Assembly (NCBI RefSeq): GCF_964194155.1
Contig: NW_027596099.1
Coordinates: 3,534,001-3,598,000 of the forward strand
Source of the DNA: Cetorhinus maximus
Taxonomy: Eukaryota
DNA length: 64,000 nt
Direction: 5' to 3'
The notes beneath the pieces are model-generated. The model was not told where the DNA came from. It made no database searches and was given only the letters and a program-made list of their open reading frames with translations. A program made the translations under genes and the position numbers. Positions 1 through 64,000 of the stretch are shown in pieces (the first letter of the stretch is position 1; every line of letters starts with the position of its first letter).

Positions 1-35
1 TCACATGTCGAAGGGCCGGGAGAATCACTCATCAA

Positions 36-187
36 GACAGTTAGACAGACAGACCGACAGACAGATAGACAGATACATAGATGCACAGATAGGCAGACAT
101 TCAAATGGATAGATTGATTTGACGAGAGAGTTGTACGCGAGAGAGAGCGTTCGACCAATGCAGCAAACAAGTGAAAGAGCAAGAGAG
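36..187. repeat. GACA/GATA/GA simple repeats next to an assembly gap
   Basis: Runs of agac/agat/ga are read directly. Confidence 0.7.
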
Positions 188-396
188 NNNNNNNNNNNNN
201 NNNNNNNNNNNNNNNNNNNNNNNNNNNNNNNNNNNNNNNNNNNNNNNNNNNNNNNNNNNNNNNNNNNNNNNNNNNNNNNNNNNNNNNNNNNNNNNNNNNN
301 NNNNNNNNNNNNNNNNNNNNNNNNNNNNNNNNNNNNNNNNNNNNNNNNNNNNNNNNNNNNNNNNNNNNNNNNNNNNNNNNNNNNNNNNNNNNNNNN
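188..396. other. Assembly gap (209 N)
   Basis: Run of N. Confidence 1.
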
Positions 397-690
397 TGCT
401 GTAAATCCAAAACAAAAACAAAAATACCTCGAAAAACTCGCCATGTCTGACAGCATCTGCAGAGAGAAACACGGTTAACGTTTCGAGTTCGTATGGCTCT
501 TCAACAGAACTAAGGAAAATAGAAAAGAAGTGAAATATAAGATGGTTTAAGGGAGGGGGGGTTGGACAGGCAGAGCTGGATAGAAGGCCAGTGATCACTG
601 TCATACGGACTCGAAACATTAACTGTGTTCCTCTCCACAGATACTCTCAGACCTGCTGAGTATTTCCAGGTATTTATGTTTTTGTTTTAG
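397..690. mobile_element. Penelope-like element terminal remnant with inverted arms (409-495 / 602-688)
   Basis: Arm 409-495 (aaaacaaaaacaaaaatacctcg...cgtttcgagttcgtatg) is the reverse complement of 602-688 at roughly 80% identity. It contains a hammerhead-like CTGnnGA..stem..GAAACGTT motif of the kind found in PLE pLTRs. Confidence 0.55.
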
Positions 691-1274
691 TCACATAGAT
701 AGATGGATGGATAGGTAGAAAGATTTGAACATGAAGGGCTGAAATACACGTGCTTCTTGCAACAAATATCCACTGTCGGATCATTGATAAAGGCAACTGT
801 GAAGTAGAAAGAGGGGATTGTGAATTAAAAGAAACATAGAAACACAATGAATTACACATGCGAGATGCGCGTATTGCACACGAATAAAACTGGGAATTTC
901 TCCTGACAAATGCCCCTTAACATGGGATCCGATATAACGTCCAGGAACTCGGTCGCTGCCATTCGCTTCGGGTAGCAAATAATACACTTTGAAGGATAAC
1001 ACGTTCCTCGCAACAGGAACAAAGGCATCACTAATGTACCGAGAAGTGAAAAAAAAAACTGGAAAAAATAAATCAAAACTGATTCACCAGACCGAGAGCC
1101 AAGGGCACATTTCCCCTCTACCTGGCCTAAAACCCTCAGATCTTTTCTGCATTAAATATGTAAACTGATAATCGACCTGGACAACACATTCAGTCACATA
1201 ACTGTGTCTAAATGCCTTTATCAAAAATGCTTCGTGACAAACGCAAAAATAAACTGAACAATCATTCCAATGAG

Positions 1275-2620
1275 GAAGAAAGATGGTAAGAGGGGCAAAA
1301 ATCATTCATGGCTAAACAAGGAATTTAAAGGTGACACAAAGTCCAAAACTAAGGCATACCAAATGGCAAAGGTCAGTGACAAGCTGGAAGATTGGGAACA
1401 TTTTAAAGATGAACAAAGGGTTCCTAAAATTCATAAAAGACCAAAGGAAAATTAGCACAAAATGTAAAAACAGATATCAAAAGCTTCTACAAGTGTATAA
1501 AAGGAAACAGAGTAGCTAAAGTGAATGCTGGTCCCTTGGAGGGTTGGACAGGGGAGTTTATTGTGTTCAACGCAGAAATTGCAATATATGGTTTGTCTCA
1601 AAATTTTGCCTGAATTTTCACGGTGGAGGAAACTAGTACAACCCCAATCGTAACATGTAGAGCAGAGTGTATAGAGAAGGAGGAACATAGTACAATTACC
1701 ATAACTAGGGAAAAAGTACTGAGCAAACTATTTCGCTTAAAAGGTGACAAGTCCCCAGGGCTTGTTGACCTACATCCCAGGGTCCTGAAGGATGTGGCAG
1801 CATAGATAGTGGATGCATTGATAGTTATATTCCAAAATTCCTTGAATTCTGGAACGGTTACAGTGGATTAGAACAATACTAATATGCCGTCCTTATTCAG
1901 AAAGGCTGGGGGAGGCAGAAAGCAGGAAACTATAGACCAGTTTAATATCTGTCGTTGAAAAATTGTTGGAATCCATTATTAGGTAATTACTAATGGGGTA
2001 TTTGGAACGTCGAAATAGAATCCAGCAGAGTCAGCATTGTTTTATGAAGTGTAAATGGTGTTCGGGTAATTTGCTCGAGTTTTTTGAAGATGTGACGAAC
2101 AAAGTAAATAATGGAGATACTGTGGATGTTGCATTTCTGGACTTCCAGAAGGCCTTTGATAAGGAGCCGCACAAACGATTAATACACAAGGTAAGATCAC
2201 ACGAAGCGATGGGTAATATATTAGTTTGGAAAGAGGAAAGGCTAACTAACAGAAAGCAAAGAGTCTGAATAATGAGTCTTTTTCTGGATGTCAAGCTGTA
2301 AATAATTTCTTTCGACAGGATTCGGTCATTGGGGTACAACTATTTACAATCTTTATGAATGACTTGCATTCAGGGATAGTAGGCACTATAGCTAAAATTT
2401 CAGCTGAAACCAAAATAAGTGGAAAAGTAAGTTGTAATTAAGACATAAGATATTTACAAATGGATATGGACAAGTTAGGTGATTGGAAGAAAATTTGCCA
2501 GATGGTGTTTAACAGGGATAATTGTGAAGTTACACATATTGTTCAGAAGAATAAAAAGGCGAAGTATTATTTAAATGGAGAGAAAGTTCAGAATGCTTCA
2601 GTGCAGAAGGATTTTGGTTA
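1275..2620 (+). mobile_element. CR1-clade LINE ORF2 (RT) remnant, broken
   Basis: Peptides ITREKVLSKL..KGDKSPG..LHPRVLK and QSQH.F.K..C..NLLEFFEDVT..V....VDVAFLDFQKAFDK.PH.RL (ORFs 1623..1805, 1993..2268); stops and frameshifts present. Confidence 0.9.
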
Positions 2621-2904
2621 ACTCGACTGACCTGTAAACTGTTGACCAGAATGTCCGGTACTTGATCCCCGTGCTTAAGGAAACTTTAAACGGGGTCAGG
2701 GAATTCACAACACCAATCTAATACAGGCCATGAAATGATACAGTTAATTCATAACCTGGCTACCGTGCCGAAAGGTCATGCGGGGACTATCAATAAATTG
2801 TTCCGGATAGGAAAACATATTTCATTATTTGTCCATTATTTTTGATTAAATCAGAAAGCCTTCAACGCATTGGCAAAAAGTTCCTGAAGGAGAATCTTGA
2901 AAAG

Positions 2905-3447
2905 TGAGTCAGTGGATATCGGATTCATCTACAACTACACAACATCACAGTAGCTGCAGACTAAAGATCTGGATCAGTAGGCACATGATTCAGATTCACA
3001 TCAGCAACATGCCAATGGCTGCAGACTGGGGATCTGGACCAATGCATACAGGATTCAAAAGTTTCTCCGCAACATCCCATGTACCACTGACTGCATTCCT
3101 GGACCCATGGATTCAGGATTGAAGTCCATCTCCAACCGTGGCAGGTGACTCCAGACTGGAAATCTGGATCAGTGGCTACTGTATTCATATTCAACTCGAC
3201 AACATCCCAGGTACCCCAGGATGGAGATCTGGATAAATAGAGACAAAATTCAAATCCTCCTCCAACGCATCCCTGTTCCTGCAGACTGGAGATCTGTATC
3301 AGTGTATACAGGGTTTAAATTCATCTCCAAAATATAATTGTTACTGTAGGCTAGAGATCTGGGTCAAGGGATACAGAATTTAAATTCATCTCCAAAATAT
3401 CCATCTTACTGTAGGCTGGAGATCTGAATCAGGGGATACTGGATTCT
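2905..3447. repeat. 65-bp minisatellite, ~8 degenerate copies
   Basis: The gatctggatcagt core recurs at 2966, 3031, 3161, 3226, 3291, 3356 and 3421 (period 65). Confidence 0.9.
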
Positions 3448-4399
3448 GCCAATCAACTTCAATCTGGAATTTCATTATCTTTAAAAGGATTCACCAATCG
3501 ATAATTCATCCTGTTTTCCCAACTAACTTCCACAAGGATAAAAGGGACTTGTTATCTCATGCACTTTGATTTTCTACTCCTCTAAGGTCCCAATGTCTCT
3601 ATTTCAATTAAAAATTTCGTAGCCAAAGAGAAGCATATATCCAAGAGAAAAATCTACCTTTATTCCCATCATCTACTCTTTACATTCATTAGAACGTACA
3701 TTGTCACGACGTAGATATATTACATGAACGACACCGGAGGTGAGTTCTTCCATTTCCCATTTGATGTTGTGCCTTTTTACCCTAATTCCAGATCTTACCC
3801 TCAATCATTTCCTTGGATCTCCATACAGTTGCAATAGTGAACACCTCATCTCGTTCATGAGACCTGGGGAAATATTGTCGGGCAAAGTGAGGGGAGCCTG
3901 TTGACATGACCGCTTAAGGTCATGAGGTCGAGCACGGGAACGTGGGAGGTGTAGCTCGAGGACATCTCACAAGTCGATTTCAATATCGCCTTCGAAACAG
4001 AAAGATCACGTTTCAGAACAACAAGAGATTGTGGAGGCAGGCATGGAGGGAAAGACCGAATCAGAGGCTGAACTGCTGAAAGTGATGGAGTTTGATGTTT
4101 TTCACACTACGAAGGGTTAGAAACTGGAGGGCTCGGTTAATGCTTACGTTTTTAATGTTCACCGGAAAAGACAGTATTGTCAGCACAATAACAGGAAGGC
4201 TGGATTTAACAGACCTCTCGATTTCATTACATAACTTCTTTTTGGCTTGTAATGGCCTGATAATAGCAAGTGATGTTCTTCAAACTGTGACCTGGGCGAC
4301 GGTTGCCACTTCTCACCTGCTATAACTTCCAGGCAGAGTCATGCATTGTTTATTTTGCACCCCGGAGTAATGCACTGGTGGCAGGATGGCCTTGAAACC

Positions 4400-6050
4400 C
4401 GACAGAGAAGGTTTGACTGAATTTGTGATTTCAAGTCACTGCTCTATTTGCAAGGAGTGATGATAGAATGCGCTGAAAAGGAAAATGTCTTGATAATAGC
4501 TTGCAAATTGGAATCAGACGCTTGACTCCAGGCAAGCATGTTTTGCTCTGTTTGTTCTTTCTTCAAATATAATTTTTTTTTCACAGAAGTAAATTCTTAC
4601 CTTCTGTCCGATTTTTAAAGTTGCCCCATGTTGAATTTAGTGTTCAATTCATTCCTTCCATGAAACAAACTTATTTTTTTCCCAAGGAGCCGCCTGAACT
4701 GTTTCCGCTTAGCGTTCTTCTTTTGAAAATTGGAATTTCTTTATCCACTTAAAGGTCAGGTACATTTCCCTATGAAAGCGGGAAATATAAGATCATGTCG
4801 AGTTTCTTTTATGAATTCCGATTTCAGAAACAATTGTGCTCAGGCTTGGTGGTTTTCAAAGCTGATTTTGAGAAATCCGATATTCCTTGGTCGGTGTGTT
4901 CGCTCAGACCTCCCGTTCTCCAGCTCTCTGTCTCGAAAGATAACTAATAGTAACAAGCAGCCTGAACTGGTAAGGCCAGTCCTCTGGAGCACAATGACCT
5001 TATGCTCTGTCTTTAATTCACAAAACACTTGGATTCAAACGACGCTTTAAAGAATCATCATCTTTGCTAAAAACGCAAACAATCCATCGTGCCTATGGCC
5101 CACAGTTCAATGGGTTGATATGTTCACGCACGTCTGTAAATTTGGAAGCTTGAAATCTAACAAGGGGCACTATAATTCTGGTAAGACGAAGGTTATATGA
5201 TGAACTAAAACTGAAGCAGATATGAGCACAACATGGTTAACTCCACTGCCCGTTTGGTGATGGGGCAAAGAAAACTTTGCGCACAGTTGTTTCACTTCAC
5301 CGAATTTAGAAAAAAACACTTCCCCAATCAAATGTCAAACTCTATGTGAGACTTGTTTTATTAAAGTGTCCCATTAGGTTTTCTTCAGTTTTGCCCTCAT
5401 TATATCTCTAATTTCAATTGTTTTTAAACCTTTCAGCTTTTTCTAAAGCATTTCTCACCTGATATCTCTCGTGTTTACCCCTTTTCTCCTTTAAGACAGA
5501 ATTAATGTATCGCTGTTCGCAGCTTTTACCGTATTTGATAGAAAGAGTCTGTGATTTGAATTTTCATTGTTCTTTTTAACACAAATGTTTTGAAAGTTCA
5601 AACTGGAATTTTGCCAAACTTATTCCAGGCTTCAAGATATCTTTTTTATATTTTGAGGCCGAACTGACCCATTCCATCTTGTACAGATATATTTAAAAAT
5701 GTTCTTTCTACACAGAAACTTGAAGCATTTTAAATTAATGGCAAGTGTTTACAAACGTCTATAAAACTGATTTTTTTCCTCCTTTGACAATTTTGTCAGG
5801 AACCAACCCTGACATCTTTAAACCTTTAAAGAGGTTTCTGACCCAAGATAAATCCAACTGAGGATCAGCTCAGTCAACATTCCAATTCACACTGTGGAAC
5901 ATGAAAACACCCCCCCATTCCCACGTGGGTGAATTTTTATCTCGGTTAAAAGTCTCACATGCTCATGAACAAAACATCAGGTTGCGAATTTTGCCCAGAA
6001 TTCTTAGTTCAAAACTTATAAATTGAAAAAACGCCTTTACATTGTGCTTT
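4400..6050 (-). pseudogene. Possible decayed coding sequence, perhaps a 3' continuation of the coiled-coil pseudogene
   Basis: A-rich minus strand translates to K/E-rich stretches broken by stops (e.g. SVLKEKRGKHERYQVRNALEKAERFKN near 5430-5510). No family recognised. Confidence 0.25.
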
Positions 6051-6142
6051 CCTTTAAAATGACTGATTAAACGATTCCGCTTTCAAAATGCTGAGGCTCC
6101 TATGCAAAATTGAATTTAAGGAAAGAGAAAACATTAAAACTT

Positions 6143-6143
<1 letters not shown>

Positions 6144-6188
<45 letters not shown>

Positions 6189-6250
6189 AACACACACACA
6201 TACTAACACAGAAACAAACATACACATGCACAAAAACACACACACACAGA
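6144..6250. repeat. (CA)n microsatellite; paralog at ~58402-58500
   Basis: Direct reading. Confidence 0.9.
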
Positions 6251-7499
6251 CAAACGAAGATACACCTACTATGTACACAGATTCTTTATTACTCATTTTA
6301 TTATCTCCATTCATGCCACACCTGAGGTAAGAACCGAGAAGCTAAGAATACTGCTTTTGTTTCTTCTTCCTTCTCACAAACTCATCTAAAATAGCAACGA
6401 CAATAACAATGCAATTATGCACAGCACAGTGGCAGCAGGCCAGGCTGCTTTTGCTGTAAGTTAGTGAGAAAATACAAGGCGTAATGAAAACAAATTCTAC
6501 TCGAAAACAGCTCGGGCTTATCAGCAATAGGGACGTCATCTCTAGGAAAGCACATCTAGGAGAACATTGGCAGGTGCTTTGGCCAACTATGAAATACTAT
6601 AAGTACAGTGGGATACGCCTGTCATGAATAAAGTTCACTTTATAACTCATATTAATAGTATTGACTGGTTATTCCCCGCAGACATATGCATCAAGCGCCT
6701 ATTGAACCAGCTATTGGAAGGTTTAATGGGGAAAGCGCAGATATCTATGTACGCAAGTGCTGTAATAGCCTTTGCAATGCTCGATGGGGGCATTGCAGTC
6801 TCTTTGTTGTACCGGTGCTGACATGGGTATGATGGGGAAAGTGAATAGGCTGATTGGTTCTATATCTTATTCCTTGTTGTACCTTCCCTTGGAGTGTTTG
6901 ATGACTGTAGAGATAAATTTTTCTGCATCAAACCACGTAAAGTAGTAGTTCTTGTATTATGTGTTTAGGAGGGTGAAGAGGGGGCCTTAATCTATATATA
7001 CAAATTGGCTGTACCTGCACTGACAGTGTTTGATTGGACAGTGTAGCCTCCTGCCCTGCCCTGGGAATTGTTGAAAATGTTCCTTTGAACTCCCGCTGAG
7101 AGGTCTCCCGAAATGGAATGTTTAAACATGAACTATTAATTGTTAACCCATAAAGATTTACATATCCGAGGTTCTGCATGCATGGTTTTGTTGCAGCCAC
7201 TTTACTATTTGCTTCATACTTTCATGTAACCATATGCATCATACCATTCGCGGCACTATTCCGCAAACCCAGATTAACCCTTACTCTGCCGAAAACTTTG
7301 ACCTTACAATCGCCATGCTGCTCCCGATACAGTATCCCCGTCCTTTAAAACCGACCATCCTCCCTTCCCTCTGAGTATAATTATTTGGAATAAATTTTTG
7401 TTTGCTACCTTTCTCCGACACCAACACCGCCGCCCCGCAACAAACCCCACCTCACACCCACTCCATCTCTCCCCACCCCCCACCCTCCAGCCAACGCTA

Positions 7500-10400
7500 T
7501 TACATCATAAATTCAGGTGGTCTTGATATTTGACAATTCTTTCACATGCCTGTCTGTGCCGTGTGGATGAATTGTTTAAACAGCTTTTGGGCCTGACGTT
7601 TTCAGTTTAAGCTTGAGATTGTGATGCTCCCTATTTCTCGCACTTTTTTCTCTCCACTTGATTCGCTTTTTGCGCTCCTTTAAGTTGCCTTTTTGATTAT
7701 CGACATCTCATTTGATCTGCTCGGGCACCGTGTGTTTGTACGATTCCTTCTGAGGGGACTATGCACTCCGAGCAATTCTGGAGCGGACTCGGATTTTCGA
7801 TTTCCGCTGGGCCCTCCATGATCCAGCTGGATGTTGATGTTTGACAAACGGAACGTTAATTTTCATTTGTTTTGCAACTTCAGCCAAAGTTGTGATTGCT
7901 CTTTTATTTTCAAATCTTTTTGCACACTTCTGAACCTTTTCCTTTAGCTCAGCAACTGCTCTGGACCGTTGAGCTGCTTTTCCTTCCGAGTTATCTGTGA
8001 AATATTTATACAGGGTTACATTGACCTGTGCAGTCAGTTCCTTTCAGGTTTTTTACATGCCCACCGACGGCTCCATTGAGTCGTCCAGTTCAGTCGTTAA
8101 ATCCTGAAACTGCTTGTTCGAATTTCTCGCTTCAAATTCTGGCTACCCTCTCCCATATGATGCATGTTATTGTCCATCTCCTTCACATTGGATGGCGGTT
8201 GGAAAATTGTTCGGGTACTTTCGTGGTGAAGATCCAACACCTCAGCAAACTCAACATCTGTACGTAAAGCTTAGTACTCGAAAGATCAATTGTCGCTAAG
8301 CAGTGTCACTTTCATGAGGGCCACATTCTTTAAGATTACTTGGCCTATTTGTAGATGGGAATCATTGCGCTATTCTGTGAGAACTTTGACTTCTCCTTGC
8401 AACTGCTCACCTTTTCGTTGATGTACCCGGTTCTTGATTTCCATTGGAGGCAAGTCATTTTTCAACAACTAAATGCCTCTCAGTCCTTTTGAGTAATTTC
8501 GTGATTTCTCCTTCTTGTATCTTAAGTTTTAGTATAAGATTCACAAATTCCAATCTTTGTTCAGTCTTTCTTCTTCCTTATTCTTCCACAGGGTGTGTGT
8601 ATAGCTGGACAACTGGCATTTATTTGCCCGTACAGAATTGCTGTTGAACTGAACTCACTAGGTGATTGCTGAGAGCAGTTTAGAGTCGGCTGCATTGCTG
8701 TGTTTCTGGAGTCACTTGTCGGTCAAAACAATTCGGCGTGGCAGGTTTCCATCTTTAACTTACATTCGTGAATTAATGGGATTTTATGATAATCGATGAT
8801 AGTTTCATGGTGCCCATCACTGGGGCTAGCTTTAAATTGCAGCTTTAAGAGCTGAATTCTAATTCCTCCAGCCGCCGTGGTGGAGGTGGGCCCCATGTCC
8901 CCAGAGCTGTAGGCTGTGTCTCTAGGTTGCCAGTGCAGCGAAGTTGCCAGTTTGCCACTGTCCCCCTCCCTCCTCTGCCTGCAGCAGAGCTTTGTCCTTG
9001 TCCTCCATGTGGGTTTCACTGTTGGCCAGGCGTTTCTCCGTTGAAAGCTTAAATTATTTCAGTTCTCCAAATGTGCTGCTCATAACTTCATTACCTGCTC
9101 GCAGCTTTGGAAAGAGCTTTAACGTTTCCTTTCAATGTCAGCTGTTTCTTCAGCTCTTCTGTCTTTTTTTCTGGCAGATTAGACTTATTCCAATAACATT
9201 GAAAATTGTGGTGTCTTCCCTGTAAACTGGGTTTTCATTTTGTTCAGAGTCACATGAAATTCATTCTGCTTCTCTTCATCATTTTGCATAAGAACATGAT
9301 TTGGCCTTAGGTGCATTTGTAATGTGTCATGATGCTTCTCCAGGTTTCCCTTCGCGCTGTCAAGCTTGAATTGCATCATCTTTACTTTCCTTTTATTCAG
9401 CAGGGGCTCCTCGATTTTCATCTGCTCTTCTTCGCTTCAGCTATTCAGGAGAGATTTTATTGCATTCATGCTGCTGAAGAGTAATGTACTCATTAATGCT
9501 ATTAAAACACGCCAGATAATCAGCTGTTTTCCGATTATTTATTTTCTTGGCCAAGTAACGCCAACTCACCCTGAGTTTCAGTACGTTCCTTTGATGCTGC
9601 TGATAGTTCCAATGCAGATTTTTTTTCTCAAATAATATTCAAAATCTTATTTTCTGATGATTTTTGGAGGAATATAGGTTCATCCTGCAGACAGCCTTTC
9701 AATTTCGCAGCATCTTTGAGTATGTTTACTCCCTACTGTTTTGCCTAGCTGTATATATGGATGAGACTTTCTAACTCATGGTTTTATTTGCCAACTGTGG
9801 AACTGAGGGTGCTTATTCCCCCCTGCTCCCTTTGCTTTACCTCAAACTTCTGTTTGTTCAGGCCTCAAAAAGTCTGGCTCATTAAAGCCTGCATTGTGTG
9901 GTGCTTTTTTAAATCTACATGCCCAGCCTGAATCCGACACTTCCAATCATTCAGATCAGCTTTGAGACAAGCAATGTCTTATATTTTTGCAGCTCTTTCT
10001 CCTCCACAGTGCCACATCGATATTTTTATTGATTCCCCTGTGGCTCACTACCAGCTGATTCTACAATCCCGGAAGCAACTTTGTGTCTTTGAAAGGGAAA
10101 TAAATTAGGATTCATGCCTCAGGCTCCCCATAAAGACAGATTCCTGGGAGTTTCAGGAAGTTTTCGACTATTCTGGTGCCTCATATACCGTGTTCAAGGC
10201 CGTCATTCCGCCGTTTGTTAATCTGCTAAGGGTGTTTACAGCATCTTGTAAAGCTCTACAGAGTACTCAACTTGATGTTTCAAAAATTTGTGAACGGCAT
10301 TTAATGTTTCATTTCAAGGAGGTGGAGAACTTATCAATGAACTACATTGGGATTACTCGGCGTCGAAGTTCAGCAAATGAGCGTAAAGGTGGTGCTGGCC

Positions 10401-11450
10401 TGGACGTCTCCAGATATTGTTCTTAGACCTGATTCATCCAATAATTTAAATAAACAAAAATATCCCTTCAGCCCTTGCAGAAGCAAAAATGGGGCTCTGA
10501 TGCAATTTCCTATCCATGGCCATTTCTTTTTCATTTCCTGATTTAATTATTTTAAATGCCGTTGAGCATTTAAGGCTCTCTGTGCCACATCCATTTTTTG
10601 TCCACTTCAGGATGGCTCTGTAGCTGTTAGTTCCCCTGCTATGAATTTCCACACTTTTTAGTATTCGGCGGTATTGCTCTGTGACCATTGCATTTCTGTT
10701 CAAAAGGTTAGGCCTGTTAACTCCACATTCATTTTTTTTTAACAGCCAGAACCCGAGTTCAAATGAAAGGACCGTTTTTTTTTCATTAAGTGCTTCAGGT
10801 TTCACTCTAATCTGCGTGCCGTTTAAAATAACTGCATTAATTGTATAAATAAAACTTACATTCACTTCAGCTGCGCCACCTGGTTGAACGCTGCCAGCTG
10901 TTGTTACAGCTTTATCCAGCTGCCCACTTGATGTGGTAAGCCCTGAGTCTGCTGCCTACTTTAAAACATACCTACGGCTTCATTTTGTATCTTGCTCAGC
11001 CTTTAGTGATTTGGCCAGGTCTATGGAATCTGCCTCACACATGTGCTTATCCTCATCAGAGTGGATTTCCCCTAAAATTGATACATTTGTCATCCTTTTT
11101 TCATTTCTTCACTTTGTATGTGAATTTGCTCTGTCTTTTTGTCATCAGTGCATGTTCCTGGATTCTGCACTTTTGAGCAGCCTGGCAATGGACTTCCACA
11201 TGCCCAACTGCAGTCCTTCGCCCCCCACGTCTCAAAGGAAGCTACATAACTTAGCAAACTTCTTCTGTGTCTTATGTTTTCATTTCGTAAAACTATCTCT
11301 AACTCCACCAGCAATGTTGACAAGATATCTCCGGTCACACCATGGCAATCCGTGGATTTATTTCAGCTACTTTGAGATTCTGAGATCATTCATTTAGCTG
11401 CCGCGATGATGTAAAGTCTTATTAGGCGACTCCCGGAGGCGCCGTCGAGA
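7500..11450 (-). pseudogene. Decayed intronless long coiled-coil protein pseudogene, copy A (parent unidentified)
   Basis: Minus strand gives heptad-like K/E/Q/L-rich peptides over ~4 kb (LLKNDL..MEIKNR..Q..GEQLQGEVKVL.E*; LELSAASKERTETQGELALLGQEN; KMMQFKLDSAKGNLEK) with many stops and frameshifts; interrupted by a SINE. Confidence 0.5.
8650..8972 (-). mobile_element. tRNA-derived SINE (SacSINE1/DeuSINE-like), inserted in the pseudogene; also at ~35640-35952, deleted in unit C
   Basis: Matches my recollection of the shark SINE pattern ctggagtcac...gtttcatggt..ccatcact..gctagcttt.aattgcag..ccagc.gccgtggtgg...cccatgtccccagagc, with a tRNA-like head at the right end. Confidence 0.7.
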
Positions 11451-11689
11451 CTTGTATGATTAAACATGAACTGTTTATTGCTAATAACTACTTTCATACC
11501 CATGTGTGCTGCAGTAATAATGACTCCGTCCAGACTCCACCCCAAAGTAATCTGACTCCATTCATCATACCAGCTTTACTAGGAGGTAGTATTCCCCAGT
11601 AACACACCATCTCTTTCACTGCCAAACAACACTGCATTAAAATGCATTTCAACTCCCGCTGAGATGTAGCGACAGCTGGACCTTTTGTC

Positions 11690-12030
11690 AGGGACGCAGC
11701 CCTCTCCTGGAAGTGTTTGATGGGGACATTGTTGAGGGAGTTTTACTCGGCATCAAACCCGGTGCTTCAACTGTCCTGGTGGTGAGTATTTGGGACAGTA
11801 TAGAGAGAGATTTAGGGTGCATTTAGCCTGTGCCGTTAGTGTCCTGGGATTGATTGATGGGGGCAGTGTGGCGGGTGCTTTGCTCTGTGACTCTCCCAAT
11901 GCTTATATCTCCTGGGAGTGTTCATCGGATAAATTTTAGAGGGAGATTTACTGTGTATGTAACCCCGTGCTGGGACTGTCCTGCATGTGGTTACTGGAGA
12001 GAAACAATTGCTCTGTATAAAATACATTGT
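11690..12030. repeat. Degenerate ~67-bp minisatellite (cctgggagtgtttgatggggacagtgtagagggagctttactctgt...); paralogs ~38660-39000 and ~63390-63725
   Basis: Recurring cctgg.agtgtttgatgggg / gagggag.tttact motifs. Confidence 0.6.
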
Positions 12031-12104
12031 TGGTGCTTCTCTGAGAGTGTCGGCGGGGGCATTATGTTTAATTTTTCTATCACGTACATGCAAATTGCTA
12101 GCTA

Positions 12105-12805
12105 GAGAAACATTTTTATTGCCCAACAGGGGCTCCTTTCTTGAACGGCCGCAGTCCATGGGGTGTAAGTATACTCTCCGTGCTGTTGGGATTTCATGAC
12201 TTTAACCCAGGGACAGTGCAGAGGCGACGATGTATTTCCAGGTCTGGAAGGTGAGTGGCTTGGGTGTGAAGTTCCTGGCGGTGCTGTTCTCATGTACCCG
12301 CTGTTATTGTGCTTATGCATATTCGAGGCCGAGGGGTTGGAAGGGCCCTTCCTGAGTTGATCACGTGCTCATCGTTGATGAAAAAACTGCTGACATTGTG
12401 CTTCTGTGGATGAGGGAGTGAATTATAAAGGTGGTGGATGTGGTACCAATCAAGAGGGATTCTTTGTCCTGGACGGCGTACAGCTTCTTGGGTGTTGTTG
12501 GAGCTGCAGTCATGCAGGCAAGTAGAGGTTATTCCAAGACAATCCTGATTTGCGCTTTGTAAATTGTGGACCAGCTTTGTGGTGTGACGGGCTGAGCTAG
12601 CCTCTGCAGAATTCGAACCTCTGTACTGGCCTTAATTCCATAGTATTTATTTGGCTAGTTCAGTTCAAATCTGGTCAATGATAACCTCCAGGATGTTGAT
12701 AGTTGGGGATTCAGTGACAATACCGTCGTGGTATTCAGACTGGAGATAATAACGTTCTATCCACTTGGAGATGGTCATTGACTGGCAATTATGTAGAGCG
12801 AATGT
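12105..12805 (-). mobile_element. 5'-truncated non-LTR retrotransposon 3' fragment (RT C-terminus and 3' tail); paralogs ~39080-39778 and 63805->64000
   Basis: Minus strand reads PTINILEVIIDQ and further AAPTT.KKL..VQDK..LIG, the typical post-RT region of CR1/L2-group LINEs. Confidence 0.75.
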
Positions 12806-13119
12806 TCAGAGGCAAATTGCAAGGTGTGAAATCGAAGGGTATGAGTAAGTTGCGTGGCCGATGAGCATTGAAGTTTAGGGACTTAACCCAAAACAACTTG
12901 CAGCCTCAAAGCGGTAAAACTATTATGTACTAACAATGAGTAACGAGTGAATAACCTCTGAGCCAAATATTTTATTATCAAGTAAGGAGTGTTAAGTATC
13001 ATCCGTATTTAGCTGTATCAGTAAGTTTTATTCAGAGCGGAAAGATCTATTAGTATTAGTAAGTTTTATTCGTGTTGGGTAGGTTTATTTGCGTCAGTGA
13101 GCTTAATGAAGACACGGGA

Positions 13120-14860
13120 GAATGGCAGACTTCTCCAACCTATGGAGTGTACCTTATCTGCAATGTAGGAACCACAAAATGTCGCCTGTGTCCTGGATAA
13201 TATTTTCTGCAGGAAGTGCCATCGAAGGCAGCACATTGAGCTCTGGGTTTTGGAAGTTCATCGGCAGCTGGAATCAATGGGCTTAATCCAGGTTTTTGAC
13301 AGATTTGTATTGATTTTTTGATTTTGTATTGATTTTGCATTGATCGATTTGGTCACCTTGCAGCTTATGTCTATGCGTTGACATTGGGAATAGATTTACA
13401 CCAACCATTCAAATAAGGAAAGGTAGGTGGCAGGCAGTCTGCGTGCCACATATTCCACAACGAGAATTCACATCGGAATACTAATGACAATCTGGTTTCT
13501 CTGAGGAGCGCAAAAAGAGGGAGGGTTATGGCATCACTGATGGCTTATCTATAAAGGGGGTTAAAAAGGAAGCATAGAAGAGCATTAGTGTTACATGTTT
13601 CTAAAGTTAGGGAGTAAGTTAGCATTACTGTGGCCCTTTTAGTTCAGGGTGTTGTGTTCCCTCCAAGGCGCCAAGATCGATGTCCGTGATCGGCTACAAA
13701 CGCATTCTAAAGGGGCAGCTTTCAACAACAGAAAATACACCGGTTCCAATGGCGTCGGTAGGAGGAGTACTGCGGCCCTGAAGTCTGAACATAGTGATCC
13801 ATGTTGGAAATTCGCAAGCAAGGCCTCATATATTCTAATCTCTAGATTACTCCAAGTGTCACGTGCAAGGGAGTAATGAAATAGAAGGATCAAAAAAATG
13901 AATGTGTTCCGAGGAAGATGTTTCTTGAGAAAGGGCTTTAGATTCTTATGTCATTGAGGCTGGCTCTGGAGGAGAAGGGGTCAGCACAGGCCGGTATATT
14001 TGCAGCGATCTAGAGCTTCTTGTGGGCGTTCTAGCTGTGCTACTAGGAAGAGTTTGAACTAAAGTGAATTGTGAAGTAGGAAACACGAAACAATATCGTA
14101 GATGAATGACAATGCATACAGAACATTGTGAGGGAAACATGGCACTTGAGCATGGAATAGAAAATTAATAGGTATGGCCATATTAATCAGAAAGTAATAA
14201 AGTCTAATTCTGGGCTATGGCATTTCAGTGTGAATGTTCAGGCTGTGGTAACTAAGGTTGGTGAATTACACAAGCAGGTTTCCATGTGGAAGTATGATTC
14301 TGTGGGCGTAACAAGGACCTGGTTGAATGAAGGTCTGCACTGTGTCTGGAATACTCCTGGATTCTGAATAGTCAGGAAATTTAGTTAAGCAAGAAATGGA
14401 GGAAGGTTGGTGGAACTGTTTAAAGAGAGTGTTGCAGTGCAGGAGAGACAGGATAACCCAAAGGGGCAAGGGCACAATCTATTTGTCTACAGCTAAGGAA
14501 CAAAGTAGGTGTTATTACATTTCTTGGTGTGGTCTATAGGTCACCAATAAGTGGCAGTGATGTGGTGGAAGAATTTGGCAAGGAAATTGCAGTGATTTGA
14601 AAATATTGTAGAATACTTAAAATGAGGGAGTTCAATTTCTCGATTGTAGACAGTGATAGTAGCAGTTCCTACATTGTGCTCAGGAAACATATCTACTGCA
14701 GTGTGTTTCCAGTTTCAAGAGAAATGAGGCACTGCTGGACCTCATTCTTGGAATATAAGTGTACAAACAGGATCAAAATTCTGCAAGAGACCTTGTCCGG
14801 AGTAACTGAACCAGAATATTTAGACTAACTGCGAAAAAGGTCAATGGCAGTCCAGATTAA
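13120..14860 (+). mobile_element. CR1 LINE 5' part: ORF1 zinc finger + SGNH esterase and ORF2 endonuclease start; paralog ~40090-41800
   Basis: MECTVCAMW...FCRKC..QHLELWV..RQLES (ORF 40113..40331 in B); LCSLQGAKIDVRDRL (13649); VTKVGELHKQVSMWKYDSVGVTRTWL (APE start ~14250). Confidence 0.85.
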
Positions 14861-14989
14861 TAATGCTGATTATCCCTTATTAATCACTGCCTCACCAAGC
14901 GGAGGTTAAGCCTCTCCCGCTGATGTTTTTTCCGAAGGGTTCCCCCCACTGACTTTAGATTTTCAAGCTTAGAGATCCCTCGTTTATCG

Positions 14990-17520
14990 GCACCTGTTTT
15001 GAATAATTATACCACATTCGCTGGCATTCAATCATCAGGGACTCTCCTGTGGCGAGACTGGCTTTTGAAATTAATGTCAGGGACCCTACAATCTCCTTCC
15101 TTGCCTATCACAGCAGCCTGGAAAACATCTCATCTTGGTCTGGGGATTTATCTACTTCAAAGTCAGCTAAAAGATCTAATATCTCCTCCCTCTCAAACCC
15201 AAATTGTTCAAGTGCATCACAGACCCCGTCCCTGTTTTCTATACCTACATCGCCCATCTCTACACTAAATATATATGCAACATGCACATTTAAATTCCCA
15301 TCTACGTCTCCCAGGTCCGGACACAAATGGCCATTTTTGTCCCTAATGCTCGCTGCTCTTTCCCTGGTTATCCTCTGGACCATAATATACTTATACTTTT
15401 AGCATTACTTTATTTTACCTGCCAGTGTTTTCCAATGCCCCCTCTTCCTTCTCCTAATTTCCTTATTTAAGTAACCAAACACACTTTCCATATTCCTATA
15501 GGACTTCCGCTCTTTTGATTCCTTGGCATCCACGAGGAGCTTCCTGTTTTTCCTTATCCAATCCAGTACATTCCTCGAAATCCAGGGCTCTCTGGAATAT
15601 TTTGTCCCCGCACTCTGACTATATCATTTTTGCAAGTCTCCCTCTGCCCTGATGCAGGTTTTTGGACAATTGGATGCTCCCTGTCCACTTTGACAGGATC
15701 GTGTATTAGATTATAAAAAACAGCCTCACCCAAATTCAGGAGCTTTATATCTGCTACATTTTATCCTTCTCAATATCTACCTTAAATCTTACTCAATTAT
15801 CGACATAATCAACATAATTCTCCCCCGTTAAAAGTTCTGCCATTAGCCCAGCTTTCTTCCCAAATGATAGGCCCAGCAACGCTCCCTTTCTTCTGGGATT
15901 CATATCTGCCGGATCGAAAAATACCCCTGGGTACATTTTGAAAATTCTGCCGCCTCTAAACCTTCCACACTTTGCATATCCCAGTTAATAGGGGGAAGTG
16001 GAAACCTCCTACTATTTTTAAACCTGTTATTTATACATTTCCATGAGAGTTGCCTACATGTCTGCCTTTCTATCTCTCTGGTTGTTTGGGGGTGGCAATG
16101 TAATTGGCCCCTTTTTGAATTTAAGTTCGAACCATATGGCCTCATGTGCAGAACCCTCTAAGGTATCATCCTTCCTCTTTGCAGCAATTGACTCATTGAT
16201 CAATGTTGTGATACCAACTTCTCTATTCCGGCCTCCCTTCCCCCAACGCCGGCCTCGTCTCGACTCTGGATTCCATACCCAGAATATTGAGCTGCCAGCC
16301 CTGCCCTTTCCTTCACCAGATCTCTGTGGGAGGAAAAGTACCATATTCCCCGGTGTTAATGAACACCCTCAATTCATCTGCCGGACTCACAGGACTCCTT
16401 GTATTAAAATAAATGCCATCCATCCTTGCCAAGCTCCCTTGTGCCTTAACTTGACTATATACTTTCTATCTTCCCGTCTGAATTGTTTTTTCTTCTATAC
16501 TTGGCTGTAAATCACTTCCTACTTTAACTCCACTGCATATCCTATGCGATTGCCAAATTAGTTTATACCTGCAGCAACACCACCAGCAAACCTGCACTCC
16601 TGAGCTCCCCCTCCCCCCTCCCCCCCCCCCCCCCCCCCCACCCCCACCCCGGCCACCTGCCCTGCCAAGCAATAATTGTGCTTCATTTTCGGTTCGGGAA
16701 AAACATCTCGGACTTCCCCACATCCCAGCTCTATGAGAAACAGACTCAGTGAACCAGGAACCTCCAGCAGTCCTCCAGAACCAAATATTCAGCCACACAT
16801 TCATTTACTCTATCCACCTATTCCTCTTCACAATAGCACGTGGCATCGGAATTAATCCAGAAATTACAATCTTTGATGCCCTGCCTTTCCAGCTGCTACC
16901 TTGCTCCCTAAATTCTTGTTGCAGCTCCGCACCACTCTTCGTACAAATGCCGTTAGGACGAATGTGAACCACGACATTTGGCTGCTCGCCCTCCCAATTC
17001 AGAATTCCTTGCAGCAGTTCAATGACAGTCTTGACCCTGGCTCCAGGAAAGTAACACACCGTCCTGAAGTCACACCTATGGCCGCTGATACGCCTGACGT
17101 TGACCCACACTTTTGGGTCTCCTACACTATTGTTGTTCCTCGCTTTCTCCAACCCCAAATTGGGCAGCTGGGCTCTGCCTGCATTCCCCATAGGAATAAA
17201 CACTTCTTCCATTTTCCAACACAGTGTAAGAAACTGTTCTTAAATGAGACGCACTCTATGCCTCTCCTGACTACCTTCTTGCATCCTTTCTTCTGACTGT
17301 GATTACTCATACCTTCTCTGACTGCACTTCCTTAAACCGTGCGGTAACTGCGTGTAAAAACAAATATATAACATGCAATCAATATAACTCTCCGCCTCTT
17401 GAAAGCAGCACTGTGCATCCAGCCGACGGTTCAGCTCCAAAACCGTTTCTCAAGCGTGTTAATCGGGTGCTACATCCTGCAGATATGGTCATCCATGCAG
17501 ACAAGAGTGCCTTATCTCTG
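14990..17520 (-). mobile_element. CR1 LINE 5' part (ORF1 esterase, ORF2 endonuclease to RT start); paralog ~41930-43555 lacks ORF1
   Basis: VCYFPGARVKTVIELLQGILNWEGEQPNVVVHI (16805..17212); GITTLINESIAAKRKDDTLEGSAHEAIWFEL (16054..16344); EEILDLLADFEVDKSPDQDEMFSRLL (15108..15383). Confidence 0.9.
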
Positions 17521-17619
17521 TCAGCCTGTATATAACACTTGCTGATCAGCTGTAACGGCCGTGAAGCACTGGAAACAGCTGCCTGATTAGGGAAGGCGGC
17601 CCGGAGTTATCAAATTAAT

Positions 17620-17935
17620 TCCCAGATTGGTTGTTGCGACGTTTAGCCATCAAGTGATGCTCCCTCATTGGCTGAGGTAGGTGTCTGTCACCGGGCGGAT
17701 TTCTCTGATTATGTCAGGCGAATATCAACGAAATACCTAATAGGCTGAGTGAATCGTGGGTCACCTGGTGAAGCTTTCCGATTGGATGAGGTGGCTTTCA
17801 ATAATGGGGTGCGTGAATTAATAGAGTGACTGTGGAGATGGGGATTTGGGGTAGTGGTTGTGTGAGTCACTGGGTGAAGCTCCGGATTGGCTGAGCTGCC
17901 TGTCAGACAGCGGGTGGAGCTCCCGGATTGGCTGA
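17620..17935 (-). promoter_or_regulatory. Cluster of CCAAT boxes plus a GC box (possible LINE 5'UTR promoter)
   Basis: ATTGG at about 17626, 17668, 17781, 17886 and 17927, often gattggctgag; gggcgga near 17694. Confidence 0.3.
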
Positions 17936-18148
17936 GTCTCTGAATGCTGTGCGTAACCGATACTTCACCAAAGTCATTAACTGCTGTCTGATCTTCGACT
18001 GACTCACCGCATAAATTAACGTGTATGTGCAGCGACTTTAATTCATCAGCATAAATTCGGCACCTTTACAGATATTCAGGTTATGTTTAGTAAACTAATT
18101 CTCTAATTTTATTCTTTACGAATTTTATAAGATTCCCCAACCAGGAAT

Positions 18149-18479
18149 TGGATTTATTGTTGGTTAAAATACATTCAGCAGATGGTTGATAAGTCAATGG
18201 AATTTAGAGCTGGCTAAAATACATGCAGCAGAGTGGTGATTATTGAATGGGATTTAGCGCTGTTTAAAACACATTCAGCAGGTTATTGATATGTTAATGG
18301 GAGTTAGTGCTGTTTAAAGTAAATTCAGCAATGTGGTAATATATGAGTGGGATTTATTGCTGGTTAAAATACGTTCAGCAGAGTGTTGATAAGTGCGTAC
18401 AATTAGTGCTGGTTAAAATACATTGAGCAGATTTGTGATAAGTGAGTGGGATTTCGCGCCGTTTAAAATACATTCAGCT
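18149..18479. repeat. 50-bp minisatellite, ~6.5 copies (unit A only)
   Basis: gattta.tgctggttaaaatacattcagcaga... restarts at 18151, 18201, 18251, 18301, 18351, ~18400 and ~18450. Confidence 0.9.
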
Positions 18480-18529
18480 GCCATTTCCATACCCCCACCC
18501 CCTGCTTAATTCCCAAATCTCATCCGCTA

Positions 18530-19300
18530 TGTGACTAACATTTAGTTCTTCTTTTGCTTCATGAGTGTTTGAAGGCTCTTGTTATGCATGTTCCCACATT
18601 TCTTGCCAGGCATGTCCTAACGTCTCCAACTGAATTGGCTTTGGGAACTGTATTGCATGTGCCAAAATTATCTCAGTCATCTGGCCTAATACTAATCTTG
18701 GCTTCATTGTACACCGTTTATTTCCAGGTATAAGACGCTTGCCTTTCTCAGTTAGCCATGGGGACAGCAACCTTCTCGTAGTTGATCACCTTTCCTAGAA
18801 TAACGTAGTTTTTATGTATTGCGTATGTGAATGGGTCCCGCTCTCTCAGACTTTGGCTGTATTTTCAAAGATTTGCGAATCCGTTTAATCAGTAAAAGGA
18901 CATTCCTAATTTTCCACACACATCTCGATAATTTAGTCACCAACTCACTGAGCGCCAGCCGCAATCTTTGATTTAAAGCTCCATGTTGTTGCATGTTGTA
19001 TGTGCATTTTACTGAACTGGCAGCTGAGGCTGCGGATCGGATCCTGGGTCAACACGTTCAGTCACATCCGAACTATTGGAGGACACCTCCTTTCTTCTGA
19101 CTGTCTGTGTCCAACTTTTTAAGTTATTCTATATACTGGCCTATAGGGCGCTCCCAATTCCATTCAACCCTAAAATCTACCCACTTTAACAGGGAAGAAT
19201 CGATATGAATTAGCAGACGTTCACGGTACAATAATACGGAAAGGTCCATTTATTTTCATTGCTTGAACTTACTAAAAGAACAGGACAGCATCCACTCCCA
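18530..19300 (-). mobile_element. L1/Tx1-clade ORF1-like remnant; partial paralog ~43895-44370
   Basis: RIRKSLKIQPKSERAGPI..YVILGKVINYEKVAV....YTWK..YNEAKISIRPD resembles the L1 ORF1 RRM/CTD pattern ERAHR..IIVKFL.Y..K..I.I.PD; decayed. Confidence 0.4.
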
Positions 19301-20029
19301 GATATTCCTTATCAGGAGACTGGAGACGATTTGAAAGGACAGACACCATTCCCTGCTTCCTGACAGAGGGAAACCCTTCCAAATCTAATTTCACAAGCAC
19401 AATCCGCGGCTGTCCTCTGCTGAAACCCTCACAAAAGTCACCACTGGGACATTCAGGATGACCAGAAAGCGACATCGAGCACGGCAGCAGTGCGGAAATA
19501 AAGCGCCCGCTCCCCTCCCCGGTCACTAAAAGCCGGTTAGTATCCATGGTCAATGAGCCTGTGATGGTCATTATCGCAGGCGAGGGAAAATGTGCTGGGA
19601 GACGTAATAGGTTGGATTAGTACTCTTGATGTTCAAAAATGGCAGCCTGTATTTCAATGTAACAGTAATTAATAGTTTGATTGAGTGTCGTTGTTCTCCT
19701 GACAATTGCAGTGTGAAAAAAGGGCCCTAAACTGACTGAGTGCAGGAATCGAATCCAACTCGTCTGACAGCAAACCCTCAGCTCCAATGTTGCTTTCCAA
19801 ATTTACCAGCTAGCTCTCCGATCGAGCACTATAAAATGTTTAACCTCACAATAGCAGCACAGGGTCAGGATTTTGTTTAATTTTCACTGCAGTGAGTCAT
19901 GTGACTTCTCCTAAAGCACCTCCAGACTGTTTAGCCTTCTGACATTGCACGTTTCCTGGCAGATTACCTTAACTGTGTGATGAATCTTTTGACAAAATAC
20001 AGTAATGTGAAATACTGTAACTCATTTGC

Positions 20030-20490
20030 ATTCCCATGCAGCACTAATGGATTTCTGCACTGTCAGATTGCCAGTGCTGTATCGTACTGTGATGTCTTTT
20101 TTTCACTACGGAGGAATTGCGGCACTGCCTGAGAGTCAGCATTGAGGGAGTCGGACACCGTCAGAAGCATCAATGCGGGAGCAGAGCTGAATTGCCGCAT
20201 GGTTGGTACAGGTCGAGTGCTGCGTTGTTGAAGGATCAGTACTGAGTGTTGGAATTTTGAAGAGAGAGACAGGGTGTCAAAAGTGCACAGACAGAGAGAG
20301 TGGCAGGCAGAAGTGTTGAGAAAAAATAAGCAAAAAGAGAGGTAACAGGAAGGCGAGAGGAAGAGAGAGGGTGAGAGCAAAAGGTGGGCCGAACTGAGGG
20401 AGCACTGCACTGTCGGTGGGTCAGTACGAAATAATTCTGCACTGTCAAATTTCAAAACTGCGGGAGTGCTGCACTGTTGCAGGGTCAGCG
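20030..20490. repeat. Degenerate short tandem motif cagtactgagggagtgctgcactgtc; paralog ~45090-45560
   Basis: Recurring cagtactgag / gctgcactgtc motifs. Confidence 0.5.
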
Positions 20491-20499
20491 CTGAAGGAT

Positions 20500-20970
20500 C
20501 ATTTCTGTTTATATGTTTCCCGGTCTCTCCCTCTCTCTCTTGCTCTTGCCTTCCTGTTATCTCTCTTTTTGGCTTTGTTTTTTTCTCAACATCCTTGTCT
20601 GTCTGTCTCTCCCACACTCTCTGTCCTTTTCCCATCCTATCCATCTCTTATCACCAATTCGTCCCGCCCGCTCCTGTCACTCAATATCTCCCTCTCTCCC
20701 TCTCTTATTGTCCGTCTCTCCCTTTCTCACTGTCTTTCTGTTCCAGCCTTTATATCTCTCTGTATCTCTTTGTCTCTCTCCGTCGTTCTGTCTCTCTCCA
20801 CACCAGTATGTTCATCTCTCACTGTGCCACCACCTCTCGCTATCTCAGGCTATCTATCTTTTCCCCTCTCTCACACTTTCTATCTCTTTCTCAACTCCTC
20901 CTTATCTTTCTCTGTCTGTTAAACAGCCTGCCGGATACTCTTTATCTCTCACTATGTCAATCTGGCTCTC
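20500..20970. repeat. CT-rich low-complexity tract; paralog ~45570-46025
   Basis: Direct reading; explains the overlapping S/L-rich spurious ORFs. Confidence 0.85.
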
Positions 20971-21527
20971 TTTTAGGGAGATCGTAGTGCAGTTATGCCG
21001 CCTTGCCCCACACACACACCCCAAATCCCCTGCAACTCCGCCCCCTGGCTGAATCTCAATTGACTCCCACTCCCGTTAGAAACACGAGCATCCAGTGAGA
21101 GCTGGTCTGCTGCCCATGTACTGGTGTCCTCTGCTACCTCACTTTCACTTTGTGATCTTACTTCCGTTGTTGGTTACCAAAATTCCAAGCTGTGAACGCA
21201 GCTCCTCTGACAATACCGCACCACATTTCCTTCTGGGCATTCCATTTCGGCTTCCAATCAGGAGTTGGAAGTAGGATTCCTGTCCAATTACTGGGAAGCA
21301 GCGGAAAGTTGCACCAGCGTTTTTGGAAATTGGCTACAGTGGCTTAGTTTTCTGTTCAATCAGTGCGATAGAGATGAATAAAGAACATGTGCGGTGGGCA
21401 ATGGAAGTGTGCAACTGGCATGAGCTGTGTTTCCTGCCCTTCCTGTGTGAGGGAGGGGACGATGAGCATTGCACTCGGCAAATGGGATGGGAGAAGTTAT
21501 TCAGTGAGTGAACATTCACGGTCTCGA

Positions 21528-21618
21528 CCCCCATCTCCCCCCGCCCCCCCCCCCCCCCCACCAACCCCCCCCCCACCCCCCCCCCCCGCCCCCCCCCCCC
21601 CCCCCCCCCGCCCCCCCG
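21528..21618. repeat. Poly-C tract (poly-G on the GPCR sense strand); similar tracts at 16606-16650, 46584-46690 and 61478-61517
   Basis: Direct reading. Confidence 0.9.
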
Positions 21619-22085
21619 CTGTAAGTATGAGAAAATACTGCAATTCTGGAAAATCTAGGTGTCTTTGTTCCCCCAGTGAGAGCAATTCTCCTCCATTGAA
21701 GATGAGCAATGAAATGAGAAAATATTGGAAGAGCTGAGTGATTCGGTTCCGTTCATAAGGACCCCTTGAACGCACTACACGTACTACACAGCCCCATCCC
21801 ACCTACACACCTCCGTGCCAGCTGGAGATATGAAATTCAATGACAGAATTCAGGAAACTCCACGTAATTTAATCCACCCAGATAACGAACCCACTCACAG
21901 ATCCCCAACAATCCCAACGCCCACCGCCATCCGCTGAAAAAGTTAGGTTAAATGTGAAAAGTCAGGAAGTTCCCTTTGATTCATTCCGCCTAGCGACAGA
22001 CCCATGTCCCCTGCTGGAAATGTGAAATTATGTTCTCGGAATGTCAGTGATTAAGCTCTTCTGATCATTGAACTAATTAAAGAAT

Positions 22086-22963
22086 TTAAGTGAAGGGATA
22101 TTTCAACATTTTCCACAACTGCTCCCTGAACTTAGTCTGTGTCACAGCATAAATCCAAGTGTTTGTGCAGCAACTCAGGAGCTGCAGCATGAAACCCAAT
22201 TCCAGAACAAAAAAATGTAGATACAGAGATTTAAAGCCTAAATCATACATCCGGAGCCATATGGAAAAAAACATTAACATTGCCCATAAAACGATGAAAT
22301 TGGCTGAAATGTAAAACAGTAACATGATCGCTTTCTTTCGATTGTCCACCTCTGGGTCCTTGGGGCTTTCCCCACTCCTGTGAGCCCGGAGTCTCCTGCG
22401 GGCCCTACTGGTCAATAAAACGTACTCGACGGTCAAAATATTGACGAGCAGGATGAGCACAAATGGGACACAAGGTGTTAGAATGTGATGGGTGAACTCG
22501 ATGGTTACCCAGACAGGAGAGAACAGAACCTCATCTGTGTAACCACAAAACGAGGGGAAATTTACCAGCCAGTACTGACCTGTGAGCAAAAAATACCAGA
22601 AAATGTTCTTTGAACAGCTCAGTGCCATCACGGTTCCCAGAATCACAGCTGCCGTTTTCTCACTGCAATATTTAGTTTTCAGCTTCGGGCAACAAATGGC
22701 CACAAATCGATCGAAGGTAAAAGTGACAGTGAACCACACAGAACAGTCAGTGGCTGCATAAAGCAGGACGGCGTGGATATTACACACGTTGATTGATTTC
22801 AGGAAAATAAAATACCTATCAAACACAATTGGAATATGCCTCAGTATCAGGTCCAGGATAATGACCAGTAGATCCGCCACTGCCATGGCCACCAGGTAAC
22901 GGGTAACACAATTGGAGAGGCCACACCTCCTGCGCCTGAGGATCACAATCGTGACTAGGTTCA
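22086..22963 (-). CDS. GPR139-like: Class A orphan GPCR (GPR139/GPR142-like) copy 1, exon 2 (TM1 end to TM7, stop)
   Basis: Open 878-nt exon after acceptor ctttctttgcAG (22965-22964). Motifs YLVAMAVADLL (TM2), SVWFTVTFTFDRFVAICCP (TM3), PCVPFVLILLVN (TM5), NFIVLW (TM6), CTNTWIY..TQTKFREQL (TM7/H8). TAA at 22088-22086. Confidence 0.93.
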
Positions 22964-24064
22964 CTGCAAAGAAAGGTAATACACGTCAAAACTATATATT
23001 ACTCTGGTACCAAAGTTGTCAGTATGATTGAGATGTGATGGAGATGTCTTACAGCATCCTCCGGTGTATTGAAATGAATGGTCCTGAAAGAAGATATAAA
23101 AAATGTCTGTGATACAGTGGTAGGCAGGATACAGTGAATGGTTAAAAGAAGGAGGTGTGAATAGGGTGGAGATGTGAGTTGCGGGTGAGCGGGAAATTTT
23201 GGGAGACAAATGAATGAAGGAGGAATCGGGGGATAATAGGTACACTTAGCGGTGATAGAGGCTCATGGAGTGGCCGGTGAGCGTGCAAATTACTGGAGGT
23301 ACCCATGGGTGTTGGTGGAACTCATGAGTGCGAGGGGAGACGCGTTTGAGTGAGAGGGGCCAGAGTTGATGATTGCGTTTAGTGCAAAGAAGAGAAATGG
23401 GGTAATTTATTCTGGTTCTCAACATATCTCCTGGCAGGAACGCTCTGCAGTTTTGCGAGGGACTGTTTCCTCCGTCTACTGATGTTATTATAAGAAATCC
23501 GAAGCAAGCTTTCTTGCGAATTATCAATTCAAATAAAAGGATAAACATCCGTTTCTTGTAAAATACGAAATGCAAATCATAACGACCACACAAACACTCA
23601 TAAACCCTCAAACAAAACTTGATGATTTGTTTAAATGTAGCACATACTTAAATTATTACGAGTGTAGAACAGGAACGGGTCATTCCTTATAATGCTTCAT
23701 GTGTTGATTGAAAACGTTGCAGGACTGAAGTGTTCGTTCCTCGGTGGTTGAAGACAAATGGAGTTTGTAAATATCTGGCTTTTAGTCTACAGTGTGGTGG
23801 AGCCTCTGTATTGAATAAATGTACTAACATGTAAAGCCTATCAGCCTCTTTTAATGCCTGAAATCCTCAAAAATGTCTCTAAAGGAATGTTATTTTGAAG
23901 TGTTCCTTACATCAGCAAGAGTCTCCCTGTCCTTGGATTCGGTGTTGGATTTCCATTGTCCAAACAATAAAATTTACGGTGTGAACAACTTCAGAAAAGG
24001 AAGCTATGTGCAAAGTGGATTCTTAGAGGGCACATGTAGACAACCTGTTAAAGGCGAAAACATC

Positions 24065-25125
24065 CAGGATATATCTTACCACAATCTCCTCTTCTCCTGC
24101 ATTGTCTTGCGGATTCCTGGTGACAATGCCTGTGTCCTTATGATGGTGATGATATGTAGGATGCAGCAGAACACTATGAACATGACCACCAGCTCCAGCG
24201 TGTACTGGAGGGAACACTCTGAACGGCTCAGGAAGCAGAAGCTTTTCTTTCCCACTTTGGCATTCTTATCAACAATGCTCGATGCGACTCCATTGCTCTT
24301 GGATTGAGATGTTATGTTCTCCTGCTTGGTTGGAGGTTGGGAATGGCGAAGGTGTGTTTTTTATTTGATCCACGCTCCGACGGAGCAGCCTTCAACTCCG
24401 AAAAGCTACTGGGTGGTTCTCTATGGAGCTACGAAGATGCTGGAACCGTCCGAGTGCTTCATAATGAAGCTATTGCGGCTCTAGTCAGGACATTGGATAT
24501 TCACCAACATGATGTACTGTGCATAGACATACATCAACTGGACATCAAGGCAGTGAGAATTCTTTGAGAGCCTTTAACCCTTTCGTTCTAATCGGGACAC
24601 GGCAGAATCACGTACGCCATCGGGAATCCCTCTGCCCTGGGAAACTATAGGATCGATCATTCTGCTTCTCACCGTTGAGTGAGCAACAGTACAAACGTGT
24701 CACACAGCATAGATGTTCTCTATCAGCTAGTGAATACACAGTTAGACAATATACAGGGAGATAATGAATATATCACCTGCCCCTGCCTGGAATCTTCCGA
24801 ATCGATCGAGGTTTCAATGACCCTGTAAACATAGTGTCCAAAGGCAGCACCTCCCTCACCCTGGTGTGCGGCCCCAGACCTGCTAAAGGAGGTGACACGT
24901 CTCTGTAACACCTAATTGTTCTGTCAGAGTTATATCCGTCTCTGCACATGTTTTAGGTGTAGGTTTGTAAAGTGTTGCTGACAATCCAGGGGTGCTAAGG
25001 GCAGAGCAACCCCCCTCCCTCCCAAATGTTAACAGGCGTTCCCTTCCCTCCTCACTCCGATCCTTTCACCAGTCATGGTACAGGTCCAGATGCACTGTAA
25101 CTACAGCCCCAAAACCTCTTCCATT
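24065..25125 (-). mobile_element. PIF/Harbinger DNA transposon transposase (HARBI1-like) remnant in GPCR copy 1 intron
   Basis: Minus strand frames (read mainly in the B paralog) give GRFQAGAGDI..ISQ, HCIDVQLM...PDKSHNSFI and KSFCFLSRSECSLQHTLEQVVIFIVFCCILH, matching Harbinger GSFQ..GD..ISQ, HSLNVQLV..PGS.HD.FI and KxRFRCLDRSGGxLQY..VVCCxLHN. Many stops. Confidence 0.8.
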
Positions 25126-26008
25126 GATGGGCCTATAAATCCTATTTCCTCTCTCAATGTATGCAGCCCCTCACAGCACAACACCCTGAAAACCATCTAC
25201 AGCACCAAAATGGACTTCGCAATAACAGAAGTCACTCAAACGCCCTTCGGCTGACAGTTAGATGTCTGGCCCGTTTCAGTTAAACTGGAGAGGGTGCCGT
25301 GTGTTGTTTAATAAACATTTAGCTGAGACTGATTAAAACAGGCTCTCGGTGGACAGGTACACACAGTGTTTCAAAGGCATGTCAAACATGCTGAAAACCC
25401 CTGCACAACATGGGGCACCATGTGTGAGTTTCAGGACATGGGATTGATTGGAGAAGTGAGATTAAAGCCTGATCAAATAACAGGATTTGGAATATTGAAA
25501 TTGACGGGCTGAATGACCTGGAAGCAATGTTGGCCCTTGAGCGCAGGGATAATGGTGGAATGAGAGTTGGCATGGGTTAGTTTACAGAAATCAGAGTTTT
25601 CTATGCGTTCTGTTTAAAGAAGTTTTGTAACTGCAATTGTCTGGCCAGATTAACATTTTAATAGCCGAGTCTGGCTTTGACAAATGCACAGCTGAGGGAC
25701 CTTTAGGGTGTTGTGCTGATGCAGCGTGGATAGTGGTCCAGGTTAAAAAGCTGGTAGAAGACAGGCTTAAGGATGGAAGGTGTAAGGGCACAGAATTCAG
25801 CTGAGGGCCAAATGGAGCGTGGCGGTCGAAGACAATATGGTTCAGGCTTAGATAGTGGCGCGGTAGGTGGGTGTAGCGACTGGATAGGGAACGATCATTA
25901 AAACGGGAACAGTAGCAAATGAATTCCACCTTCCTTAAATGTAAAAGACAGTAACAGTAATGCAGTCAATCTGGTTTAAAGAACAGATTGTTGCATATAG
26001 GTTCTTAC

Positions 26009-26183
26009 CGGTGACACCAAAAAGAGCCAGGATGGGAAAGTAACCCACTTGAATTACCGAAATTACACCCTCGATCCTCTCAGCTAATGATATCCGATCT
26101 TGAGAAAGATAGTAAAGCCCGGAGGATAAACTCCTTTCCATTTTTGTAAAATTCCAAGATTTTGTTCTAAGATTCTGATTCAT
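26009..26183 (-). CDS. GPR139-like: Class A orphan GPCR (GPR139/GPR142-like) copy 1, exon 1 (N-terminus, most of TM1)
   Basis: ATG at 26183 (A at -3), MNQNLRTKSWNFT... with an N-glycosylation sequon, YFPILALFGVT, donor G|GTAAGA at 26008. The phase-1 join to exon 2 gives GVTVNLVTIVIL; total 1053 nt = 350 aa + stop. Confidence 0.88.
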
Positions 26184-26317
26184 TGTTGTCACGTTCCGAT
26201 CTATTATTCTCAGATTCTGGTATTTTCTCTCCCACTCTCAAGAGTCGTTAATCCTTGCGAGTGCCGAATGCCACCTTCCCCCTGACATTAGGGAACCGCA
26301 CTTTGAAACGAGCCCCG

Positions 26318-26380
26318 TATAAATAGCAGAGTGAAACCCTCCTGTGACACAATTAGGATCCAGGGAGATTGAAATTAATT
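26318..26380 (-). promoter_or_regulatory. Putative GPCR core promoter: TATTTATA plus homeodomain-type TAATTG/AATTAATT sites; paralog 51372-51434
   Basis: TATA-like box ~135 nt upstream of the ATG, with CTAATTG (26356-26350) and AATTAATT (26373-26380); all retained in copy 2. Confidence 0.4.
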
Positions 26381-26659
26381 CCAGAGACTGAACAAACGGT
26401 TCAGTTAACGCGTTGCTATCCAACAATTTTTGTATCACAACATGGTAGAACATTTTCCTGGCCTGGACAGGATGTATGTGGATCGCCAAGGGAAGGAAGG
26501 CTGCGAATTGAGGTTTGACTGACCATGACATGTAAAAGCACCTTGGAGTGATATTCGAGGACGGGAGGATTGTAAGTGTTCTACGTTGTTTATAAAAGCC
26601 GATTACAAAGCAGAATGGAACCTGGATTGATGGCCTATTTTAAGAAATCATTTATTTTT

Positions 26660-28590
26660 AAAGCCTGGGATCCCTTACTGAAATAAGTTCACAGGAGTCT
26701 GATATGGTTTGCAAGACTCGCAAAAAATTTATAATTCATCATGGTCAAAATACAGCAGGCAACCAAACGTTTGGTAAGTTTTCATTACGGAGACCACGAA
26801 ATAAGTGGCAGAAACTCACGCTGCCCCTTTCATCCTACTAATGCCCTTATTAACCCAGGACACCAGCGACCAGGCACCATTATTTCTGGACCAAGGATAA
26901 AGATAGATCATTGGTAAAGAATTGATTTTCCAGTGGTCTTCTGAACATTCAATGGAAGCATTTGCACAATTGGCATCTCCCTTCAGATATCCAGAACGCT
27001 CAATCTAAATTCACCTCTCCTTTAGTGTTAGAGAATTATCCAAGAGTTCCTTAACAATCTGGCATCATGCCCAGTTGCAGAGAGACTGAGGCCTTTTCGT
27101 CGGGTCCTGACTCGTTGGCACGCTGATACCAACTGAAACTACAAGTTGATAGACTCCTTGTCTTTATGTATCTGTGCATCTCCCCCTGATCACCAGTTGA
27201 AAGTCAACAATGCAGTTTTATTTCCTACTTCTTGTTTTAGTTTTAACTTGCCTAAATCACCAATAACTTTGGGAGACAATCTCTTCATTTCAAGATTCGT
27301 AAAGCATTCATTAAAATGTATATATTCAAACAGTGCCCCAGGCTGGCCCGCTGAATGTCACAAAATCCCAAACTGAAAACATACCCGGGCTTCACATTTC
27401 AAATACAATTGTAGCTTGCCTAAAATTACATCTAGTTCCCATCACTTACCCCGCAAAATCAAGAAGAATAGAAAGGGTAACTTTAAGAGGCATTTTCATT
27501 TCATGTTAGCATCTCCTCTAATCACTAAATATATCTTATCTTCCAGCTTTTACTATAGCTGTAACAATGTACTTACAGCAAATGTGCAAGTCTTTTCCAT
27601 TAGAATCATATTCTATACAAGTCCATTTTAATCAAGGCGTTCTTCGTCCTCCATATTTGCTCTTGATAAAGCATCTGCTGTTACATTGTAACTTCCAGAG
27701 TTATGGCTGAGTTTTAAGTGGTAATTGATGCCCTTAAAATCCACCAAAATGGTATCAGCTTCTAGGAAGGATAATGGATTCTGGTCGTTATAAAATGATA
27801 ATTTCAGCAGAATTGTTCGATGAGTAGACTTCAACATGTTGTGCAGCCAGCACTATATTTAGATTATCCTTCTCACTTCTGAGTATTTAATCTGGTAAAA
27901 AAAAATATTTCCAGTAACGGTTCAGACTCGCCGTTCAATTCCCGTTTCGTCGCCCTGTGGTAAAATTGTTCCATTATTCACTAGCATCAAAAGCCAGTTT
28001 AAAAGGATTCACACACTTTGATGCTGCTAAAGCTGGTGGAGTGGTGAGTACAGCATTCAAGCTGCCAAAGGCACTTAGAACATCGTTTGTCCATTGAAAT
28101 CTTTTTGCTTTTCTATACCGAGGTTGCCAGGGGAACCACTACCGTGCTGAAATTCAGGACAAACATCCGATAAAATCCACGTATGCCAATAGACTATAAC
28201 AGCTCTCCATTAGTCTTAAGCACTGTCAATCCTAGATAACCCCTATGTTTGCTTTTCTGGAGATCACTTTGCCTTTTCATCACAGTTTGTCCAAAATCAA
28301 TCACTTTCGTTTTGGAAAATTGACTTTATGCAAAGTTTAGGACTAAATTGTGTTTTTGTAAACGACCAAACATACCATTCAATTGTTGTAAATGTCCCCC
28401 CTAAGCTCAGCTGAACACAACTAACTTCTCAATATACATATAACCCAGTTAAATAATCCTTCAATAACGCTGTTGCCTAACCATTAAAATGCTACTGCTG
28501 CGTTCTGCATTCCGAAAGGCATGACATTACGTTGAAAAAGCCCATTCGTGGTTACCAAATCTGATATTCATTTGGCCATTTCAGTGGACC
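26660..28590 (-). mobile_element. Gypsy LTR retrotransposon remnant: RT-RNase H (27630-28590), then 3'UTR/PPT and putative LTR starting ~27444
   Basis: GLFQRNVMPFGMQNAA..F, YIEKLVVFS (degenerate YIDD), DQNPLSFL...GSYNVTADALSR (ORF 27628..27837). LTR limits uncertain. Confidence 0.75.
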
Positions 28591-29149
28591 AGTTAAGCCA
28601 AACGTCAGATTGAAACCAGAGAGCGACCAACTCAGAATTAAACAACTTCACTTCTTGTAGTCACTTGTCAGGAACAGGAATAACTGCAAGGTTTGTATAG
28701 AAGTTTTTCTGAGCCATATCAACAGGAAGTTGCATTGTTAGTGTGAAGCAGTCGTGCTGTAGTTACTCTCCCTGTATTATGCTCTGAAGTGATATTTCCC
28801 GCCTTTTTCCAATCATATACCCGCGGGAACACCCTGGGGTCATTGACGTTCTGCCATAGTTAACTAGGGGAAAAAATGAAAAACAGATATTGAAATGTGT
28901 TAAATCCCGGTTGTGGAATACTTGCTATTTTTTAGAGTGTCTCTCTCAGTGCTGTTCGACTGACACTGGGTAATAGTTGTTTTCTATAAATGTGGATATT
29001 AAGTTTAGCGTTTCGCAGGGGCTAGGAATTGTAACACAGAACTAGAGATCTATGAACATCAGCAACTGATTCCACATGTCAGTATAATGGAGATTTGAAA
29101 ACTAACCGATCAACTCAAATTACTCCATTATCTCCACTAACAAGTACTC

Positions 29150-29960
29150 TTTGCCGCTTCAATACAGAGCTCAAATTCAAAGCAGCTCCTCGCACCGATA
29201 CAGGATCTTCAGCTGCAACAGTCAGTCTAACTAAGGAAAACTGATATCAGAATTCTAAGATGGACCCTGAAGCCAATATAGACGTTCCAAGCAATGAGAT
29301 TCTTCACCTGATGCATACCTTCCCCGCCAATTAAACCCACCAGCGCTGACAAACACATCCAACCGATAGAGAATGAACGACTGAAATAGACACTCTACCC
29401 GATATGGGGCCTCCAAGAGGTACAACTCCTTTAATCGATCCAGGCCTTCCAATTTATAAGGCCCTCCAATCGGTAGAGACCTTCAACTGATGCAATACCG
29501 TCCCCTGAGCCAAGAAAGGTCCTCCAGCCAATGAAGGTTCTCCAGCCAATACAGGTCATCCAGTCAATACAGATCCTCCAGCAAATAATGGTCCTCCAGC
29601 CAATGCAGGTCGTCCAACTGCTACAAACCCTCAAATAGATAAATACTTTCCACCGGACTCAGGCGCTCAATCCGACATGATTTTCTAACTGATATTAGCC
29701 CTCTAACAGTTGCAGATCCTCCAACTGAAATAAACCACGCCCAAAACATTACCGGTTTCAGACGAGAAATATCGAGACAGACACTTGCACAGATATTGTC
29801 GCTCAAGCTGATGCGGCCCCTCCAAGTGAACATCTATCACAAAACAGCACAAGTCTAATAACAGCTCCCCTGAAATTAATAGAGTTCACAGACTAGTCCT
29901 GAACTTAGTACAAACACTCAAATTAACAAGAGAACTCAAACTGAACTCCAAGATGATCAA
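29150..29960 (+). repeat. 18-bp periodic region (core 29503-29620, ~6.5 units tcctccagccaatacagg); paralog ~54225-55085 with ~8.5 core units
   Basis: Core translates GPPANE GSPANT GHPVNT DPPANN GPPANA GRPT; weaker periodicity extends on both sides. Confidence 0.8.
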
Positions 29961-30039
29961 AATTGTTAAGTTTTCGGGGTCAATGCTGAGAGGTTCACTC
30001 CTGCGTTGGATTTCTCATTTTATTCAATTCATGGCTTTG

Positions 30040-30542
30040 TGTGAGTAAGGAAATAGAGGCCATTCGAGCCTTAGAGCCTGTTCTGCCATTGAACCAGCTC
30101 AATACAAATATTCTGCCTGAAAACTCTTGTCCTGCCCTGTCCCCATATCCAACCTTGCACTTAGTATCACAAGATCTATCGAAACCAGCCTTGAATATAC
30201 TCAATGACTGATCATCCACAGTCCCTAGGATAAAAAATTTCAAGGAATCTCAACCCTCGGAGTGAACAAATTTCTCCTAAACTCACACTCGGAATTACCG
30301 ACCCCTTACCCGAGACATAGACCTCTAGTTATAAACTCTCCAGTCGAGGGAAACAGCCACACACCATCTACACTGGCAAATACATTAAGAATGTTATACG
30401 TTTCACTGAGGTCACCACTCACTCTTCGAAGTTCCAGAATAAAACCGCCGATTTTACTCAACCTCTCCTCATGGAAGCTCCTGCTCGTAACAAATCTATT
30501 GAAAATTGTTGCATCCTCTCAAAGGGGCGTATCTGCTTCCTT
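30040..30542 (-). mobile_element. CR1 LINE 3' end fragment; paralog ~55165-55664
   Basis: aggccattcgagcc..gagcctgttctgccatt and agccttgaatatactcaatgac are the reverse complement of the CR1 3'UTR/ORF2 end. Confidence 0.75.
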
Positions 30543-31499
30543 TGTCACGGAGGCTGATAAATTTCACCGTCGACCCAGCAATTCTCCGGGACTGAGTGTG
30601 GAGAGAGCAGCAGGATGACTGATGGAAACCGACCCCATGCACTCGCTTCTCAATGCACACGTTTATTCACAAAAGTGAACATTTCAAACAGATCTAATAC
30701 AAACTTTAACCCTGAATTCCCCTGTGTCATTCACTGGGATTGAGGAAACCGTATATGGGGCTGCGGACGTGCTGAGCTTGGTGCAGAGCGAGGAGAGTTG
30801 CAGGGTTCATCATGGAAAATATCCCTCACATTTGACGCCGGTCTCCCCGGCAACTCAGGCCCCCTCTCGCTGCTCACATTTCGTGGGCATCTCAGCCAAT
30901 GTCCATACATTGGAAGTCATTGTCCCCGAAGGCAGAGTTACACTTGGGGCACTTGCGCTGCAACAGGTCGGTGCGGATTCTTGATTTATTCAAAACACAA
31001 GACTTGGAACCACTTGGTCAGCGCGATGTCCTTTCTCTCATTTCCACAGCAGGCAGTAGCCTGAAGTTGAGAGACGGGAGTTAGAATAACACAGAGTGAT
31101 GTTTCCCAGGCAGCTTCTCATCCTCTCAAAACAAGGTTGTCCCAGATAATATGCCCCCGCCCCATCGGAAATAGGTCAATAATTTGGAAAATGGACCGTT
31201 TCAGCCTCGCCCAAACCCGAGGACATTACATTCACCTTTCTACGTAATAACCCCAGGAAAATGGACGGAGAGTAGCCCGTCCCAAATATCAATTTATAAA
31301 ATGGAAATGAGGGTCCCCATTAAATTGTTACCAACCCACCGACCCCATAATCGACTCATGTAGCCATGTAACACTCCTCTCACTAAGACACTGTCCGAGA
31401 CCAAATCCCTCCTCTTCCAGAGTTCATATTCAAACGTGTAATCCAAGTTTGAAATGGGCACAGGAAAGTATTTTTTTCCATAAGGGAATGAAGCGGTCA
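30543..31499 (-). mobile_element. Putative solo LTR-like element; paralog 55665-56619
   Basis: Abruptly interrupts the CR1 with TGTCACGG (..CCGTGACA on minus). AATAAA on minus at 30667-30662; purine tract AGGGGAGGGAGG just upstream of TG at 31499. Confidence 0.35.
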
Positions 31500-31649
31500 T
31501 GCCTCCCTCCCCTGTGATCCCTTGATATGGACTGATTTATCATTCCATCCCTTACCCTGGAATATCGGGAGACCTCTCTCCAACCGCTAGGTAAATTAAC
31601 CATTCAACACATCCTGGTCTATGGACCAATCGTGATCTGTTGCACTGAA

Positions 31650-32560
31650 AAATGAATGACAGCATCTACCAAAACGCAGATGCATCCTATTCCACCATAC
31701 CATTCCAACCGATCTCTCCACAATTACAATCACGCTCCCAATTCACCCATTGCCGTAATGCCCTCTCTCCACATCCCTCTAAACCATTGCAATTATCCTC
31801 CACCAGTCCACACTACATTTCCCATTCCGCCATTTCAGTGCCCTCCCAATTCTCACATCCCCAACATAACCCCTCCCGCTTTTCCATTCCCTGATAACAA
31901 TTACTCTGACTAGCCCCAACCCATTCTAATCGACCTAATTCTCAAACTTTGTTTTCCCCCTCCCCACTCCAACGCCCCACCTTAACCGCATTCCTGCTCA
32001 CAACACTTCCGTTTCCCCCTCCCCACCTCCTTCGCCCATCCACACTTACTTATTCAACCTTCTCCCATCCTTTCTCAACATTACACCTTACTACATTCCC
32101 AATTCCCCTGCTGCGATTCTTTTCCATTCCAACCTCCAATATCTCTACCACGCCCCTCATCCCCTCTTCAGTCAAACACCCCAGTCAACCAATTGATTTT
32201 CCTCTGCTATTCCCCTGACCATTCCTATTTTCCCTCCCTCTTCCCAAACTTCCCGCCTGACATCTTTCCTACCCTTTGTATTGGGCCTTTCTCCTATTCA
32301 ACTTTTCCCAGTGTCACGCCCCCGCCCTCGATTGATCATCACCATTCTCCTCCCATTTTCATCCTCCCAATTAAACTTTTCCTATTCTGCCACTTCAAAA
32401 CTCCTCCCCCATTCTCCCATTCATTATCCTCATTCCTCAACTCCCCATTCTCCTTCTTCATTTCTCCCTTCCCATCCCCCTTCATCAATTATCCCTTCCC
32501 TTTAACTCTCCTGTTCCCCACCCCGCTTCCTCCCTTCTCCATCATCTCACTTTCCAGTTG
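31650..32560. repeat. G-poor pyrimidine-rich low-complexity tract; paralog ~56770-57680
   Basis: Direct reading; produces P/S/F-rich spurious ORFs. Confidence 0.8.
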
Positions 32561-32864
32561 TTGTTCGGCCATGGGTTCTGGGCAATGCTCATTAGGCAGC
32601 ATTTAATGCTCGTCCTTAATTGCCCCTGAGAGTGGCTTCTGCGCTGCATCCTTGAACCGCTGCATTAAATGTTTTGAAGGTGTACACATGTGGCAAAGAG
32701 ACACAGATATCGAGACACTGAGGCAGACAATTGCAGGCAGCAGCGGGTCATGCTAAATAGATGGAAGTGAGGACAGGCACTGCTGATGCTATTGACTGGA
32801 ATGGTTCCAGGTCAGAGAGACTTGAGTCACGTGGATTGTTTTAAGAAACCGGCACTGTTACCCT

Positions 32865-33270
32865 TATAGAAAAGAAGGTGAGTGGATTTGAAAGAGGTGT
32901 TTAAAATCATGACATTTTTCGATCAGAGGAGATGGAGAGAAAATAATCCCATTTCGGAGGAAGCGAGAACCATACGAGAGCAAATTATGTTTGCAGCCAA
33001 AAAAGAAAAAGAAAATCGGAAGTGAGAAGAGGAAAAACATTTTTAATTCAGCGAGTGGTTAGTGTATATAAAGCAATGTTGCACATATGATGGAGGGAGT
33101 TTTGATCATAGTTTTCAAGAGGCAATTGGTCTTGAGCTTGAAATGGGAATATTTACTGGGCTACAGGGGAAGGGCGGAGGACGGGGACCAGATGAATACC
33201 ATTTGCAGGCAAGCAAAACAGGTGTGAAGAGCTGAATGTCCTCCATTCGCCCCGTAAACATTCCATGATT
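32865..33270 (+). mobile_element. CR1 LINE 3' end fragment (truncated at 58077 in unit B)
   Basis: gaggtgtttaaaatcatga...aacatttttaattcagcgagtggtt...gctgaatgtcctcc...ttccatgatt: CR1 terminal pattern. Confidence 0.7.
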
Positions 33271-34464
33271 TACACAGATTATCTTGCCAGTCACAAAACC
33301 TTTTACACATTCTGCCATTGACAGTAGCTGCCTTTCAGCTTCATACCCGTGCGCTTTTGCTTCAAATGTGAAGGTGTCTCTCGCTCTACTCCCTTTTTAG
33401 ACGGTGAGTTCCAAACCCGGACCAGCCTCTGGGTGAAAAACAGTCTCAATTTCAGTGCAAATTTTCCAAAAGTTTCATTGAATCAAAATATCTGGATCAG
33501 TGGGTACAGGATATAAAACCTTCTCCACAACATCCCATTTGCCTCTGACTGCATTTCTGGACCCATGGATACAGGATTGAAGTCCATCTCCAACCGTAGC
33601 TGGTGACTACAGACTGGAAACCTGGTTCAGTGGCTACAGTATTGACTTTCAACTCCACAACATCCCAGGTTCCCCAGGATGGAGATCTAGATAGGTGGAT
33701 ACAGCATTCAAATCCTCCTCCAACACTTCCCTGTTCCTACAGACTGGAGATCTGTATCAGTGTACACAGGATTTAAATTCATCTCCAAAATATAATTGTT
33801 CCTGTAGGCTGGAGATCTGGATCAGGGGATACAGAATTTAAATTCATCTCCAAAATATCCATCTTACTTTAGGCTGGAGATTTGAATCAGGGGATACAGG
33901 ATTCTGCCAATCAACTACAATACGGGATTTCATTATCTTTAAAAGGATGCGCCAATGGATAATTCATCCTGTTATTCCAGTTAACTTCCAAAAGGATAAA
34001 AGGGGTCTGTAGCTCAACGGCATTGCTTTTCTGCTCCTCTACGGTCCCAATGTCTCAGGCGGCGGCCAAAGGATCAATTTCAATTCTCAAAAAAAGTTCG
34101 TAGGCAATGAGAAGCATATATCCAAGAGAAAAATCTAACTTTATTCCCCTCATCGACTCTTTACATTCATTAGAACGTACATGGAAACGAAATTGATATA
34201 TTACTGTGAACGACACCGAGGGTGACTTCTTCCAATTCCCATTTGAGGGCAAAGTGAGGTACTATTTCCCAAACCCACATTAACCCTTACTCTGCCGAAA
34301 ACCTTTAAAACCTACCATCCTCCCTTCCATCTGAGTATAATTATTTAAAATATATCTTTGTTTGCTACCTTTCTCCGACACCAGCACCACAGCCCCGCAA
34401 CAACCCCCCACCCAACCCCCAATCCCTCTCACACCACCCCCACCCTCGCACACCCGGCCAGCGC

Positions 34465-37400
34465 TATTACATCATAAATTCAGGTGGTCTTGAGATTTGA
34501 CAATTCTTTCACATGCCTATCTGTTCCGTGCGGATGAATGGTTTAAACAGCTTCTTCGGGCTCACATTTTCAGTTTAAGCTTCATATTGTGATGCCCCGT
34601 ATTTCTCGCACTTGTTTTTGTCCACATGATTCGCATTTTGTGCTCCTTTGAGTTCCCTTTTTGATTATCGAAATCCCATTTGATCTGGTCGGGCATCGTG
34701 TGTTTGTTCAATTCCTTCTGAGGGGACTATGCGCTCCGAGCAATTCTGGAGTTAACTCGGATTTTCGATTTCCGCTGGGCCCGCCATGGTCCAGCTGGAT
34801 GTTGATGTTTGACAAACGGAATATTAATTTCCACTTGTTTTGCAACTTCAGCCAAAGTTGTGATTGCTCTTTTATTTTCAAATCTTTTTGCACACTTCTG
34901 AACTTTTTTCCTTTAGCTCAGCAACTGCTCTGGACCATTGAGCTGCTTTTCCTTCCGAGTTGTCTGTGAAATCTTTGTACAGGGTTACGTTGACCTGTGC
35001 AGTCAGTTCCTTTCAGGTTTTTTACATGCCCACTGACTGCTCCTTTGATTAGCGCAGTTCAGTCATTAAATCCTGAAACTGCTTTTTCGAGCTTCTCCCT
35101 TCAAAGTCTGGCTACCCTCTCCCATATGACGCATGTCATTCTCCATCTTCTTCACATTGGATGGCGGTTGAAAAATTGTTTGGGTATTTTCATGGTGAAG
35201 ATCCAGCATCTCAGCCATTCCAACCTCTGTACGTGCAGGTTAGTTCTCTACACTGACCAGTTTCCGCTCAGCAGCGTCGCTTTCATGAGTGCCGTGCTGC
35301 ACACTCACATTCTTCAAGTTTACTTGGCCTATTTGCAGATGAGAATCCTCGCGCTATTCTATCAGAACTTTGACTTCTCCTTGCAACTGCTCACCATTTC
35401 CTTGATGTTCCCGGTTCTTGATTTCCATTTTAGCCAAGTCATTTTTCAACAACTAAATGCCTCTCCGTCCGTTTGAGGAATCCCGTGATTTTTCCTTCTT
35501 GTGTCTTGAGCTTCAGTATCAGATTCACAAATTCCAATATTTTTTTTCAATCTTTATTCTTCCTTATTCTTCCACAGGGTGTGCGCGTAGATGGAAAACC
35601 GGCATTTGTTTGCCCGTAGATTTTGCTGCTGAACTGAACTCACAAGGTGATTGCTGAGAGCAGTTTAGAGTCGGCTGCATTGCTGTGTTTCTGGAGTCAC
35701 CTGTCGGTCAAAACAATTCAGCATGGCAAACATGCGTTTAACGTACATTCGTGAAGTGATGGGATTTTGTGTTAATCGATGATAATTTCATGGTGCCCAT
35801 CACTGGGGCGAGCTTTCAATTGCAGGTTTAAGAACTGAATTCTAATTCATCCAGCTGCCGTGGTGGATGTGGCCCCCATGTTCCCAGAGCTGTAGCCTGG
35901 GTCTCTGGGTTGCCAGTGCAGCGACATTGCCAGTTTGTAACTGCCCCCCTCACTCCTCTGCCTGCAGCTGAGCTTTGTCCGTGTCCTTCATTTGGGCTTC
36001 ACTGTTGTTTGCGCCTGTCTCCGTTAAAAGCTACATTCTTTCAGTTCTCCAAATGTTTTGTTCATAACTTCATTACCTGCTCGCAGCTTTGGAAAGACAT
36101 TTAACTTTTCCTTTCAATGTCAGCTTTTTATTCAGCTCTTCTGTCTTTTTTCTGGCAGATTCGGCTTATTCCTATAATTTTGAAAATTCTGGAGTCCTCT
36201 CTGCAAACTGGGTTTTCATTTTGTTCGGAGTCACATGAAATTCATTCTGCTACTCTTCATCATTTGGAATAAGAACATGATTTGTCCTCAGAGACATCTG
36301 TAATGTGTCAAGATTCTTCACCAGGCTTTTCTTGGCGCTGTGAAGCTTTAATTGCTTCATCTTCCGTTTCCTTTTACTCAGCAGGGGCTCCTCGATTTTA
36401 CTCTGCTCTTCTTCCCTTCTTCTGTGTAGGTGAGATTTTAATGTATTCATGCTGCTGAAGAGTAATGTACTCATTTTTGCTTTTTGAAGAAGCAGGACAA
36501 TCAGATGTTTTCCAAATAACTATTTTCGTGGCCAACCAACGCCAATTCACTCTGAACTTCAGTACGTTCCTTTGATGCTGCTGATACTTTAAATGCAGCT
36601 CTTTTCTCAAATAATATTCAACATCTTGTCTTTTGTTGATTTTTTGACGAATATAGATTCATTCTGCAGAGAGCCTCTCAATTTCGCAGTTTCTTTGATT
36701 CTTATTTTCTCCCTATTGTTTTGCCTGGCTGTACATGCGGATGAGATTTTCTAACTAACGGTTTGAATTGCCAATTGTGCGACTGAGGGTGTTTTTTCCA
36801 CCCTGCTCCCTTTGCTTTACCTCTAACTTCTGTTTGTTCGGGCCTCGAAAATTCTGGCTCATTAAAAACTGCATTTTGCGATGCGTTTTCAAATCTTTAT
36901 ATCCAGCCTGAATCTCACACTTCAATTCATCCAGTTCAGCTTTGAGTCAAGCATTTTTTTTTTAATGGTTTCTCTCTTCCAGGTGCCAAATCACTATTTT
37001 TGTTGATTTCGCTGTGGCTCAATACTAGCTGCTTGGACAATCCTGGAAGCATTTACGTGTCTTTCATAGGGAAATAAATTAGGATTCATGTCTCAGGCCC
37101 CCCATATAGACAGATCCCTGGGATTTCCAGGAAGTTTTTGGCCTTTATGGTCCCTCATATAACGTGTTAAAGGACGTAATTTCGCAGTTTGTTAATTTGG
37201 TACGGGTTTTCTATGAATCCCTACAGAGTCCTCAACTTGAGGTTTCAAAGAAACGTGAATGGCATTTAATGTTTCATTGAAGGAGGTTGAGAACTTATCA
37301 ATGTACTACATTGGGATTAGTGGGCGTGCAAGTTCAGCAAATGAGCGTAAAGGTGGGGCTGGCCTGGACGTCTCCAGATATTGTGCTTAGACCTGATTCA

Positions 37401-38410
37401 TTCAATAATTAAAATAAAGAACCATATCCTTTCAGCCTTTGCAGAGCAGAAATGGGGCTCTGATGCAACTTCCTATCCATGGCCATTTATTTTTCATTTC
37501 CTGATTTTATTACTTTAAATGCCATTGCGCCTTTAAGGCTGTCAGTGCCACATTCATTTTTTGTCCACTTCAGGATGGCTCTGCAGCTGTTAGTGACCCT
37601 GCTGTGAATTTCCTACCGTTATAGTATTCGACGGTATTACTCTATGATCATGGCATTTTTGTTGAAAAGGTTAGGCCTGTTAACCACAAATTCATTACTT
37701 TTAAAGCAAGAACCCAGGGTTCAAATGAAAGGAGCATTTTTTTTTTAAAAGCTTCAGGTTTCCCTCTACTCTGCCTGTCGTTTTAATTAAATGCGTGAAA
37801 TGTATAAATAAAGCTTAGGTTCACTTCAGCTGCGCGACCTGGTTGAACGCTGTCAGCTGTTGTTACAGCTTTATCCAGCTGCAGCCTTGATGTGCGAAGC
37901 CCTGAGTCTGCCGCCTATTTAAAAACATAGCTGCAGCTTCATTTTGAATTTTTCTCAGCCTTTAGTGATTTGGCCAGTTCTATGGATTCTGCCTCACTCA
38001 GGTGATTCCCCTCATCAAAGTGAATTTCTCCTAAAAAAGATACAACTGTCAGCCATTTTCATTTCTTATGTTTATGAATTTGCACTGTGCTTTTTGTGAT
38101 CAGCGCATGTTCCTCGATTATGCAATTTTGAGCAGCCTGGCAATGGACTTCCACTCGCTCTGGTGCATTCCTTAGCCCTCCACGTCTCAAAAGAAGCTTC
38201 ATAATTTAGGAAACGTCTCCTGTGTCCTCTGTTTTCATTTTGTAAAACTATCTCTAATTCAACCAGCAATGTTGACATGTTATCTATGGTCACACCATAG
38301 CAATCCGCGGGCTTATTCCAGCTATTTTGAGATTTTGCTTTCATTCATTTAGCTGCGACAATGCTGCAAAGTCTTATTAGGCGACTTCCGGAGGCGCCGT
38401 CGAGACTTGT
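34465..38410 (-). pseudogene. Decayed coiled-coil pseudogene, copy B
   Basis: Paralog of 7500-11450; e.g. LLKNDLAKMEIKNREHQGNGEQLQGEVKVLIE*REDSHLQ and KIEEPLLSKRKRKMKQLKLHSAKKSL. Confidence 0.5.
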
Positions 38411-41400
38411 ATGATTATACATGACCTGTTCATTGCTAATATCTACGTTCATACCCAAGGTACTGCCATGCATGTGGGCTGCCTTAATAATGACTCCTTC
38501 CAGATTCCACCCCAAATTAATGTGAATCCATTCATCATACTGGCAGTACTAGGCGGTACAGCTCTCCAGTCACACACCATCTCTTGCACTGCCAAACAAC
38601 ACTGCATTAAAATGCTATGCAACTCCCGCTGAGATGGAGCTGCAGCAGGACCTATTGTTAGGGACGCTGCCCTCTCCTGGAAGTGTTTGATGGGGATATC
38701 GTAGAGGGAGCTTTAATCGGCATCATGCCCACTGCTTCAAATGTCCTTTTGGTGAGTATTTGGGACAGTGTCGAGAGAGATTAAGGCTGCATTTAGCCTG
38801 TGCCGTTAATGTCCTGGGATTGATTGATGGGGGCAGCCTAGAGGGAGCTTTGCTCTGTGCCTTTCCCAATGCTTTACCTGTCCTGGGATTGTTCGTCGGA
38901 AACATATTCGAGTGAGATTTACTGTGTATGTAACCTCGTGCTAAATCTATCCTGCATGTTGTTACTGGAGAGAAACATTGGCTCTGTATCAAATACATTG
39001 TTGGTGCTTCTCTGAGAGTGTCGGCTGGAGCTTTAAGTCTAAACCTTCTAACACGGACATGCAAATCGCTAGCTAGACCGTCATTTTTATTGCCCAACAG
39101 TGGCTGCTTTCTTGAAAGGCCGCAGACCATGTGGTGTACGTGTACTCCCAGTGCTGTTGGGATTTCATGATTTTAACCCAGGGACATTGCAGAGGCAGCG
39201 ATGCATTTCCAGTTCTGGATGTTGAGTGGCTTCTGTGTCAGGATCATGGTGGTGCTGTTCTCATGTACCTGCTGTTATTGTGCTTATGTGTATTCGAGGC
39301 CGAGGGGTTGGAAGGAGACTTCGTGAGTTGACAACGTGCAGATCGTTGATGAAAATACTGTTGACGTTGTGCTTCTGTGGATGAGGGAGCGAATTCTAAA
39401 GGTCGTGGATGTGGTACCAATGAAGAGGGATTCTTTGTTCCTGGACGGCGTCCAGCTTCTTGAGTGTTGTTGGAGCTGCAGTCATGCAGGCAAGTAGAGG
39501 TTATTCCAAGCAATCCTGACCTGCGATTTCTAAATTGTGGACCAGCTTTTTGGTGTCAGGGGTTGAAATACTCTCTGCGGAATCGCAACCTCTGCACTGG
39601 CCTTAGTTCCGTAGTATTTATTTGGCTAATTCAGTTCAATTCTGGTCAATGGTAACCTCCAGGATGTTGATAGTTCGGGATTCAGTGACAGTAACGTTGT
39701 GGAACTCCAAGTGGAGATAATGACGTTCCCTCCACTTGGCGATGGCCATTGACTGTCAATTATGTCGAGAGAATGTTGAAAGGCAAAATGCAAGGCGTGA
39801 AATCGAAGGTCATGAGTATGTTGCTTGTCCGATGAGTATTGATGTTTAGGGAATTAACCAAAAGCAACGTGCAGCCTCAAAGCGATAAAACTATTATGTA
39901 TTAACAATGAGTAACTAGTGAATAACCTCTCAGTCTAATATTTTATTATCAAGTAAGGTGTGTTAAGTATCATCCGCATTTAGCAGCATCAGTAAGCTTT
40001 ATTCACTGCGGAAAGATTTAATAGGATTGGTAAGTTATCTTCGTGTTGCGTAGGTTTATTTGCGTCAGTAAGCTTAACGAAGACACGGAAGAATCGCAGA
40101 CCTCTCCAACCTATGGAGTGTACGGTATGTGCAATGTGGAAACTCCAAAATGTCCCCTGTGTCCTGGATCATAATTTCTGCAGGAAGTGCCATCGAAGGC
40201 AGCATCTTGAGCTCTGGGTTTTGCAAATTCATCGGCAGCTGGAATCAATGGACTTAATCCAGGCTCTTGACAGATTTGTGGGCTTTGCACTGATAGATGT
40301 GGTCACCTTGCAGCTTACGTCTATGTGTTGACATAGGGAATAGATATCCACCAACCATTCAAATAAGGAAACATAGTTGGCAGGCAGTCTGTGTGCCACA
40401 CGTTCCACAACGAGAATTTAGATTGATTTAGATTGGAATACTAATGACAATCTGGTTTCTCTCAGGAGCGCAACAGGAGGCAGGGTTATGGCATCACTGA
40501 TGGCTTATTTATAAATGGGGTTAAAAAGGATGCATAGAAGAACATTAGTGTTAGTAGTTTCTAACGTTAGGGAGTAGGTAAGCATTACTGTGGTCCGTTC
40601 AGTCCAGGGTGTTGTATTCCCTCCCAGACGCCAAGATCGATGTCTGTGATCGACTACAAATGCATTCTGAAGGGAAAGCTTTCAATGACAGCAAATACAA
40701 CGGGTCCAATGGCGTCGGTAGAAGGAGTACTGTGGCCCTGCAGTCTGAATTTTGGGATCAAGGTAGGAAATTCGCAAGCAGGGCCTAAAATATATTAAAC
40801 TCTATGTTACTCCAAGTGTCACGAGCAAGGGAATATCGAAATAGAAGGATCAAAAAAATGAATGTGTTGCGAGGAAAATGCAACTTGAGAAAGGGCTTCC
40901 GATTCTTATGTCATTGAGGCTGGCTCTGGGGGAGAAGGGTTCAGCACAGGCGGGTATATTTGCACGTATATAGAGCATCTTGTGGGCGTTCTAGCTGTGC
41001 TACTGGGGAGCTTCCTAACTAACGTGAATTGTGAAGTAGGAAACACGGAACAATATCGTAGATGAATGACAATGCTTCCGGAATATTGAGAGGATACATG
41101 GCACTTGATTATGGAATAAAAAATTAATACGTATGGCCACATTAAGCAGAAAGTACTAAAGTCTAATTCTGGCCTATGGTATTTTGCGTTAATGTTCACG
41201 CTGTGGTAACTAAGGTTGGTGAATTACATAAGCAGGTTTCCATGTCCATGTATGATTTTGTGGGCACAACAAAGACCTGGTTGAATGAAGGTCTGCACTG
41301 TGTCTGGAATGCTCCTGGGTTGAAACTTTTCAGGAAATTTAGTTAAGCAAGAAATGGAGGAGGGTTGGTGGAGCTGATTAAAGAGAGTGTTGCAGTGCAG

Positions 41401-44400
41401 GAGATACAGGATAACCCAACGGGGCAAGAGCACAATCTATTTCTCTAGAGCTACGGAACAACATAGATGTGATTACATTTCGTTATCTACATGTCACCAA
41501 CAAGTGGGAGGGATGTGGTGGAAGAATTTGGAAAGGAAATTATAGGGAGGTGCAAACATTGTAGAATGTTTAAAATGAGGGAGTTCAATTACTGGAATGT
41601 AGACAGGGATAGTAGCAGTTCCTAAATTATGCTCTGGAAATATTTGTACTGCATTGTGTTTCCAGTTGCAAGAGAAGTGAAGCACTGCGGGACCTCATTC
41701 TTGGAAATGATGTGTACAAACTGGATCAAAATTCTGCAAGAGTCCTTGTACAGATTCACTGAACCAGAATGTTTAGGCTAATTGCGGAAAAGGTCAATGC
41801 TGACTATTGCTGATTAATCCCTGCCTCACCAAACGGAAGTTAATCCACTCCCAGAGAATGTTTTTCCCTAAAGTTTCCCTACCCCTGATTTTGGATTCTC
41901 CAGTTTAAAGCTCTCTGGATTATCCCTGGATTATCGGCAACTGATTTGAATAATGATACCCCATTCGCTGGCCATTAGTCATCTGGGACTCTCCTGAGGC
42001 GAGGCTGGATTTTGAAATTAATGTTAGGGACCCTACAATCTCCTTCCTTGCCTTGCACAGCAGCCTGGAAAACATCTTACCTGTGTCTGGGGATTTATCT
42101 ATTTCAAAGTCAGCTAAAACATCTAATATCTCCTCTCTCTCAATCCTAAATTGTTCAAGTACATCACAGTCCAGGACCCTAATTTCTATGCCAAAATTGC
42201 CCTTCTCTACGTTAAATACAGATGTAAGGTGCACATTTAAAAGCGCATCTACGTTTCCCAAGTCCACACACAAATGGCCAATGTTGTCCCTAATGCGTGC
42301 TGCTCTTTCCCTGCTTATCCTCTGGACCATAACATGCTTATAAAACGCCTTTTAGCATTATTTTATTTTACCATCCAGTGTTTTCCAATGCCCCCTCCTC
42401 CTTCTCTTAATTTCCTTGTTTAGGTAAACACAAACACTTTCCATATTCCTCTAGGACTTCCGCTGTTTGGAGCCCTCGGCTTCCACGAGGAGCTTCCTAT
42501 GTATCCTTATCCAATCCAGTACATTCCTCGAAATCCAGGGCTCTCTGGAATATTTTGTCCCCACACTCTGACTATTTCATTTATGCAAGACTCCCTCTGC
42601 CTTGATGCAGGTTTTTGGACAATTGGATGCTCCCAGTCCATTTTGCCAGGATCGTGTATTAAATTATTAAAAACAACCTCACCCAAATTCAGGAGCTTTA
42701 TATCTGGTACATTTTAGCCTTCTCAATATCTACCTTAAATCTTTCTCGATTATGGACATAATCAGCAAAACTCTTCCCCTTTAAAACTTCTAACATTAGC
42801 CCAGCGTTGTTCCCAAATGCTAGGCCCAGCACCGCTCCATTTCTTGCGGGATTCATATCTTCCGGATAAAAAAACTTCCCTGGGTACATTTTGAAAATTC
42901 TGCCCCCTCTAAGCCTTCCACAATTTGTATATCCCAGTTCATAGGGGGAAGTGGAAACGTCCTACTATTTTTACCCTGTTATTTTTACACTTCTCTGAGA
43001 TTTGCCTACATATCTGCCTTTCTATCTCTCTGGCTGTTTGGGGGTGGCAACGTGATTGGCCCCTTTTGAAGTTAAGGTCAAACCTCAAGGCCTCATCTGA
43101 GGAACCTTCTAAGGTATCATCCTTCCTCTTTGTAGCAATTGAATCATTGAGCAATGTTGTGATACCAACTCCTCTATTCCGACCTCCCTACCCCCAACGC
43201 CAGCCTCATCTCGACTGTGGATTCCGTACCCAGAATATTGAGCTGCCAGCCCTGCCCTTTCCTTCACCAGATCCCTGTGGGAGGAAAAGTAAAATATTCC
43301 CTGGTGTTAATCAACACCCTCAATTCATCTGGCCGGCTCACAGGACTCCTTGCATTAAAATCAGTGCCATCCATCCTTGCTATGCTCCTTTGTGCCTTAA
43401 CTTAAATATATACTCCCTGTCTTCCCGCTGACTTGGTTTTTATTCTATACTTGGCTGTAAATCACATCTTACTTTACATCCACCCTGTGTCCTATCCCAT
43501 TGCCAAATTAGTTTAAACCCGCACCAACAGCACCAGCAAACGTCCACTCCCCAGCTGCAATACCTAATAGGCTGAGTGAATCGTTTCACCTGGTTAAACT
43601 TTCCGATTGGACGAGGTGGCTTTCAATAACGGGGTGCGTGAATTAATAGAGTGGCCGTGGAGATGGGGGTTTGGGGTAGTGGTTGTGTGAGTGACTGGGT
43701 GAAGCTCCATCTTGGCTGTGCTGCCTGTCAGACAGGGGGCGGAGCTCCTGATTTGGCTGAGTCTCTGAATTCTGTGCGTAACCGATACTTCACCAGGGTC
43801 TTTAACTGCTGTCTGATCTTGGACTGACTCACCGCATAAATTAACGTGTTTGTGCAGCAACTTTAATTCATCAGCATAAATTCGGCACGGATACGGCGTA
43901 TGTGAATGGCTCCCGCGCTCTCAGACTTTGCCTGTATTCTCAAAGATTTGCGAACCCGTTTAATCCTTAAAAGCAAATTCCAAATTTTCCACACATATCT
44001 CGATAATTTAGTCAACCTCTCATTGAGCACAATCGGCAATCTTTGATATAAAGCTCCATGTTGCTGCATCAGGGATTTATGTGCATTTTACTGAACTGGC
44101 AGCTGAGGCTGCAGAACAGATCCTGGGTTAACATGTTCAGTCACATCCGAACGATTGGAGGACACCCCCTTTCTTCCAAATGTCTGTCTCCCACTTTTAA
44201 GTTCTTCCATATCCGGGCCCATAGGGCGCTCCCAATTCCATTCAACCCTAAAATCTACCTCCTTTATCAGGGAAGAATCGATATGAATTAGCAGACGAGA
44301 ACGGCACAATAATACGGATAGGTCCATTTATTTTCAATGCTTGAACTGATTTAAAGAACAGGACAACTACCACTCTCGGATATTCCTCATCAGGAGACTG

Positions 44401-47153
44401 GAGTCGATTTGAAAGGACAGACAGTCACCATTCCCTGCATCCTGACAGAGGGAAACCGTTCCAAATCTAATTTTACAGGGAAAATCCACGGCTGCCCTCT
44501 CCTGAAATCCCCACAAAAGTCACCGTTGGAACGTTCAGGGTGACCAGAAAGCGACACAGAGGACGGCAGAAGCGCGAATATAAGTTTCCCCCTTCCCTCC
44601 CAGGTTTCTAAAAGCTGGTTAGCCTGTGATGGTCATTATCAAAGGGGAGCGAAACGGTGCCAGGGGACATAATACATTGGATTAGCTCTCTTGATATTCA
44701 AAAGTGGCAGTCTGTATTTCAATGTAACAGTGATTAATAGTCTGACTGAGTGTCGTTATTCTCCTGACAATGTCATTGTCAAAAAGGGTCCTAGAATGAC
44801 TGAGTACAGGGATCGAATCCAACTCGCCTGTCAGCAAACCCTCAGCTCGACTGTTGCTTTCCAATTTTACCAGCTGGCTCTCTGATCGAGCAGAATGATA
44901 TGTTTAACGTCACAATCGCAGCACGGGGTCAGGATTTCCTCTACTTTTCAATGCAGTGAGTCTAGTGACTTCTCCTAAGACACTTCCAGACAGGTTAGCC
45001 TTCTGACATTTCACGTTTCCTGGCAGATTACATTGACTGGGGGACGAATCTTTTGACAAAATATTGTTATATGGAATAGTGTAACTCAATTGCGTTCCAA
45101 TGCAGTACTGATGGATTTCTGCACTGTCGGATTGCCTGTACTGAATCGTACTACGATATCTGTGTTTCAGTACTGAGGAATTGCTGCACCACCAGAGAGT
45201 CAGCGCAGAGGGAGCAAGACACCGTCAGAAGCATCAATGCTGGAGCAGAGCTGAATTGCCGGATGGTTGGTACAGGTCAAGTGCTGCGTTGTTGAAGGAT
45301 CAGTACTGAGAGAGTGCTGCAATTTTGAAGAGAGGGATAGGGTGAGGCAAGTACAGGGAGAGAGGGTGAAAGACAGAGATCTTGAGAAAAATAAAAATAG
45401 AGGTAACGGAAGGCGAGAGTAAGAGAGAGGCTAAGAGAAAAAGCCGGACAGCAGTGATGGAGCGCTGCACTGTCGATGGGTCAGTACGAAATAATGCTGC
45501 TCTGTCAAATTTCAAAACGGAGGGAGTACTGCACTGTTACAGGGTCAGCAGCGAGGGATTATTTCTGTTTAGCTGTGTCTCCATCTCGCCCTCTCTCAGT
45601 TCCTCTCACCTTCCTGTTATCTATTTTTTTTCTTTCTTTCTCAACATCTGTCTGTCTGTCTCTCTCTCATTCTCTGTCCTTCTCTCACCCTATCCCTCTC
45701 TTATCTCCTTTTCGCCTCCCCTACCCTGTCACTCAATGTCTCCCTCTCTCCCTCTCCTATTGCCCGTCTCTCCCTTTCTCACTGTTGTTCTCTTCCAGCC
45801 TCTAATTCTCTCTGTATCTCTTTCTCGCTCTCTCTCTTTCCGTTCCTCTCCATCCCAGTATGTTCATCTCTCACTATGCCTCCACCTCTCTCTCTATCAG
45901 CCTATTTTTCTCTCCCCCACTCTCACTCTTTCTATCTCTTTTTCAACCCCTCTTAGTCTTTCTCTGTCTGTTAAGCAACCTGCCTCTTTATCTCTCTCAC
46001 TCTATGTGTCAATCTGCATCTCTTTTAGGGAGATCGAGATCCGGTTGTGCCGTCTGGCCCCACACACACATCCCAAATCCACTGCAACGCCCCCCGCCTT
46101 TCTGCAGCTGAATTGAATCCCACTTCCTTTATAAACAATAGCATCCAGTGGGAGCTGGTCTGCTGCCCAAGCACTGATTTCCTATGATACCTCACTTTCA
46201 CTTTGTTATCTTACTTCCTTGTTGGTTACCCTAATTCTACGCTGTGACCGCACCTCCCCTGACAAGACAGCACCACGTCAAACTCTGCCATTCCATTTTG
46301 GTTTCCAATCACGTGTTGGATGGAGTATTCGTGTCCAATCACTGAGAAGCAGTGGACCGTTGCACAGGCTATTTTGGAAGTAGGCTATCAGTGGTTTAGT
46401 TTTCTTTCAATCAGTGCGAGAGATAAGGATAATGGACATATCTTGTGGGCAATGGAATTGTGGAAATGGCTGGAGCTGTGTTTCCTGCCCTTCCTGTGAG
46501 AGGGATGGTGGACAATGGGCTTTGCATTCCTCCAAAGGGATGGGAGAAGCTGGTCAGTGAGTGAACATTCTCGACCTCCATTCGCCCCCGCAACCAAACC
46601 CACCCCCTGCCCCCCCAAGCAGCCCCCCCACCCCCCGCACCCCCCCCCCCACCGCCCCCCCCCCCCCCAAACACCACCACCCCACCCCCACAGCTGTAAA
46701 TAAGGGAAAATGCTTTACTTCTGGAAAATCATGTTGTCTTTGTTCCGCCAGTGAGAGAAATTTTCCTGCTTTCAAACTGAGCAATGAAATGAGATAATAT
46801 TGGAAGCGCTGGGTGATTCCGTTCCGTTGATACGGAACCCTTAATCACACTACACACACCCATCAAACCCCACTCCCCCGATCCAGCTGGGAACGTTAAA
46901 TTCATGAGAGAATTTAGGAAACTTCTAGTAATTCAATCCTGCCGGATACTTAACACACTTCCCCTCCCCGACAGCCCCACCCCATCTCCCAGACCCATAC
47001 GCTGGAAACGTTAAGGCAAATGTTAAAATTAAGGAAGTTCGCATTGATTAATTCTGCCCAGTGACAGACACATGTCCCCTGCTGCAAATGTGAAATAATG
47101 TCCTAGAAATGCCAATGATTCAGCTCTTCAAATCATTTAACTAATTAAAGAAT

Positions 47154-48031
47154 TTAAGTGAAGGGATATTTCAACATTTTCCACAACTGCTCCCTGAACT
47201 TAGTCTGTGTCACAGCATAAATCCAAGTGTTTGTGCAGCAACTAAAGAGCTGCAGCATGAAGCCCAATTCCAGAACAAAAAAATGTAGATACAGAGAATT
47301 ATAGTTTAATTCATCCATTCGGCTCCATATGGAAAAAAACATTAACATTGCCCATAAAACGATGAAATTGGCTGAAATATAGAACAGTAATATGATCGAT
47401 TTCTTTCGATTGTCCACCTCTGGGTCCTTGGGGCTCTCCCCACTCCTGTGAGGCCGGAGTCTCCTGTGGGCCCTGCTGGTCAATAAAATGTACTCGACGG
47501 TCAAAATATTGATGAGCAGGATGAGCACAAATGGGACACAAGGTGTTAGAATGTGATGGGTGAACTCGATTGTTACCCAGACAGGAGAGAGCAGAACCTC
47601 GTCTGTGTTACCACAGAACCAGGGGAAATTTACCAGCCAGTACTGACCTGTGAGCAAAAAATACCAGAAAATGTTCTTTGAACAGGTCAGTGCCATCACG
47701 GTTCCCAGAATCGCAGCTGCCGTTTTCTCACTGCAATATTTAGTTTTCAGCTTCGGGCAACAAATGGCCACAAATCGATCGAAGGTAAAAGTGACAGTGA
47801 ACCAGACAGAACAGTCAGTGGCTGCATAAAGCAGGACGGCGTGGATATTACACACGTTGAATGATTTCAGGATAATAAAATACCTATCAAACATAATTGG
47901 AATATGCCTCAGTATCAGGTCCAGGATAATGACCAGTAGATCAGCCACTGCCATGGCCACCAGGTAACGGGTAACACAATTGGAGAGGCCACACCTCCTG
48001 CGCCTGAGGATCACAATCGTGACTAGGTTCC
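47154..48031 (-). CDS. GPR139-like: Class A orphan GPCR (GPR139/GPR142-like) copy 2, exon 2
   Basis: Open 878-nt exon, acceptor AG 48033-48032, same 7TM motifs, TAA 47156-47154. Confidence 0.93.
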
Positions 48032-49132
48032 CTGCAAAGAAAGGTAATACACGTTAAAACGATATATCACTCTGGTACCAAAGTTGCCAGCATGATTGAT
48101 ATGCGATGGTGATGTCTTACAGCATCCTCCGGTGTATTGAAATGAATGGTCCTGAAAGAAGATATAAACAATGTCTGTGATACAGTGGTAGGCAGGATAC
48201 ATTAAATGGTTAAAAGAAGGAGGTGTGAATAGTGTGGAGATGAGAGTTGCAGGTGAGCGGGACATTTTGGGAGACAAAGGAGCGAAGGAGGAATCGGGGG
48301 ATAATAGGTACACTTAGCGGTGATAGAGGCTCATGGAGTGGCCGGTGAGAGTGCAAATTACTGGAGGTACCCATGGGTGATGGTGGAACTCATGAGTGCG
48401 AGGGGAGACGCGTTTGAGTGAGAGGAGCCAGAGGTGATGATTGCGTTAAGTGCAAAGAAGAGAAATGGGGTAATTTATTCTGGTTCTCAACATATCTCCT
48501 GACAGGAACGCTATGCAGTTATGCGAGGGACTGTTTCCTCCGTCCACAGATGTTATTATAAGAATTCCGAAGCGAGCTTTCTTGCGAAATATCAATTCAA
48601 ATGAAAGGATAAACATCCGTTTCTTACAAAATACGAAATGCAAATCATAACGACCCCACAGACACTCATAAACCCTCACCCAAAACATGATGATTTGTTT
48701 AAATGTAGCACATGCTTAAATTATTACGAGTGTAGAACAGGAACAGGTCATTCCTTACAATGCTTAATGTGTTGGTTGAAAACGTTGCAGGACTGAAGTG
48801 TTCGTTCCTCGGTGGTTGAAGACAAATGCAGTTTGTAAATATCTGGCTTTTAGTCAACAGTGTGGTGGAGACTCTGTATTGAATAAATGTACTAACATGT
48901 AAAGCCTATCTGCCTCTTTTAATGACTGAAATCTTCAAAAATGTCTCTAAACGAATGTTATTTTGAAGTGTACCTTTTATCAGCAAGAGTCTCCCTGTCC
49001 TTTGATTAGGTGTTGGATTTCCATTGTCCAAACAATAAAATTTACGTTGTGAACAACTTCAGAAAAGGAAGCTATGTGCAAACTGGATTCTTAGCGGGCA
49101 CATGTAGACAACCTGTCAAAGGCGAAGGCATC

Positions 49133-50195
49133 CAGGACATGTCTTACTGCAATCTCCTCTTCTCCTGTATTGTCCTCCGGATTCCTGGTGACAATGCCTG
49201 TGTCCTTATGATGGTGATGATATGAAGGATGCAGCAGAACACTATGAAAATGACCACCTGCTCCAGCGTGTGCTGGAGGGAACACTCCGAACGGCTGAGG
49301 AAGCAGAAGCTTTTCTTTTCCACTTTGGCATTCTTATCAACAATGCTCGATGCGACTCCATTGCTCTTGGATTGAGATGTTATGTTCTCCTGCTTGGTTG
49401 GAGGTTGGGAATGGCGAAGGTGTGTTTTATTTTGATCCACGCACCGACGGGGCAGCCACAAACTCCGAAAAGCTACTGGGTGGTTCTCTATGGAGCTACG
49501 AAGATGTTGGAACCGTCCGAGTGCTTCATAATGAAGCTATTGTGGCTCTTGTCAGGACATTGGATATTTACCAACATGATGTACAGTGCATAGACATACA
49601 TCAACTGCACATCAATGCAGTGAGAATTCTTTGAGAGCCTTTAACTCTTTCGTTCTAATGGGGACACGGCAGAATCACGTACGCCATCGGGAATCCCTCT
49701 GCCCTGGGAAACTATGGGACCCATCATTATGCTTCTCACCGTTGAGTGAGCAACAGTACAAACGTGTCACACAGCATAGATGTTCTCTGTCAGCTAGTGA
49801 ATACACAGTTAGACCAAATATTGGGAGATAATGAATATATCACCTGCCCCTGCCTGGAATCTTCCGAATCGATCGAGGTTTCAATGACCCTGTAAACTTA
49901 ATTTCCAAAGGCAGCACATCCCTCACCCTGGTGTGCGGCCCCAGACCTGCTAAAGGAGGTGACACGGGTCTGTAAAACCTCATTGGTCTGTCAGAGTTAA
50001 ATCCGTCTCTGCAGATGTTTTACGTGTAGGTTTGTAAAGTGTTGCTGACAATCCAGGGGTGCTAAGGGCATGGCAAACCCCCTCCCCCCGCAAATGTTAA
50101 CAGGCGTTCCCTTCCCTCTTCACTCCTATCCTTTCACCAGTCATGGTACAGGTCCAGATGCACTGTGAGTACAGCCCCAAAACCTCTTCCAAGGT
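49133..50195 (-). mobile_element. PIF/Harbinger transposase remnant in GPCR copy 2 intron
   Basis: ORF 49144..49461 contains KSFCFLSRSECSLQHTLEQVVIFIVFCCILH; upstream frames give GRFQAGAGDIFIISQ. Confidence 0.8.
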
Positions 50196-51062
50196 TGGGC
50201 CTATAAATCCTATTTCCTCTCTCAATGTATGCAGCCCCTTACAGCACAACACCCTGAAAACCATCTACAGCACCTCAATGGACTTCGCAATAACAGAAGT
50301 CGGTCAATAGCCCTTCAGCTGACAGTTAGATGTCTGGCCCGTTTCAATTAAACTGGAGAGGGTGCCGCGTGTTGTTTAACAAACATTTAGCTGGGGCTTT
50401 CGGTGGACAGGTACACACAGTGTTTTAAAGGCATGCCAAACATGCTGAAAACCCCTGCACAACATGGAGCACCATGTGTGAGTTTCTGGACATGACATTG
50501 ATTGGAGAAGTGAGATTAAAGCGTGATCAAATCACAGGATTTGGAATATTGAAATTGACGAGCTGAAAGACCTGGATGCTTTGTTGGCCCTTGAGCGCAG
50601 GGATAATGGTGGAATGAGAGTTGGCAAGGGTTAATTTACAGAAATCAGAGTTTTCTACGGGGTATGTTTAAAGAAGATTTGTAACTGCAATTGTCTGGCC
50701 AGATTAACATTTTAATAGCGGAGTCTGGTTTTGACAAATGCACAGCTGAGGGACCATTCGGGTGTTGTGCTGATGCAGCGCGGATAGTGGGCCATGTTAA
50801 AGAGCTGGTAGAAGACAGGCTTAAGGATGGAAAGGGTATGGGCTCAGAATTCAGCTGAGGGCCAAATGGAGCGTGGCGGTCGAAGACACTATGGTTCAGG
50901 CTTAGATAGTGGCGCGGTAGCTGGGTGTAGCGACTGGATAGGGAACGATCAATAAAACGGGAACAGTAGCAAATTACTTCCATCTTCCTGAAATGTAAAA
51001 GACAGTAACAGTAATGCAGTCAATCTGGTTTAAAGAACAGATTGTTGCATGTAGGTTCTTAC

Positions 51063-51237
51063 CGGTGACACCAAAAAGAGCCAGGATGGGAAAGTAACCC
51101 ACTTGAATTACCGCAATTACACCCTCGATCCTATCAGCTAATGATATCCGATCTTGAGAAAGATAGTAAAGCCCGGAGGATAAACTCCTGTCCATTTTTG
51201 TAAAATTCCAAGATTTTGTTCTAAGATTCTGATTCAT
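51063..51237 (-). CDS. GPR139-like: Class A orphan GPCR (GPR139/GPR142-like) copy 2, exon 1
   Basis: ATG 51237, 175 nt, donor GT 51062-51061; the join gives GVTGNLVTIVIL; 350 aa total. Confidence 0.88.
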
Positions 51238-51714
51238 TGTTGTCACGTTCCGATCTATTATTCTCAGATTCTGGTATTTTCTCTCCCCCTCTCAGAAGTT
51301 TTTGATCCTTGCGAGTGCCGAATGCGACCTTCCCCCTGACATTAGGGAAGAGCACTTTGAAATGAGCCTCGTATAAATAGCAGAGTGAAAGCCTCCTGTG
51401 ACACAATTAGGATGCAGGGAGATTGAAATTAATTCCGGAGACTGAACAAACCGGTTCAGTTAACGCGTTGCTATCCAACAATTTTTGTATCACAACATGG
51501 TAGAACATTTTCCTGGCCTGGACGGGATGTATATGGGTCGCTAAGGGAAGGAAGGCTGCGAATAGAAGTTTGACTGACCATGACATGTAAATGTTCCTTG
51601 GAGTGATATCCGTGGACAGGAGGGTTGTAAGTGTTCCACGTTGTTTATAAAAGCCGATTACAAAGCAGAATGGAACCTGGATTGATGGCCTATTTTAAGA
51701 AATCATTTATTTTT

Positions 51715-53650
51715 AAAGCGTGGGGTCCCTTAATGAAACAGGTTCACAGGAGTCTGATATGGCTTTGCAAGACTCGCAAAAAATTTATAATTCATCATGA
51801 TCATAATACAGCAGGCAAACAAAGGTTTGGTAAGTTTTCATTACGGAGACCACGAAATAAGTGGCAGAAACTCACGCTGCCCCTTTCATCCTACTAATGC
51901 CCTTATAAACCCAGGGCCCCAGCGACCAGGCACCATTATTTCTGGACCAAGGATAACGCTAGATCATTGGTAAAGAATTGATTTTCCAGTGGTCTTCTGA
52001 ACATTCACTGGAAGCATTTGCACAATTGGTATCTCCCTTGAGACATCCAGAACGCTCAATCTATATTCACCTCTCCTTTAGCGTTAGAGAATTATCCACG
52101 AGTTTGTTAACAATCTGGCATCATGCCAAGTTGGAGAGAGACTGAGGCCTTTTCCTCGGGTCTTGACTCGTTGGCACTCTGATACCAACTGAAACTACAA
52201 GGTGATAGGCTCCTTCTCTTTATGTATCTGTGCATCTCCCCCTGATCACCACTTGAGAGACAACAATGCAGTTTTATTTCCTACTTCTTGTTTTAATTTT
52301 AACTTGCCTAAATCACAAACAACTTTGGGAGCCAATCTCTTCATTTCAAGATTCGTAAAGCATTCATTAAAATGTACACATCAAGCAGTGCCCCAGGCTG
52401 GCCCGCTGAATGTCACAAAATCCCAAACTGAAAACATACCCGTGCTCCACATTCAAAATACTATTGTAGCTTGCCTAAAATTACATCTAGTTCCCATCAC
52501 TTACCCCGCAAAAACAATAAGAATTGAAAGGGTAACTTTAAGAGGAATTTTCATTTCTTGTTAGCATCTCCTCTAATTAATAAATATATCTTATCTTCCA
52601 GCTTTTACTCTAACTGTAACAATGTACTTACAGCAAATAAACAAGACTTTTCCATTAGAATCATATTCTATACAAGTCCACTTTAATCAAGGCGTTCTTC
52701 ATCCTCCATGTTTGCTCTTGATAAAGCATCTACTGTTATATTGTAACTTCCAGAGACATGGCTGAGTTTTAAGTTGTAATTGAGGGCCCTTAAAATCCAC
52801 CAAAATAGTATCAGCTTCTAGGAAGGATAATGGATTCTGGTCGTTATAAAATAATAATTTGTGCAGAATTGTTGGATGAGTAGACTTCAACATGTTGTGC
52901 AGCCAGCACTATATTTAGATTATCCTTCTCACTTCTGAGTATTTAACCTGGTAAAAAGAAAATATTTCCAGTAACCGTTCAGACTCGTCGTTCAATTCCC
53001 GTTCCGTCGCCCTGTGGTAAAACTGTTCCATTATTCACTAGCATCAAAAGCCAGTTTAAAAGGCTTCACACAATTTGATGCTGCTAAAGCCGGTGGAGTG
53101 GTGAGTACAGAATTCAAGCTGCCAAAGGCACTTAGAACATCGTTTGTCCATTCAAACCTTTTTGCTTTTCTTTACCGAGGTTGCCAGGGGAACCACTACC
53201 GTGCTGAAATTCAGGACAAACTTCCGATAAAATCCAATTATGCCAATAGTCTATAACAGCTCTCCATTAGTCTTAAGCACTGTCAATCCTAGATAACCCC
53301 TATGTTTGCTTTTCTGGAGATAACTTTGCCTTTTCATCACAGTTTGGCCAAAATCAATCACTTTCGTTTTGGAAAAGTGACTTTATGCAAAGTTTAGGAC
53401 TAAATTGTATCTTTGTAAACGACCAAACACATCATTCAATTGTTGTAAATCTCCCTCCCCAAGCTCAGCTGAACACAACTAACTTCTCAATCTATATATA
53501 ACACACTTAAATAATCCTTCAATAACGCTGTTGCTTAACCATTAAAATGTTACTGCTGCGTTCTTCATTCCGAAAGGCATGACATTACGTTAAAAAAGCC
53601 CATTCGTGGTTAGAAAATCTGATATTTATTTGGCCATTTCAGTGGACCAG
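51715..53650 (-). mobile_element. Gypsy RT-RNase H and putative LTR remnant, copy B
   Basis: Paralog of 26660-28590 (VMPFGM.NA; DQNPLSFL). Confidence 0.72.
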
Positions 53651-56600
53651 TTAAGCCAAACGTCAGATTGAAACCAGAGAGCGACCCACTCAGAATTAAA
53701 CAACTTCACTTCTTGTAGTCATTTGCCAGGAACAGGAATAACTGCAAGGTTTGTATAGAAGTTTTTCTGAGCCATATCAACAGGAAGTTGCATTGTTAGT
53801 GTGAAGCAGTGTGATCAGTCGTGCTGCAGTTATTCTCCCTTTATTAAGCTCTGAAGTGATATATTCCCGCAGTTTTCCAATCATATGAACGCCGGAACAC
53901 CCTGGGGTCATTGATGTTCTGCCATAGTTAACTAGGGGAAAAAATGAAAAACAGATATTGAAATGTGTTAAATCCCGGTTGTGGAATACTTGCTATTTTT
54001 TAGAGAGTCTCTCTCAGTGCTGTTCGACTGCACACTGGGTAGTAGTTGTTTTCTATAAATGTGGATATTAAGCTTAGCGATCGCAGGGACTAGGAATTGC
54101 AACTCAGAACTAGAGATTTATGAACATCAGCAATTGATTCCACATGTCAGTATAATAGAGGTTTGAAAACTAACAGATCACCTCAAATTACTCCATCATC
54201 TCCACTAACAAGTACATTTGTCCACTCCAATACTGAGCTCAAAATCAAAGCAGCTCCTCGAACTGATACAGGCTTTTCAGCTGCAACAGTCAGTCTAACT
54301 AAGGAAAACTGATGTCAGAATTCTAAGATGGACCCTGAAGCCAATATAGACGTTCCAAGCAATGAGATTCTGCACCTGATGTATAACTTCCCCGCCAATA
54401 AACCCTCCAGACCTTACAAACACAACCAACTGATAGAGAATGAACGACTGAAACAGACCCCCTACCCGATATGGGGCCTCCAAGAGGTAAAACTCCTTCA
54501 ATCGATCCAGCCCTTCCAATTTATGAGGCCCTCCAATCGGTAGAGACCTTCAACTGATGCAGAGACGTCAATCAATAACATCCCCTCAGCCAATACAGGT
54601 TCTCCAGCCATACTGGTCCTCCAGCCAATACATGTTCTCCAGCCAATGAAGGTTCTCCAGCCAATACAGGTCATCCAGTCAATACAGATCCTCCAGCAAA
54701 TAAAGATCCTCCAGCCAATGCAGGTCGTCCAACTGCTACAAACCCTCAAATAGATAAATACTTTCCACCGGACTCAGGCGCTCAATCCGACATGATTTTC
54801 TAACCGATATTAGCCCTCTAACAGTTGCAGATCCTCCAACTGAAATAAACCACGCCCAAAACATTACCGGTTCAAGCATTTCAGACGAGAAAGATCGAGA
54901 CAGACACTTGCACAGATATTGTCGCTCAAGCTGATGCGGCCCCTCCAAGTGAACATCCATCAGAAAATAACACAAGTCGAATAACAGCTCCCCTGAAATT
55001 AATACAGTTCACAGACTAGTCCTGAACTTACTCCAAACACTCAAATTAACAAGAGAACTCAAACTGAACTCCAAGATTATCAAAATTGTTAAGGTTTCGG
55101 GGACAATGCTGGGAGGTTCACTCCTGCGTTGGATTTCTCATTTTATTCAATTCATGGCTTTGTGTGAGTTAGGAAATAGAGGCCCTTCGAGCCTTAGAGC
55201 CTGTTCTGCCATTGAACCAGCTCAATACAAATATCCTGCCTGAAAACTCTTGTTCTGCCCTGTCCCCATATCCAACCTTGCACTTAGTATCACAACATCT
55301 TCGAAACCAGCCTTGAATATACTCAATGACTGATCATCCACAATCCCTAGGATAGAAAATGCCAAAGAATCTCAACCCTCGGCGTGAACAAATTTCTCCG
55401 AAACTCAAACTCGGAATTACCGACCCCTTACCCGAGACATAGACCTCTAGTAATAAACTCTCCAGTCGAGGGAAACAGCCACACACCATCTACACTGGCA
55501 AATACATTAAGAAAGTTATACGTTTCACTGAGGTCACCACTCACTCTTCTAAGTTCCAGAATAAAACCGCCGAGTTTACTCAACCTCTCCTCATGGAACC
55601 TCCTGCTCGTAACAAATCTATTGAAAATTGTTGCATCCTCTCAAAGCAGTGTTTCTGCGTCTTTTGTCACGGAGGCTGATGAAGTTCACCGTCGACCCAG
55701 AAATTCTCTGGGACTGAGTGTGGAGGGAGCAGCAGGATGACTGATGGAAACCGAGCCCAGGCACTCGCTTCTCAATGCACACGTTTATTCACAAAAGTGA
55801 ACATTTCAAACAGATGAAATACAAACTTTAACCACGAATTCCCCCGTGTCATTCACCGGGATTGAGGAAACCGTCTATGGGGCCGCGGAGGGGGGAGCTG
55901 GGTGCAGAGCGAAGGGAGATCCCGGGTTCATCATGGAAACTATCCCTCACTTTTAACGCCGGTCTCCCCGGCAACTCACGCCCCCTCTCGCTGCTCACAT
56001 TTTGGGGGTATCTCAGCCAATGTCCATACATTGGAAGTCATTGTCCCCGAAGGCAGAGTTACACTTGGGGCACTTGCGCTGCCACAGGTCGGTGCGGATT
56101 CTTGATTCATTCGAAACACAAGACTTGGAACCACTTGGTCAGCGCGATGTCCCTTCTCTCATTTCCACAGCAGGCAGTGGCCTGAAGTGGAGAGAGGGGA
56201 GTTAGAGTTACACAGAGTGATGTTTCCCAGGCAGCTTCTCATCCTCTCAAAGCGAGGTCGTCCCAGATAAAATGCCCCCGCCCCATCGGAAATAGGTCAA
56301 TAATTTGGAAAATGGACCGTTTCAACCTCGCCCACACCCGAGGACATTACATTCACCTTTCTTCGTAATAACCCCAGGAAAATGGACGGAGAGTAGCCCG
56401 TCCCAAATGACAATTTATAAAATGGAAATGAGGGTCCCCATTAAACAGTTACCAACTCACCGACCCCATAATCGACCCATGTAGCCATGCAACTCTCCTC
56501 TCACTAAGATACTGTCCGAGACTAAATCCCTCCTCTTCCAGAGGTCATTTTCAAACTTTTAATCCAATTTGAAATGGGCACAGTAAAGAATCTTTTTCCA

Positions 56601-58077
56601 TAAGGGAATGAAGCGGTCATGCCCCCCTCCCCTGTCATCCAATGATATGGACTGATTTAACATTCCATCCCTTACCATGGAAAATCGGGAGACCTCTCTC
56701 CAACCGCTAGGTAAATTAACCATTCAACACATCCTGGTCTATGGACCAATCGTGATCAGTTGCACTGAAAGTTGAATGACAGCATCTATCAAAACGCAGA
56801 TGCATCGTTTTCCATCACACCATTCCAACCGATCCCTCCACAATTACAATCACGTTCCCTATTCCTCCATTGCCGTATTGCCCTCTCTCCACTTCCGACT
56901 ACACCATTACAATTACCCTACACCACTCCACACCACATTTCCCATTCCACCATTTCAGTGCCCTCCCAATTCTGACATCCCCAACATAACCCCTCTTGCT
57001 TGTCCATTCCCTCATAACAATTAGTCTGACTAGCCTTTCCCCATTCTAATCGCCCTAATTCTCAAACATCGCTTTCCCCCTCCCTACTCCCCCTACCCAC
57101 CTTGACCGCATCCCTGCACACAACACTTCCGTTTCCCCCTCCCCACCTCCTTCGCCCATCCACACTTACCTATTCAACCTTCTTCCATCCTGTCTCAACA
57201 TTACACCTTACTACTTTCCCAATTCGCCTGTTGCGATTCTTTTCCATTCCAACTTCCAATGTGTCTACCATGTCCCTCATCCCCTCGTCAGTCCCACACC
57301 CCAGTCAACCAATTGATTTTCCCTCTGCTATTCCCCTGACTATTCCTATTTCCCCTCCCACTTCCCATCCTTTCCGCCTCACATCCTCCCTCCCCTTTGT
57401 ATTGGGACTTTCTACTATTCACCATTTCCCAATGTCACGCCTCCGCCCTCGATTTCTCATCGCCATTCCCCTCCCATTTTCATCCTCCCGATTAAACTTC
57501 TCCTATTCCGCCACTTCAAAACTCCTCCCCCATTTTCCCATTCGTTATCCTCATTCCCCACCTCCCCATTCTCCTTCTTCATTTATCCCTTCCCATCCCC
57601 CTTCATCAATTATCCATTCCCTTTACCTCACCTGTTTCCCACCCCGCTTCCACCCTTCTCCATCATCTCACCTTCCAGTTGTTGTTCGGCCATGGGTTTA
57701 GGGCAATGCTGGCTAGGCCAGCATTTAATGCTCGTCCTTAATTGCCCTTGAGAGTGGCTTCTGCGCTGCATCCTTGAACCGCTGCGTTCAATGTGTTTGA
57801 GTTGTTCACATGTGGCAAAGAGACACAGATATGGAGACACTGAAGCAGACAATTGCAGGCAGCAGCGGGTCATGCTAAATAGATGGAAGTGATGGACAGG
57901 CAGTGCTGACGCTACTGACTGGAATGGTTCCAGGTCAGAGAGACTTGAGTCACGTGGATTGTTTGAACAAACTGGCACTGCTACCCTAATAGAAAAGGAG
58001 GTGAGTGGATTTGATGGAGGTGTTCAAAATCATGACATTTTTCGATCAGAGGAGATGGAGAGAAAATAATCCCATCT

Positions 58078-61000
58078 CTAAACGCTTAAAGAGGGTTCTG
58101 TCCCAAGATAAATCCAACTGAGGATCAGCTGTATCAAAGTTCCAATTCAAACTGTGAAACATTACAACGCCCCCCATGCCCCCGTGGGTGAATTTGTATC
58201 TAGGTAAAAAGTCCCACGTGCTCATGAACACATAATCAGGTTGTGATTTTTGGCAAGCAATTTTAGTTCAAAACTTATAATTGATACATATTCTTTACAT
58301 CGTGCATTCCTTTAATATTAATGATTAAACAATTCCGTTTTCAAAGTGCTGAGGCTCCTCTGCAAAATTGAAGTTCAGGGAAGAAAAAACATTAAAACTT
58401 CACGCGCACACACACACAGAAACGTACACACATACGCACACAGAAACATACACACAAACATACACATTCACGAAAACACACACACACAGACGCAGACAAA
58501 CGAAGATACACATATTATCTACACAGAATATTAATTACTCACTTAATTATCTCCATTCATGCCACACCTGACGTAAAAACCCAGAACCTAAGTGAAGTGC
58601 TTTATTTTCTTCTTTCTGATAAATTCAGTGAACGGAAACAGCTAAAAGAGTAGCGACAGTAACATCCAATTATGCACAGCACAGTGGCAGCAGGTCAGGC
58701 TGCTTTGGCTGCAAGTTATTGAGAAAAATGAAGGCGTAAGGAAAACACATGGTACTCGAAAATCGCTCGGGCTTATCGGCAATAGGGACGCCATCTCTAG
58801 GAAAACACATCTAGGAGAACATTAGCAGATGTTTTGGCCAACTGCGAAATACTATAAATATAGTGGGATACGCCTGTCATGAATAAAGCTCACTTTATAT
58901 CTCACATTAATAGTATTGACTTATGCATCAAGTCCCGGATTGATCCAGCTATTGGAAGGTTTAATGGGGAAAGCGCAGGTGTCTATCTAAGCCAGTGCTG
59001 TAATAGCCCTTGGAATGCTCGATGGGGGCATTGCAGAAAGAGAGTTGTCCGTATCTAAATCTTCGCTGTACCGGCGCTGAGATGGGTATGATGGGGACAG
59101 TGAATAGGCAGATTGGTTCTATATCTCATGTATTGTTGTAGCTTCCCTGAGAGTGTTTGATGTCTAAAGTGGGAAATTTGCCTTCATCAAACCACGTGAA
59201 ATACTGGTTCTTGGATTACGTGATTAGGAGATTTTAGAGGGGGCATTAATCTATATATAATCATATGCTATACCTGCCCTGGAAATGTTTGATTGGACAG
59301 TGTAGCCTCCTGTCCTGCCCTGGGGACTGCTGAAAATGTTTCTTTGATCTCCCACTGAGAGGTCTCCCGACTTGCAATGTTTAAACATGATCGTTAACCC
59401 ATAACGATGCACATATCCGATGTTCCACATGTATGGGTGCAGCCACTTTACTAGTTGCTTCATACTTTGCTTCTAAGTCTACAAACATGTAATCCTATGC
59501 ATCATACCATTCGCGGAACTATTTCCCAAACCCACATTAACCCTTACTCTGCCAAAAACCTTTATATTACTATCGTCATGCTGCTACCCGATACAATAGC
59601 CCCCTCCTTTAAACCCGACCATCCTCCCTTCCATCATAGTATAATTATTTACAATAAAACCTTTGTTTGCTACCTTTCTCCGACATCAACACCGCCGTCC
59701 CGTAACAACCCCCCACCCCACCCCCACTCCCCCTCTCAACACCCCCGACACGCGCACAACCGGCAGCGATATTACGTCATCAATTTAGGTGCTCTTGATA
59801 TTTTACAATTCTTTCACATGCCTGTCTGTTCCGTGTGGATGAATGGTTTCAACAGCTTCTTCGGGCTGATGTTATCAGTTTAAGCTTGAGATTGTGATGC
59901 TCCTTATTTCTCGAACTTTTTTTTCTCCACTTGATTCGCTTTTTGTGCTCCTTTGAGTTCCCTTTTTGATTTTCGGAATCCCATTTGATCTGCTCGGGCA
60001 TCGTGTGTTTGTCCGGTTCCTTCTGAGGGGATTATGCAGTCCGAGCAATTCTGGAGTGGGCTCGGATTTTCTATTTCCGCTCGGCCCGCCATGATCCAGC
60101 TGGATGTTGATGTTTGACAAACGGAACATTAATTTCCACTTGATTTGCAACTTCAGCCAAAGTTGCGATTGCTCTTTTATTTTCAAATCTTTTTGCACAC
60201 ATCTGAACATTTTCCTTTAGCTCATCAAGAGCTCTTGAATGTTGAGCTGCTTTTCCTTCCGAGCTATCTGTATAATCTTTATACAGGGTTACATTGACCT
60301 GTGCAGTCAGTTCCTTTCAGGTTTTTTACATGCCCACTGACTGCTCCTTTGATTAGCGCAGCTCATTCGTTAAATCCTGAAACTGCTTTTTCGAGCTTCT
60401 CCCTTCAAAGTCTGGCTACCCTCTCCCATATGACGCATGTCATTCTCCATCTTCTTCACATTGGATGGCGGTTGAAACATTGTTCTTGATTTCCATTTCA
60501 GCCAAGTCATTTTTAAACAACTAAATGCCTCTCAGTCCGTTTGAGGTATCCGGTGATTTTCCCTTCTTGTGTCTTGACATCAGATTCACAAATTCCAATA
60601 TTTTTTCAATCGTTCTTCTTCCTTATCCTTCCACAGTGTGTGGGCCTGGCAGGAAAACATTCGGTCTTTTTTCTGGCAGATTAGGCAGAATCATGTAATT
60701 TTGAAAATTCTGGAGTCCTCCCTGCAAACTGGGTTTTAATTTTGTTCAAAGTCACGTGAAATTCATTCTGCTACTCTTCGTCATTTTGCATCAGAACATG
60801 GTTTGGCCTCAGGGACATCTGTAATGTGTCAAGATTCTTCACCAGGCTTTTCTTGGCGCTGTGAAGCTTTAATTGCTTCATCTTCCGTTTCCTTTTACTA
60901 AGCAGGGGCTCCTCGATTTTATTCTGCTCTTCTTCCCTTCTTCTGTGTAGGAGAGAGTTTAATGTATTCATACTGCTGATGAGTAATATAGTCATTGTTT

Positions 61001-61478
61001 GCTTTTTGAAGAAGCAGGACAATAAGATGTTTTCCGACTAACTATTTTCGTGGCCAACCAACGCCAACTCACCCTGAGCTTCCGTACGTTCCTTTGATGC
61101 TGCTGATATGCAGCTCTTTTCTCAAATAATATTAAACATCCTGTTTTTTGATGTACGTATTTTTAACGAATATAGGTTCATTCTGCAGAGAGCCTTTCAA
61201 CTATTTTCGTGGCCAACCAACGCCAACTCACTCTGAGCTTCAGTGCATTTCTTTGATGCTGCTGATAGTTCCAATGCAGCCCTTTTCTGAAATAATATTC
61301 AACACCTTGTTTTTTTGATGTATTTTTGACGAATATAGGTTCATCCTGCAGAAATCCATTCAATTTCGCAGCTTCTTTGCGTCTTTTTTATCCCTATTGT
61401 TTTGCCTGGCTGTACACACGGATGAGATTTTCTAACTCACGGTTTGATTTGCCAATTGTGCGACTGAGGGTGTTTCCC

Positions 61479-61509
<31 letters not shown>

Positions 61510-64000
61510 ACACCCCCAGCTTCCTTTGATTTACCTCTAACTTCTGTTTGTTCAGGCTTCGAAAATTCTAGCCCATTAAAGACTGCGTTTTGCGATGCGT
61601 TTTCAAATCTTCATATCCAGCCTGAATCTCACACTTCAATTTATACAGTTCAGCTTTGAGACAAGCAATTTCTCATGTTTTTTTAATGATTTTTCTCCTC
61701 CACGTGCCAAATCGCTATTTTTATTGATTCCCCTGTGGCTCACTACCAGCTGCTTGTCCAATCCTTGAAGCAATTATGTGTCTTTGATAGGGAAATAAAT
61801 TAGGATACATGTCTCAGCACCCCCCCATGAAGTCAGATTCCTGGGAGTTCCAGGAAGTTCTGGGCATTTATGGTCCCTCATATAACGTGTTTAAGGACGT
61901 AATTTCGCCGTTTCTTAATTTGCTAAGGGTTTTCTATGCATCTCTACAGAATCCTCAACTTGATGTTTCAAAGATTCGTGAACGGCATTTAATGTTTCAT
62001 TGAAGGAGGTTGAGGGCTTATCAATGCACTACATTGGGATTAGTGGACGTGCGAGTTCAGCAAATGGGCGTAAAGGTGTGGCTGGCCTGGACATCTCCAG
62101 ATATTGTGCTTAGACCTGATTCATCCAATAATTTAAATAAAGAAAAATATCCCTTAAGTCCATGCAGAGCAAAAATGCGGCTCTGATGCAATTCCCTATC
62201 CATGGCCATTTATTTTTGATTTCCTGATTTAATTATTTTAAATGCCATTGCACCTTTAAGGCTGTCTGTGCCACATTCATTTTTTGTCCACTTCAGGATG
62301 GCTCTGCAGCTGTTAGTAACCCTGCTGTGAATCTCCTCCCTTTATAGTCTTCGACGGATTGCTCGGTGACCATGGCGATTTTGTTCAAAAGGTTAGGCCT
62401 GTTAACCCCGAATTCATTTATTTTAATGCAAGAACCCAGGGTTCAAATGAAAGAAGCGTGTTTTTTTTTATTAAAGGCTTCAGGCTTCTCTCTACTCTGC
62501 CTGTCGTTTTAATTAACTGCATTAACTGTATTAATAAAACTTAGGTTCACTTCAGCTGCTCTACCTGGTTGAACGCTGTCAACTGTTGTTACAGCTTTTT
62601 CCAGCTGCCGCATTGGTGTGCGAAGCCCTGAGTCTGCCGTCTATTTAAAAACATACCTACAGCTTCATTTTGTATTTTCCTCAGCCTTTAGTGATTTGGC
62701 CAGTTCTATGGATTTCGCGTCACTCAGGTGTTTCCCCTCATCAAAGTGGATTTTCCCTAAAATGGATAAATCTGTCATCCTTTTTAATTTCTTCGGTTTG
62801 TTTGTGAATTTGCACTGTGCTTTTTGTGATCCGCGCATGTTCCTCGATTGTACACTTTTGAGCAGCCTGGCAATGGACTTCCACTCGCTCTGGTGCTGTC
62901 CTTAGCCCTCCACATCTCAAATGAAGCTTCATAGCTTAGTAAACGTGTCCTGTGTCTATTGTTTTCACTTTGTAAAACCATCTCTAACTCCAGCAGCAAT
63001 GTTGACATGTTATCTCCGGTCACACCATGGGAATCCGTGGACTTATTCCAGCTACTTTGAGATTTTGGTTTCTTTCATTTAGCTGCGGCAGTGCTGCAAA
63101 GTCTGATTAGGCGCCTTCCGGAGGCGCCGTCGAGACTTATATGATTATACAAGAACTGTTAATTGCTAATATCTACGTTCATACCCAAGGTACTGCCATG
63201 CATTTGGGCTGCCTTAATAATGATTCCTTCCAGGCTCCACTCTAAATTAATGTGACTCCATTCAACATACTGGCAGTACTAGTTGGTACTACTCTCCAAT
63301 CACACACCATCTCTTGCACTGCCAAACAACACTACATTAAAATGCTATGCAACTCCCGCTGAGATGGAGCTGCAGCAGGGCCTATTTTTAGGGACGCTGC
63401 CCTCTCCTGGAAGTGTTTGATGGGGATATTGTAGAGGGAGCTTTACTCAGCATCATACCCACCGCCGGAAATGTCCTGGTGGTGAGTATTTGGGACAGTG
63501 TCGAGAGAGATTTAGGCTTTATTTAGCCTGTGCCATTAATGTCCTGGGATTGATTGATGGGGGCAGTGTAGAGGGAGCTTTACACTGTCCCTCTCCCAAT
63601 GCTTTACCTGTCCTGGGATTGTTCGTCGGAAACATTGTAGAGGGAGATTTAATGTGTATGTAACCTCGTGCTGAAACTGTCCTACATGTTGTTACTGGGG
63701 AGAAACACTTGCTCTGCATCGAATACATTTTTGGTGCTTCTCTGAGAGCGTCGGCTGGGGCTTTAAGTCTAATCCTTCAAAGACGGATATTCAAACCGCT
63801 AGCTAGACCATCATTTTTATTGTCCAACAGTGGCTGCTTTCTTCAAAGGCCGCAGTCCATGTGGTTTACGTGTGCTCCCAAGTGCTGTTGGAATTTCATG
63901 ACTTTAACCCTGGGACATTGCAGGGCCAGCGATGCATATCCAGGTCTGGATGGTGAGTGGCTTGGGTGTCAGGTTCATGGTGGTGCTGTTCTCATGTACC
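58078..64000. repeat. Tandem segmental duplication unit C (partial, runs off the window)
   Basis: 58081 matches 5821; 64000 corresponds to ~12298 in A and ~39269 in B. Confidence 0.9.
59770..63137 (-). pseudogene. Decayed coiled-coil pseudogene, copy C (with internal deletions and a duplication)
   Basis: Paralog of A and B; ORFs 60771..61022 and 62741..62932. Confidence 0.5.

Follow-up and report, generated by a model that had tools for sequence, protein, structure and literature searches.

What kind of receptor genes make up the tandem array found in the 64,000 nucleotides of Cetorhinus maximus DNA studied here (the window), and are they extra copies of GPR139, as automatic labels would have it, or something else? 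The initial annotation had described two intact 350-aa, two-exon G-protein-coupled receptor (GPCR) genes with clean GT/AG sites and no frameshift, repeated about every 25 kb, and exon coordinates and translations confirmed this description. Both genes, A and B, lie on the reverse strand of the same array, with 25,068 nt between their stop codons. In gene A, exon 1 (26009..26183) encodes the N-terminus, with one N-glycosylation sequon at residue 11, and most of TM1, and its start agrees with the N-termini of homologs; an intron of 3,045 nt (22964..26008) is located directly ahead of N1.50, and exon 2 (22086..22963) runs from the end of TM1 through helix 8 to the stop codon. Gene B is built in the same way, with exon 1 at 51063..51237, an intron of 3,031 nt at 48032..51062, and exon 2 at 47154..48031. 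Both introns are GT..AG introns in phase 1, neither reading frame contains a premature stop or an indel, and the two coding regions differ at 39 of 1,053 nt.

Both products belong to class A. The second exons matched Pfam 7tm_1 (E 5e-16 for A and 4e-14 for B; 59.4 and 53.3 bits, with a cut-off of 30.5), and the structure predicted from exon 2 of gene A (pLDDT 85.7, pTM 0.84) contains seven helices and helix 8, with TM1 split by the intron. The class A motifs D89 (D2.50), DRF, P225 (P5.50), W285 (W6.48), NTxxY, and the C119/C198 pair (C3.25-ECL2) are present; P6.50 and P7.50 are replaced in both genes, the latter throughout the family. The exon-2 frames of A and B are the longest of the 76 stop-free frames of at least 100 aa in the window. 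Ten frames were scanned against Pfam: these two matched 7tm_1 and the other eight had no match, and four of five further short pieces of the window gave sub-threshold matches only. The open reading frames and these scans are consistent with the earlier statement that A and B are the only intact genes in the window. An Rfam scan returned no matches.

Self-BLAST resolved the window into three related tandem units with approximate limits at 5813..32955, 32956..58072, and 58073..64000. The third runs off the end of the window, and a third gene would be expected in it beyond that end. Identity is 90.5% between 18821-32955 and 43896-58078, and 85.6% between 7342-16606 and 34302-43556. Apart from the receptor genes, the units consist mostly of decayed repeats. 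Units 1 and 2 have in common a younger block, which in unit 1 spans 22070..32955 and contains the gene, its intron, and 6.8 kb of upstream DNA; it is about 6% diverged between the units, and the DNA directly downstream is 16% diverged. The change point falls at 22047-22087, at the stop codon. We also found three relics of the same family in the window, all on the reverse strand, that had no place in the initial annotation. One, covering TM7 and helix 8 (17939..18067; HMM E 7e-9), is cut upstream by an insertion; the second, covering TM6 to helix 8 (43776..44045; HMM E 8e-13), has an in-frame stop; the third, from the end of TM1 to TM3 (753..1034; E 1e-7), has two stops and its best match in a more distant subfamily (45% to P0447, E 4e-14). 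The first two show that units 1 and 2 each comprise one intact gene and one relic.

Are these genes GPR139? By sequence, the human GPR139 is the best solved-structure match (E 7e-8), and the profile search gave the same result (E 6e-27, with the next family at 2e-17). By fold, GPR139 (7vug, TM 0.71) leads TRHR by a small margin only. GPR139 is thus the nearest characterised receptor by all three measures, and a position near the GPR139/142 branch, as originally suggested, is upheld; the next solved relatives are the neurotensin, PrRP, and neuromedin U receptors. In both A and B, the GPR139 agonist pocket F109/H187/W241/R244/N271 reads Y/H/W/L/F, that is, the hydrophobic trio is held in common (F109 replaced by Y, H187 and W241 kept), whereas E108, R244, and N271 of GPR139 are L, L, and F. 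In contrast to GPR139, the window genes lack P6.50 and possess C3.25 together with a Cys in ECL2, and the family has dozens of copies per shark genome where GPR139 has one.

It is extremely improbable that the array arose by local duplication of a true GPR139 or GPR142, or that it is an artefact of assembly. The former would agree with the top solved-structure match and with the RefSeq label 'probable/putative GPR139' carried by 116 of the 117 named matches among the best 120 of 1,935. However, identity to human GPR139 is 20%, the polar pocket residues and P6.50 are lost, and the genes occur in multiple copies nested deep within a shark/ray clade; we rejected orthology on these grounds, in agreement with the initial annotation. 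An artefact was likewise rejected, since the units are 6-16% diverged and carry numerous indels, in a three-way pattern unlike that of a collapsed or doubled assembly.

Of 2,553 candidates in the family search, 1,935 clusters reached E<=1e-10, and all 117 species-named entries among the best 120 of these were sharks. Before counting, P0003, P0004, P0043, P0068, P0090, and P0111 (fused or unnamed models) were dropped from the near set, and P0391-P0394 and P0415 from the far set. Counted at <90% identity as predicted gene models, which may include unexpressed copies, there are at least 65 distinct genes in Heterodontus (from 75 rows) and at least 53 in Heptranchias (from 68 aligned rows). With two intact genes and three relics in 64 kb of the basking shark, these numbers are far from one or two copies of GPR139, and the birth-and-death cluster of a lineage-expanded family proposed at the outset is supported by the intact tandem copies, the relics, the mosaic units, and the size of the family.

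In the trees, which cover neither GPR139 nor GPR142 (none of the 390 collected proteins was a true member of either by a motif check), the window genes fall well inside a shark/ray clade of 43 rows, and its subfamilies are common to sharks and rays. The first tree left out 10 partial representatives. An amphibian lineage also labelled 'probable GPR139' is the sister group of the shark/ray family (99/99), with one row per species in 14 species; these rows scored partly because the query included an amphibian protein. The shark/ray clade is thus not purely elasmobranch in origin. The amphibian genes (e.g., P0249 from Pleurodeles and P0418 from Xenopus) and the shark/ray family have a DPEM-type ICL3 motif in common (11 of the 14 amphibian genes), but the amphibian pocket is almost invariant and identity to gene A is 25-28%. 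A conserved low-copy GPR139-like lineage (P0244/P0260/P0347), found in teleosts, sturgeon, coelacanth, amphibians, turtles, and two sharks and 26-33% identical to gene A, forms a separate clade (100/99) that excludes the window genes, and its pocket is conserved. Among the 240 matches listed (the best 120 of 1,935 and 120 of 1,295), there were no family members from chimaera, lungfish, coelacanth, gar, or lamprey.

Additional vertebrate lineages of the GPR139/142 branch have been described before: GPR210A and GPR210B as related non-mammalian orphans in the available part of PMC6504862, and 'Orphan 139-like' as a further orphan tabulated in that of PMC5207463. They resemble the shark/ray family in this respect, the conserved low-copy lineage is a further lineage of this kind, and the same parts of the two papers do not name the shark expansion. 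In the literature searched, which was mostly non-subscription, we found no account of the expansion, and it may be mentioned elsewhere.

Do the copies have a function, or were they merely carried along? Under passive amplification, transposon-rich segments would take the genes with them by unequal crossing-over, and most copies would be silent and heading for loss. The decayed repeats and the relics are in keeping with such a process, as is the overall dN/dS between A and B of 0.65, which is not significantly below 1 (P 0.24). Furthermore, at about 6% divergence chance could well leave a frame intact: the probability of no indel between the two coding frames is about 0.09, so that the absence of indels is by itself weak evidence of constraint. 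However, the nonsynonymous difference in the helices, inner loops, and helix 8 is 0.017 (10 changes in 580 sites, P<1e-6), compared with 0.063 in the intron and upstream DNA, and by this measure purifying selection has acted strongly on the helical core since A and B were duplicated. The younger block, with its gene and upstream DNA, ends exactly at the stop codon, subfamilies are common to sharks and rays, and the activation motifs are fixed over 210 paralogs. We therefore regard passive amplification as decidedly improbable. On the sequence evidence, genes A and B are very probably functional young members of a large shark/ray class A GPCR family.

The changes between A and B are concentrated outside the core. 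Of the 21 amino acid differences in exon 2, 12 fall within the 55 extracellular-loop residues out of 291 (Fisher P 5e-5; extracellular versus inner loops, P 0.011). The rate in ECL1 and ECL2 equals the neutral one (0.063), and only ECL3 lies above it. A hot spot at the top of TM6 and ECL3 (codons 295-303, 22230..22256 on the reverse strand; ~47298-47324 in gene B) holds nine differences in 27 nt, with six amino acid changes, and none of 5,000 random placements reached nine. We considered positive selection on the loops and dropped it as a firm claim, because only ECL3 is above neutral, the region was chosen post hoc, and a short patch converted from an older paralog could explain the excess equally well (P 0.22 against the 16% rate).

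Variability among older members was examined at 16 GPR139 pocket positions, compared by mean entropy with the other helix positions; this set excludes Y33 and L36, which lie outside exon 2, and F83, for which the numbering did not match, and I184 is gapped in the conserved lineage. In 96 shark/ray paralogs, pocket entropy is 2.40 bits versus 1.12 elsewhere in the helices, a difference not reached in any of 20,000 draws. Both controls are reversed: 0.05 versus 0.42 in the 14 amphibian genes, and 0.56 versus 0.85 in the conserved lineage, represented by 25 genes picked by hand, at a similar overall divergence (62% versus 58% identity). Among the 114 rows of the subfamily to which A and B belong, the deep pocket hardly varies, and pocket and other helix positions, at 0.81 and 0.56, do not differ significantly (P 0.08). 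D2.50, R3.50, P5.50, N5.58, W6.48, and Y7.53 are practically invariant (98-100%) in each of the two shark/ray sets.

This pattern fits a ligand-diverse repertoire, in line with the initial proposal. A simple sensor of Trp or Phe is weakened and was rejected, because R244 and N271, which bind the amino-acid backbone in a GPR139 model (PMC5430874, in the part available), are Leu and Phe here. Known activators of the GPR139/142 branch are aromatic or amidated peptides (PMC8557429), and the ligands of the repertoire are probably peptide-like. The retained Y3.33/H5.42/W6.48 pocket would accommodate an aromatic group of the ligand, whose variable part would touch ECL1-3.

Pockets that differ between old subfamilies are also expected for receptors of different internal hormones. 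If the members were the animal's own neuropeptide or hormone receptors in brain, pituitary, or gonad, with old subfamilies for different internal ligands and largely redundant young copies, one would understand why GPR139, followed by the neurotensin, PrRP, and neuromedin U receptors, is the nearest relative with a solved structure, why the deep pocket varies so little in the subfamily of A and B, and why the pocket of the amphibian sister genes is invariant, as expected of a dedicated hormone receptor. Yet the distinct 16-residue pocket strings (70 in 75 rows of Heterodontus and 60 in 68 of Heptranchias) far exceed the need of a hormone system, and pseudogenes are frequent, with three in the window alone. 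Such frequent pseudogenes are unusual for endocrine receptors. We consider this explanation improbable, and a functional, ligand-diversified repertoire very likely.

The mechanism that we favour is as follows. The family would grow by tandem duplication and unequal exchange and lose copies as pseudogenes. In the substitution and entropy statistics, the G-protein activation machinery stays fixed while the ligand pocket varies between old subfamilies and the pocket rim and extracellular loops vary between young paralogs. The ligands, most likely peptides or molecules resembling them, may thus differ from member to member. Signalling would probably proceed via Gq/PLC, as in GPR139, and olfactory or solitary chemosensory cells may use the repertoire to sense cues from outside.

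OR, TAAR, V1R, V2R, T2R, the MRGPRs/FPRs, and nematode srw show the same evolutionary pattern as the shark/ray family, namely tandem clusters, pseudogenes, and a pocket that varies while the signalling core stays fixed. They are homologous to the window genes only at the class A level, and unlike in these repertoires the coding region is interrupted by an intron in TM1. There was no Pfam match to OR, V1R, V2R, T1R, T2R, or TAAR, none of which was among the 60 solved-structure matches listed; the Srw Pfam family was found in 12-69% of the members of neighbouring Atlas clusters.

The same signature of variable pocket and loops on a constrained core is also predicted by an immune or tissue-sentinel repertoire, in which leukocytes, granular cells, or nociceptors would detect microbial, parasite, or damage peptides in the niche of the MRGPRs and formyl-peptide receptors. 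MAS1 and its relatives are missing from cartilaginous fishes according to the available part of PMC8455134, the catshark expresses even its OR-like genes in spleen and at further sites outside the nose, and the loop hot spot would suit a host-pathogen arms race. Ancestry gives no immune lead, however, since the profile search placed chemokine receptors well behind GPR139 (E 4e-15 for CCR1 versus 6e-27). We judge this alternative unlikely, though of some weight. The 50 most olfactory-specific genes of the catshark include no GPCR in the portion of PMC11979771 considered here, and this list is weak counter-evidence to a chemosensory role because V2Rs are also missing from it.

The full chemosensory reading of the repertoire seems to us nearly evenly balanced, slightly on the doubtful side. 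Rather unlikely, and offered tentatively, is its widest form, a further large vertebrate chemoreceptor family that elasmobranchs recruited from the GPR139/FMRFamide-receptor branch, exceeding all known elasmobranch olfactory families together, sparsely expressed in olfactory or solitary chemosensory cells, and detecting peptides in parallel to nematode srw; to the same tentative degree, this family would have gone unnoticed behind the automatic label 'probable GPR139'.

The available part of PMC8455134 calls cartilaginous fishes GPCR-poor, and at least 53-65 members per genome with a diversified pocket contradict that description. Cartilaginous fishes also have many olfactory neurons, yet 20-62 olfactory receptor genes in total (PMC10869828), and the shark/ray family offers a testable answer to this discrepancy. 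The low-copy amphibian sister gene provides a handle on the ancestral ligand. If the chemosensory reading is true, the family would be a rare vertebrate case in which a neuropeptide-receptor branch was turned into a repertoire.

Gene A and gene B, the two intact class A GPCR genes of units 1 and 2, lie on the minus strand, and each consists of two exons separated by a GT..AG intron in phase 1. In gene A, the intron (3,045 nt) lies between exon 1 (26183-26009) and exon 2 (22963-22086); in gene B, it is 3,031 nt long and lies between exon 1 (51237-51063) and exon 2 (48031-47154). Both predicted products are 350 aa in length; of the 1,053 coding nucleotides, 39 differ between the two genes, and 25 amino acids are changed. 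The gene models therefore agree with the initial annotation, which described two intact 350-aa two-exon genes with GT..AG introns, repeated in tandem within otherwise decayed units. Self-comparison confirmed the tandem repetition of gene-bearing units: the array comprises three units of 25-27 kb, and unit 3 is cut by the window end. Of the 76 stop-free frames (≥100 aa) in the window, the two exon 2 frames are the longest, and they were the only ones with a Pfam match among the 10 scanned. The remainder has the look of decayed repeats; one instance is a reverse-transcriptase remnant at 1702-2600 (Pfam RVT_1 over 1702-2499, E 0.0016, below the cut-off). Three decayed relatives of the family had been overlooked: TM7/helix 8 relics at 17939-18067 (unit 1) and 43776-44045 (unit 2), and a TM1-TM3 relic at 753-1034.

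The unit 1 relic is broken by an insertion of about 750 bp (18066-18820), absent from unit 2, that contains a 50-bp minisatellite (18145-18478). A segment of about 1.1 kb (16607-17731), found only in unit 1 and beginning with a poly-C run, gave no match in the Pfam scan; it resembles a LINE remnant. The same 65-bp minisatellite occurs ahead of unit 1 (2896-3446) and where unit 2 begins (33486-33903), and an inverted repeat (409-495 / 602-688, 84% over 87 bp) adjoins a 209-base assembly gap (about 188-396). In both genes, a degenerate 21-bp tandem repeat extends across the start codon (26162-26219 and 51216-51273); its expansion may be the origin of the longer N-terminus in the window genes' subfamily.

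Units 1 and 2 diverge by about 6% over the gene, the intron, and 6.8 kb upstream, and by 16% directly downstream, with a sharp step at 22047-22087, the stop codon. The remaining unit pairs diverge by 10-15%. Because the divergence steps between about 6% and 16% at the stop codon, the units are mosaics, and the pattern suggests that unequal exchange or conversion shaped them, with its point of resolution where the coding sequence ends. Such mosaic divergence speaks against an assembly artefact; that the array is one, or that its genes are true GPR139 orthologs, is extremely improbable. Among solved structures, human GPR139 ranks first both by sequence (E 7e-8) and by profile (E 6e-27; next, 2e-17), and also, by a narrow margin, in the fold comparison (TM 0.71). 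However, identity is only 20%, and the window genes lack P6.50 and carry C3.25, the numbers following the Ballesteros-Weinstein scheme. With pocket residues taken from PMC5430874 (in excerpt), F109, H187, and W241 of human GPR139 correspond to a kept trio of Y, H, and W, whereas E108, R244, and N271 are replaced by L, L, and F; therefore, the polar residues that would contact Trp/Phe in the GPR139 model are lost. These differences bear out the earlier proposal that the genes are not the GPR139 ortholog.

The intron and upstream DNA of the two copies, which served as the neutral reference, differ by 6.3%. Across the helices, helix 8, and the inner loops, 580 nonsynonymous sites hold 10 differences (1.7%, P<1e-6); synonymous divergence is 5%. 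Judging from these sequences, genes A and B are under selection, although the whole-gene dN/dS of 0.65 is by itself not significantly below 1 and the lack of indels between the frames has a chance P of about 0.09. Passive amplification of gene copies is accordingly weighed as very unlikely. The extracellular loops (55 residues) take 12 of the 21 exon 2 amino-acid changes (P 5e-5). ECL1 and ECL2 diverge at the neutral rate, and codons 295-303 contain six amino-acid changes, with 9 of 27 bases differing (0 of 5,000 random placements). The ECL3 patch may equally have come from selection or from a short conversion by an older paralog.

A search with exon 2 against clusters at 90% identity gave 1,935 clusters at E<=1e-10 among 2,553 candidates, and 109 representatives at E<=1e-30 after 50% clustering. 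In the best 120 of the 1,935, all 117 rows with a species name were from sharks (10 species), 116 of them were labelled 'probable/putative GPR139', and identity to the window exon 2 was mostly 67-75%. In whale shark, 10 of the 13 listed rows have one scaffold size in common, as do 11 of the 25 listed from Heptranchias, which suggests genomic clusters. Some homologous protein models (P0003, P0004, P0043, and P0391-P0394) are over-long, and P0003 visibly repeats its C-terminal part; they are probably fused neighbouring tandem copies. After rows were collapsed at 90% identity, at least 65 distinct predicted genes of the family remained in Heterodontus (from 75 rows) and at least 53 in Heptranchias (from 68 aligned rows), both lower bounds from lists of the best 120 matches, as expected for the lineage-expanded family suspected initially. 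A profile built from five deep members found, in the best 120 of 1,295 matches, 105 shark and ray rows and 14 amphibian rows from 14 species.

A tree of 65 rows was constructed without true GPR139/142 and rooted with five long outgroup rows. The conserved lineage, a separate low-copy GPR139-like group, formed one clade (support 100/99), and so did the amphibian genes (100/100), placed as the sister group (99/99) of the shark/ray family, whose 43 rows had support of 95/93. Within this family, rays were spread over several subfamilies, and the window genes fell inside a subfamily of sharks (100/100), with a loose placement near catsharks and Mustelus. Each species contributes one or two rows to the conserved lineage (e.g., rows P0244, P0260, P0347, and P0358), which spans teleosts, sturgeon, coelacanth, amphibians, turtles, and two sharks; no mammal or bird was found among the best 120 of its 131 rows. 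Its zebra shark model carries the name of a TMEM183A isoform, which hints that the gene adjoins TMEM183A. This lineage may correspond to GPR210A or B, the names that PMC6504862 (in excerpt) gives to additional relatives of GPR139/142 in bony vertebrates. The amphibian sister gene (rows P0249, P0418, and 12 more) has one row per species, a near-invariant pocket, and N at 2.50, and is a candidate dedicated peptide receptor.

Pocket variability was compared between 16 positions from the GPR139 paper (PMC5430874, same excerpt) and 153 other helix positions. Across 96 paralogs from sharks and rays (mean identity 58%), mean entropy was 2.40 bits in the pocket versus 1.12 bits elsewhere, which was matched by 0 of 20,000 random draws; with 25 subsampled paralogs, the values were 2.16 versus 1.02 bits. 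As controls, 25 hand-picked conserved-lineage genes (62% identity) gave 0.56 versus 0.85 bits, and the 14 amphibian genes gave 0.05 versus 0.42 bits. D2.50, R3.50, P5.50, N5.58, W6.48, and Y7.53 were 98-100% fixed in both shark/ray sets. Within the window genes' subfamily (114 rows), the deep pocket was largely fixed (0.81 versus 0.56, P 0.08), and positions 5.43, 6.58, 7.32, and 7.35 and the three outer loops were the most variable. We read this as two tiers, in which old subfamilies would have different pockets and young paralogs would adjust the rim. Such variation would suit ligands, for example peptides, that share an anchor and differ in the rest of the molecule. That the receptors serve internal peptides, with redundant copies, seems quite unlikely.

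It is highly likely that the family is functional and forms a birth-and-death repertoire whose ligands are diverse and peptide-like, comparable with MRGPRs, FPRs, and srw. The GPR139 branch as a whole responds to aromatic or amidated peptides (PMC8557429, in excerpt), and by analogy with GPR139, for which Gq coupling is described (PMC6443882, in excerpt), the receptors might signal via Gq. The most likely role of the putative repertoire is chemosensory, a tentative assignment with a little less than an even chance. In the catshark, the top 50 olfactory genes include no GPCR according to the available sections of PMC11979771, which counts against a nasal role; V2Rs are likewise missing from that list. 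An immune or sentinel repertoire in place of MRGPR/FPR-type receptors, a rather unlikely reading, would fit the lack of MAS1 relatives in cartilaginous fishes (PMC8455134, in part).

Cartilaginous fishes have 20-62 olfactory receptors (PMC10869828, in excerpt), a paucity of GPCRs is stated in the available part of PMC8455134, and 'Orphan 139-like' appears in a table of PMC5207463 (in excerpt). No GPCR passage was found in the accessible part of PMC10620051, and no mention of the shark/ray family in the available sections of PMC11979771 (11 and 13 included) or in the supplements of PMC8455134 (12 of 24 files) and PMC13188829 (8 of 8 files). Our literature search, mostly without subscription papers, found no published account of the expansion, and an earlier mention is possible. 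The genes themselves are already in public annotations, labelled GPR139. The feature is real; it is a large repertoire of receptors that comes from a neuropeptide-receptor branch and has apparently not been described before.
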